A stretch of DNA of 64,000 nucleotides from Takakia lepidozioides (lineage: Eukaryota > Plantae > Bryophyta), in the NCBI GenBank assembly GCA_030704615.1, contig CM060733.1, positions 25,792,001 through 25,856,000 of the forward strand, in the 5' to 3' direction. Below, piece by piece: positions 1 through 64,000 of this stretch (position 1 is the first letter of the stretch; every line of letters begins with the position of its first letter). The position numbers were made by a program, and so were the translations under genes. The notes under the pieces were generated by a model. The model was not told the origin of the DNA. It ran no database searches and saw only the letters and a program-made list of their open reading frames with translations.

Positions 1-2107
1 CAGCGAGACGATTTGTAAAAATGCCGACCGAAGTTTCATGATGTCGCCCACGCAATTGTTCCCACATGGATTTCCTTCGCCATTCATCAGATTCTCAACA
101 AAGTTCCAGTGCACGTGCATGCCTGCTGATCTGGATCTTTTGTGAACCACACTGTTACTTCGCTGTGGTTGATGACGAAACTCTACGAAATAAGTTCATT
201 CCGGGGGGAAGTCCCCCTTTCTTTTCAGGAAGCCTTCACACTTTATTTTCAGTGATGTCGATTGCTTCTTCTCTGCCTACAGAGGCAGCGATGCTTGTTC
301 ACGACAGGATCCCGAATGACGAACTTTCCGCAGAGTGTGGTTATGAAGAACGTGGACAACACTAGGATCAGGTCACCGACCGAAAGCTGTCAGTGGCCAA
401 CTCATGCGCGGTGTCTGCACCATGCGAGCTTCTCTGGCACAGTAAAGGCACTGGAAGCTGGCGGATAGGAGAAGGTGTCAGTTGAGCGACAGGGGGGGCG
501 TGGCATGGTGCCTGGCTGGCTGGCCAAACACAGGCCATGGCGGCCAGCCATTGCCCGGCCTCAAAGAATGTGCCAAAAGCTGCTGTAAGTACATACTACT
601 CAGCTCCTGCCCACGGAACATTGCAACATTGCAAAGCTGGCACCTCTGTCTACCTACACCAGCCCCCCACCTTCGGCCCCTCTTACACCAGTGAAACGTG
701 TCGGCACTGGCACACTATTTATGTTTTGGCGGCATCATTCTCCATCATTTTTTTCAACATTGTTCTCTCATTCTCGAGTCATTCTCTCCAGCAAAAATAG
801 GAAAAGGGAAACATGGTCGATTATTGGGATACACAGTAAGCCATGATGAATGGTTTATGGAGCAGGCGGCAGTCCACTCTCTCTGTTTTTTTCTTTTTTT
901 CCTTTTTTTTCTTTTTTAAGGGGAGTCTATGTTGAAAGTTAGTGAGTAGATGATGAATGTATGCAGAGATTATCCAACTTGGCATTCTAACAAATACGGG
1001 TAATTTGCACCATTTAAATTTTTTTTTTTTAAATCCTTATGTTTATCTTTAGCATCGTATACTTCTTTTACAACAACTACAGCAAATCAAAGAATTACAA
1101 ATATTACAAAACTACAAAAACAGGTCACCTGAACGGACTCAACATGAAAAACAGAAAATAAAATAACAATGGCATGTCCGAGGATCATGCTCCTTTACGA
1201 TAAATGTTACTGACCAGTCGGTGGATTGTTTTCGGGCAGAAATAGTCCAGTGATATTGAAGCACTGAGATTCAAATCTACAAACTGCTGCTTTTGTAAGA
1301 GGATGATGAAGTATGGGCTCGACATGATGGCAGCCACAAAGAAAATGTGCGAGAGATCACAATCCATGGTAGAGTTACCATGATGTTGCGTACTGTGAGA
1401 GCAAGCAGTCGTTATTATGACTGCTTCATCCTCCCTCGGAGCAAAGCGCGTTGGAGGAAGTTTCCATGCTCCATCCACTCGCTGCAGACCGGCTTCTCCA
1501 CAAGCAACCACAAAAGCAGGGATGTTGACCATCTCTCCCGTAAGTAGCAGCATTGGATTCCCTACACCTACCCACATCTGATGCTTGAGTCTGAAAAATA
1601 GACTTCCCCACAATAGTGTCAGAAGGGAAAGCCCGGGAGCTTCCAAAGCCGCAGCACCAACCCCCCTTCTTCTTCTACTCGTGGTTAGCAGATTCAGCCT
1701 TGAATTTGCGTTTAGGTCAGGGGCTCGGAAGAGAAACGCCCGAGGCTTGCTTCCACACGACATTGGACTTGTCTCGCAGTCTCCTCGTTGCTGCTACATG
1801 CACACGCTTTCCCCGCCGTCTGCCCTAAATTATTTATTAGGGTTTCACAATCTGCTCTGCATCAGCAGTGCAACAGTTGGAAATTAGAAAGCGAGCATGG
1901 CGGCGGGGAAAGCTCCGGCCATAGCCTTGGCACTGACTTGGTCAGGCATTCCTTTCCACGAATCTGAGCCCACTCGGAAACAAAAATAGCCTGGGTGGGA
2001 AAGGTTCGGCCCTAATAGGGTCGCCATTTGTCTCGTACCTTTGAGCTATCTATCACCAAGCTAACTTGTTCTACGTTACAAGTTAGGTAATGCTTCTCAC
2101 TAGCTAA

Positions 2108-2332
2108 GGCCCCCCTCGCACGGAGCTGCTAACCCATGTTAGGCTAACTACAAAATTACGACCGCGCACTGCCTTGCTTTAAATGTTTTAGTGCTAACTA
2201 CTGCTATCTATTCTATCCCTAGTAGTTTAGGGCGATTTTAGAAGTACCCCCCCTCCCCTAGTGCTAAATCTAAATTGGCACGCCGTTTTCGGGCAGCTGC
2301 CCCCAGCCATTTTGCCGTTTCACCATTTTCGC

Positions 2333-2380
<48 letters not shown>

Positions 2381-3497
2381 GCGTCTCGCTCGCTCTCTCT
2401 TGCTCCTTCTTTTTAGGTGTCTTTGGCGACCAGATCCTCTTTGTGTTTCCTGAAGGTCTTGTACTTTGGAGGCCTAGGGCCCTTTCATCAACTCATTTGA
2501 TACTAGAATGTCTCACCAAGACTAGGTCTTTGGAAGTTCTCACGCATGTTCTCATTGTGCAAAACAAAGAGACGTCCCCACCCACTGCCATAACCAAAAT
2601 GGCTGCCCCCTCTATTTTTCTATGCCTCTCTGTTTGAACTTGGGCTGCAAGCTGCAGAAAACATGGCACCATCTTCAGATTCTGAAAATTTTCCAGGCTG
2701 GAAGCGATGGTGCCATAGTATTTGGCTGGAAGATTATCAAACTAGTTCACCACACTGTCCATCTCTCTTCCATTGCAACAACACCCATCACTATTTTATC
2801 CTCTGTACTTGCTGGAAGCATGGGTCTACGACCATACCTGCAGCACATTTCAGATCATTTAATATCAGTTATCAACCGGATTCCATCAGTCATCAGTTGG
2901 ATTTTCATCAGTACCAAAAGTTCAACGAAGGTGGGTTATTTTTTAATCTTCCTGACAATGCTGCTCGGAAATATTATAAACAAACCCTTACGAAGGAGAT
3001 GATCTGGGGCAACCACGGAGGAATACCCTCGACCTTCCCCCTCACTAAAGTTTAAATTTCTTGGACCTGTGGCAAAATTACATTTGGTCAAGTCCAACTG
3101 ATGGCTGACATTTTAGCAACACCCCAGATCTTTGCACTTCTTGATAAACTGATCAAGACGAACCCCTTGCATTGCAACTCCTTCAGAGTTCCCCTTCATT
3201 CAAAACGAATTGCTGCAATAGTAAATTTTCCTTCATGCGAAAATGCAGCAGGCTGCTGATGAAACTGTGGACCGTCGCAACCAAAAGAAGGTTGGAGATG
3301 AAGGAGCGAGGAAAAACGGCGAGGGAAAACAGGCAGGGGCAGGAGCGACGGTTTAAAACTAACATTCCGCGCTAAAAATTGCTACGCTAACATTTTGGTG
3401 CGGCCGGGGTACAACTAGTCGGAGCGACAGTTAGGAAAGCGGGCCTGCTACCGGCTTAGCAGGCCTGCTACGCTAGCAGCTCGGTGCGGCGGGGGCC
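2108..3497. mobile_element. Non-autonomous or degenerate PIF/Harbinger-like DNA transposon
   Basis: 26-bp imperfect terminal inverted repeats (TIRs): GGCCCCCCTCGCACGGAGCTGCTAAC versus the right-end reverse complement GGCCCCCGCCGCACCGAGCTGCTAGC (22/26 identical). TAA flanks both ends (2105-2107, 3498-3500), the typical PIF/Harbinger TSD. No intact transposase seen. Confidence 0.75.
2335..2376. repeat. (CT)n microsatellite, about 21 units
   Basis: Directly visible. Confidence 0.95.
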
Positions 3498-5419
3498 TAA
3501 TCTAATCAACGAAAATTGGACTCTACAATATAGGGCTTTTACATATCAGTGATTTGTGCCTGTATGTAGATCGTTGAACTTGCATCCAAACATGACCGAT
3601 TAGGAATATCAAACACACCCATGTTGGTGCAGAGAAGGGGCATTCCATAGAGGCAATGATTTGCAATGTGTTGCAATTCAATTGTTCACATACCAAAAAT
3701 GCACAATTCAATTGAACTGCCAAAACACCTTGAACACAATTTCATGCGAAGTTCAATTGAATTGGAACAACTACTGACGGTAACGGAGGCCGATGGAGGA
3801 GGGCTCCGCATGTTGCGGTGCGTGGCCGCCGAACTTAGTTTTTTCAAGTTGCCATGGCAACACCCTCCTAGGATGCCCTCATAACAACCTCCAATATGGT
3901 GGATGACTGCTCAGTGAAGCCTTCATCACCTAATAATCACCCCCGACACCCCCCTTCACAATTATCTGGTGGCTCGATTAGCTCACACACGCCGCAATAT
4001 CTCTCCCCCTAAACCTCTTCCAGAATCCTCTAATTTCTCCCCTCTCTCTTGCACTGATCGAGGCCTTGGCGGCTCCACTGCACCCCCCCCCCCCCCCCCC
4101 CCGACAAATGCTTGTGAGCTTATGCGTCCCACACTAAATAGCTGACGGCAGGCTGTCCCCTTGTTATGTTAAACAATGGACGTTATTCAAACCTTGGCAG
4201 ACTCTGTTCATTCTAAAGGGAACATCAGACCCATATCGGGCTCCTCTTAGGCACTCCAGTGTTACTTTTTTTCCCAGTCGAGGACCGAAATGGAATATGC
4301 TTCAGGATTATCATTTAAGGTAATGTTATCGCCGTCTCCCTCCCCTCTGACCCCAATGCTTCCACATTATTTCGTTGTTGCGAATTCACAACAAATTTTG
4401 TCTCAAGGCATTTTTCTAGTATATCCCTGTAGATGCATATAATGGTACATTTTTCTTTTCAAATCATTTTTTAAGACAGGCAGTTTCGGCATTGTAATGC
4501 CAAAACGGGGCAGTTTATCAGTTAATTGGAAATCATTGGTACAACACTTAGGAACTTAGACAGAGTCTGCGATGACATGGAGAAGAGCTCTGGCGTCAAG
4601 ATGACCCTAGGAAGCTGCATCGACAGCAGGTTAGGCTGCCAACTTGATATTGGTAACGGCAAGATCAACCTGTTCGAACAATGTAGGGCGGCTGTTCGAG
4701 TCCCAGATTGTGATCTTTCTGTTCTCCAGTCTTTCAAGTCCAGTAAGAACACACGGCAATGAGTATTGGCAATTGGAGGAAACAACTTGTATAGCGATGA
4801 GATATCGCAACAAAGCAGAATGCTGCATCGGAGCAAACGGCGGGTTAGTAGCTTCACAGTGAAGTTTTGACTCCCCAGCGATGCGAAGCAAGTAGTAGAA
4901 GGACTCCAGGAAGATATGTGACCAAGTGGCAGGGCCAGATACCCCAGCAGCACCATCACTTATTTATTTTCCAGGAAGGAGCAACCTCCTATACGGCGAA
5001 ACGGCGAAAACCGGCAATTGAAATATCTATTCATCTCCGATCACCCTAAAAATTTGCAGACATCTACGGGGTGCCCAATTATAATTTGTCACCAAGTTTG
5101 GTGATGTATAAAGGAGATTAGTGACAACATCAAATTATCAAGTCAACAGCATTCACCGACGATTATTTGATTTTCTACTTCATCCATGGAATGGAAATGG
5201 CAAATTCGCCCTGGAGGATGGATGGATGACAAATGACAACTAACGACAACTAGTCATCCAAGTGGATGGATGAAAAATAGTTTTCATTGGCCTCCAAGAC
5301 TTTTCATCCATTTCCTTAGTTTATTTCAATCTATGAATTTTAAACTATAGATCCTTCAAGGTTAATATTTCTCACTAGTTTTTTAGGACCAAAAATGGTA
5401 TAAAAGAAGATGATTTCAA

Positions 5420-6430
5420 ATTGTTCCAAAACGTTGGTCACCCTACTTGAAATGGGTTGTCGCAGACTCCCTCCCACTTCGTCTCGTTTTCCACACCGGC
5501 CATTTGGGAATGCTGGCAATCCGAATTTGCACAACGCAAGTGCCCAGCGCAAATGGATCTCCGAAACTTCAGGCCATGCGGATTATAGATATTTGAAGTT
5601 TTAGTCCGACACCATGGGTGTCCATCGTGTTTCTTGTCCATGCCCGCCATGAGTCCAGCCAAACCTCCACATGACGTCGGAGGTGGCAGTTCAAAAACGA
5701 TGTCTCCATCAAAATCAGCGAGTAGAAATTTCGCTCTTTGGATCCGCTGTGTTTCCCAAACAATGCCTCTCACATCGCTCTAGCATCCTGGCAACCCTCT
5801 CAACGACTGCAACTTGGGAATGACACTAATGATCTCCTGGACATCGGGGTCTACCAGTATAGGAGGGTTCGTAGGAAGAGGGACCTCTGTGACTTCGTCT
5901 TCTGAACTGTCCGAGAGGTCGACAAATGTCGTGGAGGTAGTTTCTTCTGTCTTGATGGGGACCGATTTTGGCGCATGCGCCACCGGAGCTACTGTTCCGG
6001 GCATGAGTATAGTGTCCGATGAAAGGCGTCTCTGATCTCCATGAATGGGTACTTGGCGGGTGGAACTCTCCACTCTCTTCGACCAACCCGTTTTTGCGGC
6101 TTTTGAACCTGTGTTCTCTCAACCTTCCCACTACTATCGTACACCTCTCTAACCACATGGACGGTCCCTAATCAAATCCTCCTCAACAACGGCCAGTCCA
6201 TTGTCGTCGGCCACGGCGCTCGGGTACTCGGCTTGCAGAGGGGAGTACAGTATTACCACGTCTGAGGTGGGAGACATTGTGTGCATGGACTGGGGTGAAG
6301 CACACTGGACAATGTGGGGCGACTCCTCTTCTGTGTTCATACTGTTTATCTTCGCACAATGTACTTTCTCCTTTCCATCATTCTCATGGTAATCATGCAA
6401 CATTTCGCCGCCATAGAAACAGCTGAGCAA
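5420..6430 (-). pseudogene. Truncated gene with a GCM/WRKY-fold-like zinc-binding DNA-binding domain, probably transposon-derived
   Basis: ORF 5438-5773 DGHPWCRTKTSN..LKFRRSICAGHLRCANSDC resembles the GCM pattern (W..TNN..LKKSCLGVVVC..DC). Collinear upstream ORFs 5780-6073 and 6149-6430 are broken by stops or frameshifts. Confidence 0.5.
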
Positions 6431-6786
6431 TATTAAGAATTACGAGGGTGTGTTCAATTTTCTGACAATGACATATTTGCCACGGACAAACCCGCAACCC
6501 ATTCCATAACGACCCCTATGTAGATCGAACACCAACTGACACCCACGCGTACGCGGTCTCCATACAGAGGTTTCACGAACAGGGCCCAGACCGGCAATGA
6601 TGGTCCATGCCAGTTGGCCATCACCAAGTTGCAGACCAGACAACCCCCCCAGCCGCAATTCGAACAAGTCAATTAAGAGCCGTTTACGTTTTATGGGAAA
6701 ATCCCAAATGGATGATTTCAGAGATGAAACCCCAACCGCCGTCCATCCATCCGTTTCCTGGACCCTAATGGAGTGTTGGAAGATGA

Positions 6787-7808
6787 GTGTCCCGTAAGTG
6801 TCATTTCGAACTATTCACACCGGAGCCTCCCAAGAACGTCATTGTTTCTGCAAAGAAGAGGTCGCGTAGGAAGTCTCTTTACTACACGTCGGCGAGGCAG
6901 AGGTTGAAAGCGAGAGAGAGGATGAGGAAGACTCGGAGGGCACTTGATCTTACCGAGGGGGAGAGCGACCGTGAAGGGGAGGGATCTGCTGGCGAAGGGT
7001 TACAGAATAGGGGAGTCGCGGAGCCGTCTGTGGACAAGCAGCTGGAGGAGCTTTTGGAACTTCCCCTTTTGCGTGAGGCTGGGATGGAAAGAATGCCACC
7101 TATAAGAAAGGAGGAAGGCATGCCCAGCAGTGATGTTACTCCTGTGCAGGAGGTCGTTACGAAGCAGGTGGCCGTGCATACCCGGGAGCGCCCATCCAAC
7201 ACAACGCTGTCTTTGCGGGCGTTGAAGGACAAGGCACAAGTGGGAGGCAACATGCGAGCAGTGGATTTGGAGACGGACAGCGCTGAACAGAGTCTCCTTC
7301 AGGTAGCACCACCATTGTGATGCATAGTTCAGTTCGTTTTTGCATTGTTAGAGATGAAAATTGGTGGAGCCAGCGGAGTATGCCCTGCATTTTAAGATGT
7401 CGTTGATGACAGCTTAATCTGCAATCGCATCCTCACCGCCTTACCCTCCTCTCTATTTCCCACATGTTCCAATGCAGTGCCAAATTAAGGTGTCGACAAC
7501 ACAACTTAAAATGGGCCTGATTTGTCGATCAAACAATGGGTGATGTTTTGCAGAGGAAACGGAAGAAAGCCTGGGAGAGTCTCCGTGAGTTACCAGCCGA
7601 GAAGAACGCACCAGACCAGAACTCTGAAATGGTCGTCAACGTGGTGAATGAGGAGGAGGTGCCAAGGGTTCACTCTCCACAGTGGGCTGTGGCTACAGTG
7701 GAGCAGCCAGTGGACACACAAGCACGAGTGAAGGGGGAGACACAAGTGCAAGGAACAATGCGACCTGCAGAGAAGGGGTCTTCCAGCGGCCGTCCAAAGC
7801 CTGCTAAG
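6787..7808 (+). CDS. Hypothetical basic, low-complexity protein, two predicted exons (6787-7302, 7554-7808), 3' part missing
   Basis: Two ORFs join in phase 0 through CAG|GT (7303) and TTTTGCAG| (7553); next donor AAG|GT at 7809. NLS-like KKRSRRK and RKRKK. Confidence 0.45.
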
Positions 7809-7954
7809 GTTCGTTCTAGCTTGCCCATTCTCATCTGTGAGGGTTGTTGTGAATCAGAAAAGAGGTCGATAAGTTCGAAGCCTGCCATGGTTTTTTGAAA
7901 CATAGAAGACAAGGCTGGTGGGTATTTCAGAGACTTTCATAAGAACTGGAGGAG

Positions 7955-9512
7955 GCTGATTAAGGCATCGTTGACGATACCTTAATCTGGTCAGCCATTC
8001 ACATATTGAGGGTTTCTTTCAAACATAGAGGAACACGATTAAAGCACAAGTTTCCGCTTCATGAGTGGACTTTGAAGCAGAATGAAGAATGCAGATTAAG
8101 GCATCGTTGACGATACCATAATCTGGTCTGCTATTCCCAGGGTCTCTTCGAAACAGAGACGAACAGGCTTACTAGTAGGCATACACGCTGGTGAGGGTTT
8201 CTGAAGCAGAATAAAACATGCAGATTAAGGCATCGTTGACGACACTTTAATATAGTATGTCTTTCCCGGTTTGAGGCATCGTTGATGACACCTTAATCTG
8301 GGAGTGGGAATCCGTTTAGCGAATACTTTGATGCAGAGAGGAACAGGATCAGGAGTGGACAATATACACATTCAGTGGCTGTTTTCTTCTGAAATATGGA
8401 GGACGATTAATCTGGCCTGTAAAATGCACGTAGAGGCATAGTTTGAGGCAGAGATGAACAAGATTAGGGGTGGATAGTCTGCCTAGTGAGGAGACGTTCG
8501 AAACCAAAAATATGAGTGGTATTAAAGCATCGTTGACGATGCCTTAATCTGGAGTGAAAACCTAGTTTTGATTGGACTTTCAAGCAGAGATGAACAGGAT
8601 CCAGGGTCGAGAGTATCAAAATTCAGTGGCTGTTTTGAACAGAAATAAGGAGGCAGATTAAGGCATCGTTGACGACACCTTAATCTAAAATGTCAAATAC
8701 ACTTTTCAAACATACTTTGAAGCAGTTCAGAGACACGATTAGTGGTGGGTAGTCTGCACTTTGAGGGATGTCTTGAACATAAATGAAGATGCAAATTAAG
8801 GCATCGTTGACGATACCTTAATCTGGAGTGTAAAATTTGTTTCTGGGGATACTATGAAGCAGAGAGGAACACGATCAAGGGTTGAGAATATGCTCATTGA
8901 AGGGCTGTTTTAAGCATAAACAAGGAGGCAGATTAAGGCATCGTTGACGACACCTTAATCTGGCCTGTCAAACACACTTTTCAAGCATACTTTGAAGCAG
9001 ATCTGAACACGATTAGTGGTGGGTAATCTGCACTTTGAGGGATGTCTAGAACATAAATGAAGATGCGAATTAAGGTATCGTTGACGATACCTTAATCTGG
9101 AGTGTAGACTCTGTTTCTGGGGATACTATGAAACATAGAGGAACTCGATGAGGGGTGGAGAATATGCTCATTGAAGGGTTGTTTTAAATACAATCAAGGA
9201 GGCAGATTAAGGCATCGTTGATGATACCTTAATCTGGAGTGTAAAATCTGTTTCTAGGGATACTATGAATCAGAGACGAACACGATCAGGGGTGGGGAAT
9301 GAGCTCATAGAAGGGCTGTTTTAAATATAAACAAGGAGGCAGATTAAGGCATCGTTGACGACACCTTAATCTGGCCTATCAAAAAAACTTTTCAGGCATA
9401 CTTTGAAGCAGTTCAGAGACATGATTAATGGTGGGTAGTCTGCACTTTGAGGGATGTCTTGAACATAAATGAAGATGCGAATTAAGGCATCGTTGATGAT
9501 ACCTTAATCTGG
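7955..9512. repeat. Tandem array with about 137-bp period and a conserved 34-bp palindromic core CAGATTAAGGCATCGTTGACGATACCTTAATCTG
   Basis: Core ATTAAGG positions: 7959, 8095, 8224, about 8273 (partial), 8521, 8657, 8795, 8932, 9069, 9206, 9343, 9481. Degenerate copies at about 7391 and 7484. Confidence 0.95.
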
Positions 9513-9739
9513 AGTGAAAAATCTGGACTTCAATTCATAGAGGAAGAGGATGGGGTAAGAGTGATTTGCAAAACAAGTTTTGGCCACACTCTACAAATGA
9601 CCAACATGCCATATCCATAGATCACTGCCCAACTGAAGTCATTGAGTAAGGATAATCTGCTGTGCAGCTAGGTCCAGCACTATCGTGGACATGTCAAGAG
9701 AACATTAGAAATCATTTTGAGAATGAATTCAGGTAGTTC

Positions 9740-12337
9740 CAGAGAATGGTGGTGCCAGCTACCTTGTCACCCAAAGTGACATCCACTTCCAGGGCTGCCT
9801 TGAAATACATATCCACCAAGGCAGTGTTTAGAGTGACAACTCCAGCTTTGACGATGTCATCATGGACCCTTTTGATGGCTGCCAGGCTCACATTTGACGT
9901 AGATGTACACCAGGGGAATGTTCAGAATGACATCTGGTACAATTCCAGCTTGGATAATGTCACCATAAACCTCTTTGCCCCTTCCCAGGGCTGCTAGGCT
10001 CGCATATGCATATTACAAAAAACAAATGAACATGACGGTCTGGTCTGGCTTCATCCCTTCCCACATCATTTGCTCTTATGTTTCCAAAGCCTTAATCCCA
10101 TACCCATGCTGCACATACCTTGCAATCATGGCACTCCAAAATACCACAACTCGTTCAGCTATATTGTCAAACTCTCCCTTCACATCAGGCTTGCTGCACC
10201 CACATTTGGCATACATGTCCACCAAGGCAAAGTTCAGAATGACAATTTCCCCTTTAACGATCGGCATAAGCAAGGGGAAGGAGAAAGCAGAGCTACTGCT
10301 CTCTCCCAGCGCCAAAAAAACCAAAAGAAAAAAAAATGGAGGGGCTGAGAGAGCCGCCATGGCTGTGAAGTACCAGTATGCTGCAACGTGATGTGGTTGG
10401 GCTTCACCCCTTCACAATCTCCAAAGCCTCCTTGCCAACCCAGTATATAAACAGAGTACACATAAGTTCCGTGCTTTGCATCCTCAATGCACCCACATTG
10501 GGCATACATGTCCACCAGGGCAGAGTTCAGAATGACATCTGGTACAATTCCAGCTTTGACAATGTCAACATAGACCTCTTTGACCTTTTCCAGGGCTGCC
10601 AAGCTTGCATAAGCATTGCAATCACACAAAAACGTGATGTGGTTGGGGCTTCACCCCTTTCCCCATCATTTGATCATAGGTCTCCAAATCCACAATCCCA
10701 CGCCCTGCTCTGCATACCCTGCGATGCTTGTGAGTGTGTACCTGCTTTCCAGCTTCCAGACCTTTTTGGCATGAATCCACATCATTTGTTGGCATTAGGA
10801 AAGGGTTGAGACTGAGCTGCTCAACTACTCCCTGGTCTTACATAGTGGGTTTACATAGTGTGCCAAGCACAACATCTGGAGCCAAAGCCTCCATCCAGTG
10901 CCCCTGCTGTGCATACCCTGCAAGCATCGAGTTCTACGACACCACATCAGCTCTGACAATGTTGCCATGGGCCTCTTTGCCCTTTTCCAGGGCTGCCAGG
11001 CTTGCACACGCACTGCAACCGCACACAAACCTGATCAGCCCAAAACCAATGGCCAGCCTCTCACTATGGTGGCAAAGAGAAAATTCCTTTTCCTCCTCCC
11101 CCACATCATGCAATACAAAGCGCGTATCAGACACATACCCCGCCTCCTTTCATCTGCCCAGACAATCTTCTCAGCTCAGCATGGATTTCCTTAATTGGGA
11201 TGCAACTTGTCATCTATAGCAAGGTGTGCAACCTGTTGCCAACCCCAATGCAGCAGCGACCTGGCTGCTTTCTAACCCTTCTGACCTTCATCATTCTTCT
11301 CACCTTTGCAGTATCATCCCACCTGCTAGCTGCAGCATACATGTTTGATACTAACACATAAGTCACAACATCGTGTTGATCCCATTTGAGGATAGATGTT
11401 GCCGCACGTTCAGCCATCTCCACATTGCCATGGATTTTGCAGGCACCAAGCAAGGCCTTCCACACCACAAGATCTGGATTGATTGGCATCTTATCAATCA
11501 GATCCACTGCCTCATCCAGTTGTCCCGCATATCCAAGAAGGTCCACCATACAGCCAAAGTGCTTGACTGTCGGAGTGACACCATGATCTTGATTTTATTC
11601 ATTCAGTAGGCCAGTGTGGCTACATGCAGAGAGAACACATATAAAGGTGAGACTGTCCGGCTTCAAGCCATTCTTTTGCATTTCCTTCAAATAGTTGCAG
11701 GACCTCCCTATGACCATGCTGGGCATATCCTACGATCATCGCATTCCACGACACCACATTTCGTTCAGCCATATCGTCGAACACTCCCTACGCATCCTCA
11801 ATGCACCCACATTTGGCATACATGTCCACGAGGTATTGTTCATAATCACATCTGGTACAATTCTAGCTTTGGCGATGCAACCATGCACCTCTTTGCCCTT
11901 TCCCAGGGCTGCCAAGCCTGCACACGCACTGCAAACACACACAAACGCGATGTGGTTGCGCTTCACCCCTTCCACCATCATTTGCTCATAGGTCTCCAAG
12001 GCCTCCATCCCGCCCTCCTGTAGTGCATACCCTGCAAGCATGGCGTTCCATGACACCAAATCTCGTTCAGCCATATTGTTGAACACTCCCTCCACGTCCT
12101 CAATGCCCACATTTGACATGTATGTCCCCGAGGGTGTTGTTCAGAATCACATCTGGTACAATTCCAGCTTTGACGATGCAACAATGGACCTTATTGCCCT
12201 TTTCCAGGGCTGTCAGGCTTGCACAAGCATTGCAAACGCACACAAAGTGATGTTGCGCTTCACCCCCTCCCCCATCATTTGCTCATAGGTCTCCAAGGCC
12301 TCCATCCCGTGCCCCGTTGTGCATATCCTGCAAGCAT
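9740..12337 (-). pseudogene. PLS-class PPR pseudogene mosaic with E/E+ and truncated DYW domains, followed by further scrambled PPR fragments
   Basis: Repeats LVDMYAKCG, DVVSWNAMLAGYA, GVKPNHITF; E domain WKALLGACKIHGN..YVLVSNMYA..RW; DYW start [28 protein letters not shown]. Many frameshifts. Confidence 0.92.
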
Positions 12338-13296
12338 TGTCGAGCGGCTTTTACTCACCCATCCCTTCGCTATCCGAGGTGGAAACTCCAAGATAGAAGA
12401 GTTGCATATCTCTAAGCACTCAACCCGCTCAGAACAATCAGTCCTGACCTACAGCTAGTGAATCATGGTTGTGCTTCCTATTTGTATTCCTTCTTGCCTT
12501 CATGTTATCAATTTACCTTACCGTGTATACTGAAACATCAGATTGCTTTAGTATCTACTAAGTTCCAGTTAATCATGCATTCATTCCACAGCTTCTCTCA
12601 TGTCTCTCTACACAGTATGTTTGTATCGATTCAGTATCGCATTAAGATTAATCATGTATCATGCCTATGCCATGGTGTCCCTAATCTACCCTACTGTATA
12701 ATTTTACAGCTTGCATGAATTAAGCCTCAATCAAGTCATCATCTCCTCTTCACTGTTTCCGCTCTCCGTTACATCTCCTCCTCTCCTGAACAAGTCGCCC
12801 TCCTCAAGAAGTGATCCTCTTCCTGTTGCCGCCCTGCCTAATCTACCCGCAAGCTATTCTAACCACCTAACTAACTAACCGTCACCCCTGAAGTAACACG
12901 TTCCCGCTGTAGATGTCGTTCCCACACAGTCGTTCCCTGTCAATGATAATTGTTCCTCATGTACACTGTGACAGGCTGTGTCAAGCTGTGCCGAGCTGTG
13001 ACTGGCTATGTAAAGCTGTGTCGAGTTGTGACTGGTTGTGCGAAGCTGTGTCGGGCTGTGTCAGACTGTGTCTTGTTGTGATAGACTGTGACGGGCTGTG
13101 TAAAGCTGTGTCGGGCTGTGTCAGACTGTGTCTGGCTGTGATAGACTGTGACAAGCTGTCTACCCCCCTTAAAGCCTGCGCCTGCCACCCCTAAGGCTCC
13201 TGTTGGTCTCAGTCTACCATTCATAAGTCTGTGCAAAAATTAAGGGTACCCCACAGAACCCGTAAAAGCGTCTAAGTCCCAAGCAGCCCTCTAACA
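12338..13296 (-). repeat. 3' LTR of element A (959 bp), with internal GCTGTG/CTGTGAC repeats
   Basis: Near-identical to 52316-53104; TGT..ACA termini; polypurine tract adjacent at about 13297-13313. Confidence 0.93.
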
Positions 13297-13334
13297 TTAC
13301 CCCTCCCCCTCTCAAAAAGCCGTGTCCTCACGGT

Positions 13335-16268
13335 TTACTGTTTGGGATCAGCAAACCTTTGTGAGCGAGCACCCTTCTGTCGGTGAGAGTCTCGTGAAGG
13401 ACTCCGTATGCAAGCCCGAGTCCTATCACTGGCTGATGGAGGCGATTGAGCACTACCTGGAAATGTCTGACTTGGCTGATAACGAGGTAACCTCTCAGGC
13501 ATAGGAGATCCCCGTCGTTTCTTCTCTGCCATCTGAAGTGCATAGTCCTCTACCATGTCAAAAGAGTCCTATGAAGAACTAGTAGTATCAGAATCCTCGT
13601 CCCTCCTTAGGTGTTTTAACGGCCGAACTTTAAGTGTCTTCTCGGGAATCCTGCGTGGCATACAATGTGGGCCCACCATGTCTGGAAATTTAAACTATAC
13701 GACTTGTTGTAAGCGCTTGCAAGCAAAATTAGTGAACGCCCTGAACTCCTTAGCCGTATAGGTGAGAGGTGTGCCAATGACTTTGGAACAGTGTAAGTAT
13801 TTCCAGGCTTCATGTCCCTTAAAGAAAATATCATCAGGGCCAAATTTCTCGGTTGCCAAATTGTTCCAAGCCGAATTAAACCATGAACGAAGTTGGGAAT
13901 CCTTCTGCATCATAACTTTTGCATCATACAGGTAAATATGAGGTGACACTGAAAGTAAGACCCAATGATCCCCACTGGAATAACTCAGAAATCGTGATTG
14001 CATCTTCTGCTGCTCAATGTGATAACGTGCCATAAAACAAGCAGCATAGTATAATCCACAACCCATGACAATACTAGATACCTCATTGGTCTTGGTATAG
14101 ATGTACCAATGTACAACCTGGAAGGCAATTAATTCCTTCAGCATGGTACCTGCCTCAGACCAGTACCTTGCAAAGTGATGATCCTCAATGGGTCGATTGT
14201 TCGGAAGAACCTTAGTCCGAGTTGCCACTAGCAACCAAATGCGCATGATCTGGTAGTAATGTGCCAACGACTACGGAGGTCTAAATTCCTTCCAAGCCAA
14301 ATCCAGCACAATGGGAATTTGGTTGAAGGGCATAATCATAGCCCGACTGTACTCCCGTGCAGCAGGAGTCATAGGTGGGTTAAAAGCAGCATCCCCCCAT
14401 ACCTCAGGCTGTGGTTTTGTTGTAGTAGCAACATGGTCAACTACCTGCACAGGCACCTGCTGTGGTATTGGTACCACTGGCCCTTCTACCACTGGCATCT
14501 CCTGCACCCCCTGCAAAGAAGACTGAAAAATTAGAGTCCTGGCATGTAAATAAGTAGCCATCAGCTGCTCCTCACGAACAAAGACTCTCTTGTCAATATT
14601 TGAACTCAGGTCATCCACTTAAGTCTGCAGGCCTTCCACATCCTCCTGTAGCTCCGCTATCCTACTATAGACATTGTCTATAGTAGTTGTGGCAATGTTC
14701 TGCACTTGCAATCTGAGCTCATTCATCTCGCCCTGGGTGAGCTTCCTTGGTGCTTTGCCTTCTATCGGCCCTTGTGCTAACCATACCTGTATAAGGTGGT
14801 TATCCACCAAGTCCTGTGTGGCACCTCTGAGAGTCTGCTCCTCCGTGAATCTGTACACATCTAACTGCTGCTGTAAAGCCTCCATGCGCTTCGCATGAGG
14901 TTCAACCAGGCCCGCATAGGCAGCAGCCAGATTATTGGCTTCCTTCCAAGCCTTGTTAGCCGCAGAGAGTTCATTTCTATTGACCATGACTATTTGTTGC
15001 AACTCCAGGATGTACCTCTCCTGGTCAGCCTCAACCTGTCTGTACTGTTGGAAAGTATTCTCATTGCGACAGATTGTAGCCTGCAAATCAACAATGAGTT
15101 TCCCTTGCTCTATTATCTCAGCTTCTGCCATCATACATCCCTCCCCTTGTCTGTTAACTTCTAATGCAGTTGGCTCTAGAGCAGTTGTTAGTGTAGCACA
15201 TTGTATGGTCATCCTCTAATGTACTGCCTCCAACTCTGTATGTAGTACGTTCACTTCTTGCAACTTGCCCTCATGCTTCACCTGCAATTGATATAACTGT
15301 TGCTTATGTGCTTCATGCAACTGGTCCTGCTCGAGACCTCCTTCAATCAAATGTCCCTTAGCCAATTACAAGGCAACCTTTGTGTCCTCCAACTCTTGCT
15401 GTAACTTGAGATTGATCTCCTCATCTATCTTGTTAGCACACTCAGTGGCAATTCGAGTCTCAAACTCCTTCCTGAGTTCCTCCCTCAAAGCTGCCAATTG
15501 GGTAGATGGAACATGGGATTTCACATAAGTGCCCAACAAATTGAGTGTCATGCTTATGGAACTCATAAGCATGGCCTCCTGGAGGTCATCATGGTAAACT
15601 TGCTGCTTTTCTCCCTGATCCTCCACAGTGTGATGCTTCACCAACCATTCAGGCCATTGCCCCACCAGATCCTCTTCCTGAACCACCTCATCCTCCACAG
15701 GTGCTGCAGTGTCCTTATATTCTACCCCTAGTACCTCCGTCACAGGTGTGGGTATTACATGCACAGCAGGGATTTCCCTGGACAAACTCTGCACCTCTGG
15801 TACCACTGATTCCCTGACCAAGCCAGAGTTTTCATAGAGAAGGTCACCCTTCTCAATTTCTGCCACGACCTGCTCTGTAGTGGGAATGTCCAACCCTTCT
15901 CTTTCTAGAGCAATAGGCTCTGGTGGAACAGCATGTACTAACTGAGGTACCTCTGAGACAACCAATTCAACTGGCTATGATGGCTGTGGTACCGAAGTGA
16001 CTTCTTCTTTCCTCTCCAAAGGTCATGTTTTTAGTAATAACAGCCCTCTGTGCTGCTGTGCCCCATCCTGCACAAGAGCTTGGGAAACATCATCTTGCGG
16101 CTTTCTTGAAGCCAGTGGATCCGCCACTACAGTCATACCCCTCTTCTGTCTCTTAGACTGGTGTTGTTCTGCCAGTCCACCCTCACTATGTGAAAAACCC
16201 TGCTCCTCCATTGCAGTGGTTGCTGCCTCAAACACTCCCATCTCCTTACATTCTCGCGCATCAAGTAT
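13335..16268 (-). pseudogene. Element A accessory ORF, C-terminal part (coiled coil plus unknown globular domain), with stops
   Basis: ORFs 16023-16271, 15366-15965, 14619-15212, 14271-14618, 13695-14267 and 13335-13556 are collinear homologs of 42034-45000. Confidence 0.85.
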
Positions 16269-17687
16269 CACTACAAGATATGAGCGTTTTTAGGACTACA
16301 GCTTTGGCGGAGTCATAAAAACTGCACTAGGTACATGACTACAGAGCGCTGAAATGCATTACAGTTTTAGTTTTATGACTTTGTAGTAATGGATATCACT
16401 ACATGACTCCGGAAAGTTAGGGAGCATTGGTCAAACATTGTTGACCATGATGACAGGGATGGTTTATATGACTAGTGTGATATGTTTGACTACACGTGGA
16501 CGACGTTTCATGGAATCTTACGACTCCATGACTGAAGATGGTTTCAGAGCTCTATTTATATGACTACATCACTACACGTGTCATTTTGAAGGCACATATA
16601 ATGCAAATAAGGTTGCCCATTAGGTTTAAAAAAGTTAAAAAATTTGTTAATAAGGTTGCCCATTAGTGTAATCGTGAACAGAAAGGAGGGCTGGGACTTG
16701 GCGTTTTTTTGTCTCCTGCGCCACACCACATAGCTGAGGGATGGAACGCGATGATAGCAGGATATGCAGGGGCGTGGGATGGAGGCGTTGAGCAAATGAT
16801 GCACGAAGGAGAAGAGGAGGAGGAGACGAGACGAGGAGAAGCGAGCTCGCCGTTCTTGGGAGAGTCAGCTTGGTCTTAGCAAGCGTGTTTCAATCTCTGA
16901 CTACTCATGTACGCCGTAGTGGTTCGATCTGACAGACCAATCCGACATTACCTGACTACAGACACAAGCAGCACACACAAGAGGTCATTGGTCAAATCCT
17001 CCATGGGTCAGGACAGGTCAAGGACAATGTGGTAGGGTACCTTCTTCTTCAACCTATTTCAGCCTGTGTTGCCCTCTCATCAGACTCGGCCGCAAGATGC
17101 ATATTGAATTCTGTAAGTTAGGTCGTTGGGTAGATCTGTGGTGGTTTGGAGTGACTTTGGCAAGTTACTGCCAGTGTGGCAGCAGGGAAGTATCCAAAAA
17201 CATATAATAGAGGTGAGGAGAAGCTTTGGGGTGAACACTTTCCGACCCCAATGGTGGGACAATGGAGACAAAAAGGCGAATGCCTGTTGGACTACAGAGA
17301 GAAGCAGATGCATTTCAGATTGTGATAAGTAGGGTTGGGGTGTTTTGGGGAAGAACTCCACACCAGTATGGTTGGGGTGTTTGCTGGTAGAATTGTAGGC
17401 TGTCAGAGGCATGGATAGCCGAAGGAGCAGGGATAGAGTGTGGGTCCAGATTCATCCAAGAGGGCTGGATTTCAAGCTCCACATTACCTATGATTCCCTG
17501 TGGAAGGATAGTTACAAGAAACCTACATGGGTAGATGGTCAACTGGAAGCGGCATGCTGTACTATATGTCATTACTGTACTATATGTCATTCCAGAGACT
17601 GTCATTGTTGGTCCATGTGTTTTACAACAATGCTATCACTATAAGACTTCTGGTTCGCATTGGAAGCTCAATCCCTGTAAGTTCATT

Positions 17688-17796
17688 GTGTGTGAAGCTC
17701 AAACTTGTGATTTGAAGGATCTTGTAGCCAAGTTCATTCAACCGGAAAGGAAAAATTCTGAAAGCTCCCAAATTTGATGTGGGCAAGCTTATGGAG
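17688..17796 (+). pseudogene. RPS3A: Captured fragment of 40S ribosomal protein S3a (eS1)
   Basis: EAQTCDLKDLVAKFI ... KILKAPKFDVGKLME followed by a GTAAG donor; matches the eS1 C-terminus. Confidence 0.85.
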
Positions 17797-18404
17797 GTAA
17801 GACTTAGCTTCCCTCCTCTAATGTAAGTGTTGGATAAGTTTCATTTAGTGTCGACCTTCACTGCATATATTGGCTCTTTTCTTGGCTGGTTTCATATTTT
17901 CTTGGCTGGTATGCTGTTGGTTGGCTTCTTTCATTTCACGTGTGTAGTGGAAGGGGAGAAGTACTTTCCTAAGTTCTGCTGCAACAATGTCTTTTTCCAG
18001 CCTAGATGTTTTCGATGGATACAAATTGAAGTGCTTTGAATGTTGCTGCAATACTATAATAAAGTGGAGGGTGCTGAATGCAGTTGGCCTTGCTTCGTGC
18101 AGGCATAATCCAAGGAAATGTGGACATAGCTGAAACCCCATGATAGCATTTCCAGAGGACGGTGTGGATGGCCTCACAATCCAGCATGCAAAATCCATGA
18201 CAATGTGGAGCTGGCTGAATGGGCAAACAGGTTAAGTGGCGAACAAGCCATGTCACTGGTACATAGTTGCATGCTTACATAGTACATGAAAGCGTACTAT
18301 ATGTCATTCCCGAAATTGACCATGTTGGTCCATGTATTTTACAACAATGCTATCAATAAAAGACCAATGGTTCGCATTGGAAACTCTATCCCCATAAATG
18401 GCTT

Positions 18405-18540
18405 GTGCGTGATGCTCAAACTTGTGATTTGAAGGATCTTATACCCCAGTTCATTGCAGAGGTGATTGGAAAAGACATTGAGAAGGCAACAGCCGTTATC
18501 TATAATCTACATATCCCCTTCAATTTGATGTGGGAAAGCC
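18405..18540 (+). pseudogene. RPS3A: Second captured RPS3A fragment
   Basis: VRDAQTCDLKDLIPQFIAEVIGKDIEKATAVIY. Confidence 0.82.
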
Positions 18541-21500
18541 GGCTGGCTGGAGGTCTAGTCTCACTTTCACTCATCTAATGTCAGTGTTGTATCCATTGCA
18601 ATGTGGAGATGTTTGAAACAACATTGGAGCATTTCCAGAGGATGGTCTGGATGGCCCTTCATGGCGTGTGCCGAATCCATGGCAAGAAAACATTGCAGGC
18701 AGAACCCATGGCAATGGTACCAGCACGGGTTGGTCCAAAGCCAATTGCAACAACAAATGAATAAAGGGTGCTGAAAGGAAAGCACTCCATAATTGATCAT
18801 AAAATCCAGTGTCCAAGCATGATATCTTAATGGGAATGCGAAGGGAGTGTTACCACCTTAAACTATCATGCATGGTCTATAACTGGAGTGCACAAATCGC
18901 GCATATCTAATCTTCATCATCCTCATCTATGTCTGGGTCACTACATGTATCACTGTCTTCATCACAGACTTGATCTTGTCCAAGGGTTGGCTGAACATCA
19001 TCACCACGTATACGGGGTGCTCGGAGGTACAAGGAGGCCACCTGCTCTGGAGTAACCGGTACCGCTCGGCTGCACCAGAGTCTCCTCTAGTCTTTGTGGG
19101 GCTAACAATCCTTCCACTTCCGCCACATCATCATTATCAATTGATATGTCGCAGACCACTCTACGTGCTCGGGGGCTCTTCTCCAGGACGACTTTCCACC
19201 CCGGCTCCTTCACACAATCAGAAAAAAACACTTGATCAACCTGGCCAGGAAACACAAAAGGTTGCTCAGAAGGTGGAAGCATACGGTTAGAATTGACAAG
19301 TGTGAAGCCAGCATCATCCTGCTTCATTGACATAGGTTGACGACCCGCGGGACTCGCCCGTACCCACGAACACAAAAACACTATAGGCTGCGTTTGGCCA
19401 TAGTCAATTTGCAAAATCTCCCTTATAAGACCCACATATCTTGTAGGTTCCTCCATGTCATTGCCTGAATTGTTGGTAATGGGCTGGTGCTGGAAAACAT
19501 ATGAGACTTCACAATCTAAAGACACCATATTTGTTGTGTTCATGCCGGGGGATGTAACCCTGTAATGGTTACCATACGCTGTCATACTCTTGAATGACAG
19601 GGCAGTAAATGATGGAGGCCTTGAAAGATCCAGTAATTCCTCACGTGTTGTAGGATCAAGCCCATCTGATTGAATTGAGAGATGATCCCGTACACCTTGA
19701 GGGAGCCAAACAGCAAATGGAGGACAAGGATGCAAATCAGGAGGGTACTGAATTGCCGTGGGATTGGTCATGCCTTCCAGCCCTTGCTCCTCACGAAACA
19801 AGCGTCGTCTGGCTTCTATCCGTGTGGACTCTGCTTCATATATCCTGTCAAAATCCGAGGGTCAGCCACGAGATTGACAGAGGTGGCGTGGGAGATTTGA
19901 AAAGACGCCATATGCCAACTAATGATAAATGACTAAAACTTGGAAATCTGAATGTCAATGAAGTAGATTTCTTACCCCAACATGACTGATATACGAGGAT
20001 GGTTCTGAATGATGTACTCATGTACAATATCACACAGGTCATTCAATTTTCGGGCTTTAGAATTTCCTTCCACAACTTCACGTTCCACAGATTCTGCCTC
20101 ATCTACATCCCACACCCTTCGTACACTTCCATCAAATCCTGCCATATACTCTGTGCAAAAACCCAATGCTTCTTCAAATTGGTATCATTTTGCCATGCTC
20201 CCCTCGGACCTTGCCATATTTCTTACGTAGCCCTTCATATCTTTCATTGCCCGCTCCATGTGGTACATCCAACGAGATGCTATAGGCCCGCATAAGTACA
20301 ACTCATCCACTAGGTGAACAACCAGATGTGTCATCACATCAAAAAATGATGGTGGGAACTCCTTCTCTATAAGACACAGAGTGAGAACTACTTCAGTTCT
20401 CAATTCCTCATACTCTACAGGATTCACCACTTTTGCACACAACTTCTTAAATACACGACATACTCGCAAAATGGCCCTTCGAGGACCACTTGGCATGAGC
20501 CCACGGATAGCAAGCGGTATAATTTGCTGCATGAGCACATGATAGTCATGTGATTTCATGCCAGACAACTTCTTCTTCACCACATGCTTTTTGAAAGCTG
20601 ATGCGTAGCCTGTTGGCACTTTCAAGTTCTGCACAATCTCCAGAAAGACTTATAACTCAGCCTCAGTGAGGACATAAGGGGCAGGAGGCATAATTAACGT
20701 ATCTGCTCTATCAGGATCACGTTGTAGCCACAATTCCGGGCGCATCCCAAGTAGCTCCAAATCACGGCGAACTTTCAATGTGTCTTTCTCACCAAAGATA
20801 GTTTTAATAATATTTCCAGCCAAGTTCTTCTCGCAATGCATTGCGTCAAACATGTGGCGGATGAGGAGACCCTACAAAATGAACACATAAGCAATTGAGC
20901 ATTTACTCATCACAATTTAAACAGAAAACGCAAAAATGTACACAGCCAATTTAAAGGCCATGAAGGAATTACCTCCCAATAAGGTAAGACATATAAAATT
21001 GACAATCGCTTAACTCCATGAGTTTTTGTTGGGTCTGTCCTGCTATCTGGCGTCCCTCCGTTTTCCACCCATGCAGTGCGAGCTATTGCAAGGTCCTTGA
21101 TTTGTGTTCCAGTCTGCGTTTTTGGAGGAATTCCATGCTCAGTAGCGCCATTGAACATTCTTGACCTTTTATATGGATGATTGCGGGCCAAAAATCTTCG
21201 GTGGCCTAGGAAAACAATTTTTCCACATGTGTGTAACTGTTGTGAAGTCACCCCGGGTCCACAAGCTGGACAACCAGCATAACCTTTCGTCACTTGACCT
21301 GAGAGCAAGCCATATGCAGGGTAGTCATGGATTGACCACATCAACACTGCCCTCAGTGTGAATTCGCGTTGACCACGAGGACGGGAAACATCATGAGCTG
21401 CAATCCCTCTCCATAGTTCCAGTAGCTCTTCCACTAGGGGCATCAGGTAAACATCTACGTTGTCCGAGATAACAGACTCCTTACCAGGAATCAGTAGCGC

Positions 21501-23257
21501 TAACATGACAAAGAACTTTTTGGTCAGTAACCACGGAGGCAGATTGTAATTGACCAAGAGAACGGGCCATGTGCTCCAACTTGTGGATTGAGCTCCGTAG
21601 GGATTTACACCGTCTAAGGCCAATCCAAATCGCAGAGATCGTGGCTCTGCAGCAAAATCCGCAAATGTGGTGTCAATGTGTCTCCATGCTTTGCTATCAG
21701 CTGGATGTCGAACCAACCCATCCTGGCTCTTATGTCTGTCGTGCCATGTCATGAGGTTAGCGATCGATTTCATCGGTACATACGTTTCAACCTTGGAATG
21801 ACAGGGAAGTGTCGCAATACTTTCTTGGGCACACTTCCACGACCTGGAATGTAACGGGAACTACGGCACACTGGGCAAATGTCTACATTCTCATACTCCC
21901 CACGGAAGAGTACACAACCACGCTCACAGGCATGAATCATCGTGTACTGCAATCCCATCTTGGCAATCATGGTTTTTGCTTCATAGTGAGTTTTCGGCAA
22001 TGAATTCTCTTTAGGCAAAAAAACTCTTACGTAACAATCCCAGAAGCTCATCCACAAATGCATTGGTGCACTTGTGGGTAGTGCATGCGTTCAGCAACGT
22101 CAAAGTTGCTTGCAGCCGGCTGATGGAGCACCCTTCAAAAAGTGGACATTGCGACTGTCGGAAGAGTTTATCATACTCGGGATCAACGTGCAGGTGAGCA
22201 TTCTCATCAAATTCATTGTCTCCGGAATCGTCGAGATCATCGTCATGATCGGCAAATGTGTGATCGGTTACACCATGAATGGGGTCCTCTCTGTTTGCAT
22301 CTGCAAAGAGAAACGCTTCCTGCAATGCACGTTGCATTTCTACCTCCAATCCACCACTCTCATCTGCGTTCTCTGTGACATTGGGCTCCCGCTGTGCCGC
22401 AGGGCCTTCGTCTAGACTAGAAGCATTCGTGTCTTTTCCGAATCGACTGCATGTCCAAAACCACTGAGGGAACAACTTTGAGATGTTTGTTACTACTGTA
22501 CAGTCGTAACGGATAAATTCGCATTTCTAATGGCGGATAGAAGTTGCATCAATGACTCCGCAGTCGGCACAATATTCGCGGCGATTTAATTCAATTATGT
22601 AAATTGTTGTTTTTTTAAAAACAACAATTACAAGTGGTTTTAAGCACTAGAGAACGACTCTTAACAACTAGGCATTCATTGCACACCTTGTGTCATGACC
22701 CATTGCGGATTAGACTGACCATGAACCCAAGAAGACCTCTTGTGCATGTTGCTTGTATCTGTAGTCAGGTAATGTGGGATTGGTTCGTAAGAACCACCAC
22801 GGTGCAGCTGAGCGGGCAGAGATTAAAATATGGGCTGCCAAGACCAAGCTGATTCCCCCAAGAACCTTGTGATCATCAGGAAGAATACCAGATCATGGTA
22901 CAAAGGGGAGCCAAGAGCCCACATTTGCACATAATGCGCCCTTGACGCCATAAACGCTTGCAACAACAGGACATGGGCCTCGATTTGGTCTTCGTCCTTC
23001 TCGCATCACTTGCTCATCTCTCTCTCAAGCCTCCATCCCTCTCCCAACACTTAGACAAATTCAGGCAAAGGACAAAGTTACTCTTCCACCACATCCGACG
23101 ATTAGAACAATCTCTACGAGCCACACAAGCCCTAAAATACATTAAAATATTCCACGTCATGATCCATGTGGAGCACTTATAAAAATTCCATTTTTGAATA
23201 GGGTGAATGTGGTGAGGGCACTTTCTTCTTCGAGCTATTTCAGCCTGTTTTGCCGAG

Positions 23258-24066
23258 ATGTAGTGTCGTGGAGTGCGATGCTTGCAGGGTATGCATAGCA
23301 GGGACGTGGGATGGAGGCTTTGGAGACCTATGAAGTTGCGAAGGGAGAGTTTGATAACATGGCTGAACGAGATGTTGTCTCAAGGAACACGCTGAATCTT
23401 GCAAGATATGGCCAGCATGTGTGCGGGATGAGGGCATTGGAGACATATGAGCAAATGTTGCGAGAAGGGGTGCAGCCTAACCGGGTCACGTTCATTTGTG
23501 TTTGCAATGCATGTGCAAACTTGGCAGCCCTGGAGACTTGGTAAAGGGCAAAGAGGTCCATCGTGACATCGTCAAAGCTGGAACTGTACCAGATGTAACA
23601 ATACCTTGTCGACATGTATGCCAAACGTGGGAGCATTCCCTTGTGGACAAGGAGTGTTCAACAATATGGCTGAGCGAAATGTGGTGTAGTGGAACGTGAT
23701 GATCGTAGGACATGCACAACATGGGCGGGGATTGCGGGTTTTGGAGACCTATGAGCAAATGATGTGGGTCTAGGGGGTGAAGCCCGAGCACATTACGTTT
23801 GTTTGTGTTTGTAGTGCATGTGCGAGCCTGTTGGAGAAGGGCAAAGAGGTCCATGGTTGCATCGTCAAAGCTGGAATTGAGGTAGATGTCATTCTGAACA
23901 TGAATACCCTTCTAGATAGGGAGTGTTCAACAATATGGCTGAGCAAAATGCGGTGTCGTGGAAAGTGATGATCGCAGGACATGCACAACAGGGGCGGGGA
24001 TTGCAGGTTTTGGAGATCTATGAGCAGTTGATGTGGGAGGGGGTGAAGTCCGACCACATTACGTTC
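23258..24066 (+). pseudogene. PLS PPR repeat fragments (cargo)
   Basis: ALETYEQM, GVQPNRVTFICVCNAC, EKGKEVHGCIVKAG; same family as 9.7-12.3 kb. Confidence 0.9.
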
Positions 24067-26723
24067 AGAGAGTTCAAATGCCTCTCCACCATGACCTTGC
24101 TTAGCTAACCATGCCTTGCTGATGTTGTTGTCTTGCACTTGAGCTGTTTTTGGACACTGGCTGGAACATCCACAAGGCGGCTCTGCTCGAGAGAGAAATC
24201 AGCTTGAATGCAGGGGCAGATTTTGAGATCACAATCACCACTCAGAACGTTGTTCTTTGCACCGGCATGGCATGTCAGCATGCATATCAGCCCAAACTCA
24301 TTATTCCGTGAGCCTTCCACTGCTGGAGTGTGCCCATTCAAGCCAAATCTTCGAACGCAGGGATGGAACGGGGTTTTGAAACCAGCATTGCCCAACTGGA
24401 TACCCAATTCAGCTCCGCATCTTGGTCCATTAATCTGCTGCACATTGTGAAGTTTTCTGCCCGTTCACCGCAAGTTGAAGAAGGAGTATTCTTAAAACTC
24501 GGGTACTCATAATCTGAAAATGGCTCTAGCTTATGTTGCTTGAGTGCGAATATGAGTGTGGTTGGCTTGGCAGCTTTACATCTGGTCCATCCCACTCGAT
24601 ATGATGAGCAGGTTCAGCTTGACTTCTCTCACACAAAAGACGCTGCGAAGATGGGGTTTGTTGCCCTAGATGACTTCCCGTCGTTGTTCTGGGCTGCAAC
24701 ATACAATTAATCTGGCCCATGGCGAGGGGCCTTGCCTTCCACCAATCATTTGTAAGTCCTGTGAAACTGTTTTTGTGGCAGTTTGTAAGCAGTGGGCAGC
24801 GATGGTGGGCTATTGTAGGATTTGATGAACTCAATGTCGTGTACTGACAGCAACCCCTCATCTCTTATGCAAGCATTCAACAAGCCAGGTTGACTGCAGA
24901 GCATATTCAGCCCCCCACGTTTCTAGTTGCCTAATGTTCTTCATCTCCTGGGCAGAGCATTTTCCAGGGTCTCCATCTGTGATGACACACTATCTTCTCA
25001 TGTGGTTCAGCTTCTGGTCTTGCTCTTGTTTGCACCACCCCAATGAAGGGCAGTTCCCACCTGCTTGATTCTCTCCATATGGTTGTCTTGGCAGGGTTTC
25101 CCACAACCGCCTTTCCTTTTCAGACTGCCAATCATCAGCCTCGTTCTCCAATGCTTCACTTTCTTCCCAAGTGAAGTGCTATCCTCTTTTATGCTTCAAC
25201 GTCCCTGCAGGTGTTTTTTCCTTCATCTCCCGTGGTGCTTTCGAATGAATGAGCACTGATTTGCATCTGTTGGCAACACTTATGATGTCCCTTTCCTTGC
25301 ATGCCACTGCAGGCCCGTCATTGACTTTCTTGGCAAGGAAGTCTCCTCCTTCTCCCTCATTTTCTGGCTCTGTTGGTTCCCCACTCACCATGCTATCAGG
25401 GCTGCATTTATTTCGTGGTGTTGCGCCAGCCAAGGGTGATCTTTCACTAGTCCGATTGTTGGCAACAGCTGATTGGAGTCTTCTTGGCAGAGTCTCCCAC
25501 GAGCTCCCATCAATTTCAGGCATCAGGTTTTCTACCCTGCCCTTCCACTTTTCATAAGCGAGGTGCCTGTCTTCCTCCCTTTCACTCTTCAGCCTCTCAG
25601 GCAGATTTTTCTTCATGCGATTGCTGCTCCCATACTTCCTGTCCTTGTTTAATTTTCTCCAGCCATCACCCTCAGATTTGACAAGGTATTGCTGCCCTTC
25701 CTTGTGTCTTTCCTCACTCCCAGCTGCTGGTTTTATCCCAAATTCACCTCTCATCCTTGCCAAACAGCCCTTGTGTGGGGAACTTCAATGAAAGGCAACA
25801 TCTCATTCTCAGCTCCTGTCTTTGTACCTCTTTGCAGCAGTCCAGCCTCGGATGCCTCACTTTCTGATTGCTAGGTTGCATTCTTTGACCACCAACCTTT
25901 GACAAGAAAGTGTGCTCCATCTTCCTCATCTTCTACTGGTTCCCTTGATGCTTCACCTCGTATGTCTTCCTCCTCATGTTTAAGCAGCAGCTCCCATGCT
26001 TGAATTGCTACTTTTCCTCGTAGTTGATCTTGTGCTTTCCTTTTTCTCCATAGCTTAATCAACTGTTTTGTCTTGGCAGCTCCCTTGCCATGAGTGCCTT
26101 GTCTCGCTGCATCTCCCTTGGCTGCCCACCATCCGTGGAGTCTTTCTTGCACCATTTTGACCCTCGTTGGCATGCACTTTGCTGTGATGCCCCACATGTA
26201 TTTGTTGCTCCCTTTAATCATCAACATAGTGCTCCAGAGCCAGTTCCTCATTGTTGACTAGTTGACCTTCTCAGCCCTTGGACCCCATTTTCCCTTCTCC
26301 CATGTTGCCTCGTCTTTCTGCTTCATCATTTGCTTTACTTGCACGATGTTGCTTCTTCCCTACAGCTCATCATGTGTTGTGGCTCTTTCCCATGTTGCAC
26401 TCACTCCCATCACACGTTGTGCAGTTGATAAGACTGAGATGAGTTGATGCAGGATAGGGGGAGGGCTTGCTGGTGTATGTTGTCCGATAGGCCCCACGCA
26501 TAGAGTCAAAGCTGGAAGTCAGCGTGCAAGGACCCAAGTGAGATAAGTCTGGTGGGGGGAGCATCTTGGGGGATGGCAGTTAGTGCAATGTGTATCTAGG
26601 GCAATATATGTCATAGCAGCGGGTGATGTGCTGCCAATTTTGAGGATAGAGACAGCCTGTAAGCTGTAGATTTGTATCAGTGGTTTCTTCTGACACATAT
26701 TGCTCCCAGTTTGCCACAACCAG

Positions 26724-26870
26724 TTTTGTTTGCGTTTGTAGTGCATGTGCGAGCCTGCTGGGGAAGGGCAAAGAGGTCCATGGTTGCATCGTCAAAGCTG
26801 GAATTGTGGCAGATGTCATTCTGAACAATACCCTTGTGGACAGGGAGTGCTCAACAATATGGCTGAGCAA
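26724..26870 (+). pseudogene. Short PPR fragment (cargo)
   Basis: FVCVCSACASLLGKGKEVHGCIVKAGIVADVILNNTLVD. Confidence 0.88.
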
Positions 26871-29800
26871 AGGATAGAGTGTAATGACTGCTAATGAAGG
26901 TACCTTCTTCAATTTCACCTTGTTTTCCCCTCTTATCAGAATCGCCCCTAATTATTCATGTCTGAATTCTGCAAGTTAGCTGGTTGAGTGAAGCTTTGAT
27001 AGTTTGGAGTGACTTTGACATGATTCTGCCAATGTGACAACATGAAAGTATCAAAAATAGGTAACACAGACGAGGAGAAGTTGTGGAATGAATACTTTTT
27101 TGACCCCAGTCAATGGTGGGACAATCGAGGCAAGAAGGTGAATGTTTGTTGGATTATAGAGAGTAGCAGATGCAATTGAGCGTAGGAACTAGTGTGATAA
27201 GTTGAGTTGGGTACTTCCTAGAACAAGTCTAGGATGTCATCGTCAACTGCTAGCAACAAGGCAAGGTTGTATGCATGATTCGTGCGAGGCATGGATAGCT
27301 GAAGGAGCAAGGATAGAGTGTGGGTGCAGATTCACCCAAGAGGGCCGGACTTCAAGCTCCAGATTAACTATGAAGCTACAAGAAACCTGCATGGGTAGAT
27401 GGTCAACTGGCAGCAACGGCACAATTGATAAAATCAGACATTGTTAATGAAGGCATCTTCTTCAGCACATTTCACCCTATTTTTCCCTCTTATCAGAATC
27501 GGCCCAAAATTTCCATGTTGAATTCTGCAAGTTAGCTGGTTGAGTGAATCTAGTTTGGAGTGACTTTGACATGATATTGCTATGTGACAACAGGAAAGTA
27601 TCAAAAAAAAAGTAACAGACATGAGGAGAAGCTATGGAATGAATACTTTTCTGCCCCCAGTCAATGATGGGACAACCGAGGCAAAAAGGTGAATGCCTGC
27701 TACATTTCAGAGAGTAGCAGACGCAATTGAGCATAGGAACTAGTGTGATAAGCTGAGTTAGATATTTCCTAGAACAAATGTAGGTTGTCATTGTCAGCTA
27801 CTAGCAACAAGGCAAGGATGAATGCATGATTTGTACAGGGGCATGGATAGCTGAAGGAGCAGGGATAGAGTGTGGTCCAGATTCATCCTAGAGGGCCAAA
27901 TTTCAAGCACAAGATTTACCTATGATTCCCTGTGGATCAATAACTACAAGAAACCTCCATGGGTAGATGGTCTATTCCGTGGAACTCACTGAAGTCTTGC
28001 ATTATGAGGATCAGAACTGCTTGACAGCTCACTTGCACGAGGCCTTGACCCTTAGGCAATCCCCAGAGCAGCAGTAGCTTTTGGGCTGCTTTTTTACTTT
28101 GTGTTTTTCATTTTGTCCCATAAGCTCTTTGAGCTTTCCGCAGATGTAATAAAGTACCATTTTGTTTCATTTCATTCATTTTCATTTCATTTTGTTTCAT
28201 GGCATGTCTTTCATCGTTTGTGCATTTCTAATGCATGATTAGTTCTCTTGTATGGCATTACTAGTCGACTCACTACAAACACCAAAACTCCAAAGCATGA
28301 ATCACTATGAATGATTGTTCAAGTAATTTCGAGCACTTCATGTAAAGTAGTAAAGCAGTGGTTGCGCCAACTTCCGCAGTTGCAATTGCCACTTGGGCAT
28401 GTAGCACTGCAAGTTATGTGGTCTACTACCACGTGGCGCCCTAGGCCCGTGGCCACGTGGCAGCAGTGCTACTCGTTGTGGCGCCGCCACGTCGGCGTCC
28501 ACATCGTCGTCCACGTCCGCGTCCATGTGTGACCGCGCTTCGGTGAGTCGGTCCACTCATCCGGAGGGAAAAGTCAAAGTCAGCCCAAAAGGTCAGACAC
28601 ACGGGCGGCCCGCCTGGTTACGCCACGTGGTTCTTCAGCATTAATCGCATTAATCGCTAAGCAGTTGTTCGCGCGTCTGCGTCCTTTACCACTCCAATCA
28701 TTGGATGTCCAACCCAACTACCACGTCTGTTGTAACTTCCAGTCGATCCCAGTTTTTTGACTTCTACGACTCAAAATGAGTCGTTACCCCAGTGGTAAAT
28801 GACACGAATGCTTCTAGTGTCTTCATCATCTGAATATTCACATCCCTACATCCCAATAGTCATCTTGTGAGTGGACCAACAACGATGTGACACTTGTTCA
28901 TATTATGACATAAGGCACGGTGACGTTGCAGTGATGCAGTCATATTTACGTATGTATCTTATGAATATACACCCAATCAAAACACGACATTTGTAACCAT
29001 TGAAGTCATAGTTGCAGTCACTTACTTAGTCATATATGACTACATGACTACACATGACCAATGAAAACACGACATGTGCATTAATTAAAGTGATAACGGA
29101 AGTGGCGTAGTCATAGTCATGTCTGTATCTTATGACTTCTTGACTACAATCACCCAACGAAATGTCGACATGTGGAGAAGAGGATCGTCATGCAAAATTC
29201 AAACTAAAGTGCTGAAGGGAAAGTGACGATCTTACCGGAAGAGAACAACGTTGGAGAAGAGGATCCCTCCCGTGTATCATGTAATGATTCCTCACTGTTT
29301 CCAACAACAGTACTTTTCCTCCATGACACTCATCGCAGTTGCATAGCATTTTTGTATGCCCATTCCTTGTGGCATAAGCTTCTTCCATTCGCCATAGACG
29401 GTCATCTATTCTACGCCTACGCATCCGGTCGCCACCTGCATTGTACATGCTTTGAACGTCACCCCTTCCCTCTTTGCATGCTACGCACAGTGCATTGTCT
29501 CTAGTTTTGCACCAGCTGCCAATGTGCTATTTCTATATCTATAGTATACTATAAGTATCGTTTCTGAGTGTCCATGGTGAAGCGGAAGGTCTTCGAAGTG
29601 ACAGTCCCTCTCACTGAGTACGAGAAGTTCCGAGAGCGCCGGATTGCTGCCATAAAGGAGGTGGAAGCAACGTTCAAGCAGTCGATAGATGGGTGAGTTT
29701 AGTTCCTGACTTTGAATACCCACCCACTAAACTTGCGATTCGCCTTATCCTCTTACCTTCCTACAGCGATATAAGCTCCATAGCACAAATGGGGGCGAGT

Positions 29801-29934
29801 AGCTGCGACTTGTACAAACAGAGAGGCAAACAACATGCAGTGAGTGACGATTAGGTTTGAGGAGGGTGTGTCATTAGGCGGGAGGTGTCCGCCGTCATTC
29901 GTTGGCAGCCATTACGTCCTGGTAGGGTGCGGCT

Positions 29935-32900
29935 GTGGTTCAACGTAGGCTTAAGAGTATTAGGGATTGTATGCTTGCATTTGTTTGTGATTGTTTGAGA
30001 GGGAGGTCATGGAGGTGTTTGTGCAGGCTTGCGGGAGCGAATCGCCCTCGCAAGTCACGCGCTCTGAAGGAAAAAGCTAGGGATCAAGGTCCTGCAAGGC
30101 AAAGTGCCAGACTGAAGACGATGAAGACTACGATTCTGCATGAGGGCTCTTCTGAGGGCGATGAGGACGATCACCTTCTCCGTCTGTGAGTTATAGTTCT
30201 TCACAATGACCATGATTCAAATTATGTATGTTTTTGGTAAAATCACGAAGAGATAGGGTATGGTAAGATCATGAAGAGATAGGGTATGTCTGTGAAGACA
30301 GGGAAGTTGGACAATGCAGGGGTCAGCCAAGGCACAATCACAAATGATTTCCACTAGACAAGTTGAAGTGCCAAAGACATGATGTCAGGCCAATGTAGAC
30401 TTCAGGTGTGTTCAAATTCTTTGCCCCATGAAACCAACGTCCTGGTACTAAGCTACAATGGCTACTTATAGAGATACTTGGGTTACTTATGCACCCAGAA
30501 TATCAGTAAAACTTGGAGGGATACTTCTCATGGACCCATCAGGTTTGTCCATTTGAATTCTCACCCAATACCTAAGAGGGCTAAAAAATGTACTAGGAGG
30601 ACATCATTGGGGCCAATCAAATTTGGGAGATTTACTGCCCAAGATCATACTGAGTTTTGGGTAATCTTGTCTTTACAAATGATATGTGCTTCCAGTTTGT
30701 TATATTGAATTCAAGGATTTGTTGCTTGCTGCCTATATGTATGTGTAATCACCCACATTGTACTGGGGGAATTTCTTTTCAGGGCAAGCACAAGCGCACT
30801 GGATCCACGATCCCTGCTGCTAGCAATGGAGATGGCGCCCACAAGAACGCAGGAGGTGGCCCTAACTCTCCCATCGTTGTGGGTTCTGTGCCACCAGTAC
30901 CCCCACCTTATTATGGTATGCCTCAGTACCCACAGTCTGGCACTCAGTATGGTCAGGGTCAATATGGTGCACCTCCATATGGGCAGTATGGCCAGTATCC
31001 TCCTCCACCATTTGCCACCCCCTAATAGCTATGGGGGTGGCAGGCCACCGGAATATCCTCCTGCTTATGGACAGTATGGCCAGTATGGTCCTCGGCCTTC
31101 TGGCCAACAGCCATGGCCACCAGTCCCTACTTGGCAAGATCCTGCTTTGAATTCTCCTGAGGGCACGGAGGTCTCTGAAGGAGGGGAGGGTGTCGTTTCA
31201 AAGAATGATAGAACCAATGCTTTAAGGAGGGCTAATAGCTCAGCCAAAATTGAAGCTGCCAAGGTGAAGGAAGAGAGAATAGCTGCAGGTCTTCCTCCCA
31301 CGGTGATTTTTTGAGGTCAGACCCGGAATGTATGGCACGCTGCCCTTAAAGGATAGGCTTATCGCAAGCTAGATTGATCCCTTGCCATCAACAACCAACC
31401 TGATGAAGTTGTATACGAAATCAGAGATCACCTGGCTAAGCTATTTTCATATACGCCACACAAGTTAAAAGACTTCCACCTAAAACAAACAATTGGCAGA
31501 ATAATGAAGAGCCAGCGTTATGAAGCACATATTGCATGGTTGGGTGGTAAGGGGAAACCCATTACTGTATCTGACGAGGTATGGAACAAGCTTGTAAGTT
31601 ACTGGCAGACAGAGGTGTTCCACAAAGTGTCGGACAACATGAAGAAGGCAAATGGTGCAATTCAGAATCCTACCAAGACTGGCCATGGTGGGAAGGCAAT
31701 GGTGGAAGCACGCTTGGTAAGTGGCATCATCACGACTCTGTATTTTGTTCCTCATTGAATTGCTATGTGTATATAGTCAGCCCTCACATTGCTTACTGAC
31801 TTGTGGCATGGGTTTGTTTGTGGCATGGATTAATTTGTAGGAAACACTATCAGGGTGCCCTCCTACATTATATGAAATTCAAGAGGGTTCAGTGTCACGG
31901 TTGTCAGCTGGGAGTGACAGGCGGGTAAGTGTGTTTTCCACGTTTGCTAGAGTGGTTGCTGCATCATAGGTTGCTAGGGTTTTTTTCACGGCTTTTGGCC
32001 TGGGTTTTCTTTCCAATGGTTGTTCATGCTAGGTTTTTTTGGTTTGATTCATACTTGGGCAAGTTTTCATGGATTGGCAGGAGGGAAGTCTCGCATATTC
32101 TACAGTAGTTGGCAGGATGGATGGCTTGGACAAACTGGTGGAATCACAAGGACGTGACATGGCAGAATTAAAATTACAGATGTAGAGTATGATTGAGTAC
32201 CAGAAAGCCATTGTGACCAGATTGGGGATTAATCTACCAGGCGCAGGACCAGTGACATCTACGATGGATACGTCTGCTGTGACAGTATCAAAATGTTTGG
32301 AATCCCAATTTCAGACGGTAACTGGTGCTCACTCTAAGCCCTTATGTCTTCCTGTCACTGATGATCTTTTGAATTTGACCGAGCAGCAGCAGGATACAAG
32401 GAAGGCCAGCTGTGAGGTACACGTGGAAATTCAGCCCTTGCCACGTACAAAGGGAGTAGCAGTCCAGGGGGCAATGGTGACAGAGCCGCCGGGCACACCA
32501 GATTGTGGTATGCAGGTATGTGGGAGTTTAAATGGGGAGGAAGATGCAGACGGGGACAAAACAAACAAGCAGGTTGCTTTAATTTCTCTTGCTCACATGT
32601 TGAAGCCAAATGTCAGTTTACTTCCTGGACCAACGAGGAAGCATTTAGTAATTTTGGACTTAAATGGTCTGTTATGTGAATCTTTTCATTCTGCTAATGG
32701 GCCTGCATCCCTTCCCAAAGGTTTTGTGGGGAAGATGTGTGGCAAGAAGATAGTAGTTTTGAGACTACGCTGTTATGACTTTTTGCAAAAGTGTTTTGAA
32801 CACTTTGAGGTGGCGGTGTGGTCTTGTTGCCAAGCTCGCAACTTCTTCCCAATGGTGGACTATATTTTTGCAGCCCACACTAACCTGGTTTTCCAGTGGG

Positions 32901-34009
32901 ATGCCCTTCACTGTGACAAGGATCCAGTCCTCCCATGCCGTAAGGGGTCTGATTCAAAGCCATTATATTTCAAGAACTTGTCTACAGTGTGGGCAGACTG
33001 GCCAGAATGGACTTATGAGGACACTATTCTTGTTGACGACACACCAAGAAAGGCGGCAAACAATCCTCCCTTCAGTGGGATTTTTCCATAGCCATGGAAG
33101 GTGCAACCAGATTCACCAACTGATGAGTATCTAATGGAGGTGTTGTGGCCTTTCTTGTGGAAGGCATCGAAAGCTGCCAGTATTCCCAAGTTTTTGGAGT
33201 CTCAACCTGTTTTCGGACAACAACCATACAACACTGCTACTGTGAAGGTACAAACATTCTGACAGTGCTCCAGAGGCTACAATTTTGTGGGTTCATTCAT
33301 TGCATTGCTTTCCTGGATGCTTCTCCTCGGTTGCTTGATTAATGCTAGGTTTTCTTTGCAGCTTTTCATGTTGGCTTTTTTTATTTGATTCATACTTGGA
33401 TTTTGTTTCTATTCACTATTCATGTTTGCTCATTGCTTTCCTAGTTGTTCTCTGGTCTGTGACACAGGAACTTGTGACAAACAAAGGTGATATTGTCGAC
33501 AAGCCGGTACAGACGAGGGGCAAGAGTGTCGACCCGGCGAGTAGCCCCCCAAAAGAGGTCTCACCACCACTGGAGACTGCAAATGGAGTAAGTCCAGGCC
33601 GTTGTCTTGTTTGTTTTATTTTTTCCAACCTTGGGGCTCTCTTTAATTCGCAAATGTTGAGTGTCCTAGTCGTGTGTATGTCATGGGTTTTCACATCGTG
33701 TTCTTTTTTGTGTGGAGTTGATCATAGTTCAGGGTGGGTGACGAGGTTCGGCTGTTGGATGTGAACTCCAAACGCAAGAAATGTGGAGTAGGGCTGATTG
33801 TTGCTCTTCAAGGTGCTGTGGTGGGTTACGGGTACCCTGTTGTGCCCCTTGATTATGCCTGTGTGTACATCAAAGAGGCATGTGTCAGTAACACCCCTCT
33901 ACCATATGTGAATGGTGTTAGGAAACAGACCGAGTTGGGGCAGGTGGTTGGCCAGACAACACTTTGGAGTCTAAAGTTACTGAAACTTATGGAGCTGTGG
34001 AAGGGATAG
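29935..34009 (+). pseudogene. CACTA TnpA-like multi-exon gene with an embedded FCP1/NIF-like HAD phosphatase domain
   Basis: Ptta/Transposase_24-like WNKLVSYW..NMKKAN..TGHGG (31504-31717). NIF-like LVILDLNGLL..FEVAVWS..TILVDDTP (about 32640-33090). C-terminal Tnp1-like VGDEVRLL..LPY..LGQVVGQTTLW (33734-34009). In-frame stops. The 5' boundary is approximate. Confidence 0.75.
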
Positions 34010-34477
34010 TCAGTATTGCACTGTTTAACAGAGTTCTTGATTCTAATAGCACTAAAACATACTAGCTACAACAATTCAGCCCATGTGTGGGCTTGCTTGT
34101 TTTTGGTTGGGCCTTTTGAGGCATGGATTTTTTGACCTTGTGGCTTTTGAGATGTCCATTGGGACATTGGTCTAATTTGGATTTTTGTAATGTGATTTAT
34201 AGGGCTTGTATTGCCCTGTAGTTTACTATTTTCATTCTCCTTGTGGTTGATAGTATGCAGGAGGGATCCATTCTGTTTTCATGTTGGAATTTCACCATGT
34301 AATGAAGATTTTAAATCATTTAATTCACTTTCATTTTAAATAATAATATTAAAAATAATACCATTTAAAAAAAATTCAAGGCTGCAATCTCCCTGTTCTT
34401 TTAAATATTAAATAAAAACTAAAAAATAAAATATGAACATTAAAAATATAAACTATTTCGGAAAACAATCTTGATGA

Positions 34478-35186
34478 CACGTGTCATAACTCTTGCTCAA
34501 ACCAGAACACGTGGCAGTATATGACAAGACATTCTTTATCCATATTTTCACCACGTGTAAAGATCCGTAGTCATATATGCTAGTCATATATTTTGTCTGT
34601 GTGCCACATGTCACATCTCAAGTGCAACAGATGTCCCGCTAACAACTCTCCATGTAGACATCCCTGTAGTCATATGAGCGAGTCATGTAGTCACCACGTG
34701 TGAAATCTGCCATAGCACACGTGTCCCGCTAGCGCCTCTCCATGTAGGCATCACTGTGCAGACATGTAGTCATATGATCATGGCAAGAAGTCCTGACATG
34801 TCAAATTCGCAGTGGCGCACGTGTCCATCCGTTGCCTCTCCATGTAGACATCACTTTGCAGACATATAGTCATATGATCCCCTGACGAATGCATGACGTG
34901 TCGCTTGCGTAGTGGCGCACGTGTCCCGCTGAAGCCTCTCCATGTAGGCAGCGCTCAACAGACAATGTAGTCATATACTAGTCATATAGTTGTGACTGCA
35001 ATCCTCTCTGCAGCAGGACTCCAGGTGCCACGCAAGCAGTCACGGATATGACTTGCAAAACGCAGTCCTAAAGACTAGTCGCTATGACAGGGCTTTTTTC
35101 ACTACAGAGTGATGTAGTCATGAACGCATATAAGACTGAAAAAATAGTCATATGTGAAGTCATAAAAACGCTCATCTGTTGTAGTG
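34478..35186. repeat. CACTA right subterminal repeats (CACGTGTC, GTAGTCAT, CTCCATGTAG)
   Basis: Multiple direct and inverted copies next to the TIR. Confidence 0.85.
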
Positions 35187-36934
35187 TATGCAAGAATCAA
35201 GAGTAATCTGAGCAATGACTGGGCCAGACACGATGATCGGAGACTTAGCAGCAGTGCCCTGTAACCTCTTCATCTCTTCCACCAGACCATTGTACATTAA
35301 CTCTGCCCAAGCTACATCTTCTCCTCGCAAGGCTTTCAGTATCTCCTCTGTGAATGACCTGCTCAAATACTGTTAGTTCTGTTTCATGGCAAACGAAACG
35401 TTCAGTATTTGGCCAACATCTCTGAGCCCTGGGTACTTGGCTTTGGTGCAAGCGTAACCTTGAGTCTTAAAGAAACTCCCTTCTTGGAACAAATTCCCTA
35501 TCTGCAATCTTGCCCTGTGCTCATCTATATCCACATGACCCGATGGCAATTCGGACAATTGCTGCAGGTACTGGGGAGTAATTTCTATATCTACTCCCCT
35601 CACCTGGGTTACTCCCGTCCTAGGCTCAAAGTTCTAAAGAAATTGAAGCATATACTGCCGATGATGCAAGAACCAGTCCTTGCGTAGCAGCCCCTCCAAT
35701 CGCAACTCCCTCAGCAGCTGCACTGCCTGCGGTGTAGCAATTGTTTGCTTCTGCAGTATCGTGGTGCTCTTCACCCCTCTATTCCCCTCACTCTCTTCAT
35801 TCTAGACAAACAAAAAGGCCTTGTTTGAAACAGCTAAAGAAAAGCTTTCAGGGCACAGAACATAAAGGTATGGTTGGCACAAAATGGAACAGGTAAGAGC
35901 GTGTAAGCCTGTGGGGCTTGCAAGTATCGAGTGAGAGAGAATGTACTCTCAATTCGTTCGTCCTTGCGCCACTGCATGAGTAGTAAAGCGAGCGTGTAAT
36001 CCGTTATATCCACCATAGCTACAAAGCTATAACTTTGATTGCCCCTCCCGTCGAGACACGGGCTATTCGGAGCCACCCCGACTCTTCCGCTCATAACTCT
36101 TCCGATTTCTTGTTCTTGTTTCTTGGATGGAACCACCTGCATGAAATTCTTGCTCCTGATTGGTTGTTGCCTGCATAGGTAACTTTTTAATTCTACCCCC
36201 CTCCGTGGACATTCCCACCTGGAATGTCCAGTATGACAGCACATGTGGTAAAAATCCCTCTTTTCTGTACTCGGAAAGGGTTCCGTTACCCCTGCCCCGA
36301 ATGCATTAATGGGCCCACAAATAGTTTTGGCTGATGTACCGGGTAGGTACTTTGATGGCCCGATTTGTTCTCTTGCATGATGATACCCAATTCTGCAATT
36401 TATGCACAGCGGTGTGCTTCGCCCTAGTGACCACGTGTTCGTTTTTAGACATGCCTCCGACTTCCCCTGTTTGCGTGGCACATTCTCCGAATTTGCCTTC
36501 CAAACTTCTCTTTCACTTAACGGCCACTTTTCTGACGTTAACCCGCGTCCACATGTCACTAACCGTATGGACTGTGTAACCCGCATGGGCTGGGTTGGAC
36601 TGTGACAGGCTGTGTCTAACTGTGGTGGACTGTGATAGGATGTGTGACACTGTGATGGGCTGTGATAGGCTGTGTGATGCTGTGGTGGGCTGTGATAACT
36701 GTGCGAACACCCGTGTTCTCCGCTCAGGTCAAACACATTCGGCTTTACGACAAGTGCTTCATGCTCCGTTGGTATTACCGGTGCAGCCCGTGACTGTGTC
36801 TGTGTTTCAATATACAAATCGTGTTGCAATGGTTTGTCGTGGATACCACTGTATCCTTTCAACCTATTAGCATTGACTCTTCCCAGCATCTCTTTGTTAA
36901 TGGTTTGTAACATGGCGATGTTGTTATCATACAT
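35187..36934 (-). pseudogene. Element A integrase C-terminus running into the accessory ORF N-terminal part
   Basis: ORF 35834-36934 starts in the integrase GPY/F tail and continues into the homolog of 43929-46271. Confidence 0.82.
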
Positions 36935-39900
36935 CTTCTGTATGACATAAGGTCATTTCCATGGTGATTTAAGCTTAGAAGCCTAAATCTTCCCCTTCTT
37001 CTGCAACCAAAGAACCAAATCAGTTTACCTTCATCAAATTGATCCTTCTTCTTAATCTGAATTCTGGTCATGTTATCTGCTGCATCAGCACGTACTTCTT
37101 CCACATGATATAATTCATGTTTCCTGACCTTAATTGAATCTTCCAATTCCATTCTCCTTCCCCATTCCGTTCTCATGGTAGGTAACAAGAACTCCATTGG
37201 AAGTAAAGCTTCCATACCATAAACTAATTGGAATGGTGTATACTTAGTGATGACTTTATATGAAGTCCTGTATGACCACAAAGCCGTCAACAGCTTTGTA
37301 TCCCAATCTGTTCTGTTTGCATTGATTATCTTAGCCAAGATAGTACATAGTATTTTGTTGGTAGCCTCTGCCTGCCCATTACCCTGTGGGTAATAAGTTG
37401 TACTCTTCCTATGCACAATCATGAACTCTTTAGTCAATAGTTCTATGGTCTCATTAATGAAGTGACTTCCCTGGTCACTGATAAATTCCAAGGGACAGCC
37501 AAATCTTGTAAGTATGTTCTCATACAGGAACCTTGTTGTGGACTTAGCTGTGTTGTCCCTCAGAGCTTTAGCTTCCACCCACTTTGTAGTATAATCAGTG
37601 GCTGTGATTATATACTTGTTCTGTGTATTCTTGGCTGGTGGGTTAATTGGACCAACAAAGTCTAGTCCCATTTCTGAAATGGTTCCGTAAGCATTGTAGG
37701 ATGCCAAGCCATCTTCCCAGATCTCTGCAATGGTCCTAGCCTCTGACACTCATCACAACTCTTACAATACTTGTGTACATCCTTGAACAAAGTAGGCCAC
37801 CAGTAATCTGCAAGTAGTATCTTTCTACTGGTAGTCTCTTCTCCAAAATGACCTCCAGCCACTCCTTTATGAACTTCCTCCAAAACTTTATTTACTTCAT
37901 GGTGGTACAAGCATCGTTTAAGTACTCCATCAGGTCCTAGCTTATACATTCTGCTCCCTACCATAGTATAAGGTAAAGCCTTGATAGCGATTCTCTTCCT
38001 CTGCTCCTTACCATAACTAGGTGGGCACTGACCATGAGTAAGGTAGTATCTGATTGGCCACTGCCAATCTAACTAGTCATTTGCACTTCCCTACACCTCC
38101 ACTGCAAACAAACTCGCATCAGATAGTTGGTCGTCTACTCCTGTAGCGGGCTCTCCTGTTGATAGGCCTGACAAGTGATCTGCCACAAGATGCAAACGGC
38201 CAGGCTTGTAAACAACTTCGAACTCAAACTCGTGCAAGATTATTAACCACCTTGCTATCCTTCCACTTATCAAAGGCTTGTTCACCAAATAAATCAGAGC
38301 CTGATGATCCACATAAAACATAAACTTCCTTCCCAATAGGTAATGTCTGAATTTCTTGACTACATAAATCATTGCCAGTGCTTCTCTTTCAGTTGTGCTA
38401 TAGTTCCTTTTAGCACTGTTCATCAACCTGCTAGCATAGCACACAGGTGAATCTATGTTTCCTGTAACATTTTGGGCTAACACTGCTCCCAATGCTTCTC
38501 CTGAGGCATCACAGTGAACATGAAATATTACATGCCAGTGAGGGTTAATCAGCACAGGTGTAGTTGTTACTGACAATGTAAGTTCCTCAAAAGCCTGTTG
38601 ACATTCAGCTGTCCATGCAAACACTGCATCTTTCTTCAGAAGCTTGCTCAATGGTGCTGCTATCTGTGCATACCGTCTAACAAATCTTCTGTAATAACTG
38701 GTTTGTCCAAGGAATCTCCTTAGACTCTTAACATTTACTGGTGGTGGAGAGGCTTAATGGCCTCTGTCTTTCTGGGATCCACAAGAAGTCCCCTCTTACA
38801 CACAATGTGTCCCAAAAGCACCCCTGAGTTCACACAGAAAGTACACTTCTCTGGGTTCAGGCCCAGACCTCTCATCCTGCATCTGGCCAAACATAACTCC
38901 AATTTATGCAAGTGCTCATTCTTAGAGCTGTACACACTGAAATCATCCAAGAACACCTCCATGAAATCATCCAGATACTCATGAAAAGATTCACTTATCA
39001 CTCTCTGAAAGGTTGCTGGTGCATTACAAAGTCCAAAAGGCATGACTTTGTATGCATAAACACCCCAGTCTGTGATGAAAGCTGTCTTTCCCTGATCTTC
39101 TTCTGCCACTTGCACTTGATTATAACCACTGAAGCCATTCATGAATGAGTACATCTCATGGCCTGCCACAGTGTCCAATACCGCTTCTGTGAATGACAAA
39201 GGGAAAGGATATTTCTTCGTACAAGCATTCAACTTCTTATAGTTCATACAAACTCTCAGTTTACCATTCTTCTTGGGAACTATCACAATGGGTGACAACC
39301 AAGTTGTATACTCTATCGGGTATATAAACTTAGCCTCAGCCAACTTCTTGATCTCTTCCCCAACCTTCTGTGCATAGTTGGGATTCATTTTGTACCTTGC
39401 CTGTTTGATTGGTACTGACCCTGGTTCCAGTTCAATCTTATGCTGACAGATCTCAGGTGGTATCCTTTTCAGATCCTCGTAGCTCCAAGGAAATACATCT
39501 CTGTATTTGATGAACAGACTCTTAGCTTCCTCAAAGAATTCTGGCTCCAAATCAGCCCCTACCTTCACCATCCTCGGTTCCTCTTCAATTCCCACATTCA
39601 CTTCTTTCACCTACTCATCAGCTGTGATTGTCCAACCAGTCACCACTTCATCCTGTAAACTCACAGTGGCTAGTTCCTCTAGGATTTCCATTTCTCCCTC
39701 TCTTTCTTCATAGAAATGTGGTGGGTAATTGCTTGTTTCACCCTCAATTGGTGTTGCTGTCACTATACCACAGCAGATACCTTTTAAACAACTTAGGCCT
39801 TCTAGTTGCATCTCTGCAACCTGCTCCCACTCTGGGTGTGCAGCGAACAGGGTAGCTTCATGCTCCTCATCAAGTCCTCCCCTCCAATCATACTCCCTAA

Positions 39901-41009
39901 CCCCTCGAGGTCTTCTCGTAGCAGGTAGTCTACTAGATTTCCTAGTGGTGATTTGTATCTTGTGCATCCCATCATGCACAGTTAGTAACTGGAAATTCCA
40001 GTCATGGAATACCCTGGCCTGTTTCAGCCACGGTCGACCCAGCAATAAGGAGTAAGCTTCCATGACTTCATCCATTTTCAACACAGTTACTGTGATCTTA
40101 AAGATCATCTTTTGAATCTGTATCTTAACTCCTCTTATCAATCCCAATGGCTGAACACTTATTTGATCTGCCATTGTTACTGTAAATGGGGCCGGTTTCA
40201 TGTTACTTAGACCAAGCTTCTGCCTTAATTGGTCTGTCATGATATTCACTCCAGAGCCTCCATCTATCAGTACATCAGTTAGTTCTGTGCTTCCAATTCT
40301 CAATTGGATTACTGGCATAGAATCATCAAAGTCCATGACTGTTTCTCGCCCTTCCGGCTTCACATTATAACTGGTCACCTTGCTGTTCACGTCTGTGTTC
40401 ACTGTCACATGGGCAATCTGATTGATTGCTTGATACAGCCTGTGCCTACAATAAGGTGCCACAGCCAATAGCTGTCCAATGGTAATCTCCGCTTTGGACT
40501 GGCATATTACTTCAGCCAAAGTCCCTTCATTACTCTGCATTTCTGCAGTTTCTTTCTTCCCTTCATCCTCACTCACTTCCTCTTCTCTTTCAGAATCAGA
40601 GGAATCTGCCATAGGAATATCAGTACTCTTCTGCATTTCCTTTATGGTATCTGCCACTTCCTTGTGTAGTTCCTTCTCATCTCTCCAAGCCTCATCATCT
40701 TCAGGCACATCACTGCCATCTTCATTATCATCATCTTCCTCATCTACTGGAGGTATTAATTTAGTTTGCTTCTGGTTACTATCATTGTACTTACTTCTGG
40801 TACAACACATGGCCTTACCATGTGAGCTGCCACCACTGGGCCCTCATTCACAGGAGCTCTCATCTCATTTTGGTGTCTGATCCAGAATGGATAGGCTGCC
40901 TTGCGATGTCCTGCCTAATTACAATAGTAACACAGTTCTTCCCCATTAGGTCCTCGCCCTTGGTCTGTTCTGGGATTGTTTCTGTAATCCTGATTCCTTG
41001 GCTGGTTTG
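36935..41009 (-). pseudogene. Element A gag end and pol (protease, RT, RNase H, integrase), frameshifted
   Basis: LIDGGSGVN; MPFGLCNAPATF, FLDD; CDAS..NYSTTERE; H..H..C..C, DFVGP, SDQG, GQAE. Confidence 0.95.
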
Positions 41010-41994
41010 CTCACCCATCCCTTCGCTATCCGAGGCGGAAACTCCAAGATAGAAGAGTTGGAAATCTCTAAGCACTCAGCCCGCTCAGAACAATCAGTCA
41101 TGACCTACAGCTAGTGTATCATGGGGGTGTTTCCTATTTGTTTTCCTTCCCGCATTCATGTTAGCTAGTTACCTTACTGTTGGTAATTAAGTATCAGTTT
41201 GCTTCAGCAATCTATCTGATTTCCATCAACTCATCCATTCATTCCACAGCTTCACTCAGATCTCTCTACACAGTGTGAGTATGAAATGTGTATCAGATTA
41301 ATATCTATCAAGTATCAGGCTGAAGCCAAAGAGTCTTTAATCTGCTCTACACTACAATTATGCTGCTTGCATTCATTAAGCATCACAAATCATCCTCCTT
41401 CTACTCCGTGCTCTCCCTCTTTCTGCTCAGAGATACGCTCTCTGCCTCATTTCCCCCAGTGATGTCCGAAGTTTCCCCAAGAAGTGATCCAAGAATCTCT
41501 CCACTCTTTTCCGCCGTGTTTCCCCAAAAAGTGATCCCAAAATCCCCCTCTTTCCAGTCCTTGCTCCTGGCTTTATCTTCCTACCCGTTGTTCTAACCGT
41601 TTTCCTCACTAACCGTCATCCGTGAACTAATCATGTTCCATTCGCAGATGTTGTTCCCCATAGTCGTTCCCTGTCCTGCTATCCGTTCCCTATGGTCGTG
41701 ACAGCTGTGTCAAGCTGTGACTGGCTATGTGAAACTGTGACGGGCTGTGACTGGCTGTGCGACTATGTTGGGCTGTGACGGGCTGTGTCGGGCTGTGTTG
41801 GCTGTGACGAGCTGTGTTGGCTATGACAGGCTGTGTCGGACTGTGACGAGCTGTGTTGGCTGTGACGAGCTGTGTAACCCCCGCCTAAAGTGCGCTGCTG
41901 TCACCCCTAAGGCTCCTGTTGGTCTCAGTCTGCAAAATTAAGGGTACCCCTCAGATCCCGTAAAAGTGTCTAAGTCCCTGGCAGTCCTCTAACA
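41010..41994 (-). repeat. Internal LTR (3' LTR of element B), diverged variant missing about 16 bp at its distal end
   Basis: Homologous to 12354-13296 at both ends with a divergent middle; polypurine tract at about 41995-42011. Confidence 0.9.
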
Positions 41995-42033
41995 TTACCC
42001 CTTCCCCTCTCAAAAAAGCCGTGTCCTCACGGT

Positions 42034-45000
42034 TTACTGTTTGGGATTAGTAAACCTTTGTGAGTGAGCACCTTTCTGATGTTGAGAGTCTCGTGAAGGA
42101 CTCTGTGTGCGAGCCCGAGGTCTGTCACTGGTTGACGGAGATGATTGAACACTACCTGGATATGTGAGGCCCTCTGGAGGCTGATATTGAGGTAATCTTT
42201 CAGGCATAGGAGACCCCCGTCGCTTCTTTTCTCCCATCTGTATTGCATAGTCTTCTCCCATGTCAAAAGAGTCCGCTGAAGAACTAGCTGTATCAGAATC
42301 CTTATCGCCTCTCAGGTGTTTTAACTGCCGAACTTTTTGTGGAATCCTCTGAGGCATACAATGTTGTCCTACCATGTCTGGAAGTTTAAACTTTAAAACT
42401 TGCTGTAAACGCTGAATGGCAAAATTGGTGAAGACCCTGAGTTCCTTGTCTGTCCAGGTGAGTGTACCAATGACTTGTGAATTGTGCAAGTATTTCCATG
42501 CCTGATGTCCCTTAAAGAAAATATCGTCAGGGCCAAATTTTTGTGTTGACAAATTGTTCCAGGCCGCATGAAACCATGAACGAATTTGAGAATCCTTTTG
42601 CATCATAACTTTTGCCTCATATAGGTACATATGAGGTGGCACTGAAGGTAAGACCCAATGATCCCCACTGGAATAACTCAGAAAGCGCGATTGCATCTTT
42701 TGCTGCTCAATGTGATAACGTACCAGAAAACAAGCAGCGTAGTATAACGCGCAGCCCATGACAATACTTGCTACCTCCTTTGTCTTGGTATAAATGAATC
42801 CATGTACAACTTGGAAGGCAATTAATTCCTTCAACATGGTACTTGCCTCATGCCAGTACTGCGCAAAGTGATGATCCTCAATGGGTCGATTGTTTGGAAG
42901 AACCTTAGTTCTAGTTGCCACTGGCAGCCAAATGCGCATGATTTGATAGTAATGTGCCAATGACTGCGGAGGACTAAATTCTTTCCAAGCCAAATCCAAC
43001 ACAATGGGAATTTGGTTGAAGGGCATAATCATAGCCCTACTGTACTCCCTTGCAGCTGGAGTTTTAGGTGGGTTAAAAGCAGCATTCCCCATACCTCAGG
43101 CTGTGGTGGATGTGGTGTGGCTGTAGTAACAACTAGGTCAGCTACTGGCACAGTGACTTGTTGTGGTGTTGGTGGCACTGGCTCTTCTACCATTGGCATC
43201 TCCTGCACCTCCTGTGAAGAAGACTGAAATGCCAAAGTTCTGGCTTGTAAATAAGAAGCCATTAGCTGTTCCTCAGGTATACAGACTCTCTTGTCGATAT
43301 TTGAAGTGATGTCCTCCACTTGAGTCTGCAGGCCGTCTACATCCTCCTGTAACTCCGCTATCCTACTATAGACATTGTCTATAGTAGTTGTGGCAATGTT
43401 CTGCACTTGCAGCCTGAGCTCATTCATCTCGCTTTGGGTGAGCTTTCGTGGTGCTTTGCCCTCCACTGGCCCTTGTGTTAACCAGACCTGCATAAGGTGG
43501 TTATCCACCAAGTTGTTTGTGGTTCCTCTGAGAGTGTGCTCCTCTCTGAGTTTGTACACATCTAACTGCTGTTGTAAAGCCTCCATGCGCTTCGCATGAG
43601 GTTCAACCAAATTTGCATAGGCAACAAGTAGATTATTGGTTTCCTTCCAAGCCTTGTTAGTGACCGAGATTTCATTTCTATTGGCCATGACCGTTTGGTG
43701 CAACTCCAGGATGTGCCTCTCTTGGTCAGCTTCAATCTGCCTGTATTGCTTGAAAGTATCCTCATTGCGACAGATTGTATTCTTCATATCGATAATGAGT
43801 TTCATTTGCTCAACATTCTCTTCCTCTGCCTTCGTACATCTTTCCGCTTGACTGTTTATTTCTTTTGTAGATTGGTCAAGCATAGTTGTGAGTGTAGCAC
43901 ATTGTATGGCCATCATGTCATGCACTGTCTACAACTCCATATGTAGTGCATTCACTTCTTGCAACTTGCTTTCATGCTTCACCTGCATTTGGTATAGTTG
44001 TTGCTTATGTGCTTCGTGCAAGTGGTCTTGCGCGAGGTTTGCCTCAATCAATTGTTCCTTGGCCAATTGCAAAGCCGCTTTTGTACTCTCCAAGTCTTGC
44101 TGCATCTTGAAAGTGACCTCTTCATCGACCTTGTTTGCACACTCTGTGGCAAGTCGAGCCTCAAACTCTTTCATGAGTTCCTCCCTCAAAGCTGTCAATT
44201 GGGTAGTTGGAACATGGGATTTGACATAAGTCCCCAACAAATTAAGTGTCCTGCTTATGGAACTCATAAGCATGGCCTGTTGAGGGTCATCATGGTGAGC
44301 TTGCTGTTCTTCTCCCTGATCCTCAACAGTGTGATGCCTCACGAACCACTCAGGCCATTGTCCCACCAGATTTTCTTCCTGAACCACTTCATCCATCACC
44401 GGTGCTGCAGTGTCTTGACATTCTACCTGTGGTACCTTCGGCACAGGTGTGTGTATTATATGCACCGCAGGGTTTCCCTTGGACAACTGTTGCACCTCTG
44501 GAATCACTGTCTCCTTGACCAGACCAGAATATTCATAGACAAGGTCCCCCTTCTCAATTTCTGCCACTACCTGTTCTGTAGTGGGAATATCTAACCCTTC
44601 TTTTTCCAAATCAATTATTTCTGGTTGAGCTGCATGGACAACTTGTGGTAACCTTGTGACAAGCCAATCATCTGGCTGTGATGGCTGTGATACTGAAGTA
44701 ACTTCCTCTTCCCTCACTGAAGGTCCTGTTTCCAGTAATAACAGTTCTTTGTGCTGCTGTGCCCCTTCCTGCACAAAAACTTGGGAAACATTATCATGCG
44801 GATTCCGTGAAGCCAGTGGATCCGCCACTACAGTCTTTCCCCACCTCTGTCTCTTATTCTCGGGTTGCCCTGCCAGTCCACCCTCACTGTGTGAAGAGCC
44901 TTGCTCTTCCATTGCAGTGGTTTCTGGCTCAAACACTCCCATCTCCTTTCTTTCTCGAGCATCAAGTATGTCAGAATCAAGAATTATTTGAGCAATGATT

Positions 45001-46819
45001 GGGCCAGACATTATGATAGGAGACTTTGCGGCAGTACCCTGTAATCTTTTCATCTCCTCTACTAGTGCGTTGTACATTATGTCCGCCCATTCTACCTCTT
45101 CTCCTCTCAGGGCTTTGAGTATTTCCTCTGTGAAGGATCTGCTCAAATACTGTTGGTTCTGTTTCATGGCAAACAGAACGTTCAATACCTGGCCTACCTC
45201 CTTTAGCCCTGTGTACACGGCCTTGGTACAAGCATAACCCTGAGTTTTAAGGAAACTCCCTTCTTGGAATAAGTCCCTTATTTGCAGTCTTGCCCTGTGC
45301 TCCTCCACATGCACCTGACCTGCTGGCAATTGAAACAATTGCTGTAGGTACAGGGGAGTAATTTCTAATTCAACTCCCTTCACCGTTGTTGCTCCTGTCT
45401 TAGGCTCAAAGTTCTGCAAGAATTGTAACATGTACTGTCTATGGTGCAATGTCCAATCTTTGTTTTGCAATCCTTGCAATCGCAGCTCCTTCAGTAACTG
45501 TACCGCCTGTGGAGTAGCAATCGTTTGTTTCTGCGGGATTGTGGTGCTCTTCACCCTGATTTCCTCCATTCCTCTCACTCTCTTCATTCTAGACCCACAG
45601 AAATGTTTTGGCTGTAACAATTGAAGAAATGCCTGCAGGGCACAAAGCATAAACGTATGGTTGCCACAAAAAGCTATGAGTAATTTCTTGTAAGCCTGCG
45701 GGGCTTGCAAGCATTGATCAAGAGAAAAGATTCGCTCTGTTTTTTCGTCTCTATGCCACTGCGTAAGTAATATTGCGAGCGTATAGTCTGTTAGTTCCTC
45801 CATAGCTTCAAAGCTATAGCATTGATGGTTTGTCCCGTCGAGACGCCCGTTACTTAGAACGACGCCGACTCTTGCGCTTAAATTCCCTCCAATTTCTTGA
45901 TCCTTTTTTTGGCTTTCGATTGGCTGTAACCGCTGTGACTGGATTTTAGATTTAATTTTCTTTAGTGGACTTTCCCTGCTGGACTGTCCACTAGGATAAC
46001 ACATGTGACAAGAATTTCGCTTTTCTGTACTTGCCGTTTGTTCCGTTGCCCTTTTTCCGTATTCATTAATGGGCCCGCCATTCATCCGAATTGACGCGCT
46101 AAGTAGGTACTTTGACGGCCATTCTTGTCCTCTTACTTGACGACACTTGTTCTTGCACTTCTTTCTCAGCTGTGTGTCACGCCCTGACTTCCACGTGTCC
46201 ATTTCTAAACTGGCTTCCGTCCTTTCTTCCGCCGGCCATTTCCCTGAAGTTATCCTGCGTCCACCTGTCACTGATTCTGTGGATTGTGTAACCCTAGTAG
46301 GCTGTGTTGAGCTGTGACAGGCTGTGTCATACTGTGGTATGCTGTGATAGGCTGTGATGCACTGTGGTAAGCTGTGATAGGCTGTGACACGTTGTGGTAG
46401 GTTGTGATAGGCTGTGTTGCGTTGCTGTTGATGGGTTGTGATGTGGCTGTGTGGCTGTGTGGCGCCGTGATGGGCTGTGTGGATGGGTTGTGTGTCGCGC
46501 CTTGATGGGTTGCGTGGATGGTTGTGGATGTGTCTGTGTATGCTGTGTCGCGCCGTGATGGGCTGTGATAGGCTGTGTCACGCTTGTTCTGCCCGCCCTG
46601 GTCATATATGCTCGGCCTAGCGACAAGTGCTCCATACTCCGTTGGTAACACTGGTGCAGCCCGTGACTGCTCTTGCATTTCAACATGCAAATCATGCTGC
46701 AATGGTTTGTCATGGATACCACTGTACCCCTTCAACTTATTGGCATTGACTCTTCCCAGCATTTCTTTGTTAATGGTTTGTAACATGGCGGTGTTGTTAT
46801 CATACATCTTGTATGACAT
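42034..46819 (-). pseudogene. Element B long accessory ORF between integrase and 3' LTR (about 1,500 aa reconstructed)
   Basis: ORFs of 183, 780, 298 and 352 aa separated by single stops or frameshifts; homologous to the element A copy. Confidence 0.85.
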
Positions 46820-49550
46820 AAGGTCCTTTCCATGGTGATTTAAGCTTAGAAGCTTTAATCTTTCCCTTCTTCTGCAACCATAGAACCAAATCTCCCGTCT
46901 TAAAAGTCTTTAACTTGCCTTCATCAAACTGTTCCTTCCTCTTCATCTGAATTCTGGTCATATTATCAGCTGCATCAGCACGTACTTCTTCCACATGGTA
47001 TAATTCATGTTTCCTGACCTTAATGGAATCTTGCAATTCCATTCTTCTTCCCCATTCCGTTCTCATGGTAGGTAACAGGAATTCCACTGAAAATAAGGCT
47101 TCCATACCATAAACTAATTGGAATGGTGTATACTTAGTGGTGACTTTATATGAAGTTCTGTATGACCACAAAGCTGTCAGCAGCTTTGTATCCCAATCCG
47201 TTCTGTTTGCATTGACTATCTTAGCCAAGATAGTACATAGTATTTTGTTGGTAGCCTCTGCCTGCCCATTACCCTGTGGGTAATACGTTGTACTCTTCCT
47301 ATGCACAATCATGAATTCTTTAGTCAATAATTCAATGGTCTCATTAATGAAGTGACTTCCCTGATCACTGATAAATTCCAAGGGACAGCCAAATCGTGTA
47401 AGTATGTTCTCATACAGGAACCTTGCTGTGTACTTGGCTGTGTTGTCCCTCAAAGCTTTAGCTTCCACCCACTTCGTAGTATAATCAGTGGCTGTAATTA
47501 TGTACCTGTTTCGTGTATTCTTGGCTGGTGGGTTAATCGGTCCAATAAAGTCTAGTCCCCATTTCTGAAATGGTTCCGTAGGCATTGTAGGATGCAAGGC
47601 CATCCTTCCAGATCTCTGCAAAGGTCTCTGACATTCATCACAACTCTGACAATACTTGTGTACATCTTTGAACAAAGTAGGCCACCAGTAACCTGCGAGT
47701 AGTATCTTTCTACTGGTAGTCTCTTCTCCAAAATGACCTCCAGCCACTCCTTTATGAACTTCCTCCAAAACTTTATTTACTTCATGGTGGTACAAGCATC
47801 GTTTTAGTACTCCATCAGGTCTTAGCTTATACATTCTGCTTCTTACCATAGTATAAGGTAAAGTTTTGATAGCGATTCTCTTCCTCTGCTCCTTACCATA
47901 ACTAGGTGGGCATTGACCATGAGTAAGGTAGTATCTGATTGGCCACTGCCAATCTAACCATTCCTCTGCACTTCTTTGCACCTCCATTACAAATAAACTC
48001 GCATCAGGTAACTGATCGTCTACTCCTGTGGCGGCCTCTCCTGTTGTTAGTCGTGACAAATGATCTGCCACAAGATGCAAACGGCCAGGCTTGTAAACAA
48101 CTTCGAACTCAAACTCATGCAAGATTATTAACCACCTCGCTATCCTTCCACTTATCAAAGGTTTGTTCACCAGATATATCAGAGCCTGGTGATCCACATA
48201 AAACATAAACTTTCTTCCCAATAGGTAATGCCTGAATTTCTTGACTACATAAATCATTGTCAGTGCTTCCCTTTCAGTTGTGCTATAGTTCCTTTCAGCA
48301 CTGTTCATCAACTTGCTAGCATAGTACACAGGTGAATCTATATTTCCTGAAACATTCTGGGCTAACACCGCTCCCAACGCTTCTCCTGATGCATCACAGT
48401 GAACATGAAATACTACATGCCAGTGAGGGTTAATCAGCACAGGTGTAGTTGTTACTGACAATGTAAGTTCCTCAAAAGCCTGTTGACATTCAGCTGTCCA
48501 TGCAAACACTGCATCTTTCTTCAGAAGCTTGCTCAATGGTGCTGCTATTTGTGCATATCTTTTGACAAATCTTCTGTAATAACTGGTTTGCCAAAGGAAT
48601 CTCCTTAGACTCTTAACATTCATTGGTGGTGGAGAGGCTTTAATGGCCTCTGTATTCCTGGGATCCACAAGAAGTCCCTTCTTACACACAATGTGTCCCA
48701 GAAGCATCCCTGAGTTCACACAGAAAGTACACTTCTCTGGATTCAGGCCCAGACCTCTCATCCTGCATCTGGCCAAACATAACTCCAATTTATGCAAGTG
48801 CTCATTCTTAGAGCTGTACACACTGAAATCATCCAAGAACACCTGCATGAAATCATCCAGATACTCATGAAAAGATTCACTTATCACTCTCCGAAAGATT
48901 GCTGGTGCATTACAAAGTCCAAAAGGCATGACTTTGTATGCATAAACACCCCAGTCTGTGATGAAAGCTGTCTTTCCTTGATCTTCTTCTGCCACTTGCA
49001 CTTGATTATAACCACTGAAGCCATTCATGAATGAGTACATCTCATGGCCTGCCACAGTGTCCAATACTGCTTCTGTGAATGGTAAAGGGAAAAGATCTTT
49101 CTTCGTACAAGCATTCAGCTTCTTGTAGTTCACACAAACTCTCAGTTTACCATTCTTCTTGGGAACTATCACAATGGGTGACAACCAAGTTGTATACTCT
49201 ATCGGGTATATAAACTTAGCCTCAGCCAACTTCTTGATCTCTTCCCCAACCTTCTGTGCATAGTTGGGATTCATTTTGTACCTTGCCTGCTTGATTGGTA
49301 CTGACCCTGGTTCCAGTTCAATCTTATGCTGACAGATTTCAGGTGGTATCCCTTTTAGATCCTCATAGCTCCAAGCAAATACATCTGTGTATTTGATGAA
49401 CAAACTCTTAGCTTCTTCAAAGAATTCTAGTTCCAAATCAGCTCCTACCTTCACCATCCTCGGTTCCTCTTTAGTTCCCACACTCATTTCCCTCACTTGC
49501 TCATCAGCTGTGATTGTCCAACCAGTCACCACTTCATCCTGTAAACTCAC
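46800..49550 (-). CDS. pol: Element B pol (RT-RNase H-integrase), 916-aa open segment
   Basis: Canonical gypsy motifs, ending WKGPY. Confidence 0.95.
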   Translation of the reverse strand: MSLQDEVVTGWTITADEQVREMSVGTKEEPRMVKVGADLELEFFEEAKSLFIKYTDVFAWSYEDLKGIPPEICQHKIELEPGSVPIKQARYKMNPNYAQKVGEEIKKLAEAKFIYPIEYTTWLSPIVIVPKKNGKLRVCVNYKKLNACTKKDLFPLPFTEAVLDTVAGHEMYSFMNGFSGYNQVQVAEEDQGKTAFITDWGVYAYKVMPFGLCNAPAIFRRVISESFHEYLDDFMQVFLDDFSVYSSKNEHLHKLELCLARCRMRGLGLNPEKCTFCVNSGMLLGHIVCKKGLLVDPRNTEAIKASPPPMNVKSLRRFLWQTSYYRRFVKRYAQIAAPLSKLLKKDAVFAWTAECQQAFEELTLSVTTTPVLINPHWHVVFHVHCDASGEALGAVLAQNVSGNIDSPVYYASKLMNSAERNYSTTEREALTMIYVVKKFRHYLLGRKFMFYVDHQALIYLVNKPLISGRIARWLIILHEFEFEVVYKPGRLHLVADHLSRLTTGEAATGVDDQLPDASLFVMEVQRSAEEWLDWQWPIRYYLTHGQCPPSYGKEQRKRIAIKTLPYTMVRSRMYKLRPDGVLKRCLYHHEVNKVLEEVHKGVAGGHFGEETTSRKILLAGYWWPTLFKDVHKYCQSCDECQRPLQRSGRMALHPTMPTEPFQKWGLDFIGPINPPAKNTRNRYIITATDYTTKWVEAKALRDNTAKYTARFLYENILTRFGCPLEFISDQGSHFINETIELLTKEFMIVHRKSTTYYPQGNGQAEATNKILCTILAKIVNANRTDWDTKLLTALWSYRTSYKVTTKYTPFQLVYGMEALFSVEFLLPTMRTEWGRRMELQDSIKVRKHELYHVEEVRADAADNMTRIQMKRKEQFDEGKLKTFKTGDLVLWLQKKGKIKASKLKSPWKGPYVIQDV

Positions 49551-52315
49551 AGTGGCTGGTTCCTATAGGATTTCCATTTCTCCTTCTCTTTCTTCATAGA
49601 AATGTGATGGGTAACTGCTGGTCTCCTCTTTGCTTGGTGTTGCTGACACTACACCACAGCAGATACCTTTTAAACAACTTAGGCTTTCCAGCCGCATCTC
49701 TGCAACCTGCTCCCACTCTCGGTGTGCAGCAAATAGGGTAGCTTCCTGCTCCTCATCCAGTCCTCCTCTCTAGTCATACTCTCTGACCCCTCGAGGTCTT
49801 CTCGTAGCAGGTAATCTACTAGATTTCTTTGTGGTAATTTGTATCTCGTGTATCCCATTATGCACGGTTAGTAACTGAGATTTCCAGTCATGGAATACCC
49901 TGGCCTGTTTCAGCCATGGACGTCCCAATAATAAGGAGTAAGCCTCCATGACTTCATCCATCTTTTGCACAGTTACTATGATCATAAAGATCATCTTCTG
50001 TATCTGTATCCTAACTCCTCTTATTAATCCCAATGGCTGTACACTTCTTTGATCTGCCATTGTTACTGTAAATGGGGCCGGTTTCATGTTACTTAGACCA
50101 AGCTTCTTTCTTAATTGGTCTGTCATGATATTTACTCCAGAGCCTCCATCTATCAGTACATCAGTTAGTTCTGTGCTTCCAATTCTCAATTGGATTACTG
50201 GCATAGAATCATCAAAGTCCATGACTGTTTCTCGCCCTTCCGACTTCACATTATAACTGGTCACCTTGCTGTTCAGGTCTGTGTTTCCTGTCTCCTGGGC
50301 AATTCGATTGATTGCTTGATACAGCCTGTGCCTACAATAAGGTGCCACAGCCAATAGCTGTCCAATGGTAATCTCTGCTTTGGTCTGGCATATTACTTCA
50401 GCCAAAGTCTCTTCATTACTTTGCATGTCTGCATCTTCTTTCTTCCTTTCATCCTTACTCACTTCTTCTTCTCCATCAGAATCAGTGGAATCTGCCACAG
50501 GAATATCAGTACTCTTCTGCATTTCCCTTATGGTATCTGCCACTTCCTTGTGCAGTTCCTTCTCCTCTCTCCAAGCCTCATCATCTTCAGGTATATCATT
50601 GCCACCTTCATTATCATCATCTTCCTCAACTACTGGAGGTATTAATTTGGCTTTGCTTCTGGTTACTATCATTGTACTTACTTCTGGTACAACACATGGC
50701 CTAACCATGTGAGCTGCCACCACTGGGCCCTCATTCACATGAGCTCTCATCTCATTTTGGTGTCTTATCCAGAATGAACAGGTTGCCTTGCGATGTCCTG
50801 GCTGATGACAATAGTAACATAGTTCTTCACCATTGGGTCCTCGCCCTTGGTCTGCTCTTGGATTATTTTTGTAATCCTGATTCCCGGGTTGGTAATTCCC
50901 CCTTGGATTACCCTGATAGTTGCCTCTGGAATTTCCTTGGTAATTCCCTCTTGAATTACCTCTCCCTTCCATGCCATTGTTGTAACCACCAGACCTACCA
51001 TAGTGGTCCTGATCATTGTTTCTTCTTGGCTGGGGCTGCACCTGATGCACCCTTACTTGTCTAGGTTCTCTTGCAACTGTCCTTCTGTTGTAGTAACAAT
51101 TCTCAGTAGAATGGTTATCCATTTTACAGATAGTACAGTGTTTCTCCTTCATGTGGCATTCTGTGGTGGTATGGCCTTCATTCTAGCACTTTGCACACCA
51201 TACACCCTTCCTCCAATGTGTTGCAGCCTCTGTGGCATACTTCTTCAAGATTTCTTCCAATCTAAGATCTTCTCCAGCAAAAATATGTTGGCTAATTGGG
51301 CATGGAGAGCAAGGCATCCTTGAAGGTACCTGAGATAAGCATAGAACATCTATAGGGCTTATGAATGCTGAAGTTTTGAGCTAGGCCTCGGTAAGACAGC
51401 TTGCTGGAGTAGACGTGTACACCTAATACATGATCCGGTCAATGCACATTACTCTTGTTTGCCGGTCCCCCGTAGCCGATGCCTTATGTCAGATTTAGAT
51501 ACCTTATGATAAGAATGAGTTCCATTTCTTTGGCTCAAATGTTTCTATGTTTCTCCTGGTTATGGCTTTGCTCTTTATAGCACCATAAAAAATACCCAAT
51601 TATGATATGCTGCTGTCCTCATCATCCCTTTTCTCTCTCCTGAGCATTCCCAATTGCTCAATTCTGTTTGCAGTTTCAAATGCCTCCTCCACTGTATTAT
51701 GGGGTAACATATCCACTTTCTTTTGCAACTCTGGTCTTAATCCACTCACAAACCAAGTCTTCTGTAAACCTGGTGCTGGTACTGCAGCCAGCTTTTTCAT
51801 CATCAATTCCATCTTTTCCATATACTCCTCAACAGTTTCATGCTTCTTTTGCTTTAACTATTGTAAACTTCCATACACTTCATCCTCAGTTTTACTTGTC
51901 CTGAACCTATTTCGGAATGCTGTATTCAAGCCATTCCAGGTTAGGAAATGATTATCAGGGAATCTTGCATACCATTCACTTGCTTTCTTGATAAGTGAAC
52001 AAGGAAACAATCTCATCTTGGCATCATCGCCATTCTCATTGTTCACAATACACATGTGCTCAAATTGGCTAATGTGTACATCAGGATCCCCTTTTCCTGA
52101 ATATATTGGAAAAGGTGGTTTTGCCCGTGTTGGTTGTAACGCCATCTGTGGCCCTACCTTCTGCCCACTGACAGGTGCTGGCACCCTTGCTGGTGCTGGT
52201 CCTTCTGGACCTATTGTTTTTGTGGTGGATCTTCCACCAAGTGGTGGCCCTTGAGCACTCCCTGCTACTGGCCCCACGATATTCATAGTATTCCCAGCTT
52301 CAGTTGCACTACTTG
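49551..52315 (-). pseudogene. gag: Element B gag (retrotransposon gag, two CCHC knuckles) and aspartic protease
   Basis: YSGKGDPDVHISQF..LFPCSL..ASEWY; CTICKMDNHSTENC, CYYCHQPGHRKATC; LIDGGSGVN. Stops present. Confidence 0.92.
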
Positions 52316-53104
52316 CATCAGATTGCTTCAGTATCTACTAAGTTCCAATTAATCATGCATTCATTCCACAGCTTCTCTCATGTCTCTCTACACAGTATGT
52401 TTGTATCGATTCAGTATCGCATTAAGATTAATCATGTATCATGCCTATGCCATGGTGTCCCTATCTACCCTACTGTATAATTTTACAGCTTGCATGAATT
52501 AAGCCTCAATCAAGTCATCATCTCCTCTTCACTATTTCCGCTCTCCGTTACGTCTCCTCCTCTCCTGAACAAGTCGCCCTCCTCAAGAAATGATCCTCTT
52601 CCCGTTGCCGCCCTGCCTAATCTACCCGCAAGCTGTTCTAACCACCTAACTAACTAACCATCACCCCTGAAGTAACACGTTCCCTCTGCAGATGTCGTTC
52701 CCACACAGTCGTTCCCTGTCAATGATATTTGTTCCCTGTGTACACTGTGACAGGTTGTATCAAGCTGTGCCGAGCTGTGACTGGCTGTGTAAAGCTGTGC
52801 CGGGCTGTGACTGGTTGTGCGAAGCTGTGTCGGGCTGTGTCAGACTGTGTTTGGCTGTGATAGACTCTGATGGGCTATGTAAAGCTGTGTCGGGCTGTGA
52901 TTGGCTGTGCGAACCTGTGTCGGCTGTGTCAGACCGTGTCTGGCTGTGATAGACTGTGACAAGTTGTCTACCCCCCTTAAAGCCTGCGCCTGCCACCCCT
53001 AAGGCTCCCGTTGGTCTCAGTCTACCATTCATAAGTCTGCGCAAAAATTAAGGGTACCCCACAGAACCCGTAAAAGCGTCTAAGTCCCAAGTAGCCCTCT
53101 AACA
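52316..53104 (-). repeat. 5' LTR with about 200 bp of its inner end and the primer-binding site deleted
   Basis: Matches 12536-13296 and abuts gag directly at CATCAGA. Confidence 0.92.
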
Positions 53105-54055
53105 AGCATGGCATTCCATGACACCAATTTCGTTCAGCCATATTGTTGAACACTCCCTCCACATTTGGCATACATGCCCAGAGGGTATTGTTCAGAATCA
53201 CATCTGGTACATTTTCAGCTATGACGATGCGACCATGGACCTCTTTGCCTTTTTCCAGGGCTACCAGGCTTGCACACGCACTACAAATGCACAGAAACTT
53301 TATGTGGTTGGGCTTCATCCCTTCCTCCATCATTTGCTCGTAGGTCTCCACAGCCTCCATCCAGCGCCCCTGCTGTGCATATCCTCCAAGCATGGCGTTC
53401 CATGACACCACATCTTGTTCAGCCATATTGTTGAGCACTCCCTCGGCATCCTCAATGCTCCCACAATTGGCATACATGTCCACGAGGGTATTGTTCAGAA
53501 TGACATCTGGTACAATTCCAGCTTTCACGATGCAACCATGCACCTCTTTGCACATGCATTGCAAATGCACACAAACGTGATGTGGTTGGGCTTCACCCCT
53601 TCCCACATCATTTGGTCACAGGTCTCCAAAGCCACTTGCGTGCCACAACACCACCATTTCAGCCATAGCATTGAAAACTGCCTTTGCATCCTCTTTCCCC
53701 TTTTCCAGAGCTGCCAGGCTTGCACATGCATTGCAAACGCACACAAACGTGATGTGGTCGGGCTTCACCCTTCCCCCATCATTTGATCATAGGTCTCCAA
53801 AGCCACCATCCCACATCCCTGCTATGCATACCCTGCAAGCATCGCGTGCCACGACACCACATCTCGTTCAGCCATAGTGTTGAAAACTGCCTTTGCATCC
53901 TTAATGCACTTACATTTGGCATACATGTCGACCAGGGCAGTGTTCAGAATGACATCTTGTACAATTCTAGCTTTCACGATGTCATCATGGACCTCTTTCC
54001 CCTTTTCCAGGGCTCCCAGGCTTGCACATGAATTGCAAACACAAACGAACGTGAT
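53105..54055 (-). pseudogene. Upstream half of the PLS PPR pseudogene
   Basis: TLVDMYANCGSIEDA, DVVSWNAMLGGYAQQG; continuous with 12337 across the TSD. Confidence 0.92.
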
Positions 54056-56165
54056 CCAAGAGGGCTGGACTTCAAGCTCCAGATTACCTATGATTCCATG
54101 TGGATCAATAGCTACAAGAAACCTGCATGGGTAGATGGTCAAGTAAAGGTAGCAGCTGCAGCGGCACAGTTGATAAAATCAAGCACCTCAACCATGACCA
54201 CAGCTTCTGAAAGAGGATCAAGAGAGGGAGTCCACAATGCCTCTTCTGCTGGGCATGTGAAGATGCTTTGTGAGGCAGGCAGACTGACAAAGGCTCTACA
54301 ACTTTAAACTAACAAGGCATTTCAGCAGATTCAGATACGTCTTCTGTCTCTTGCTTAAGTGCATCAAGATGAAAGGTCTAGAAGCTGGAAACAGGTGCAC
54401 ACTCACATTATCCAAAGTGATTAACGCCAAATGTTTTTCTACTCAACACCCTTGTCAACATGTATGTTAAGTGTGGGAGCATCATGGATGCTCACCAGGT
54501 TTTCCACAGAATGCCTCGACCATCTTTGATCACGTGGAATATAACGTTGGCAGGATTTACCAAGCATGGGTGTGGTAGGAATGCTTTGGAGACCTATGAG
54601 CAAATGTGGACCCACACTCTATCCCTGCTCCTTCAGCTATCCATGCCTCGGCACAAATCATGCATACTGCATCCTTGCCTTGCTGCTAGCACCTGACAAT
54701 GAAAGCCTAGATTTGTTCTAGGAAACACCTATCTCAACTTATCACACTAGTTCCTATGGTCAATTGCATCTGCTACTCTGTGTAATCCAACAAGCATTCA
54801 CCTTTTTGCCTCGATTGTCCCGCCATTGCCTGGGGTCAGAAAAGTATCAGAATTCAACATGAAAATTTAGGGCCAATTCTGATAAGAGGGAAAAACAGGG
54901 TGAAATCTGTTGAAGAAGGTACCTTCATTAGCAGTGCCTGATTTTATCAATTGAGCCGCTGGTGCTGTGGCTTCCAGTTCACCATCTACCCATGCAGGTT
55001 TCGTGTAGCTCTCCTTCCACAGGGAATCATAGGTAATCTGGAGCTTGAAATTCGGCCCTCTTGGATGAATCTGGACCCACACTCTATCCCTGCTCCTTCA
55101 GCTATCCTGACCTCTACACAAATCATGCACACATCCTTGCCTTGCTGCAGCTAGCAGCTGAAGCAGCTGACACTGACGTCCTAACCCTACCTACAGTAAC
55201 ATGTCAAAATCACTCCAAAACCACCATAGATCCACCAACGAGCTTCTCCTAATCTATGTTATCTATTTTTGGATACTTTCCTGCTGCCACATCGGCAGTA
55301 ACTTGTCAAAGTCACTCCTAACCACCACAGATCCACCCAACAAGCTAACTTACAGAATTCAATATGCATCTCAGGGCCGAGTCTGATGAGAGGGTAAAAC
55401 AGGCAGAAATAGGTTGAAGAAGAAGGTGCCCTCACCACATTGTCGACCTTGACCTTGTGTCATGACCCATGGAGGATTTGACAGACCATCAACCCAAAGA
55501 TCCTCTTAGTGTGTTGCTTGTGTCCATCGTCAGGGACTGTCGGATTGGTTTGTGAGAACCACCACGGTGCAGCTGAGCAGAGATTGAAACACGGCCTGCT
55601 AAGACCAAGCTCTCTCCCAAGAACCTTGTAAACATCAGGAAGAATACCAAATCATGGTACTAACAGGAGCCAACATCCCACATTTACATGATGGACAAAC
55701 TTCTTCACATCGTACATTAAGAAAAAGCCACACCTTGCGATTGCGGTTGTCTCACCATCGTGAAGGATCTTTAAAAAACTCATGCCTGCTCTGCTCCGTG
55801 CTGCAAATTTAGGGCCGAGTCTGATGAGCGGGCAAAACAGGCTGAAAGACGTCGAAGAAGGTGCCCTCACGACATTGTCCTCGACCTTGTGTCATGACCC
55901 ATCGAGGATCTGACTGACCACCTCTTGTGTGTGCTGCTTGTGTCTGTAGTCAGGTAATGTCGGATTGGTCTGCGAGAACCACCACGATGCAGCTGAGCGG
56001 GCGGAGATTGAAACACGGCCTGCTAAGACCAAGCCGACTCTCCCAAGAACGTTGTAAACATCAGGAAGAATACCAAATCATGGTAATAAGAGCCCACATT
56101 TGCAGGATGGACAAACATCTTCACATCGTACATTAAGAAAAGCCACACCTTGCGATTGCGGTTGT
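54055..56165. repeat. Mosaic of unidentified sequence modules also found at 16.85-17.55, 22.7-22.9 and 26.9-28.0 kb
   Basis: For example ATCCAAGAGGGCTGGA..GGGTAGATGGTC and GACCCAT..AAGACCAAGC..CAGGAAGAATACC recur in both orientations. Confidence 0.85.
54250..54608 (+). pseudogene. N-terminal PPR fragment in the opposite orientation
   Basis: LCEAGRLTKAL; NTLVNMYVKCGSIMDAHQVFHRM..TWN. Confidence 0.85.
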
Positions 56166-56354
56166 CCACCCAAGCTATGCATATCCTGCAGATCCTCCCA
56201 CGCAAACATAGCAAAACGATCAAGTCCCATAACTTTCTCATCGCTGAACGCAATCCCGCAACCCTAAATTCATTTTGAATTATTTGGATGAATGTATCGT
56301 AGATGGATGGATTTTGGGTTTTCCATCAATCTATCCATCCATCCATTTAATTTT

Positions 56355-56600
56355 CCGTTCATCCAATAGTTGCCAGCAAGCCGTTTGCTTTATCGTTCAT
56401 TCATACGTTCATCCAGTGCACACAAATTATATTTCATACGTTCATCCAACAGCTGCCAGCAAGGCGTTTGTTTATCATTCGTTTAGATAATTCAGTTGTT
56501 CTGTTTCACTAACCTTTCATACGTTCATCCAATAGCTGCCAACAATGCGTTTGTTTACCATTCGTTCAGATAATTCAGTTGTTTTGTTTCACTAACCTTA
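56355..56600. repeat. About 83-bp tandem repeat, 3 copies (CGTTCATCCAATAGCTGCCAGCAA..)
   Basis: Directly visible. Confidence 0.8.
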
Positions 56601-56964
56601 ACCAGCACACGATTAGTTTACTATTAATGTGCTGGGTCAGTGAAAAAATAGTTAAATGTTTTTACTTACGTATATATTGCTATATATAGTTTATATATTG
56701 TGATTACACATGCCATTGCTTAACTGGTTGTCTCAGTCAGCTCATTTTAGGTACTCAAAATCTCTCACTACAGTCAAAATTTTCGCGGTTGTCTAGCACC
56801 TTGAATATTTTAATATAAATTTTGACTGCAAAATGGTTGGAACAGTCAAAAGTGACAACAGTCAACGCCAGCGTCAAACTAAATCGTCGAAATTACATAG
56901 GGTGTGTTGTAGTGTATGTTGTGGATCACTAAACACTTGATGTGGTGCAGGGCGTTCAAGAGCT

Positions 56965-57205
56965 TTGAGGAAACCACGGTCGAGGTTTCCCTGGCATATC
57001 ACTTAAGTGATACAATATATGTTTAGAGGAAACCGCGGTTGAGGTTTCCCACGCATATCACTTTCATCGACCGCAGTTTCCCTAGCATATCACTTAAGTG
57101 ATATAAGATATATATAGAGGAAATTGCGATCGAGGTTTCCCTGACATGATGGTATACCTTAATATGTCTGGAGGAAGCGCATTCGAGGTTTCCCTAGCAT
57201 ACCAC
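56965..57205. repeat. About 58-bp degenerate tandem repeat with palindromes GGAAACC-N8-GGTTTCC and TATCACTTAAGTGATA
   Basis: 4-5 partial copies visible. Confidence 0.8.
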
Positions 57206-58744
57206 TTTTATACCATTCCCAAATGCAAACATAATAAAAGGAACTCACCTAGTTTGCAAAGAACTCACTAAGCCAGAAAAACTCACCAAGCCCCAAACAA
57301 ACAAAACCCTCAACCAGCCGCCGCCCTAAAAGATCCTACCTCATCCATCCTAAATTCATCCCTAAATTCATCCATGGATAACAAACATGCTATGGAGCAT
57401 GTAGCATGGGGCTTCGCATGGAGCATGGGGCGCTCATAGAGCATGGGGCATGGTGAGGAAAGGGCATGGGGCCCGATAGTGGGGCTGGTTGACTGCACTA
57501 AATGGCAGAAGGCCTTATTATAGCCATTAAATATGAGTGGCTTCCTGTAGGGACAAGTCTCTCTTGAGGCTAATCCTAGATGACGAATATCCAGAGGCGC
57601 AGAGAACCAAGTAGAAATCAAGTCAGTGGCAACATCAATGCAAGTGTGGCAAGCTGGTCCACTAGGAATCACGTTGGTCTATCCAAAGTTAAATGCCAGC
57701 AAGCAGTTTTATTTATCACTGTGCTACAACAATACTATGTAATAGGAGGTAGAGTTCTACCAATGGGAGTGATTGTGTGAGAACACTTTCCACCAGACTG
57801 GAGTATGCTGCAGATTTCTTTCTTCATGGTATGATGGTTTCACTCTTGCCAATGTATCTGCTGACACATCCATATTTGTTTTTTCTTACTTTCATGGCGG
57901 CTAATGTTCCTTGGATGTCAGAGAGCAGCCAAGGACAGCAGCCAAGGAACTAATTTTAATTCTTGCACACAAAAAAGAATTGAAGTAGAGATAGATCATT
58001 AGTTGCAGTCTTTGGTTCGTTCATAAAGCCAATAGTCCTAAGTTGATAGGGAAAACTAAACGACCCTACTACTGAGCAAAATGTTGTCAGTAAAACCTCT
58101 AACCTCACTAAGCCAATTGTCCCAGACCCTAGGCCACTTGCTCCAACAACACTAACGGTACGTTCACACTTGTCGTTTGGCTACCGTCCATAAGGGCTTT
58201 GCCATAGGATTCATCGAGACTGATAGCGGTCATCATAACTACTTATCGTAATTATTTTTTATCTATCGACTTCCAAGCTAACTTCGCTCACATCTAAAGA
58301 TAAATATTGCATATCGGTAACTACTTATCGTGACTGCACTATCTCTGTTCATGAGTATGTCATCAGTAAACCACGGTATCGTTGTCATGAATGCCATTTT
58401 TTTTTCTGATACATCATACCAGTTGCTTCAATCGTCTCTTCCCTTTTTGTGTTCCATTTTTGTAGGTTTTCTGCTCATTCGGAGCTCGAGTGTTTTTCGT
58501 GCTCATTCTTGTGCATTCACCGTTTCTGCTCATTTGGAGCTCAGTTCTTGGTGTTTTATGTGCCCATTCTTATGTGATTTTGCTCATTTTTGTGCTCCTT
58601 TTTGTGTGCTCAGATCAGTTCCCATGAGGCCAAACAAAGTGATCCTTCTTGTCCAATTGCAAGCACATGATCAAATCATGTTGTGCCATGACGCTGAGAA
58701 ACACGATGATTTTATGAGAGATCTCTGGGAGCCTAAGAGCAGAT

Positions 58745-59100
58745 GAGCGTTTGAAGCGATTCGAAATTCTCTCATCCTGCATCACTTTAGGTTGTCTTCC
58801 AATTTTGAACTGCTCATGAGTAAGGAAGTAGGCGATTGGGTGAAAGCGAAGAGCACTGCGTGGTACTCAAACTTTCTTATGACACGATAATCAACGATGG
58901 ATCGAGCACTTTCGAGTGACCAGAGAGGTTGTTGTGCAATTGACAGAGCGATTGCGACCTTTAATTGAGGAAAAAAACACCAAGTATAGGGCGGCCGTTC
59001 TTGTGGGAATTAGTTTAAACTCTCCCATGGTGTAGATTATCTCCAATGTAGTGAGCTTTTTGCAATAGGGAAATCTACAGTCAATTTGGTCCTCCACGAA
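58745..59100 (+). pseudogene. Harbinger (HARBI1/ALP1-like) transposase N-terminal fragment
   Basis: Frameshifted RWIEHFRVTREVVVQLTERLRPLIEEKNTKYRAAV and LSHGVDYLQCSELFAIGKSTV. Confidence 0.8.
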
Positions 59101-62060
59101 ACCTTGGGATAGAGTTGGTGACTTCGTCCTGGGAGAGGAGAGTTTGGAGGACTACCCCACTCAGTTTTGGGTGAATATCCATTCTAAAGTGGAACCCGGC
59201 TCGCGAAAAGCACCCAGAGCCAACACATTTCTGTCCAGTATTATGTGTGCACCATCCTCAGTGCCAATGCTGTTTCAAGGTCCAGCAATGCTATCTCGCC
59301 CCTGACATCTGTGTCCTCACGTACTACAACAACATGGAGCATACAGATGCGCAAAGGAAACCCTCGCATGGGAAGTCCGCAGAGTTCAGGAACACCCGCC
59401 ACGCCTATGCACCACACATTAGCGAGGAATTGAAAGCCTGGGTCGTCGAGTGTTTGTGCCGAGGCCTGTCGGTCGCCCAAATCATGATGGAGCATAAAGA
59501 GCACGTGATGAACAACACCGGCTTGGGCGATGCATGGACCCGCGATGATTTCTTGTTGAAGCAAGATGTTCGCAACCTTGCCGAGAAACGTGCGTGGCAA
59601 ACCTTCAAAAAGCACGCCGATGATGCAGAGAGTGTGCACATGTGGAGAGACCAGAATCCTGCGTCCGTTTTTTTCTATCAAGAGGAGAAATTAGCCAACA
59701 TTCGAGCATTTTGATGGAGATTTGACATTCACTATTGGCATACAGACTCCGTGGCAGAAACGACGAATGCTGGAACTAGGACATGACCGTATCGTTGCAT
59801 GTGATGCAACCTTTGGGACAAATCATGACAAGGTACTATTCGAACGATTCCATGGACTTGTACGAGCATGATAGCATAGTACCATGCAACATTCACATAA
59901 TATTTGGTGTGCTGACCCTTTCTATATATTTTCATGTGTACGTTGCGGAAGACCGAGAGGCAGACCCACTGTGAACCGCTACAGACCTCATCACTCTTAT
60001 GAAGTCTTCTCGTGCAGAACTGAGCGGAATTTGCATGCTCTGACCATCTTACATTGTGCATTCCAACAGTTCCCATTGTACACGTTGATGGTCTTCGACG
60101 AGTGGTTGAACGGTATACCAGTTGCCTATATCCTATCCGCGAGGAATCGGACAAGAGACCTGGTTCCGTAGATGAGAGCCTTGCGCGATTCACGCCTTGC
60201 GCGATTCACTCCTCGCAAATTTGCCGAGCTGGCGACCCAATGCCTTCATTGTGGACGATGCCGAAGTAGTTATTCGGTAAGTCTGTTGGTCCACATCACC
60301 GGTCCATTGTCGAGGTCCACTGCAGCAGTCCATTGCTACAGTCCACTGGCAGACTCCTATGGCGAAACCCGATGGCAGTTCGCTGGGCAAATCCATTGGT
60401 AGTCCGCTGTCAAGTCCGGTCATCAGTCCCCTGGCAAGTCCGCTGGCAGTCCCCGGCAAGTCCGCTCGGCAGTCCGCTGCCAAGTCCGCTGCCAAGTCCA
60501 CTCAGCAGTCCCTGGGGTCGGCCGTCCGCTGCCAAGTCCGCTCGGCAGTCCCTGGCAAGTCCGCTGTGGCAGTCCAATGGGGCAGTCCGCTGATGCAGTC
60601 CGCTGCCCCAGTCCTAGCTAGGGGAAGTCCAATGGGGAAGTCCAATGGGGTTATTCCACCACATCAACGTCATGGCATTGTACTGTCCACTGGGCGAGTC
60701 CAGTGGCTCTGCCCGCTGATACAGGTCGCTGTTACAGTCCACTCCGGCAGTCCACCATTGCAGTCCGATCCCAAGACTCTAATATGTACCATGTGTGTTG
60801 TGCAGAATTGTTTTTGAAGGAGTACTCATTTTCCTCTGCCTTTGGCATGTCCGCAAGGCATGGGTGAAGCAATCATGCAAGAAAACGAAGGATCCGGTGA
60901 CCGCTGTAAACTTGTTGAAGGATATGGGAGACCTCATGTACTGTAGAGGGGGACCACGCAACGAGAAAAGAGCGCTTCGGTGGGTTGCAAGGAGAATCCG
61001 TCGTATGAGGTCAAAATACCCGAAAGGACATGAATTTCTTGACTATATCGAACAGTACTGGAAACCCAAAATAGCAATGTGGTGTACAGCAGCCCGCCAT
61101 GTCCCTCATGCGAGCCAAGACACAAACGCAAGCATTGAGGCATACCATGGAAATCTGAAGGCAAGACTTGCCATGGGGAAAGGCAAGATGAATGGTCGTA
61201 GAGTGGACTGGCTTATATGGGAACTCACTGGCCGTGTGCTAACACACTACTGATATGCAATCCATTTGAAGACCCACGGGTTCATAAGAAATGACAAACA
61301 CGGAAAGTACATATCCAGTTCTATACTTGCGGCACGAGACATTCATGCTGAGAGTGTTACTCTTCCCTTGGGTCCTGGTGAACCAGCCTACGTTCTCAGC
61401 AGCAACCACCCCGGCACAACATACATTGTTTACAATCCTGATTGCGATTGGGGTTGTTGCACGTGCCCATGGGCAATGAAGGGAAACTTATGCAAGCATC
61501 AGGTCCGTGTCCTGAAGATGCTTCACCCTGACCTGCAGGATGGCCTCCTTGTGCGCGCTTGTGGCACGGCGCTGGGAACCATTCATGGAGGATTACCTAA
61601 CTTGCTCTTGGGCAATGGTGCCGGTGGCAACGACGAATCCAATCAGTTCATGGAAAGACATCCTCCGGACGACTTCCCCTACGACGAGGCACCTCTGGAG
61701 GTCTCAGCCTCATTGGAACAAGAATTCACGGACATACTTCGCATTGTAGGTGATAACAAATACCTGGAGGCACATGCCCGATCTGCTCTTCATGTGTGCA
61801 GAGGGCAGCTCGTTGATATCCTGGCGAAAAGTGCGGCTGGAATGTTGCACCCTGCGGCAGCGAAGGCTTTCCGTCCTCTGAACGACAACAACAACATGTC
61901 TCTGAAAAAGAGACGAGATTTCGTGGAGGCCTGGAAAACCCGGCCTAGGGTTTTGTGGAGAACCAGCAAGAGGGTGTCTGCACCTGCATCTGCAGCACAT
62001 ATATACTCGAAAATTTGCAAGGTTTCAGGTCGTGTAGATGTCACGAAGAAGACAATATAA
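59101..62060 (+). pseudogene. SWIM-finger MULE transposase (similar to the plant At1g60560-type family), 5' truncated
   Basis: APHISEELK, RDDFL, IGIQTPWQ, CDATFGTN, FPLYTLMVFD..GIPVA, CLWHVRKAW, TNASIEAYH, SWIM CTCPWAMKGNLCKH. Introns 59834-60069 and 60277-60805. Stops at 59712, 60169, 61251 and a 16-bp duplication at about 60178. Confidence 0.88.
60300..60765. repeat. Intronic short degenerate repeats (GGCAAGTCCGCT/CAGTCC)
   Basis: Directly visible. Confidence 0.85.
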
Positions 62061-62337
62061 GTCTGCAATGCCTCGAAAAGAGACAAGGTTTCACGTCGTG
62101 TAGGTGTCACGGAGAAGACAATATAAGTCCGTAATTCCTCGAAAAGAGACAAGGTTTCACGTCGTGTAGGTGTCACGGAGAAGACAATATAAGTCCGCAA
62201 TTCCTCGAAAAGAGACAAGGTTTCATGTCGTGTAGGTGTCACGAAGAAGACAATATAAGTCTACAATTCCTCGAAAAGAGACAAGGTTTCATGTCGTGTA
62301 GGTGTCACGAAGAAGACAATATAAGTCTGTAATTCTT
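62006..62337. repeat. 66-bp tandem repeat, 5 copies
   Basis: CAAGGTTTC at 62018, 62084, 62150, 62216, 62282. Confidence 0.95.
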
Positions 62338-62939
62338 CTGGTAGCATTGTCCATTTCTGAAATACAAGTCCGCAATGGACTAATGCACAGTCTCCCAACG
62401 GACTCCTCCAGTCTCCCAACTGATTCCCACACAGTCTCCCAAGCATAGTCTCCCAACGGACTCACGCACAGTCTCCCAACAGAGTCACAGTTAACAGACT
62501 GCGAGCGCCAGTAAGCCAGTCTGCTGGTCAGTCTGCTGCCCACTCCAAAAGTCTGCTCACCACACTTCCACCTCATCCCTGCAACTTATGCCAATCCAGC
62601 GTCCGAGCGGACTCATGGACATGGTGCCTCCCAGACTAGGTACCAGACCCAGCAGTCCTAGCCTCGGCAGCGTACTGCTCGCACATTCAAGCTCAGCAGA
62701 CTCGGGTGCACAGTGCATGGAAAAATTGACACCATTGTGTCCATTGAGTTTAGTGACAACATTACAAAACATGCCAGCACCCACAGTACACAAAAATGCT
62801 CATCACCACTGGAATAGTAAGCGAAAAGACTCGCATTTTTTATTTCGGTACATAGACTTCACAAGACAAGTACATCATACTCATGAGAGCAGTTTCTCTA
62901 CATTGTCCAACCCCCGCACGATATACTGGGCACACTGCA

Positions 62940-63899
62940 TTCGCTGCCCAAGTGCAAACTTGAAAGTAAACCAGTCCTTCGTGAAAGGTGTTCCTCTTTC
63001 TGGAGACATTTGCTCTGACTTTTACCCACTCATAAAACACTTGAATGAATGACATGACGTAAAAGCCACACTCCCAGCTGAATGGTTGCTGGGGCACATC
63101 AGGCGCGTGGAACTGAAATGCTTGGACAATCTCATGCCACTCTGGTGAGTCCATCGAGTACCCTAAGCACTCAGCATGAAGCTTCCGAATCCACCCTAGA
63201 ACAAAGGGACATTTATGCGAGTCCCTGATAGAGTTCAGGTGAGTGTAACAGCCCTTGCGGAGGTCGATGATACAAACACTCCAGTGCCCCCTGCAATGGT
63301 ATCAAACAACATGGCGTCATTGCACAATCATGATGGGCAGACTCAGCAGACTGACACTCAGCAGACTCAATCTTCAAACCCAGTCCACTGCACAAATACA
63401 GAGGTCAACTTAATCGCTCAGAGTCAAGACGACACTGCGAAACCAGACTATGACTCAGGAGACAGTCTCAGCAGACTCGGAAGAGTTCTTACTCGTCCCC
63501 AATTGGCACCAAAATGAAATCGCACTCTTTCAAGTCTTTGCCCAGTCGTTCAGTGCTGAGGCAACCTTTCAAGACCTCCAGAAGGCTTTCATGTTGCCCC
63601 ACCCCCAATGACTTCAACACCGTCCACGTCGACGTTGGAAGAACAGCAATAGTGTTGGTGAACGCAGCCTCAACCGACTTCTCATAGAATCGACACCACA
63701 GCTCCAGGAGTCTATCTGTGCACTCCGACTCAACCTTCTGGAGCGCCTTTATGTCATCCGGCGACAGTCCGCATTCAAACCGTGGGTCCCCTTCAAAAAA
63801 CATCAGCATGGAATTACCCGCCTTCACGTGCAGAGCATGTGCTTTGCCAAACCGAGCACCCATCCTGCACAGAGCAGACCATCCTTCGGGAAGCCTCAT
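62940..63899 (-). CDS. Ulp1-like (C48) SUMO protease domain, multi-exon, probably MULE-borne; boundaries approximate
   Basis: DFILVPIGD(E) spliced across intron 63492-63291 to GHWSVCIIDLRK..LNS..VPQQPFSWECGFYV, giving catalytic His, Gln and Cys. Confidence 0.85.
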
Positions 63900-64000
63900 G
63901 TACTGAACAGACTGACGTCAACATGGTACCAAACACTCTACAGCTGAACAATTCATCAGACTGACAAGACTAACCACAACAGACAATGATGAAACCAGCA

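What the first reader, a model, noticed from the sequence alone, without database searches (positions are those of the whole stretch)
9740..56165. CACTA-associated shuffling of PLS-DYW PPR (RNA-editing factor) repeats
Seen: one PPR family occurs as scrambled fragments at 9.7-12.3, 23.3-24.1, 26.7-26.9, 53.1-54.1 and 54.3-54.6 kb. From 16.9 kb onward they sit among the same non-PPR modules, and two fragments lie inside a TSD-bounded Pack-CACTA. The shared modules appear in the oldest layer and in both CACTA layers. Known: PLS-DYW proteins specify organellar C-to-U editing with one repeat per base. Inference: a Pack-CACTA family may be disseminating and recombining PPR arrays, a possible route to new editing specificities.
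Basis: partly seen in the sequence, partly recalled or inferred. Interest (0 to 1): 0.78.

Follow-up and report, generated by a model that had tools for sequence, protein, structure and literature searches.

The report
Transposons carry broken RNA-editing gene pieces
One broken plant RNA-editing gene was split by a retrotransposon, and two nested DNA transposons carry scrambled, dead pieces of related genes whose front end encodes a motif predicted to bind single-stranded DNA; this is likely ordinary capture from a large gene family rather than a source of new editing enzymes.

Summary
The PPR fragments and both CACTA layers are real, but the picture is simpler than reported. Most of the oldest-layer sequence is one PLS-E-DYW pseudogene, split in register by a 40.8-kb LTR insertion (TSD AGCAT) and one 549-bp inversion. 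The 'non-PPR modules' are that gene family's own 5' exons and introns. They encode OSB-type PDF motifs (reported to bind ssDNA), are spliced in two RNA-type runs, and read in frame into the first PPR helix. Intact 3xPDF-PLS-E proteins exist (one from bracken). This scan already noted PDF-PPR-DYW fusions in peat moss; ten paper searches surfaced no description. An outer transposase-bearing CACTA (TSD TAT) and an inner non-autonomous one (TSD TCT) carry scrambled, stop-ridden PDF/PPR/E pieces without DYW. These pieces are more diverged from the local gene (K mostly 0.09-0.25) than its LTRs are from each other (0.042), so they likely came from paralogs elsewhere. CACTA transport of PPR debris is supported; creation of new editing specificities is not shown. 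No genome was held, so the genome-wide test was not run. The interesting part is the expanded, intron-bearing PDF-PPR-DYW family.

The parts
54603..56190 (-). 5' part of the oldest-layer pseudogene: four PDF-motif units (types A, A, B, B), each split by an intron after the WWDNRxxK half; true start lost
   Evidence: PDF HMM hits; GT..AG intron 55970-56148; spliced joint 55969|55734 in X8 and X9 only
54054..54602 (+). 549-bp inverted segment of the same gene: last PDF exon, linker and first PPR motifs, in frame over 88 codons at 54041-54304
   Evidence: paralog contigs continue as PPR at 54606 (94 contigs in X8)
53105..54053 (-). middle of the P-L-S array, with stops, frameshifts and one internal deletion
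12338..53104 (-). Ty3/gypsy-type LTR complex inserted in the PPR gene (three LTRs, two pol copies), TSD AGCAT
11031..12337 (-). 3' part of the same gene: P-L-S repeats, E motif, PG-box/E+ and the first third of a DYW domain (HSE present, cut before CxxC)
   Evidence: Pfam E_motif 7e-16, DYW_deaminase 6.6e-10 over profile 1-36 of 93
9740..11030 (-). scrambled, deleted PPR pieces after the broken DYW (second copy or filler)
16269..35186 (.). outer CACTA element, TIR CACTACAA.., TSD TAT, inserted in the LTR element
   Evidence: empty-site loose end at 16268 in X5
16741..18656 (+). outer CACTA cargo: PPR scrap, PDF-A, PDF-B, E-motif scraps; the PPR array itself is absent
   Evidence: X5 contigs 11 and 12
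19001..29526 (-). Tnp2/TnpD transposase of the outer CACTA (Transposase_21, DUF4218, DUF4216), interrupted by the inner element
   Evidence: flanks read EYSDDE / DEGPAAQ
22414..28819 (.). inner non-autonomous Pack-CACTA, TIR (C)ACTAGAAGCATTCGTGTC, TSD TCT
   Evidence: empty site in X5 contig 14
22685..24065 (.). inner cargo, left: PDF-A piece (minus), PPR scrap (minus), intron scrap, about three broken PLS triplets (plus)
24066..26713 (.). inner element core of unknown origin; no Pfam hit; low depth in the RNA-type runs
26714..27972 (+). inner cargo, right: PPR scrap then two tandem PDF-B units with 192-nt GT..AG introns (order reversed relative to the gene)
31378..33091 (+). second gene of the outer CACTA: Ptta/En-Spm (Transposase_24) piece and a NIF-like phosphatase ORF
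56216..56914 (.). repeated stretch, near-absent from the RNA-type runs, ending in TGTTGTAGTG with a cluster of 7-mer repeats: possible orphan CACTA end beside the gene's 5' end
   Evidence: no partner end found in the window

Best explanation
The window holds one broken PDF-PLS-E-DYW RNA-editing gene split by an LTR retrotransposon, plus two nested CACTA elements that carry scrambled, broken pieces of the same gene family, likely captured from paralogs elsewhere in the genome. Order of events (shown by TSDs and empty sites): gene, then LTR insertion, then outer CACTA inside the LTR element; the inner Pack-CACTA lies in the outer transposase. Inferred: the family is large and transcribed, so it is a frequent substrate for DNA-level capture (introns kept). 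Each CACTA family captured pieces independently, shuffled and deleted them, and copies them passively as dead cargo. Inferred for the living family: a protein targeted to organelles in which N-terminal PDF motifs would hold the PLS-DYW deaminase on single-stranded nucleic acid at the nucleoid, so that it edits nascent transcripts C-to-U.
For: Nesting, TIRs, TSDs. Empty sites in another sample. One gene in register across the LTR and the inversion. Modules are PDF exons: 9 of 14 HMM domains scored above 0 bits (3.9-20.8), all 9 in modules, against a best of 0.4 in 20 shuffles; 4 of the 9 are exon-1 halves that were not in the query used to find the training proteins. Splicing: joint 55969|55734 in 4 X8 and 3 X9 contigs, 0 in X5 and X6. 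PDF-to-PPR bridge: in frame in the window, X8 contig 20, collinear with P0129 (E 5e-9). Intact 3xPDF-PLS-E proteins P0121 and P0129. Cargo not copied from the local gene after arrival: all 33 of 33 cargo-versus-oldest-layer alignments of 100 bp or more have K 0.073-0.364, against 0.042 for the LTR pair. Cargo is dead. Family abundance: summed X5 depth 245-1340 over PPR/PDF bins against 25-44 over the inner core and transposase; up to 94 distinct RNA-type contigs at one PPR position.
Against: No genome was held, so copy numbers and the share of family members inside CACTAs are unknown; contig depth is stated by the tool to be no copy number, and X5 is a metagenome. X8 and X9 are only guessed to be RNA. 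No single contig shows PDF, PLS and DYW together, and the two intact homologs end at E without DYW. The lowest K (0.073 over 101 sites) cannot be told from 0.042, and an old capture from this locus before the LTR insertion is not excluded. In all three composites a PDF-A piece is the part nearest a CACTA or CACTA-like end, which chance capture does not predict. ssDNA binding, organelle targeting and editing are untested.
Confidence: 0.7

Rival explanations
1. The oldest-layer gene is itself cargo of a third CACTA whose right end is at 56914, so CACTAs move near-full-length PDF-PLS-DYW genes and help expand the family (compatible with most of the best explanation).
For: 56914 ends in TGTTGTAGTG like the outer element; 4 of the window's 11 CAGTCAA/TTGACTG 7-mers lie in 56771-56865 (motif chosen after looking); X5 depth is 29-47 over 56216-56751 and falls to 1.9 past 56886; the gene's 5' end is lost and begins with a PPR scrap joined to PDF-A, as in the outer cargo; introns are 85-89% alike between B copies of the inner and oldest layers.
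Against: No partner left end, TIR match or TSD was found in the window; the end shares no subterminal homology with the other two elements beyond 19 nt; a CACTA that inserted into the gene and excised badly would leave the same trace.
Confidence: 0.25
2. One reading: a Pack-CACTA family recombines PPR arrays and so creates functional editing factors with new specificities.
For: Cargo is rearranged (PPR before PDF, both orientations) and travels with its elements; Pack-CACTAs can form hybrid transcripts (PMC6379663 passages; PMC8903248 passages).
Against: No intact product in the window; cargo has at most 83 stop-free codons and no DYW; the main array of the local gene is in regular P-L-S register, not mosaic in order; a survey of seven early-diverging land plants attributes PPR expansion mainly to retroposition (PMC13386178 section 6).
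Confidence: 0.12
3. Both CACTAs captured their cargo from this very locus (local hopping or gap repair) and are a local accident.
For: Physical closeness (18-40 kb); local hopping and capture of neighbouring DNA are documented for Pack-CACTA.
Against: Cargo is two to three times more diverged from the local gene than the LTRs are from each other over the best long alignments (K 0.112 over 241 sites, 0.113 over 363 sites); near-identical cargo contigs (1 and 7 differences) and the inner core occur in another sample at depth 25-46, with empty sites.
Confidence: 0.1
4. The modules are a non-coding repeat or separate transposon that happens to accompany PPR pieces.
For: No Pfam family matches them; the ESM Atlas and a word-index search gave no named match for the module.
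Against: They match the repeats of an SSB-plus-three-repeat protein (P0124, OSB architecture) and of intact PPR fusions, have canonical introns at one fixed position and are spliced.
Confidence: 0.02

Closest known systems
Pack-CACTA elements (Catoni et al. 2019, PMC6379663; Gisby and Catoni 2022 type survey, PMC8903248; author names of the second recalled)
   Same: CACT(A/G) termini, 3-bp TSD, non-autonomous inner element, captured and rearranged gene fragments with introns.
   Different: Cargo here is from RNA-editing PPR genes (no mention of PPR found in PMC8903248, PMC13317346, PMC13477047); an element that still has transposase genes also carries cargo; mobility was not observed, only inferred from empty sites.
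PLS-class PPR-DYW C-to-U editing factors (DYW:PG type; subtype names recalled)
   Same: P-L-S triplets, E motif, PG-box, HxE start of the DYW domain.
   Different: Extra N-terminal PDF motifs on intron-split exons; this copy is a pseudogene with the DYW cut before CxxC.
OSB1-4 organellar ssDNA-binding proteins (PDF motif; described in PMC6963530, PMC4166229, PMC6451138)
   Same: Tandem ~50-aa PDF motifs, matched by an HMM that includes the repeats of an SSB-plus-PDF protein (P0124).
   Different: The motifs stand before a PPR array, not behind an SSB/OB fold; Pfam found no SSB domain in P0121 or P0129.
Intact 3xPDF-PLS-E proteins P0129 (Pteridium aquilinum transcriptome, EukProt) and P0121 (unnamed Logan record); PDF-PPR-DYW genes noted earlier by this scan in peat moss
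   Same: PDF repeats followed by a linker and a first PPR helix (LCEAG in both the window and P0129).
   Different: P0121 and P0129 are longer, end at E without DYW and are only about 28-48% identical in the aligned parts; the window's family has highly homogeneous repeats and appears much expanded.

Membership tests
Pack-CACTA (inner element 22414-28819) | CACT(A/G) terminal inverted repeats | tested here: met
   22-nt arms, 95%; right end CACTAG intact, left end damaged to AGACTAG
Pack-CACTA (inner element 22414-28819) | 3-bp target-site duplication and an empty site | tested here: met
   TCT on both sides; X5 contig 14 joins 22409 to 28819
Pack-CACTA (inner element 22414-28819) | no own transposase; host gene fragments between the TIRs | tested here: met
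   no transposase Pfam hit in the inner ORFs scanned; 2379 of 6406 bp match the PPR/PDF gene
Pack-CACTA (inner element 22414-28819) | several dispersed copies that carry the cargo | tested here: inconclusive
   one 2.9-kb contig at depth 24.6 bridges core and both PPR scraps in another sample; depth is no copy number and no genome is held
CACTA with transposase (outer element 16269-35186) | TIR, 3-bp TSD, TnpD (Transposase_21) and TnpA-like (Transposase_24) genes | tested here: met
   the transposase is interrupted in this copy
PLS-DYW editing factor | P-L-S triplet array followed by E motifs | tested here: met
PLS-DYW editing factor | complete DYW domain with HxE and CxxC | tested here: not met
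   HSE present, domain cut at profile position 36 of 93; paralog contigs continue past the cut (39 in X8, 26 in X9)
PLS-DYW editing factor | intact reading frame with organelle transit peptide | tested here: not met
   longest stop-free stretch 170 codons; 5' end lost
PLS-DYW editing factor | C-to-U editing of a defined organellar site | not testable with these tools
   needs an intact paralog and an assay
OSB protein | PDF motifs | tested here: met
OSB protein | N-terminal SSB/OB-like domain | tested here: not met
   no SSB hit in P0121 or P0129, present in P0124; the window copy lacks its 5' end, so this rests on the homologs
OSB protein | ssDNA binding by the PDF motif | not testable with these tools
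   reported for AtOSB1 in review passages; not assayed for these motifs
PPR retrogene | intron loss | tested here: not met
   PDF introns are kept in all three layers

The most novel reading that the evidence does not exclude
This plant has a large, expressed family of C-to-U deaminases tethered to organellar single-stranded DNA by OSB-type PDF motifs, and CACTA transposons, not retroposition, spread it: they move near-full-length intron-bearing genes (the oldest-layer gene being such cargo) and occasionally rebuild arrays with new targets.
Probability: 0.15. Interest if true: 0.78.

Novelty: new variant of a known kind. Interest (0 to 1): 0.48.

Why it matters
The CACTA part is an ordinary outcome of gene capture and matters mostly as a caution: PPR counts in such genomes are inflated by transposon-borne debris. 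The PDF-PPR-DYW architecture matters more. If the PDF motifs bind ssDNA as they do in OSB1, editing factors could be anchored at the transcription bubble, which makes the coupling of editing to transcription, or stray deamination of organellar DNA, directly testable by deleting one small domain. Intron-bearing copies also point to DNA-level duplication, against the retroposition model for PPR expansion in early-diverging plants.

Tried and rejected
No whole genome is held, so no genome-wide counts. A first scan for intact CACT(A/G) pairs with TSD missed the inner element because its left end is damaged; the inverted-repeat finder found it. A 12-bp direct repeat at 22521/28222 was considered as a boundary and dropped in favour of the TIR/TSD pair and the empty site. 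Homolog search with Tnp2 gave 987 hits, at most 60% identical among the 120 listed, and did not name the lineage; one cluster holds a Sphagnum record. Word-index search with the PDF-PPR junction: 0 of 225 candidates. ESM Atlas: only PPR clusters or scores under 0.9. P0122 (1 of 4 hits) is a low-complexity repeat protein without the motif and was left out of the HMM. The single metagenome locus L001 is a bacterial oxidoreductase gene, a chance match. No RNA holder was listed for the inner element; this is no evidence on expression. No solved structure matched the PDF part by sequence (only the SSB part of P0124 matched) or by fold (best Z 2.5); a missing match shows nothing about the fold. The AlphaFold model of the P0129 N-terminus gave three separate confident helix-strand-helix domains before the PPR helices (mean pLDDT 80, pTM 0.42), and Foldseek matched PPR structures only. 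No partner end for 56914. Earlier-findings look-ups by place, sequence and CACTA words returned nothing. The original OSB1 paper was not held.
Full report
Scope. The window is plant DNA of about 46% G+C without Ns. No whole genome is held, so evidence beyond the window comes from protein collections, public sequencing-run contigs and papers. The lineage was not determined; the PPR style and the homologs suggest a non-seed land plant (inference).

Layers. Self-comparison and Pfam show a Ty3/gypsy-type LTR complex from 12338 to 53104 with TG..CA ends and the TSD AGCAT. Inside it lies a CACTA element, 16269-35186, with 32-nt TIRs at 88% and TSD TAT; its 18 of 20 terminal matches exceed all 30 shuffles (maximum 16). 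It encodes Transposase_21, DUF4218, DUF4216 and a Transposase_24 piece. A second, non-autonomous element, 22414-28819, has 22-nt TIRs at 95%, TSD TCT and a damaged left end. Its flanks read on as one transposase frame. In DNA run X5, contig 14 joins 22409 to 28819, the empty site, and five contigs leave the window at 16268 with sequence like that beyond 35186.

The oldest layer is mostly one gene. The S-to-P motif spacing of 39 nt seen in three other triplets is kept exactly across the LTR insertion. The segment 54054-54602 is an inversion: at one end it completes an intron-exon junction seen intact at 55040-55110, at the other it rejoins the PPR array with a small loss. In X8, 94 contigs continue as PPR sequence at 54606 instead of following the window. 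Read on the minus strand the gene runs from about 56190 through roughly seven P-L-S triplets to an E motif (Pfam 7e-16), a PG-box and the first 36 of 93 DYW profile positions, where it is cut before the CxxC motif. It is a pseudogene: the longest stop-free stretch in any of its four blocks is 170 codons. Only 9740-11030 is scrambled.

The modules are PDF-motif exons of this family. Their translations resembled the PDF motif of OSB proteins (recalled). A profile of five window stretches searched against 1,835,955,588 representatives gave 4 hits: P0121, three repeats before a long PPR array and E motif; P0124, an SSB domain plus three repeats, the OSB architecture; P0123, repeats only; and P0122, a low-complexity false hit that I dropped. 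An HMM from the 12 repeats of the three true hits reported 14 domains in the window; the 9 with positive scores (3.9-20.8 bits) all fall in modules, and 20 shuffles reached at most 0.4 bits. The exon-2 hits are partly circular, but four hits are exon-1 halves that were not in the query. Each motif is split at the same place by an intron: 179 nt GT..AG at 55970-56148, 192 nt GT..AG in both inner copies, 174 nt GC..AG in the outer copy; the second oldest-layer A intron ends in AA. The joint 55969|55734, which is the spliced junction laid onto the neighbouring tandem copy, stands in 4 contigs of X8 and 3 of X9 and in none of X5 or X6. X8 and X9 are only guessed to be RNA, but they also cover PDF and PPR bins deeply and the transposase bins at depth 0-4. 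One unspliced PDF-B contig also occurs in X9 (record 27). The last PDF exon runs in frame into the first PPR helix (54041-54304). X8 contig 20 bridges this junction in a paralog; X9 contig 27 reaches only the end of the linker. A search with the PDF region of P0121 among long proteins found 3 of 574 candidates, among them P0129, a bracken transcript with 3xPDF-PLS-E that aligns across the same junction (E 5e-9). Against a full claim: no contig holds PDF, PLS and DYW together, and both intact homologs lack DYW; paralog contigs do continue past the DYW break at 11031 (39 in X8, 26 in X9).

The cargo. PPR/PDF-derived sequence makes up 2379 of 6406 bp of the inner element and 891 bp of the left part of the outer one; the right part of the outer element gave no hit. 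The inner cargo is rearranged (both orientations, PPR before PDF); the outer cargo keeps the order PDF-A, PDF-B, E but lacks the array. Stop-free stretches reach 49-83 codons and no E+/DYW sequence was found in either element. All 33 of 33 alignments of 100 bp or more between cargo and the oldest layer have K 0.073-0.364, whereas the LTRs that predate the outer CACTA insertion differ by 0.042; many of the 33 compare non-equivalent repeats, and the lowest value rests on 101 sites. PDF copies are 75-89% identical in all pairings. In X5 the outer cargo contigs 11 and 12 (1 and 7 differences) have depth 45.8 and 39.9, the transposase contigs 36.6 and 37.6, the inner core contig 24.6, while six of eight listed PPR/PDF paralog contigs have 2.6-8.3. 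The tool warns that depth is no copy number and X5 is a metagenome; I take this only as a hint that both elements are multi-copy with their cargo and that the gene family is far more abundant than either.

Mechanism. Shown: nesting order, TSDs, empty sites, one split gene, PDF exons with introns, splicing in paralogs, dead cargo. Inferred: independent DNA-level capture from an abundant family and passive copying (0.7). Pack-CACTA capture and hybrid transcripts are documented (PMC6379663, PMC8903248, passages), and captured fragments usually become pseudogenes (PMC13317346, passages). For the living family I infer that PDF motifs hold the deaminase on single-stranded nucleic acid at the nucleoid. 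This rests on review passages that the PDF motif of AtOSB1 suffices for ssDNA binding (PMC6963530, PMC4166229, PMC6451138) and that many PPR proteins associate with nucleoids (PMC10226603, passages). The predicted model shows three separate small domains before the PPR helices; no fold match was found.

What is known. A 364-genome survey of editing factors reports RRM, MORF and OZ fusions and attributes PPR expansion in early-diverging plants mainly to retroposition; 'OSB' and 'single-stranded' do not occur in its main text (PMC13386178, passages and section 6; supplements not read and may bear on this). Ten searches surfaced no paper on PDF-PPR fusions or on PPR cargo in Pack-CACTAs; most hits were seen only as listings, subscription papers are missing, and the OSB1 paper was not held. 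Two earlier notes of this scan (e1-7304186, e1-7304346) describe PDF-PPR-DYW genes in peat moss and claim a wide family; I reached the PDF reading before seeing them and confirmed only one fern member and one unnamed record.

Verdict. Observation partly confirmed, interpretation partly supported. CACTA transport of PPR debris is a new instance of a known process, and no new editing factor is shown. The expanded, intron-bearing PDF-PLS-DYW family is the better lead, though already seen by this scan. Interest 0.48.

Noticed in passing
window 12338-53104: The LTR complex has three LTRs (12338-13296, 41006-41994, 52316-53104 truncated) and two pol regions (K 0.075); it looks like two related elements fused by recombination in gag (inference).
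   Followed up: partly
window 32186-33091: The outer CACTA holds a NIF/FCP1-like phosphatase ORF (Pfam NIF 4e-11) downstream of the Ptta piece, oriented away from Tnp2.
   Followed up: no
window 24066-26713: Core of the inner Pack-CACTA with ORFs of 112-201 aa and no Pfam match; origin unknown.
   Followed up: partly
window 7942-9525: Tandem array with 137/274-bp period directly left of the PPR debris.
   Followed up: no
window 59175-63917: Mutator-like element remnants: SWIM zinc finger ORF, Ulp1 protease on the opposite strand, a 66-bp tandem repeat.
   Followed up: no
window 56216-56914: Possible orphan CACTA end; an internal CACTACAG at 56766 parallels one at 35100 in the outer element.
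   Followed up: partly
window 28514-28819: RNA-type contigs X8-22 and X9-29 match the right terminus of the inner element at about 85%, so related ends lie in transcripts (if these runs are RNA).
   Followed up: no
window 17275-17450: The PDF-B intron of the outer cargo has a GC donor instead of GT.
   Followed up: no
proteins P0123, P0130: Unnamed JGI proteins made of many PDF-like repeats with no Pfam domain (P0123: six anchored repeats; P0130: about ten by eye).
   Followed up: no
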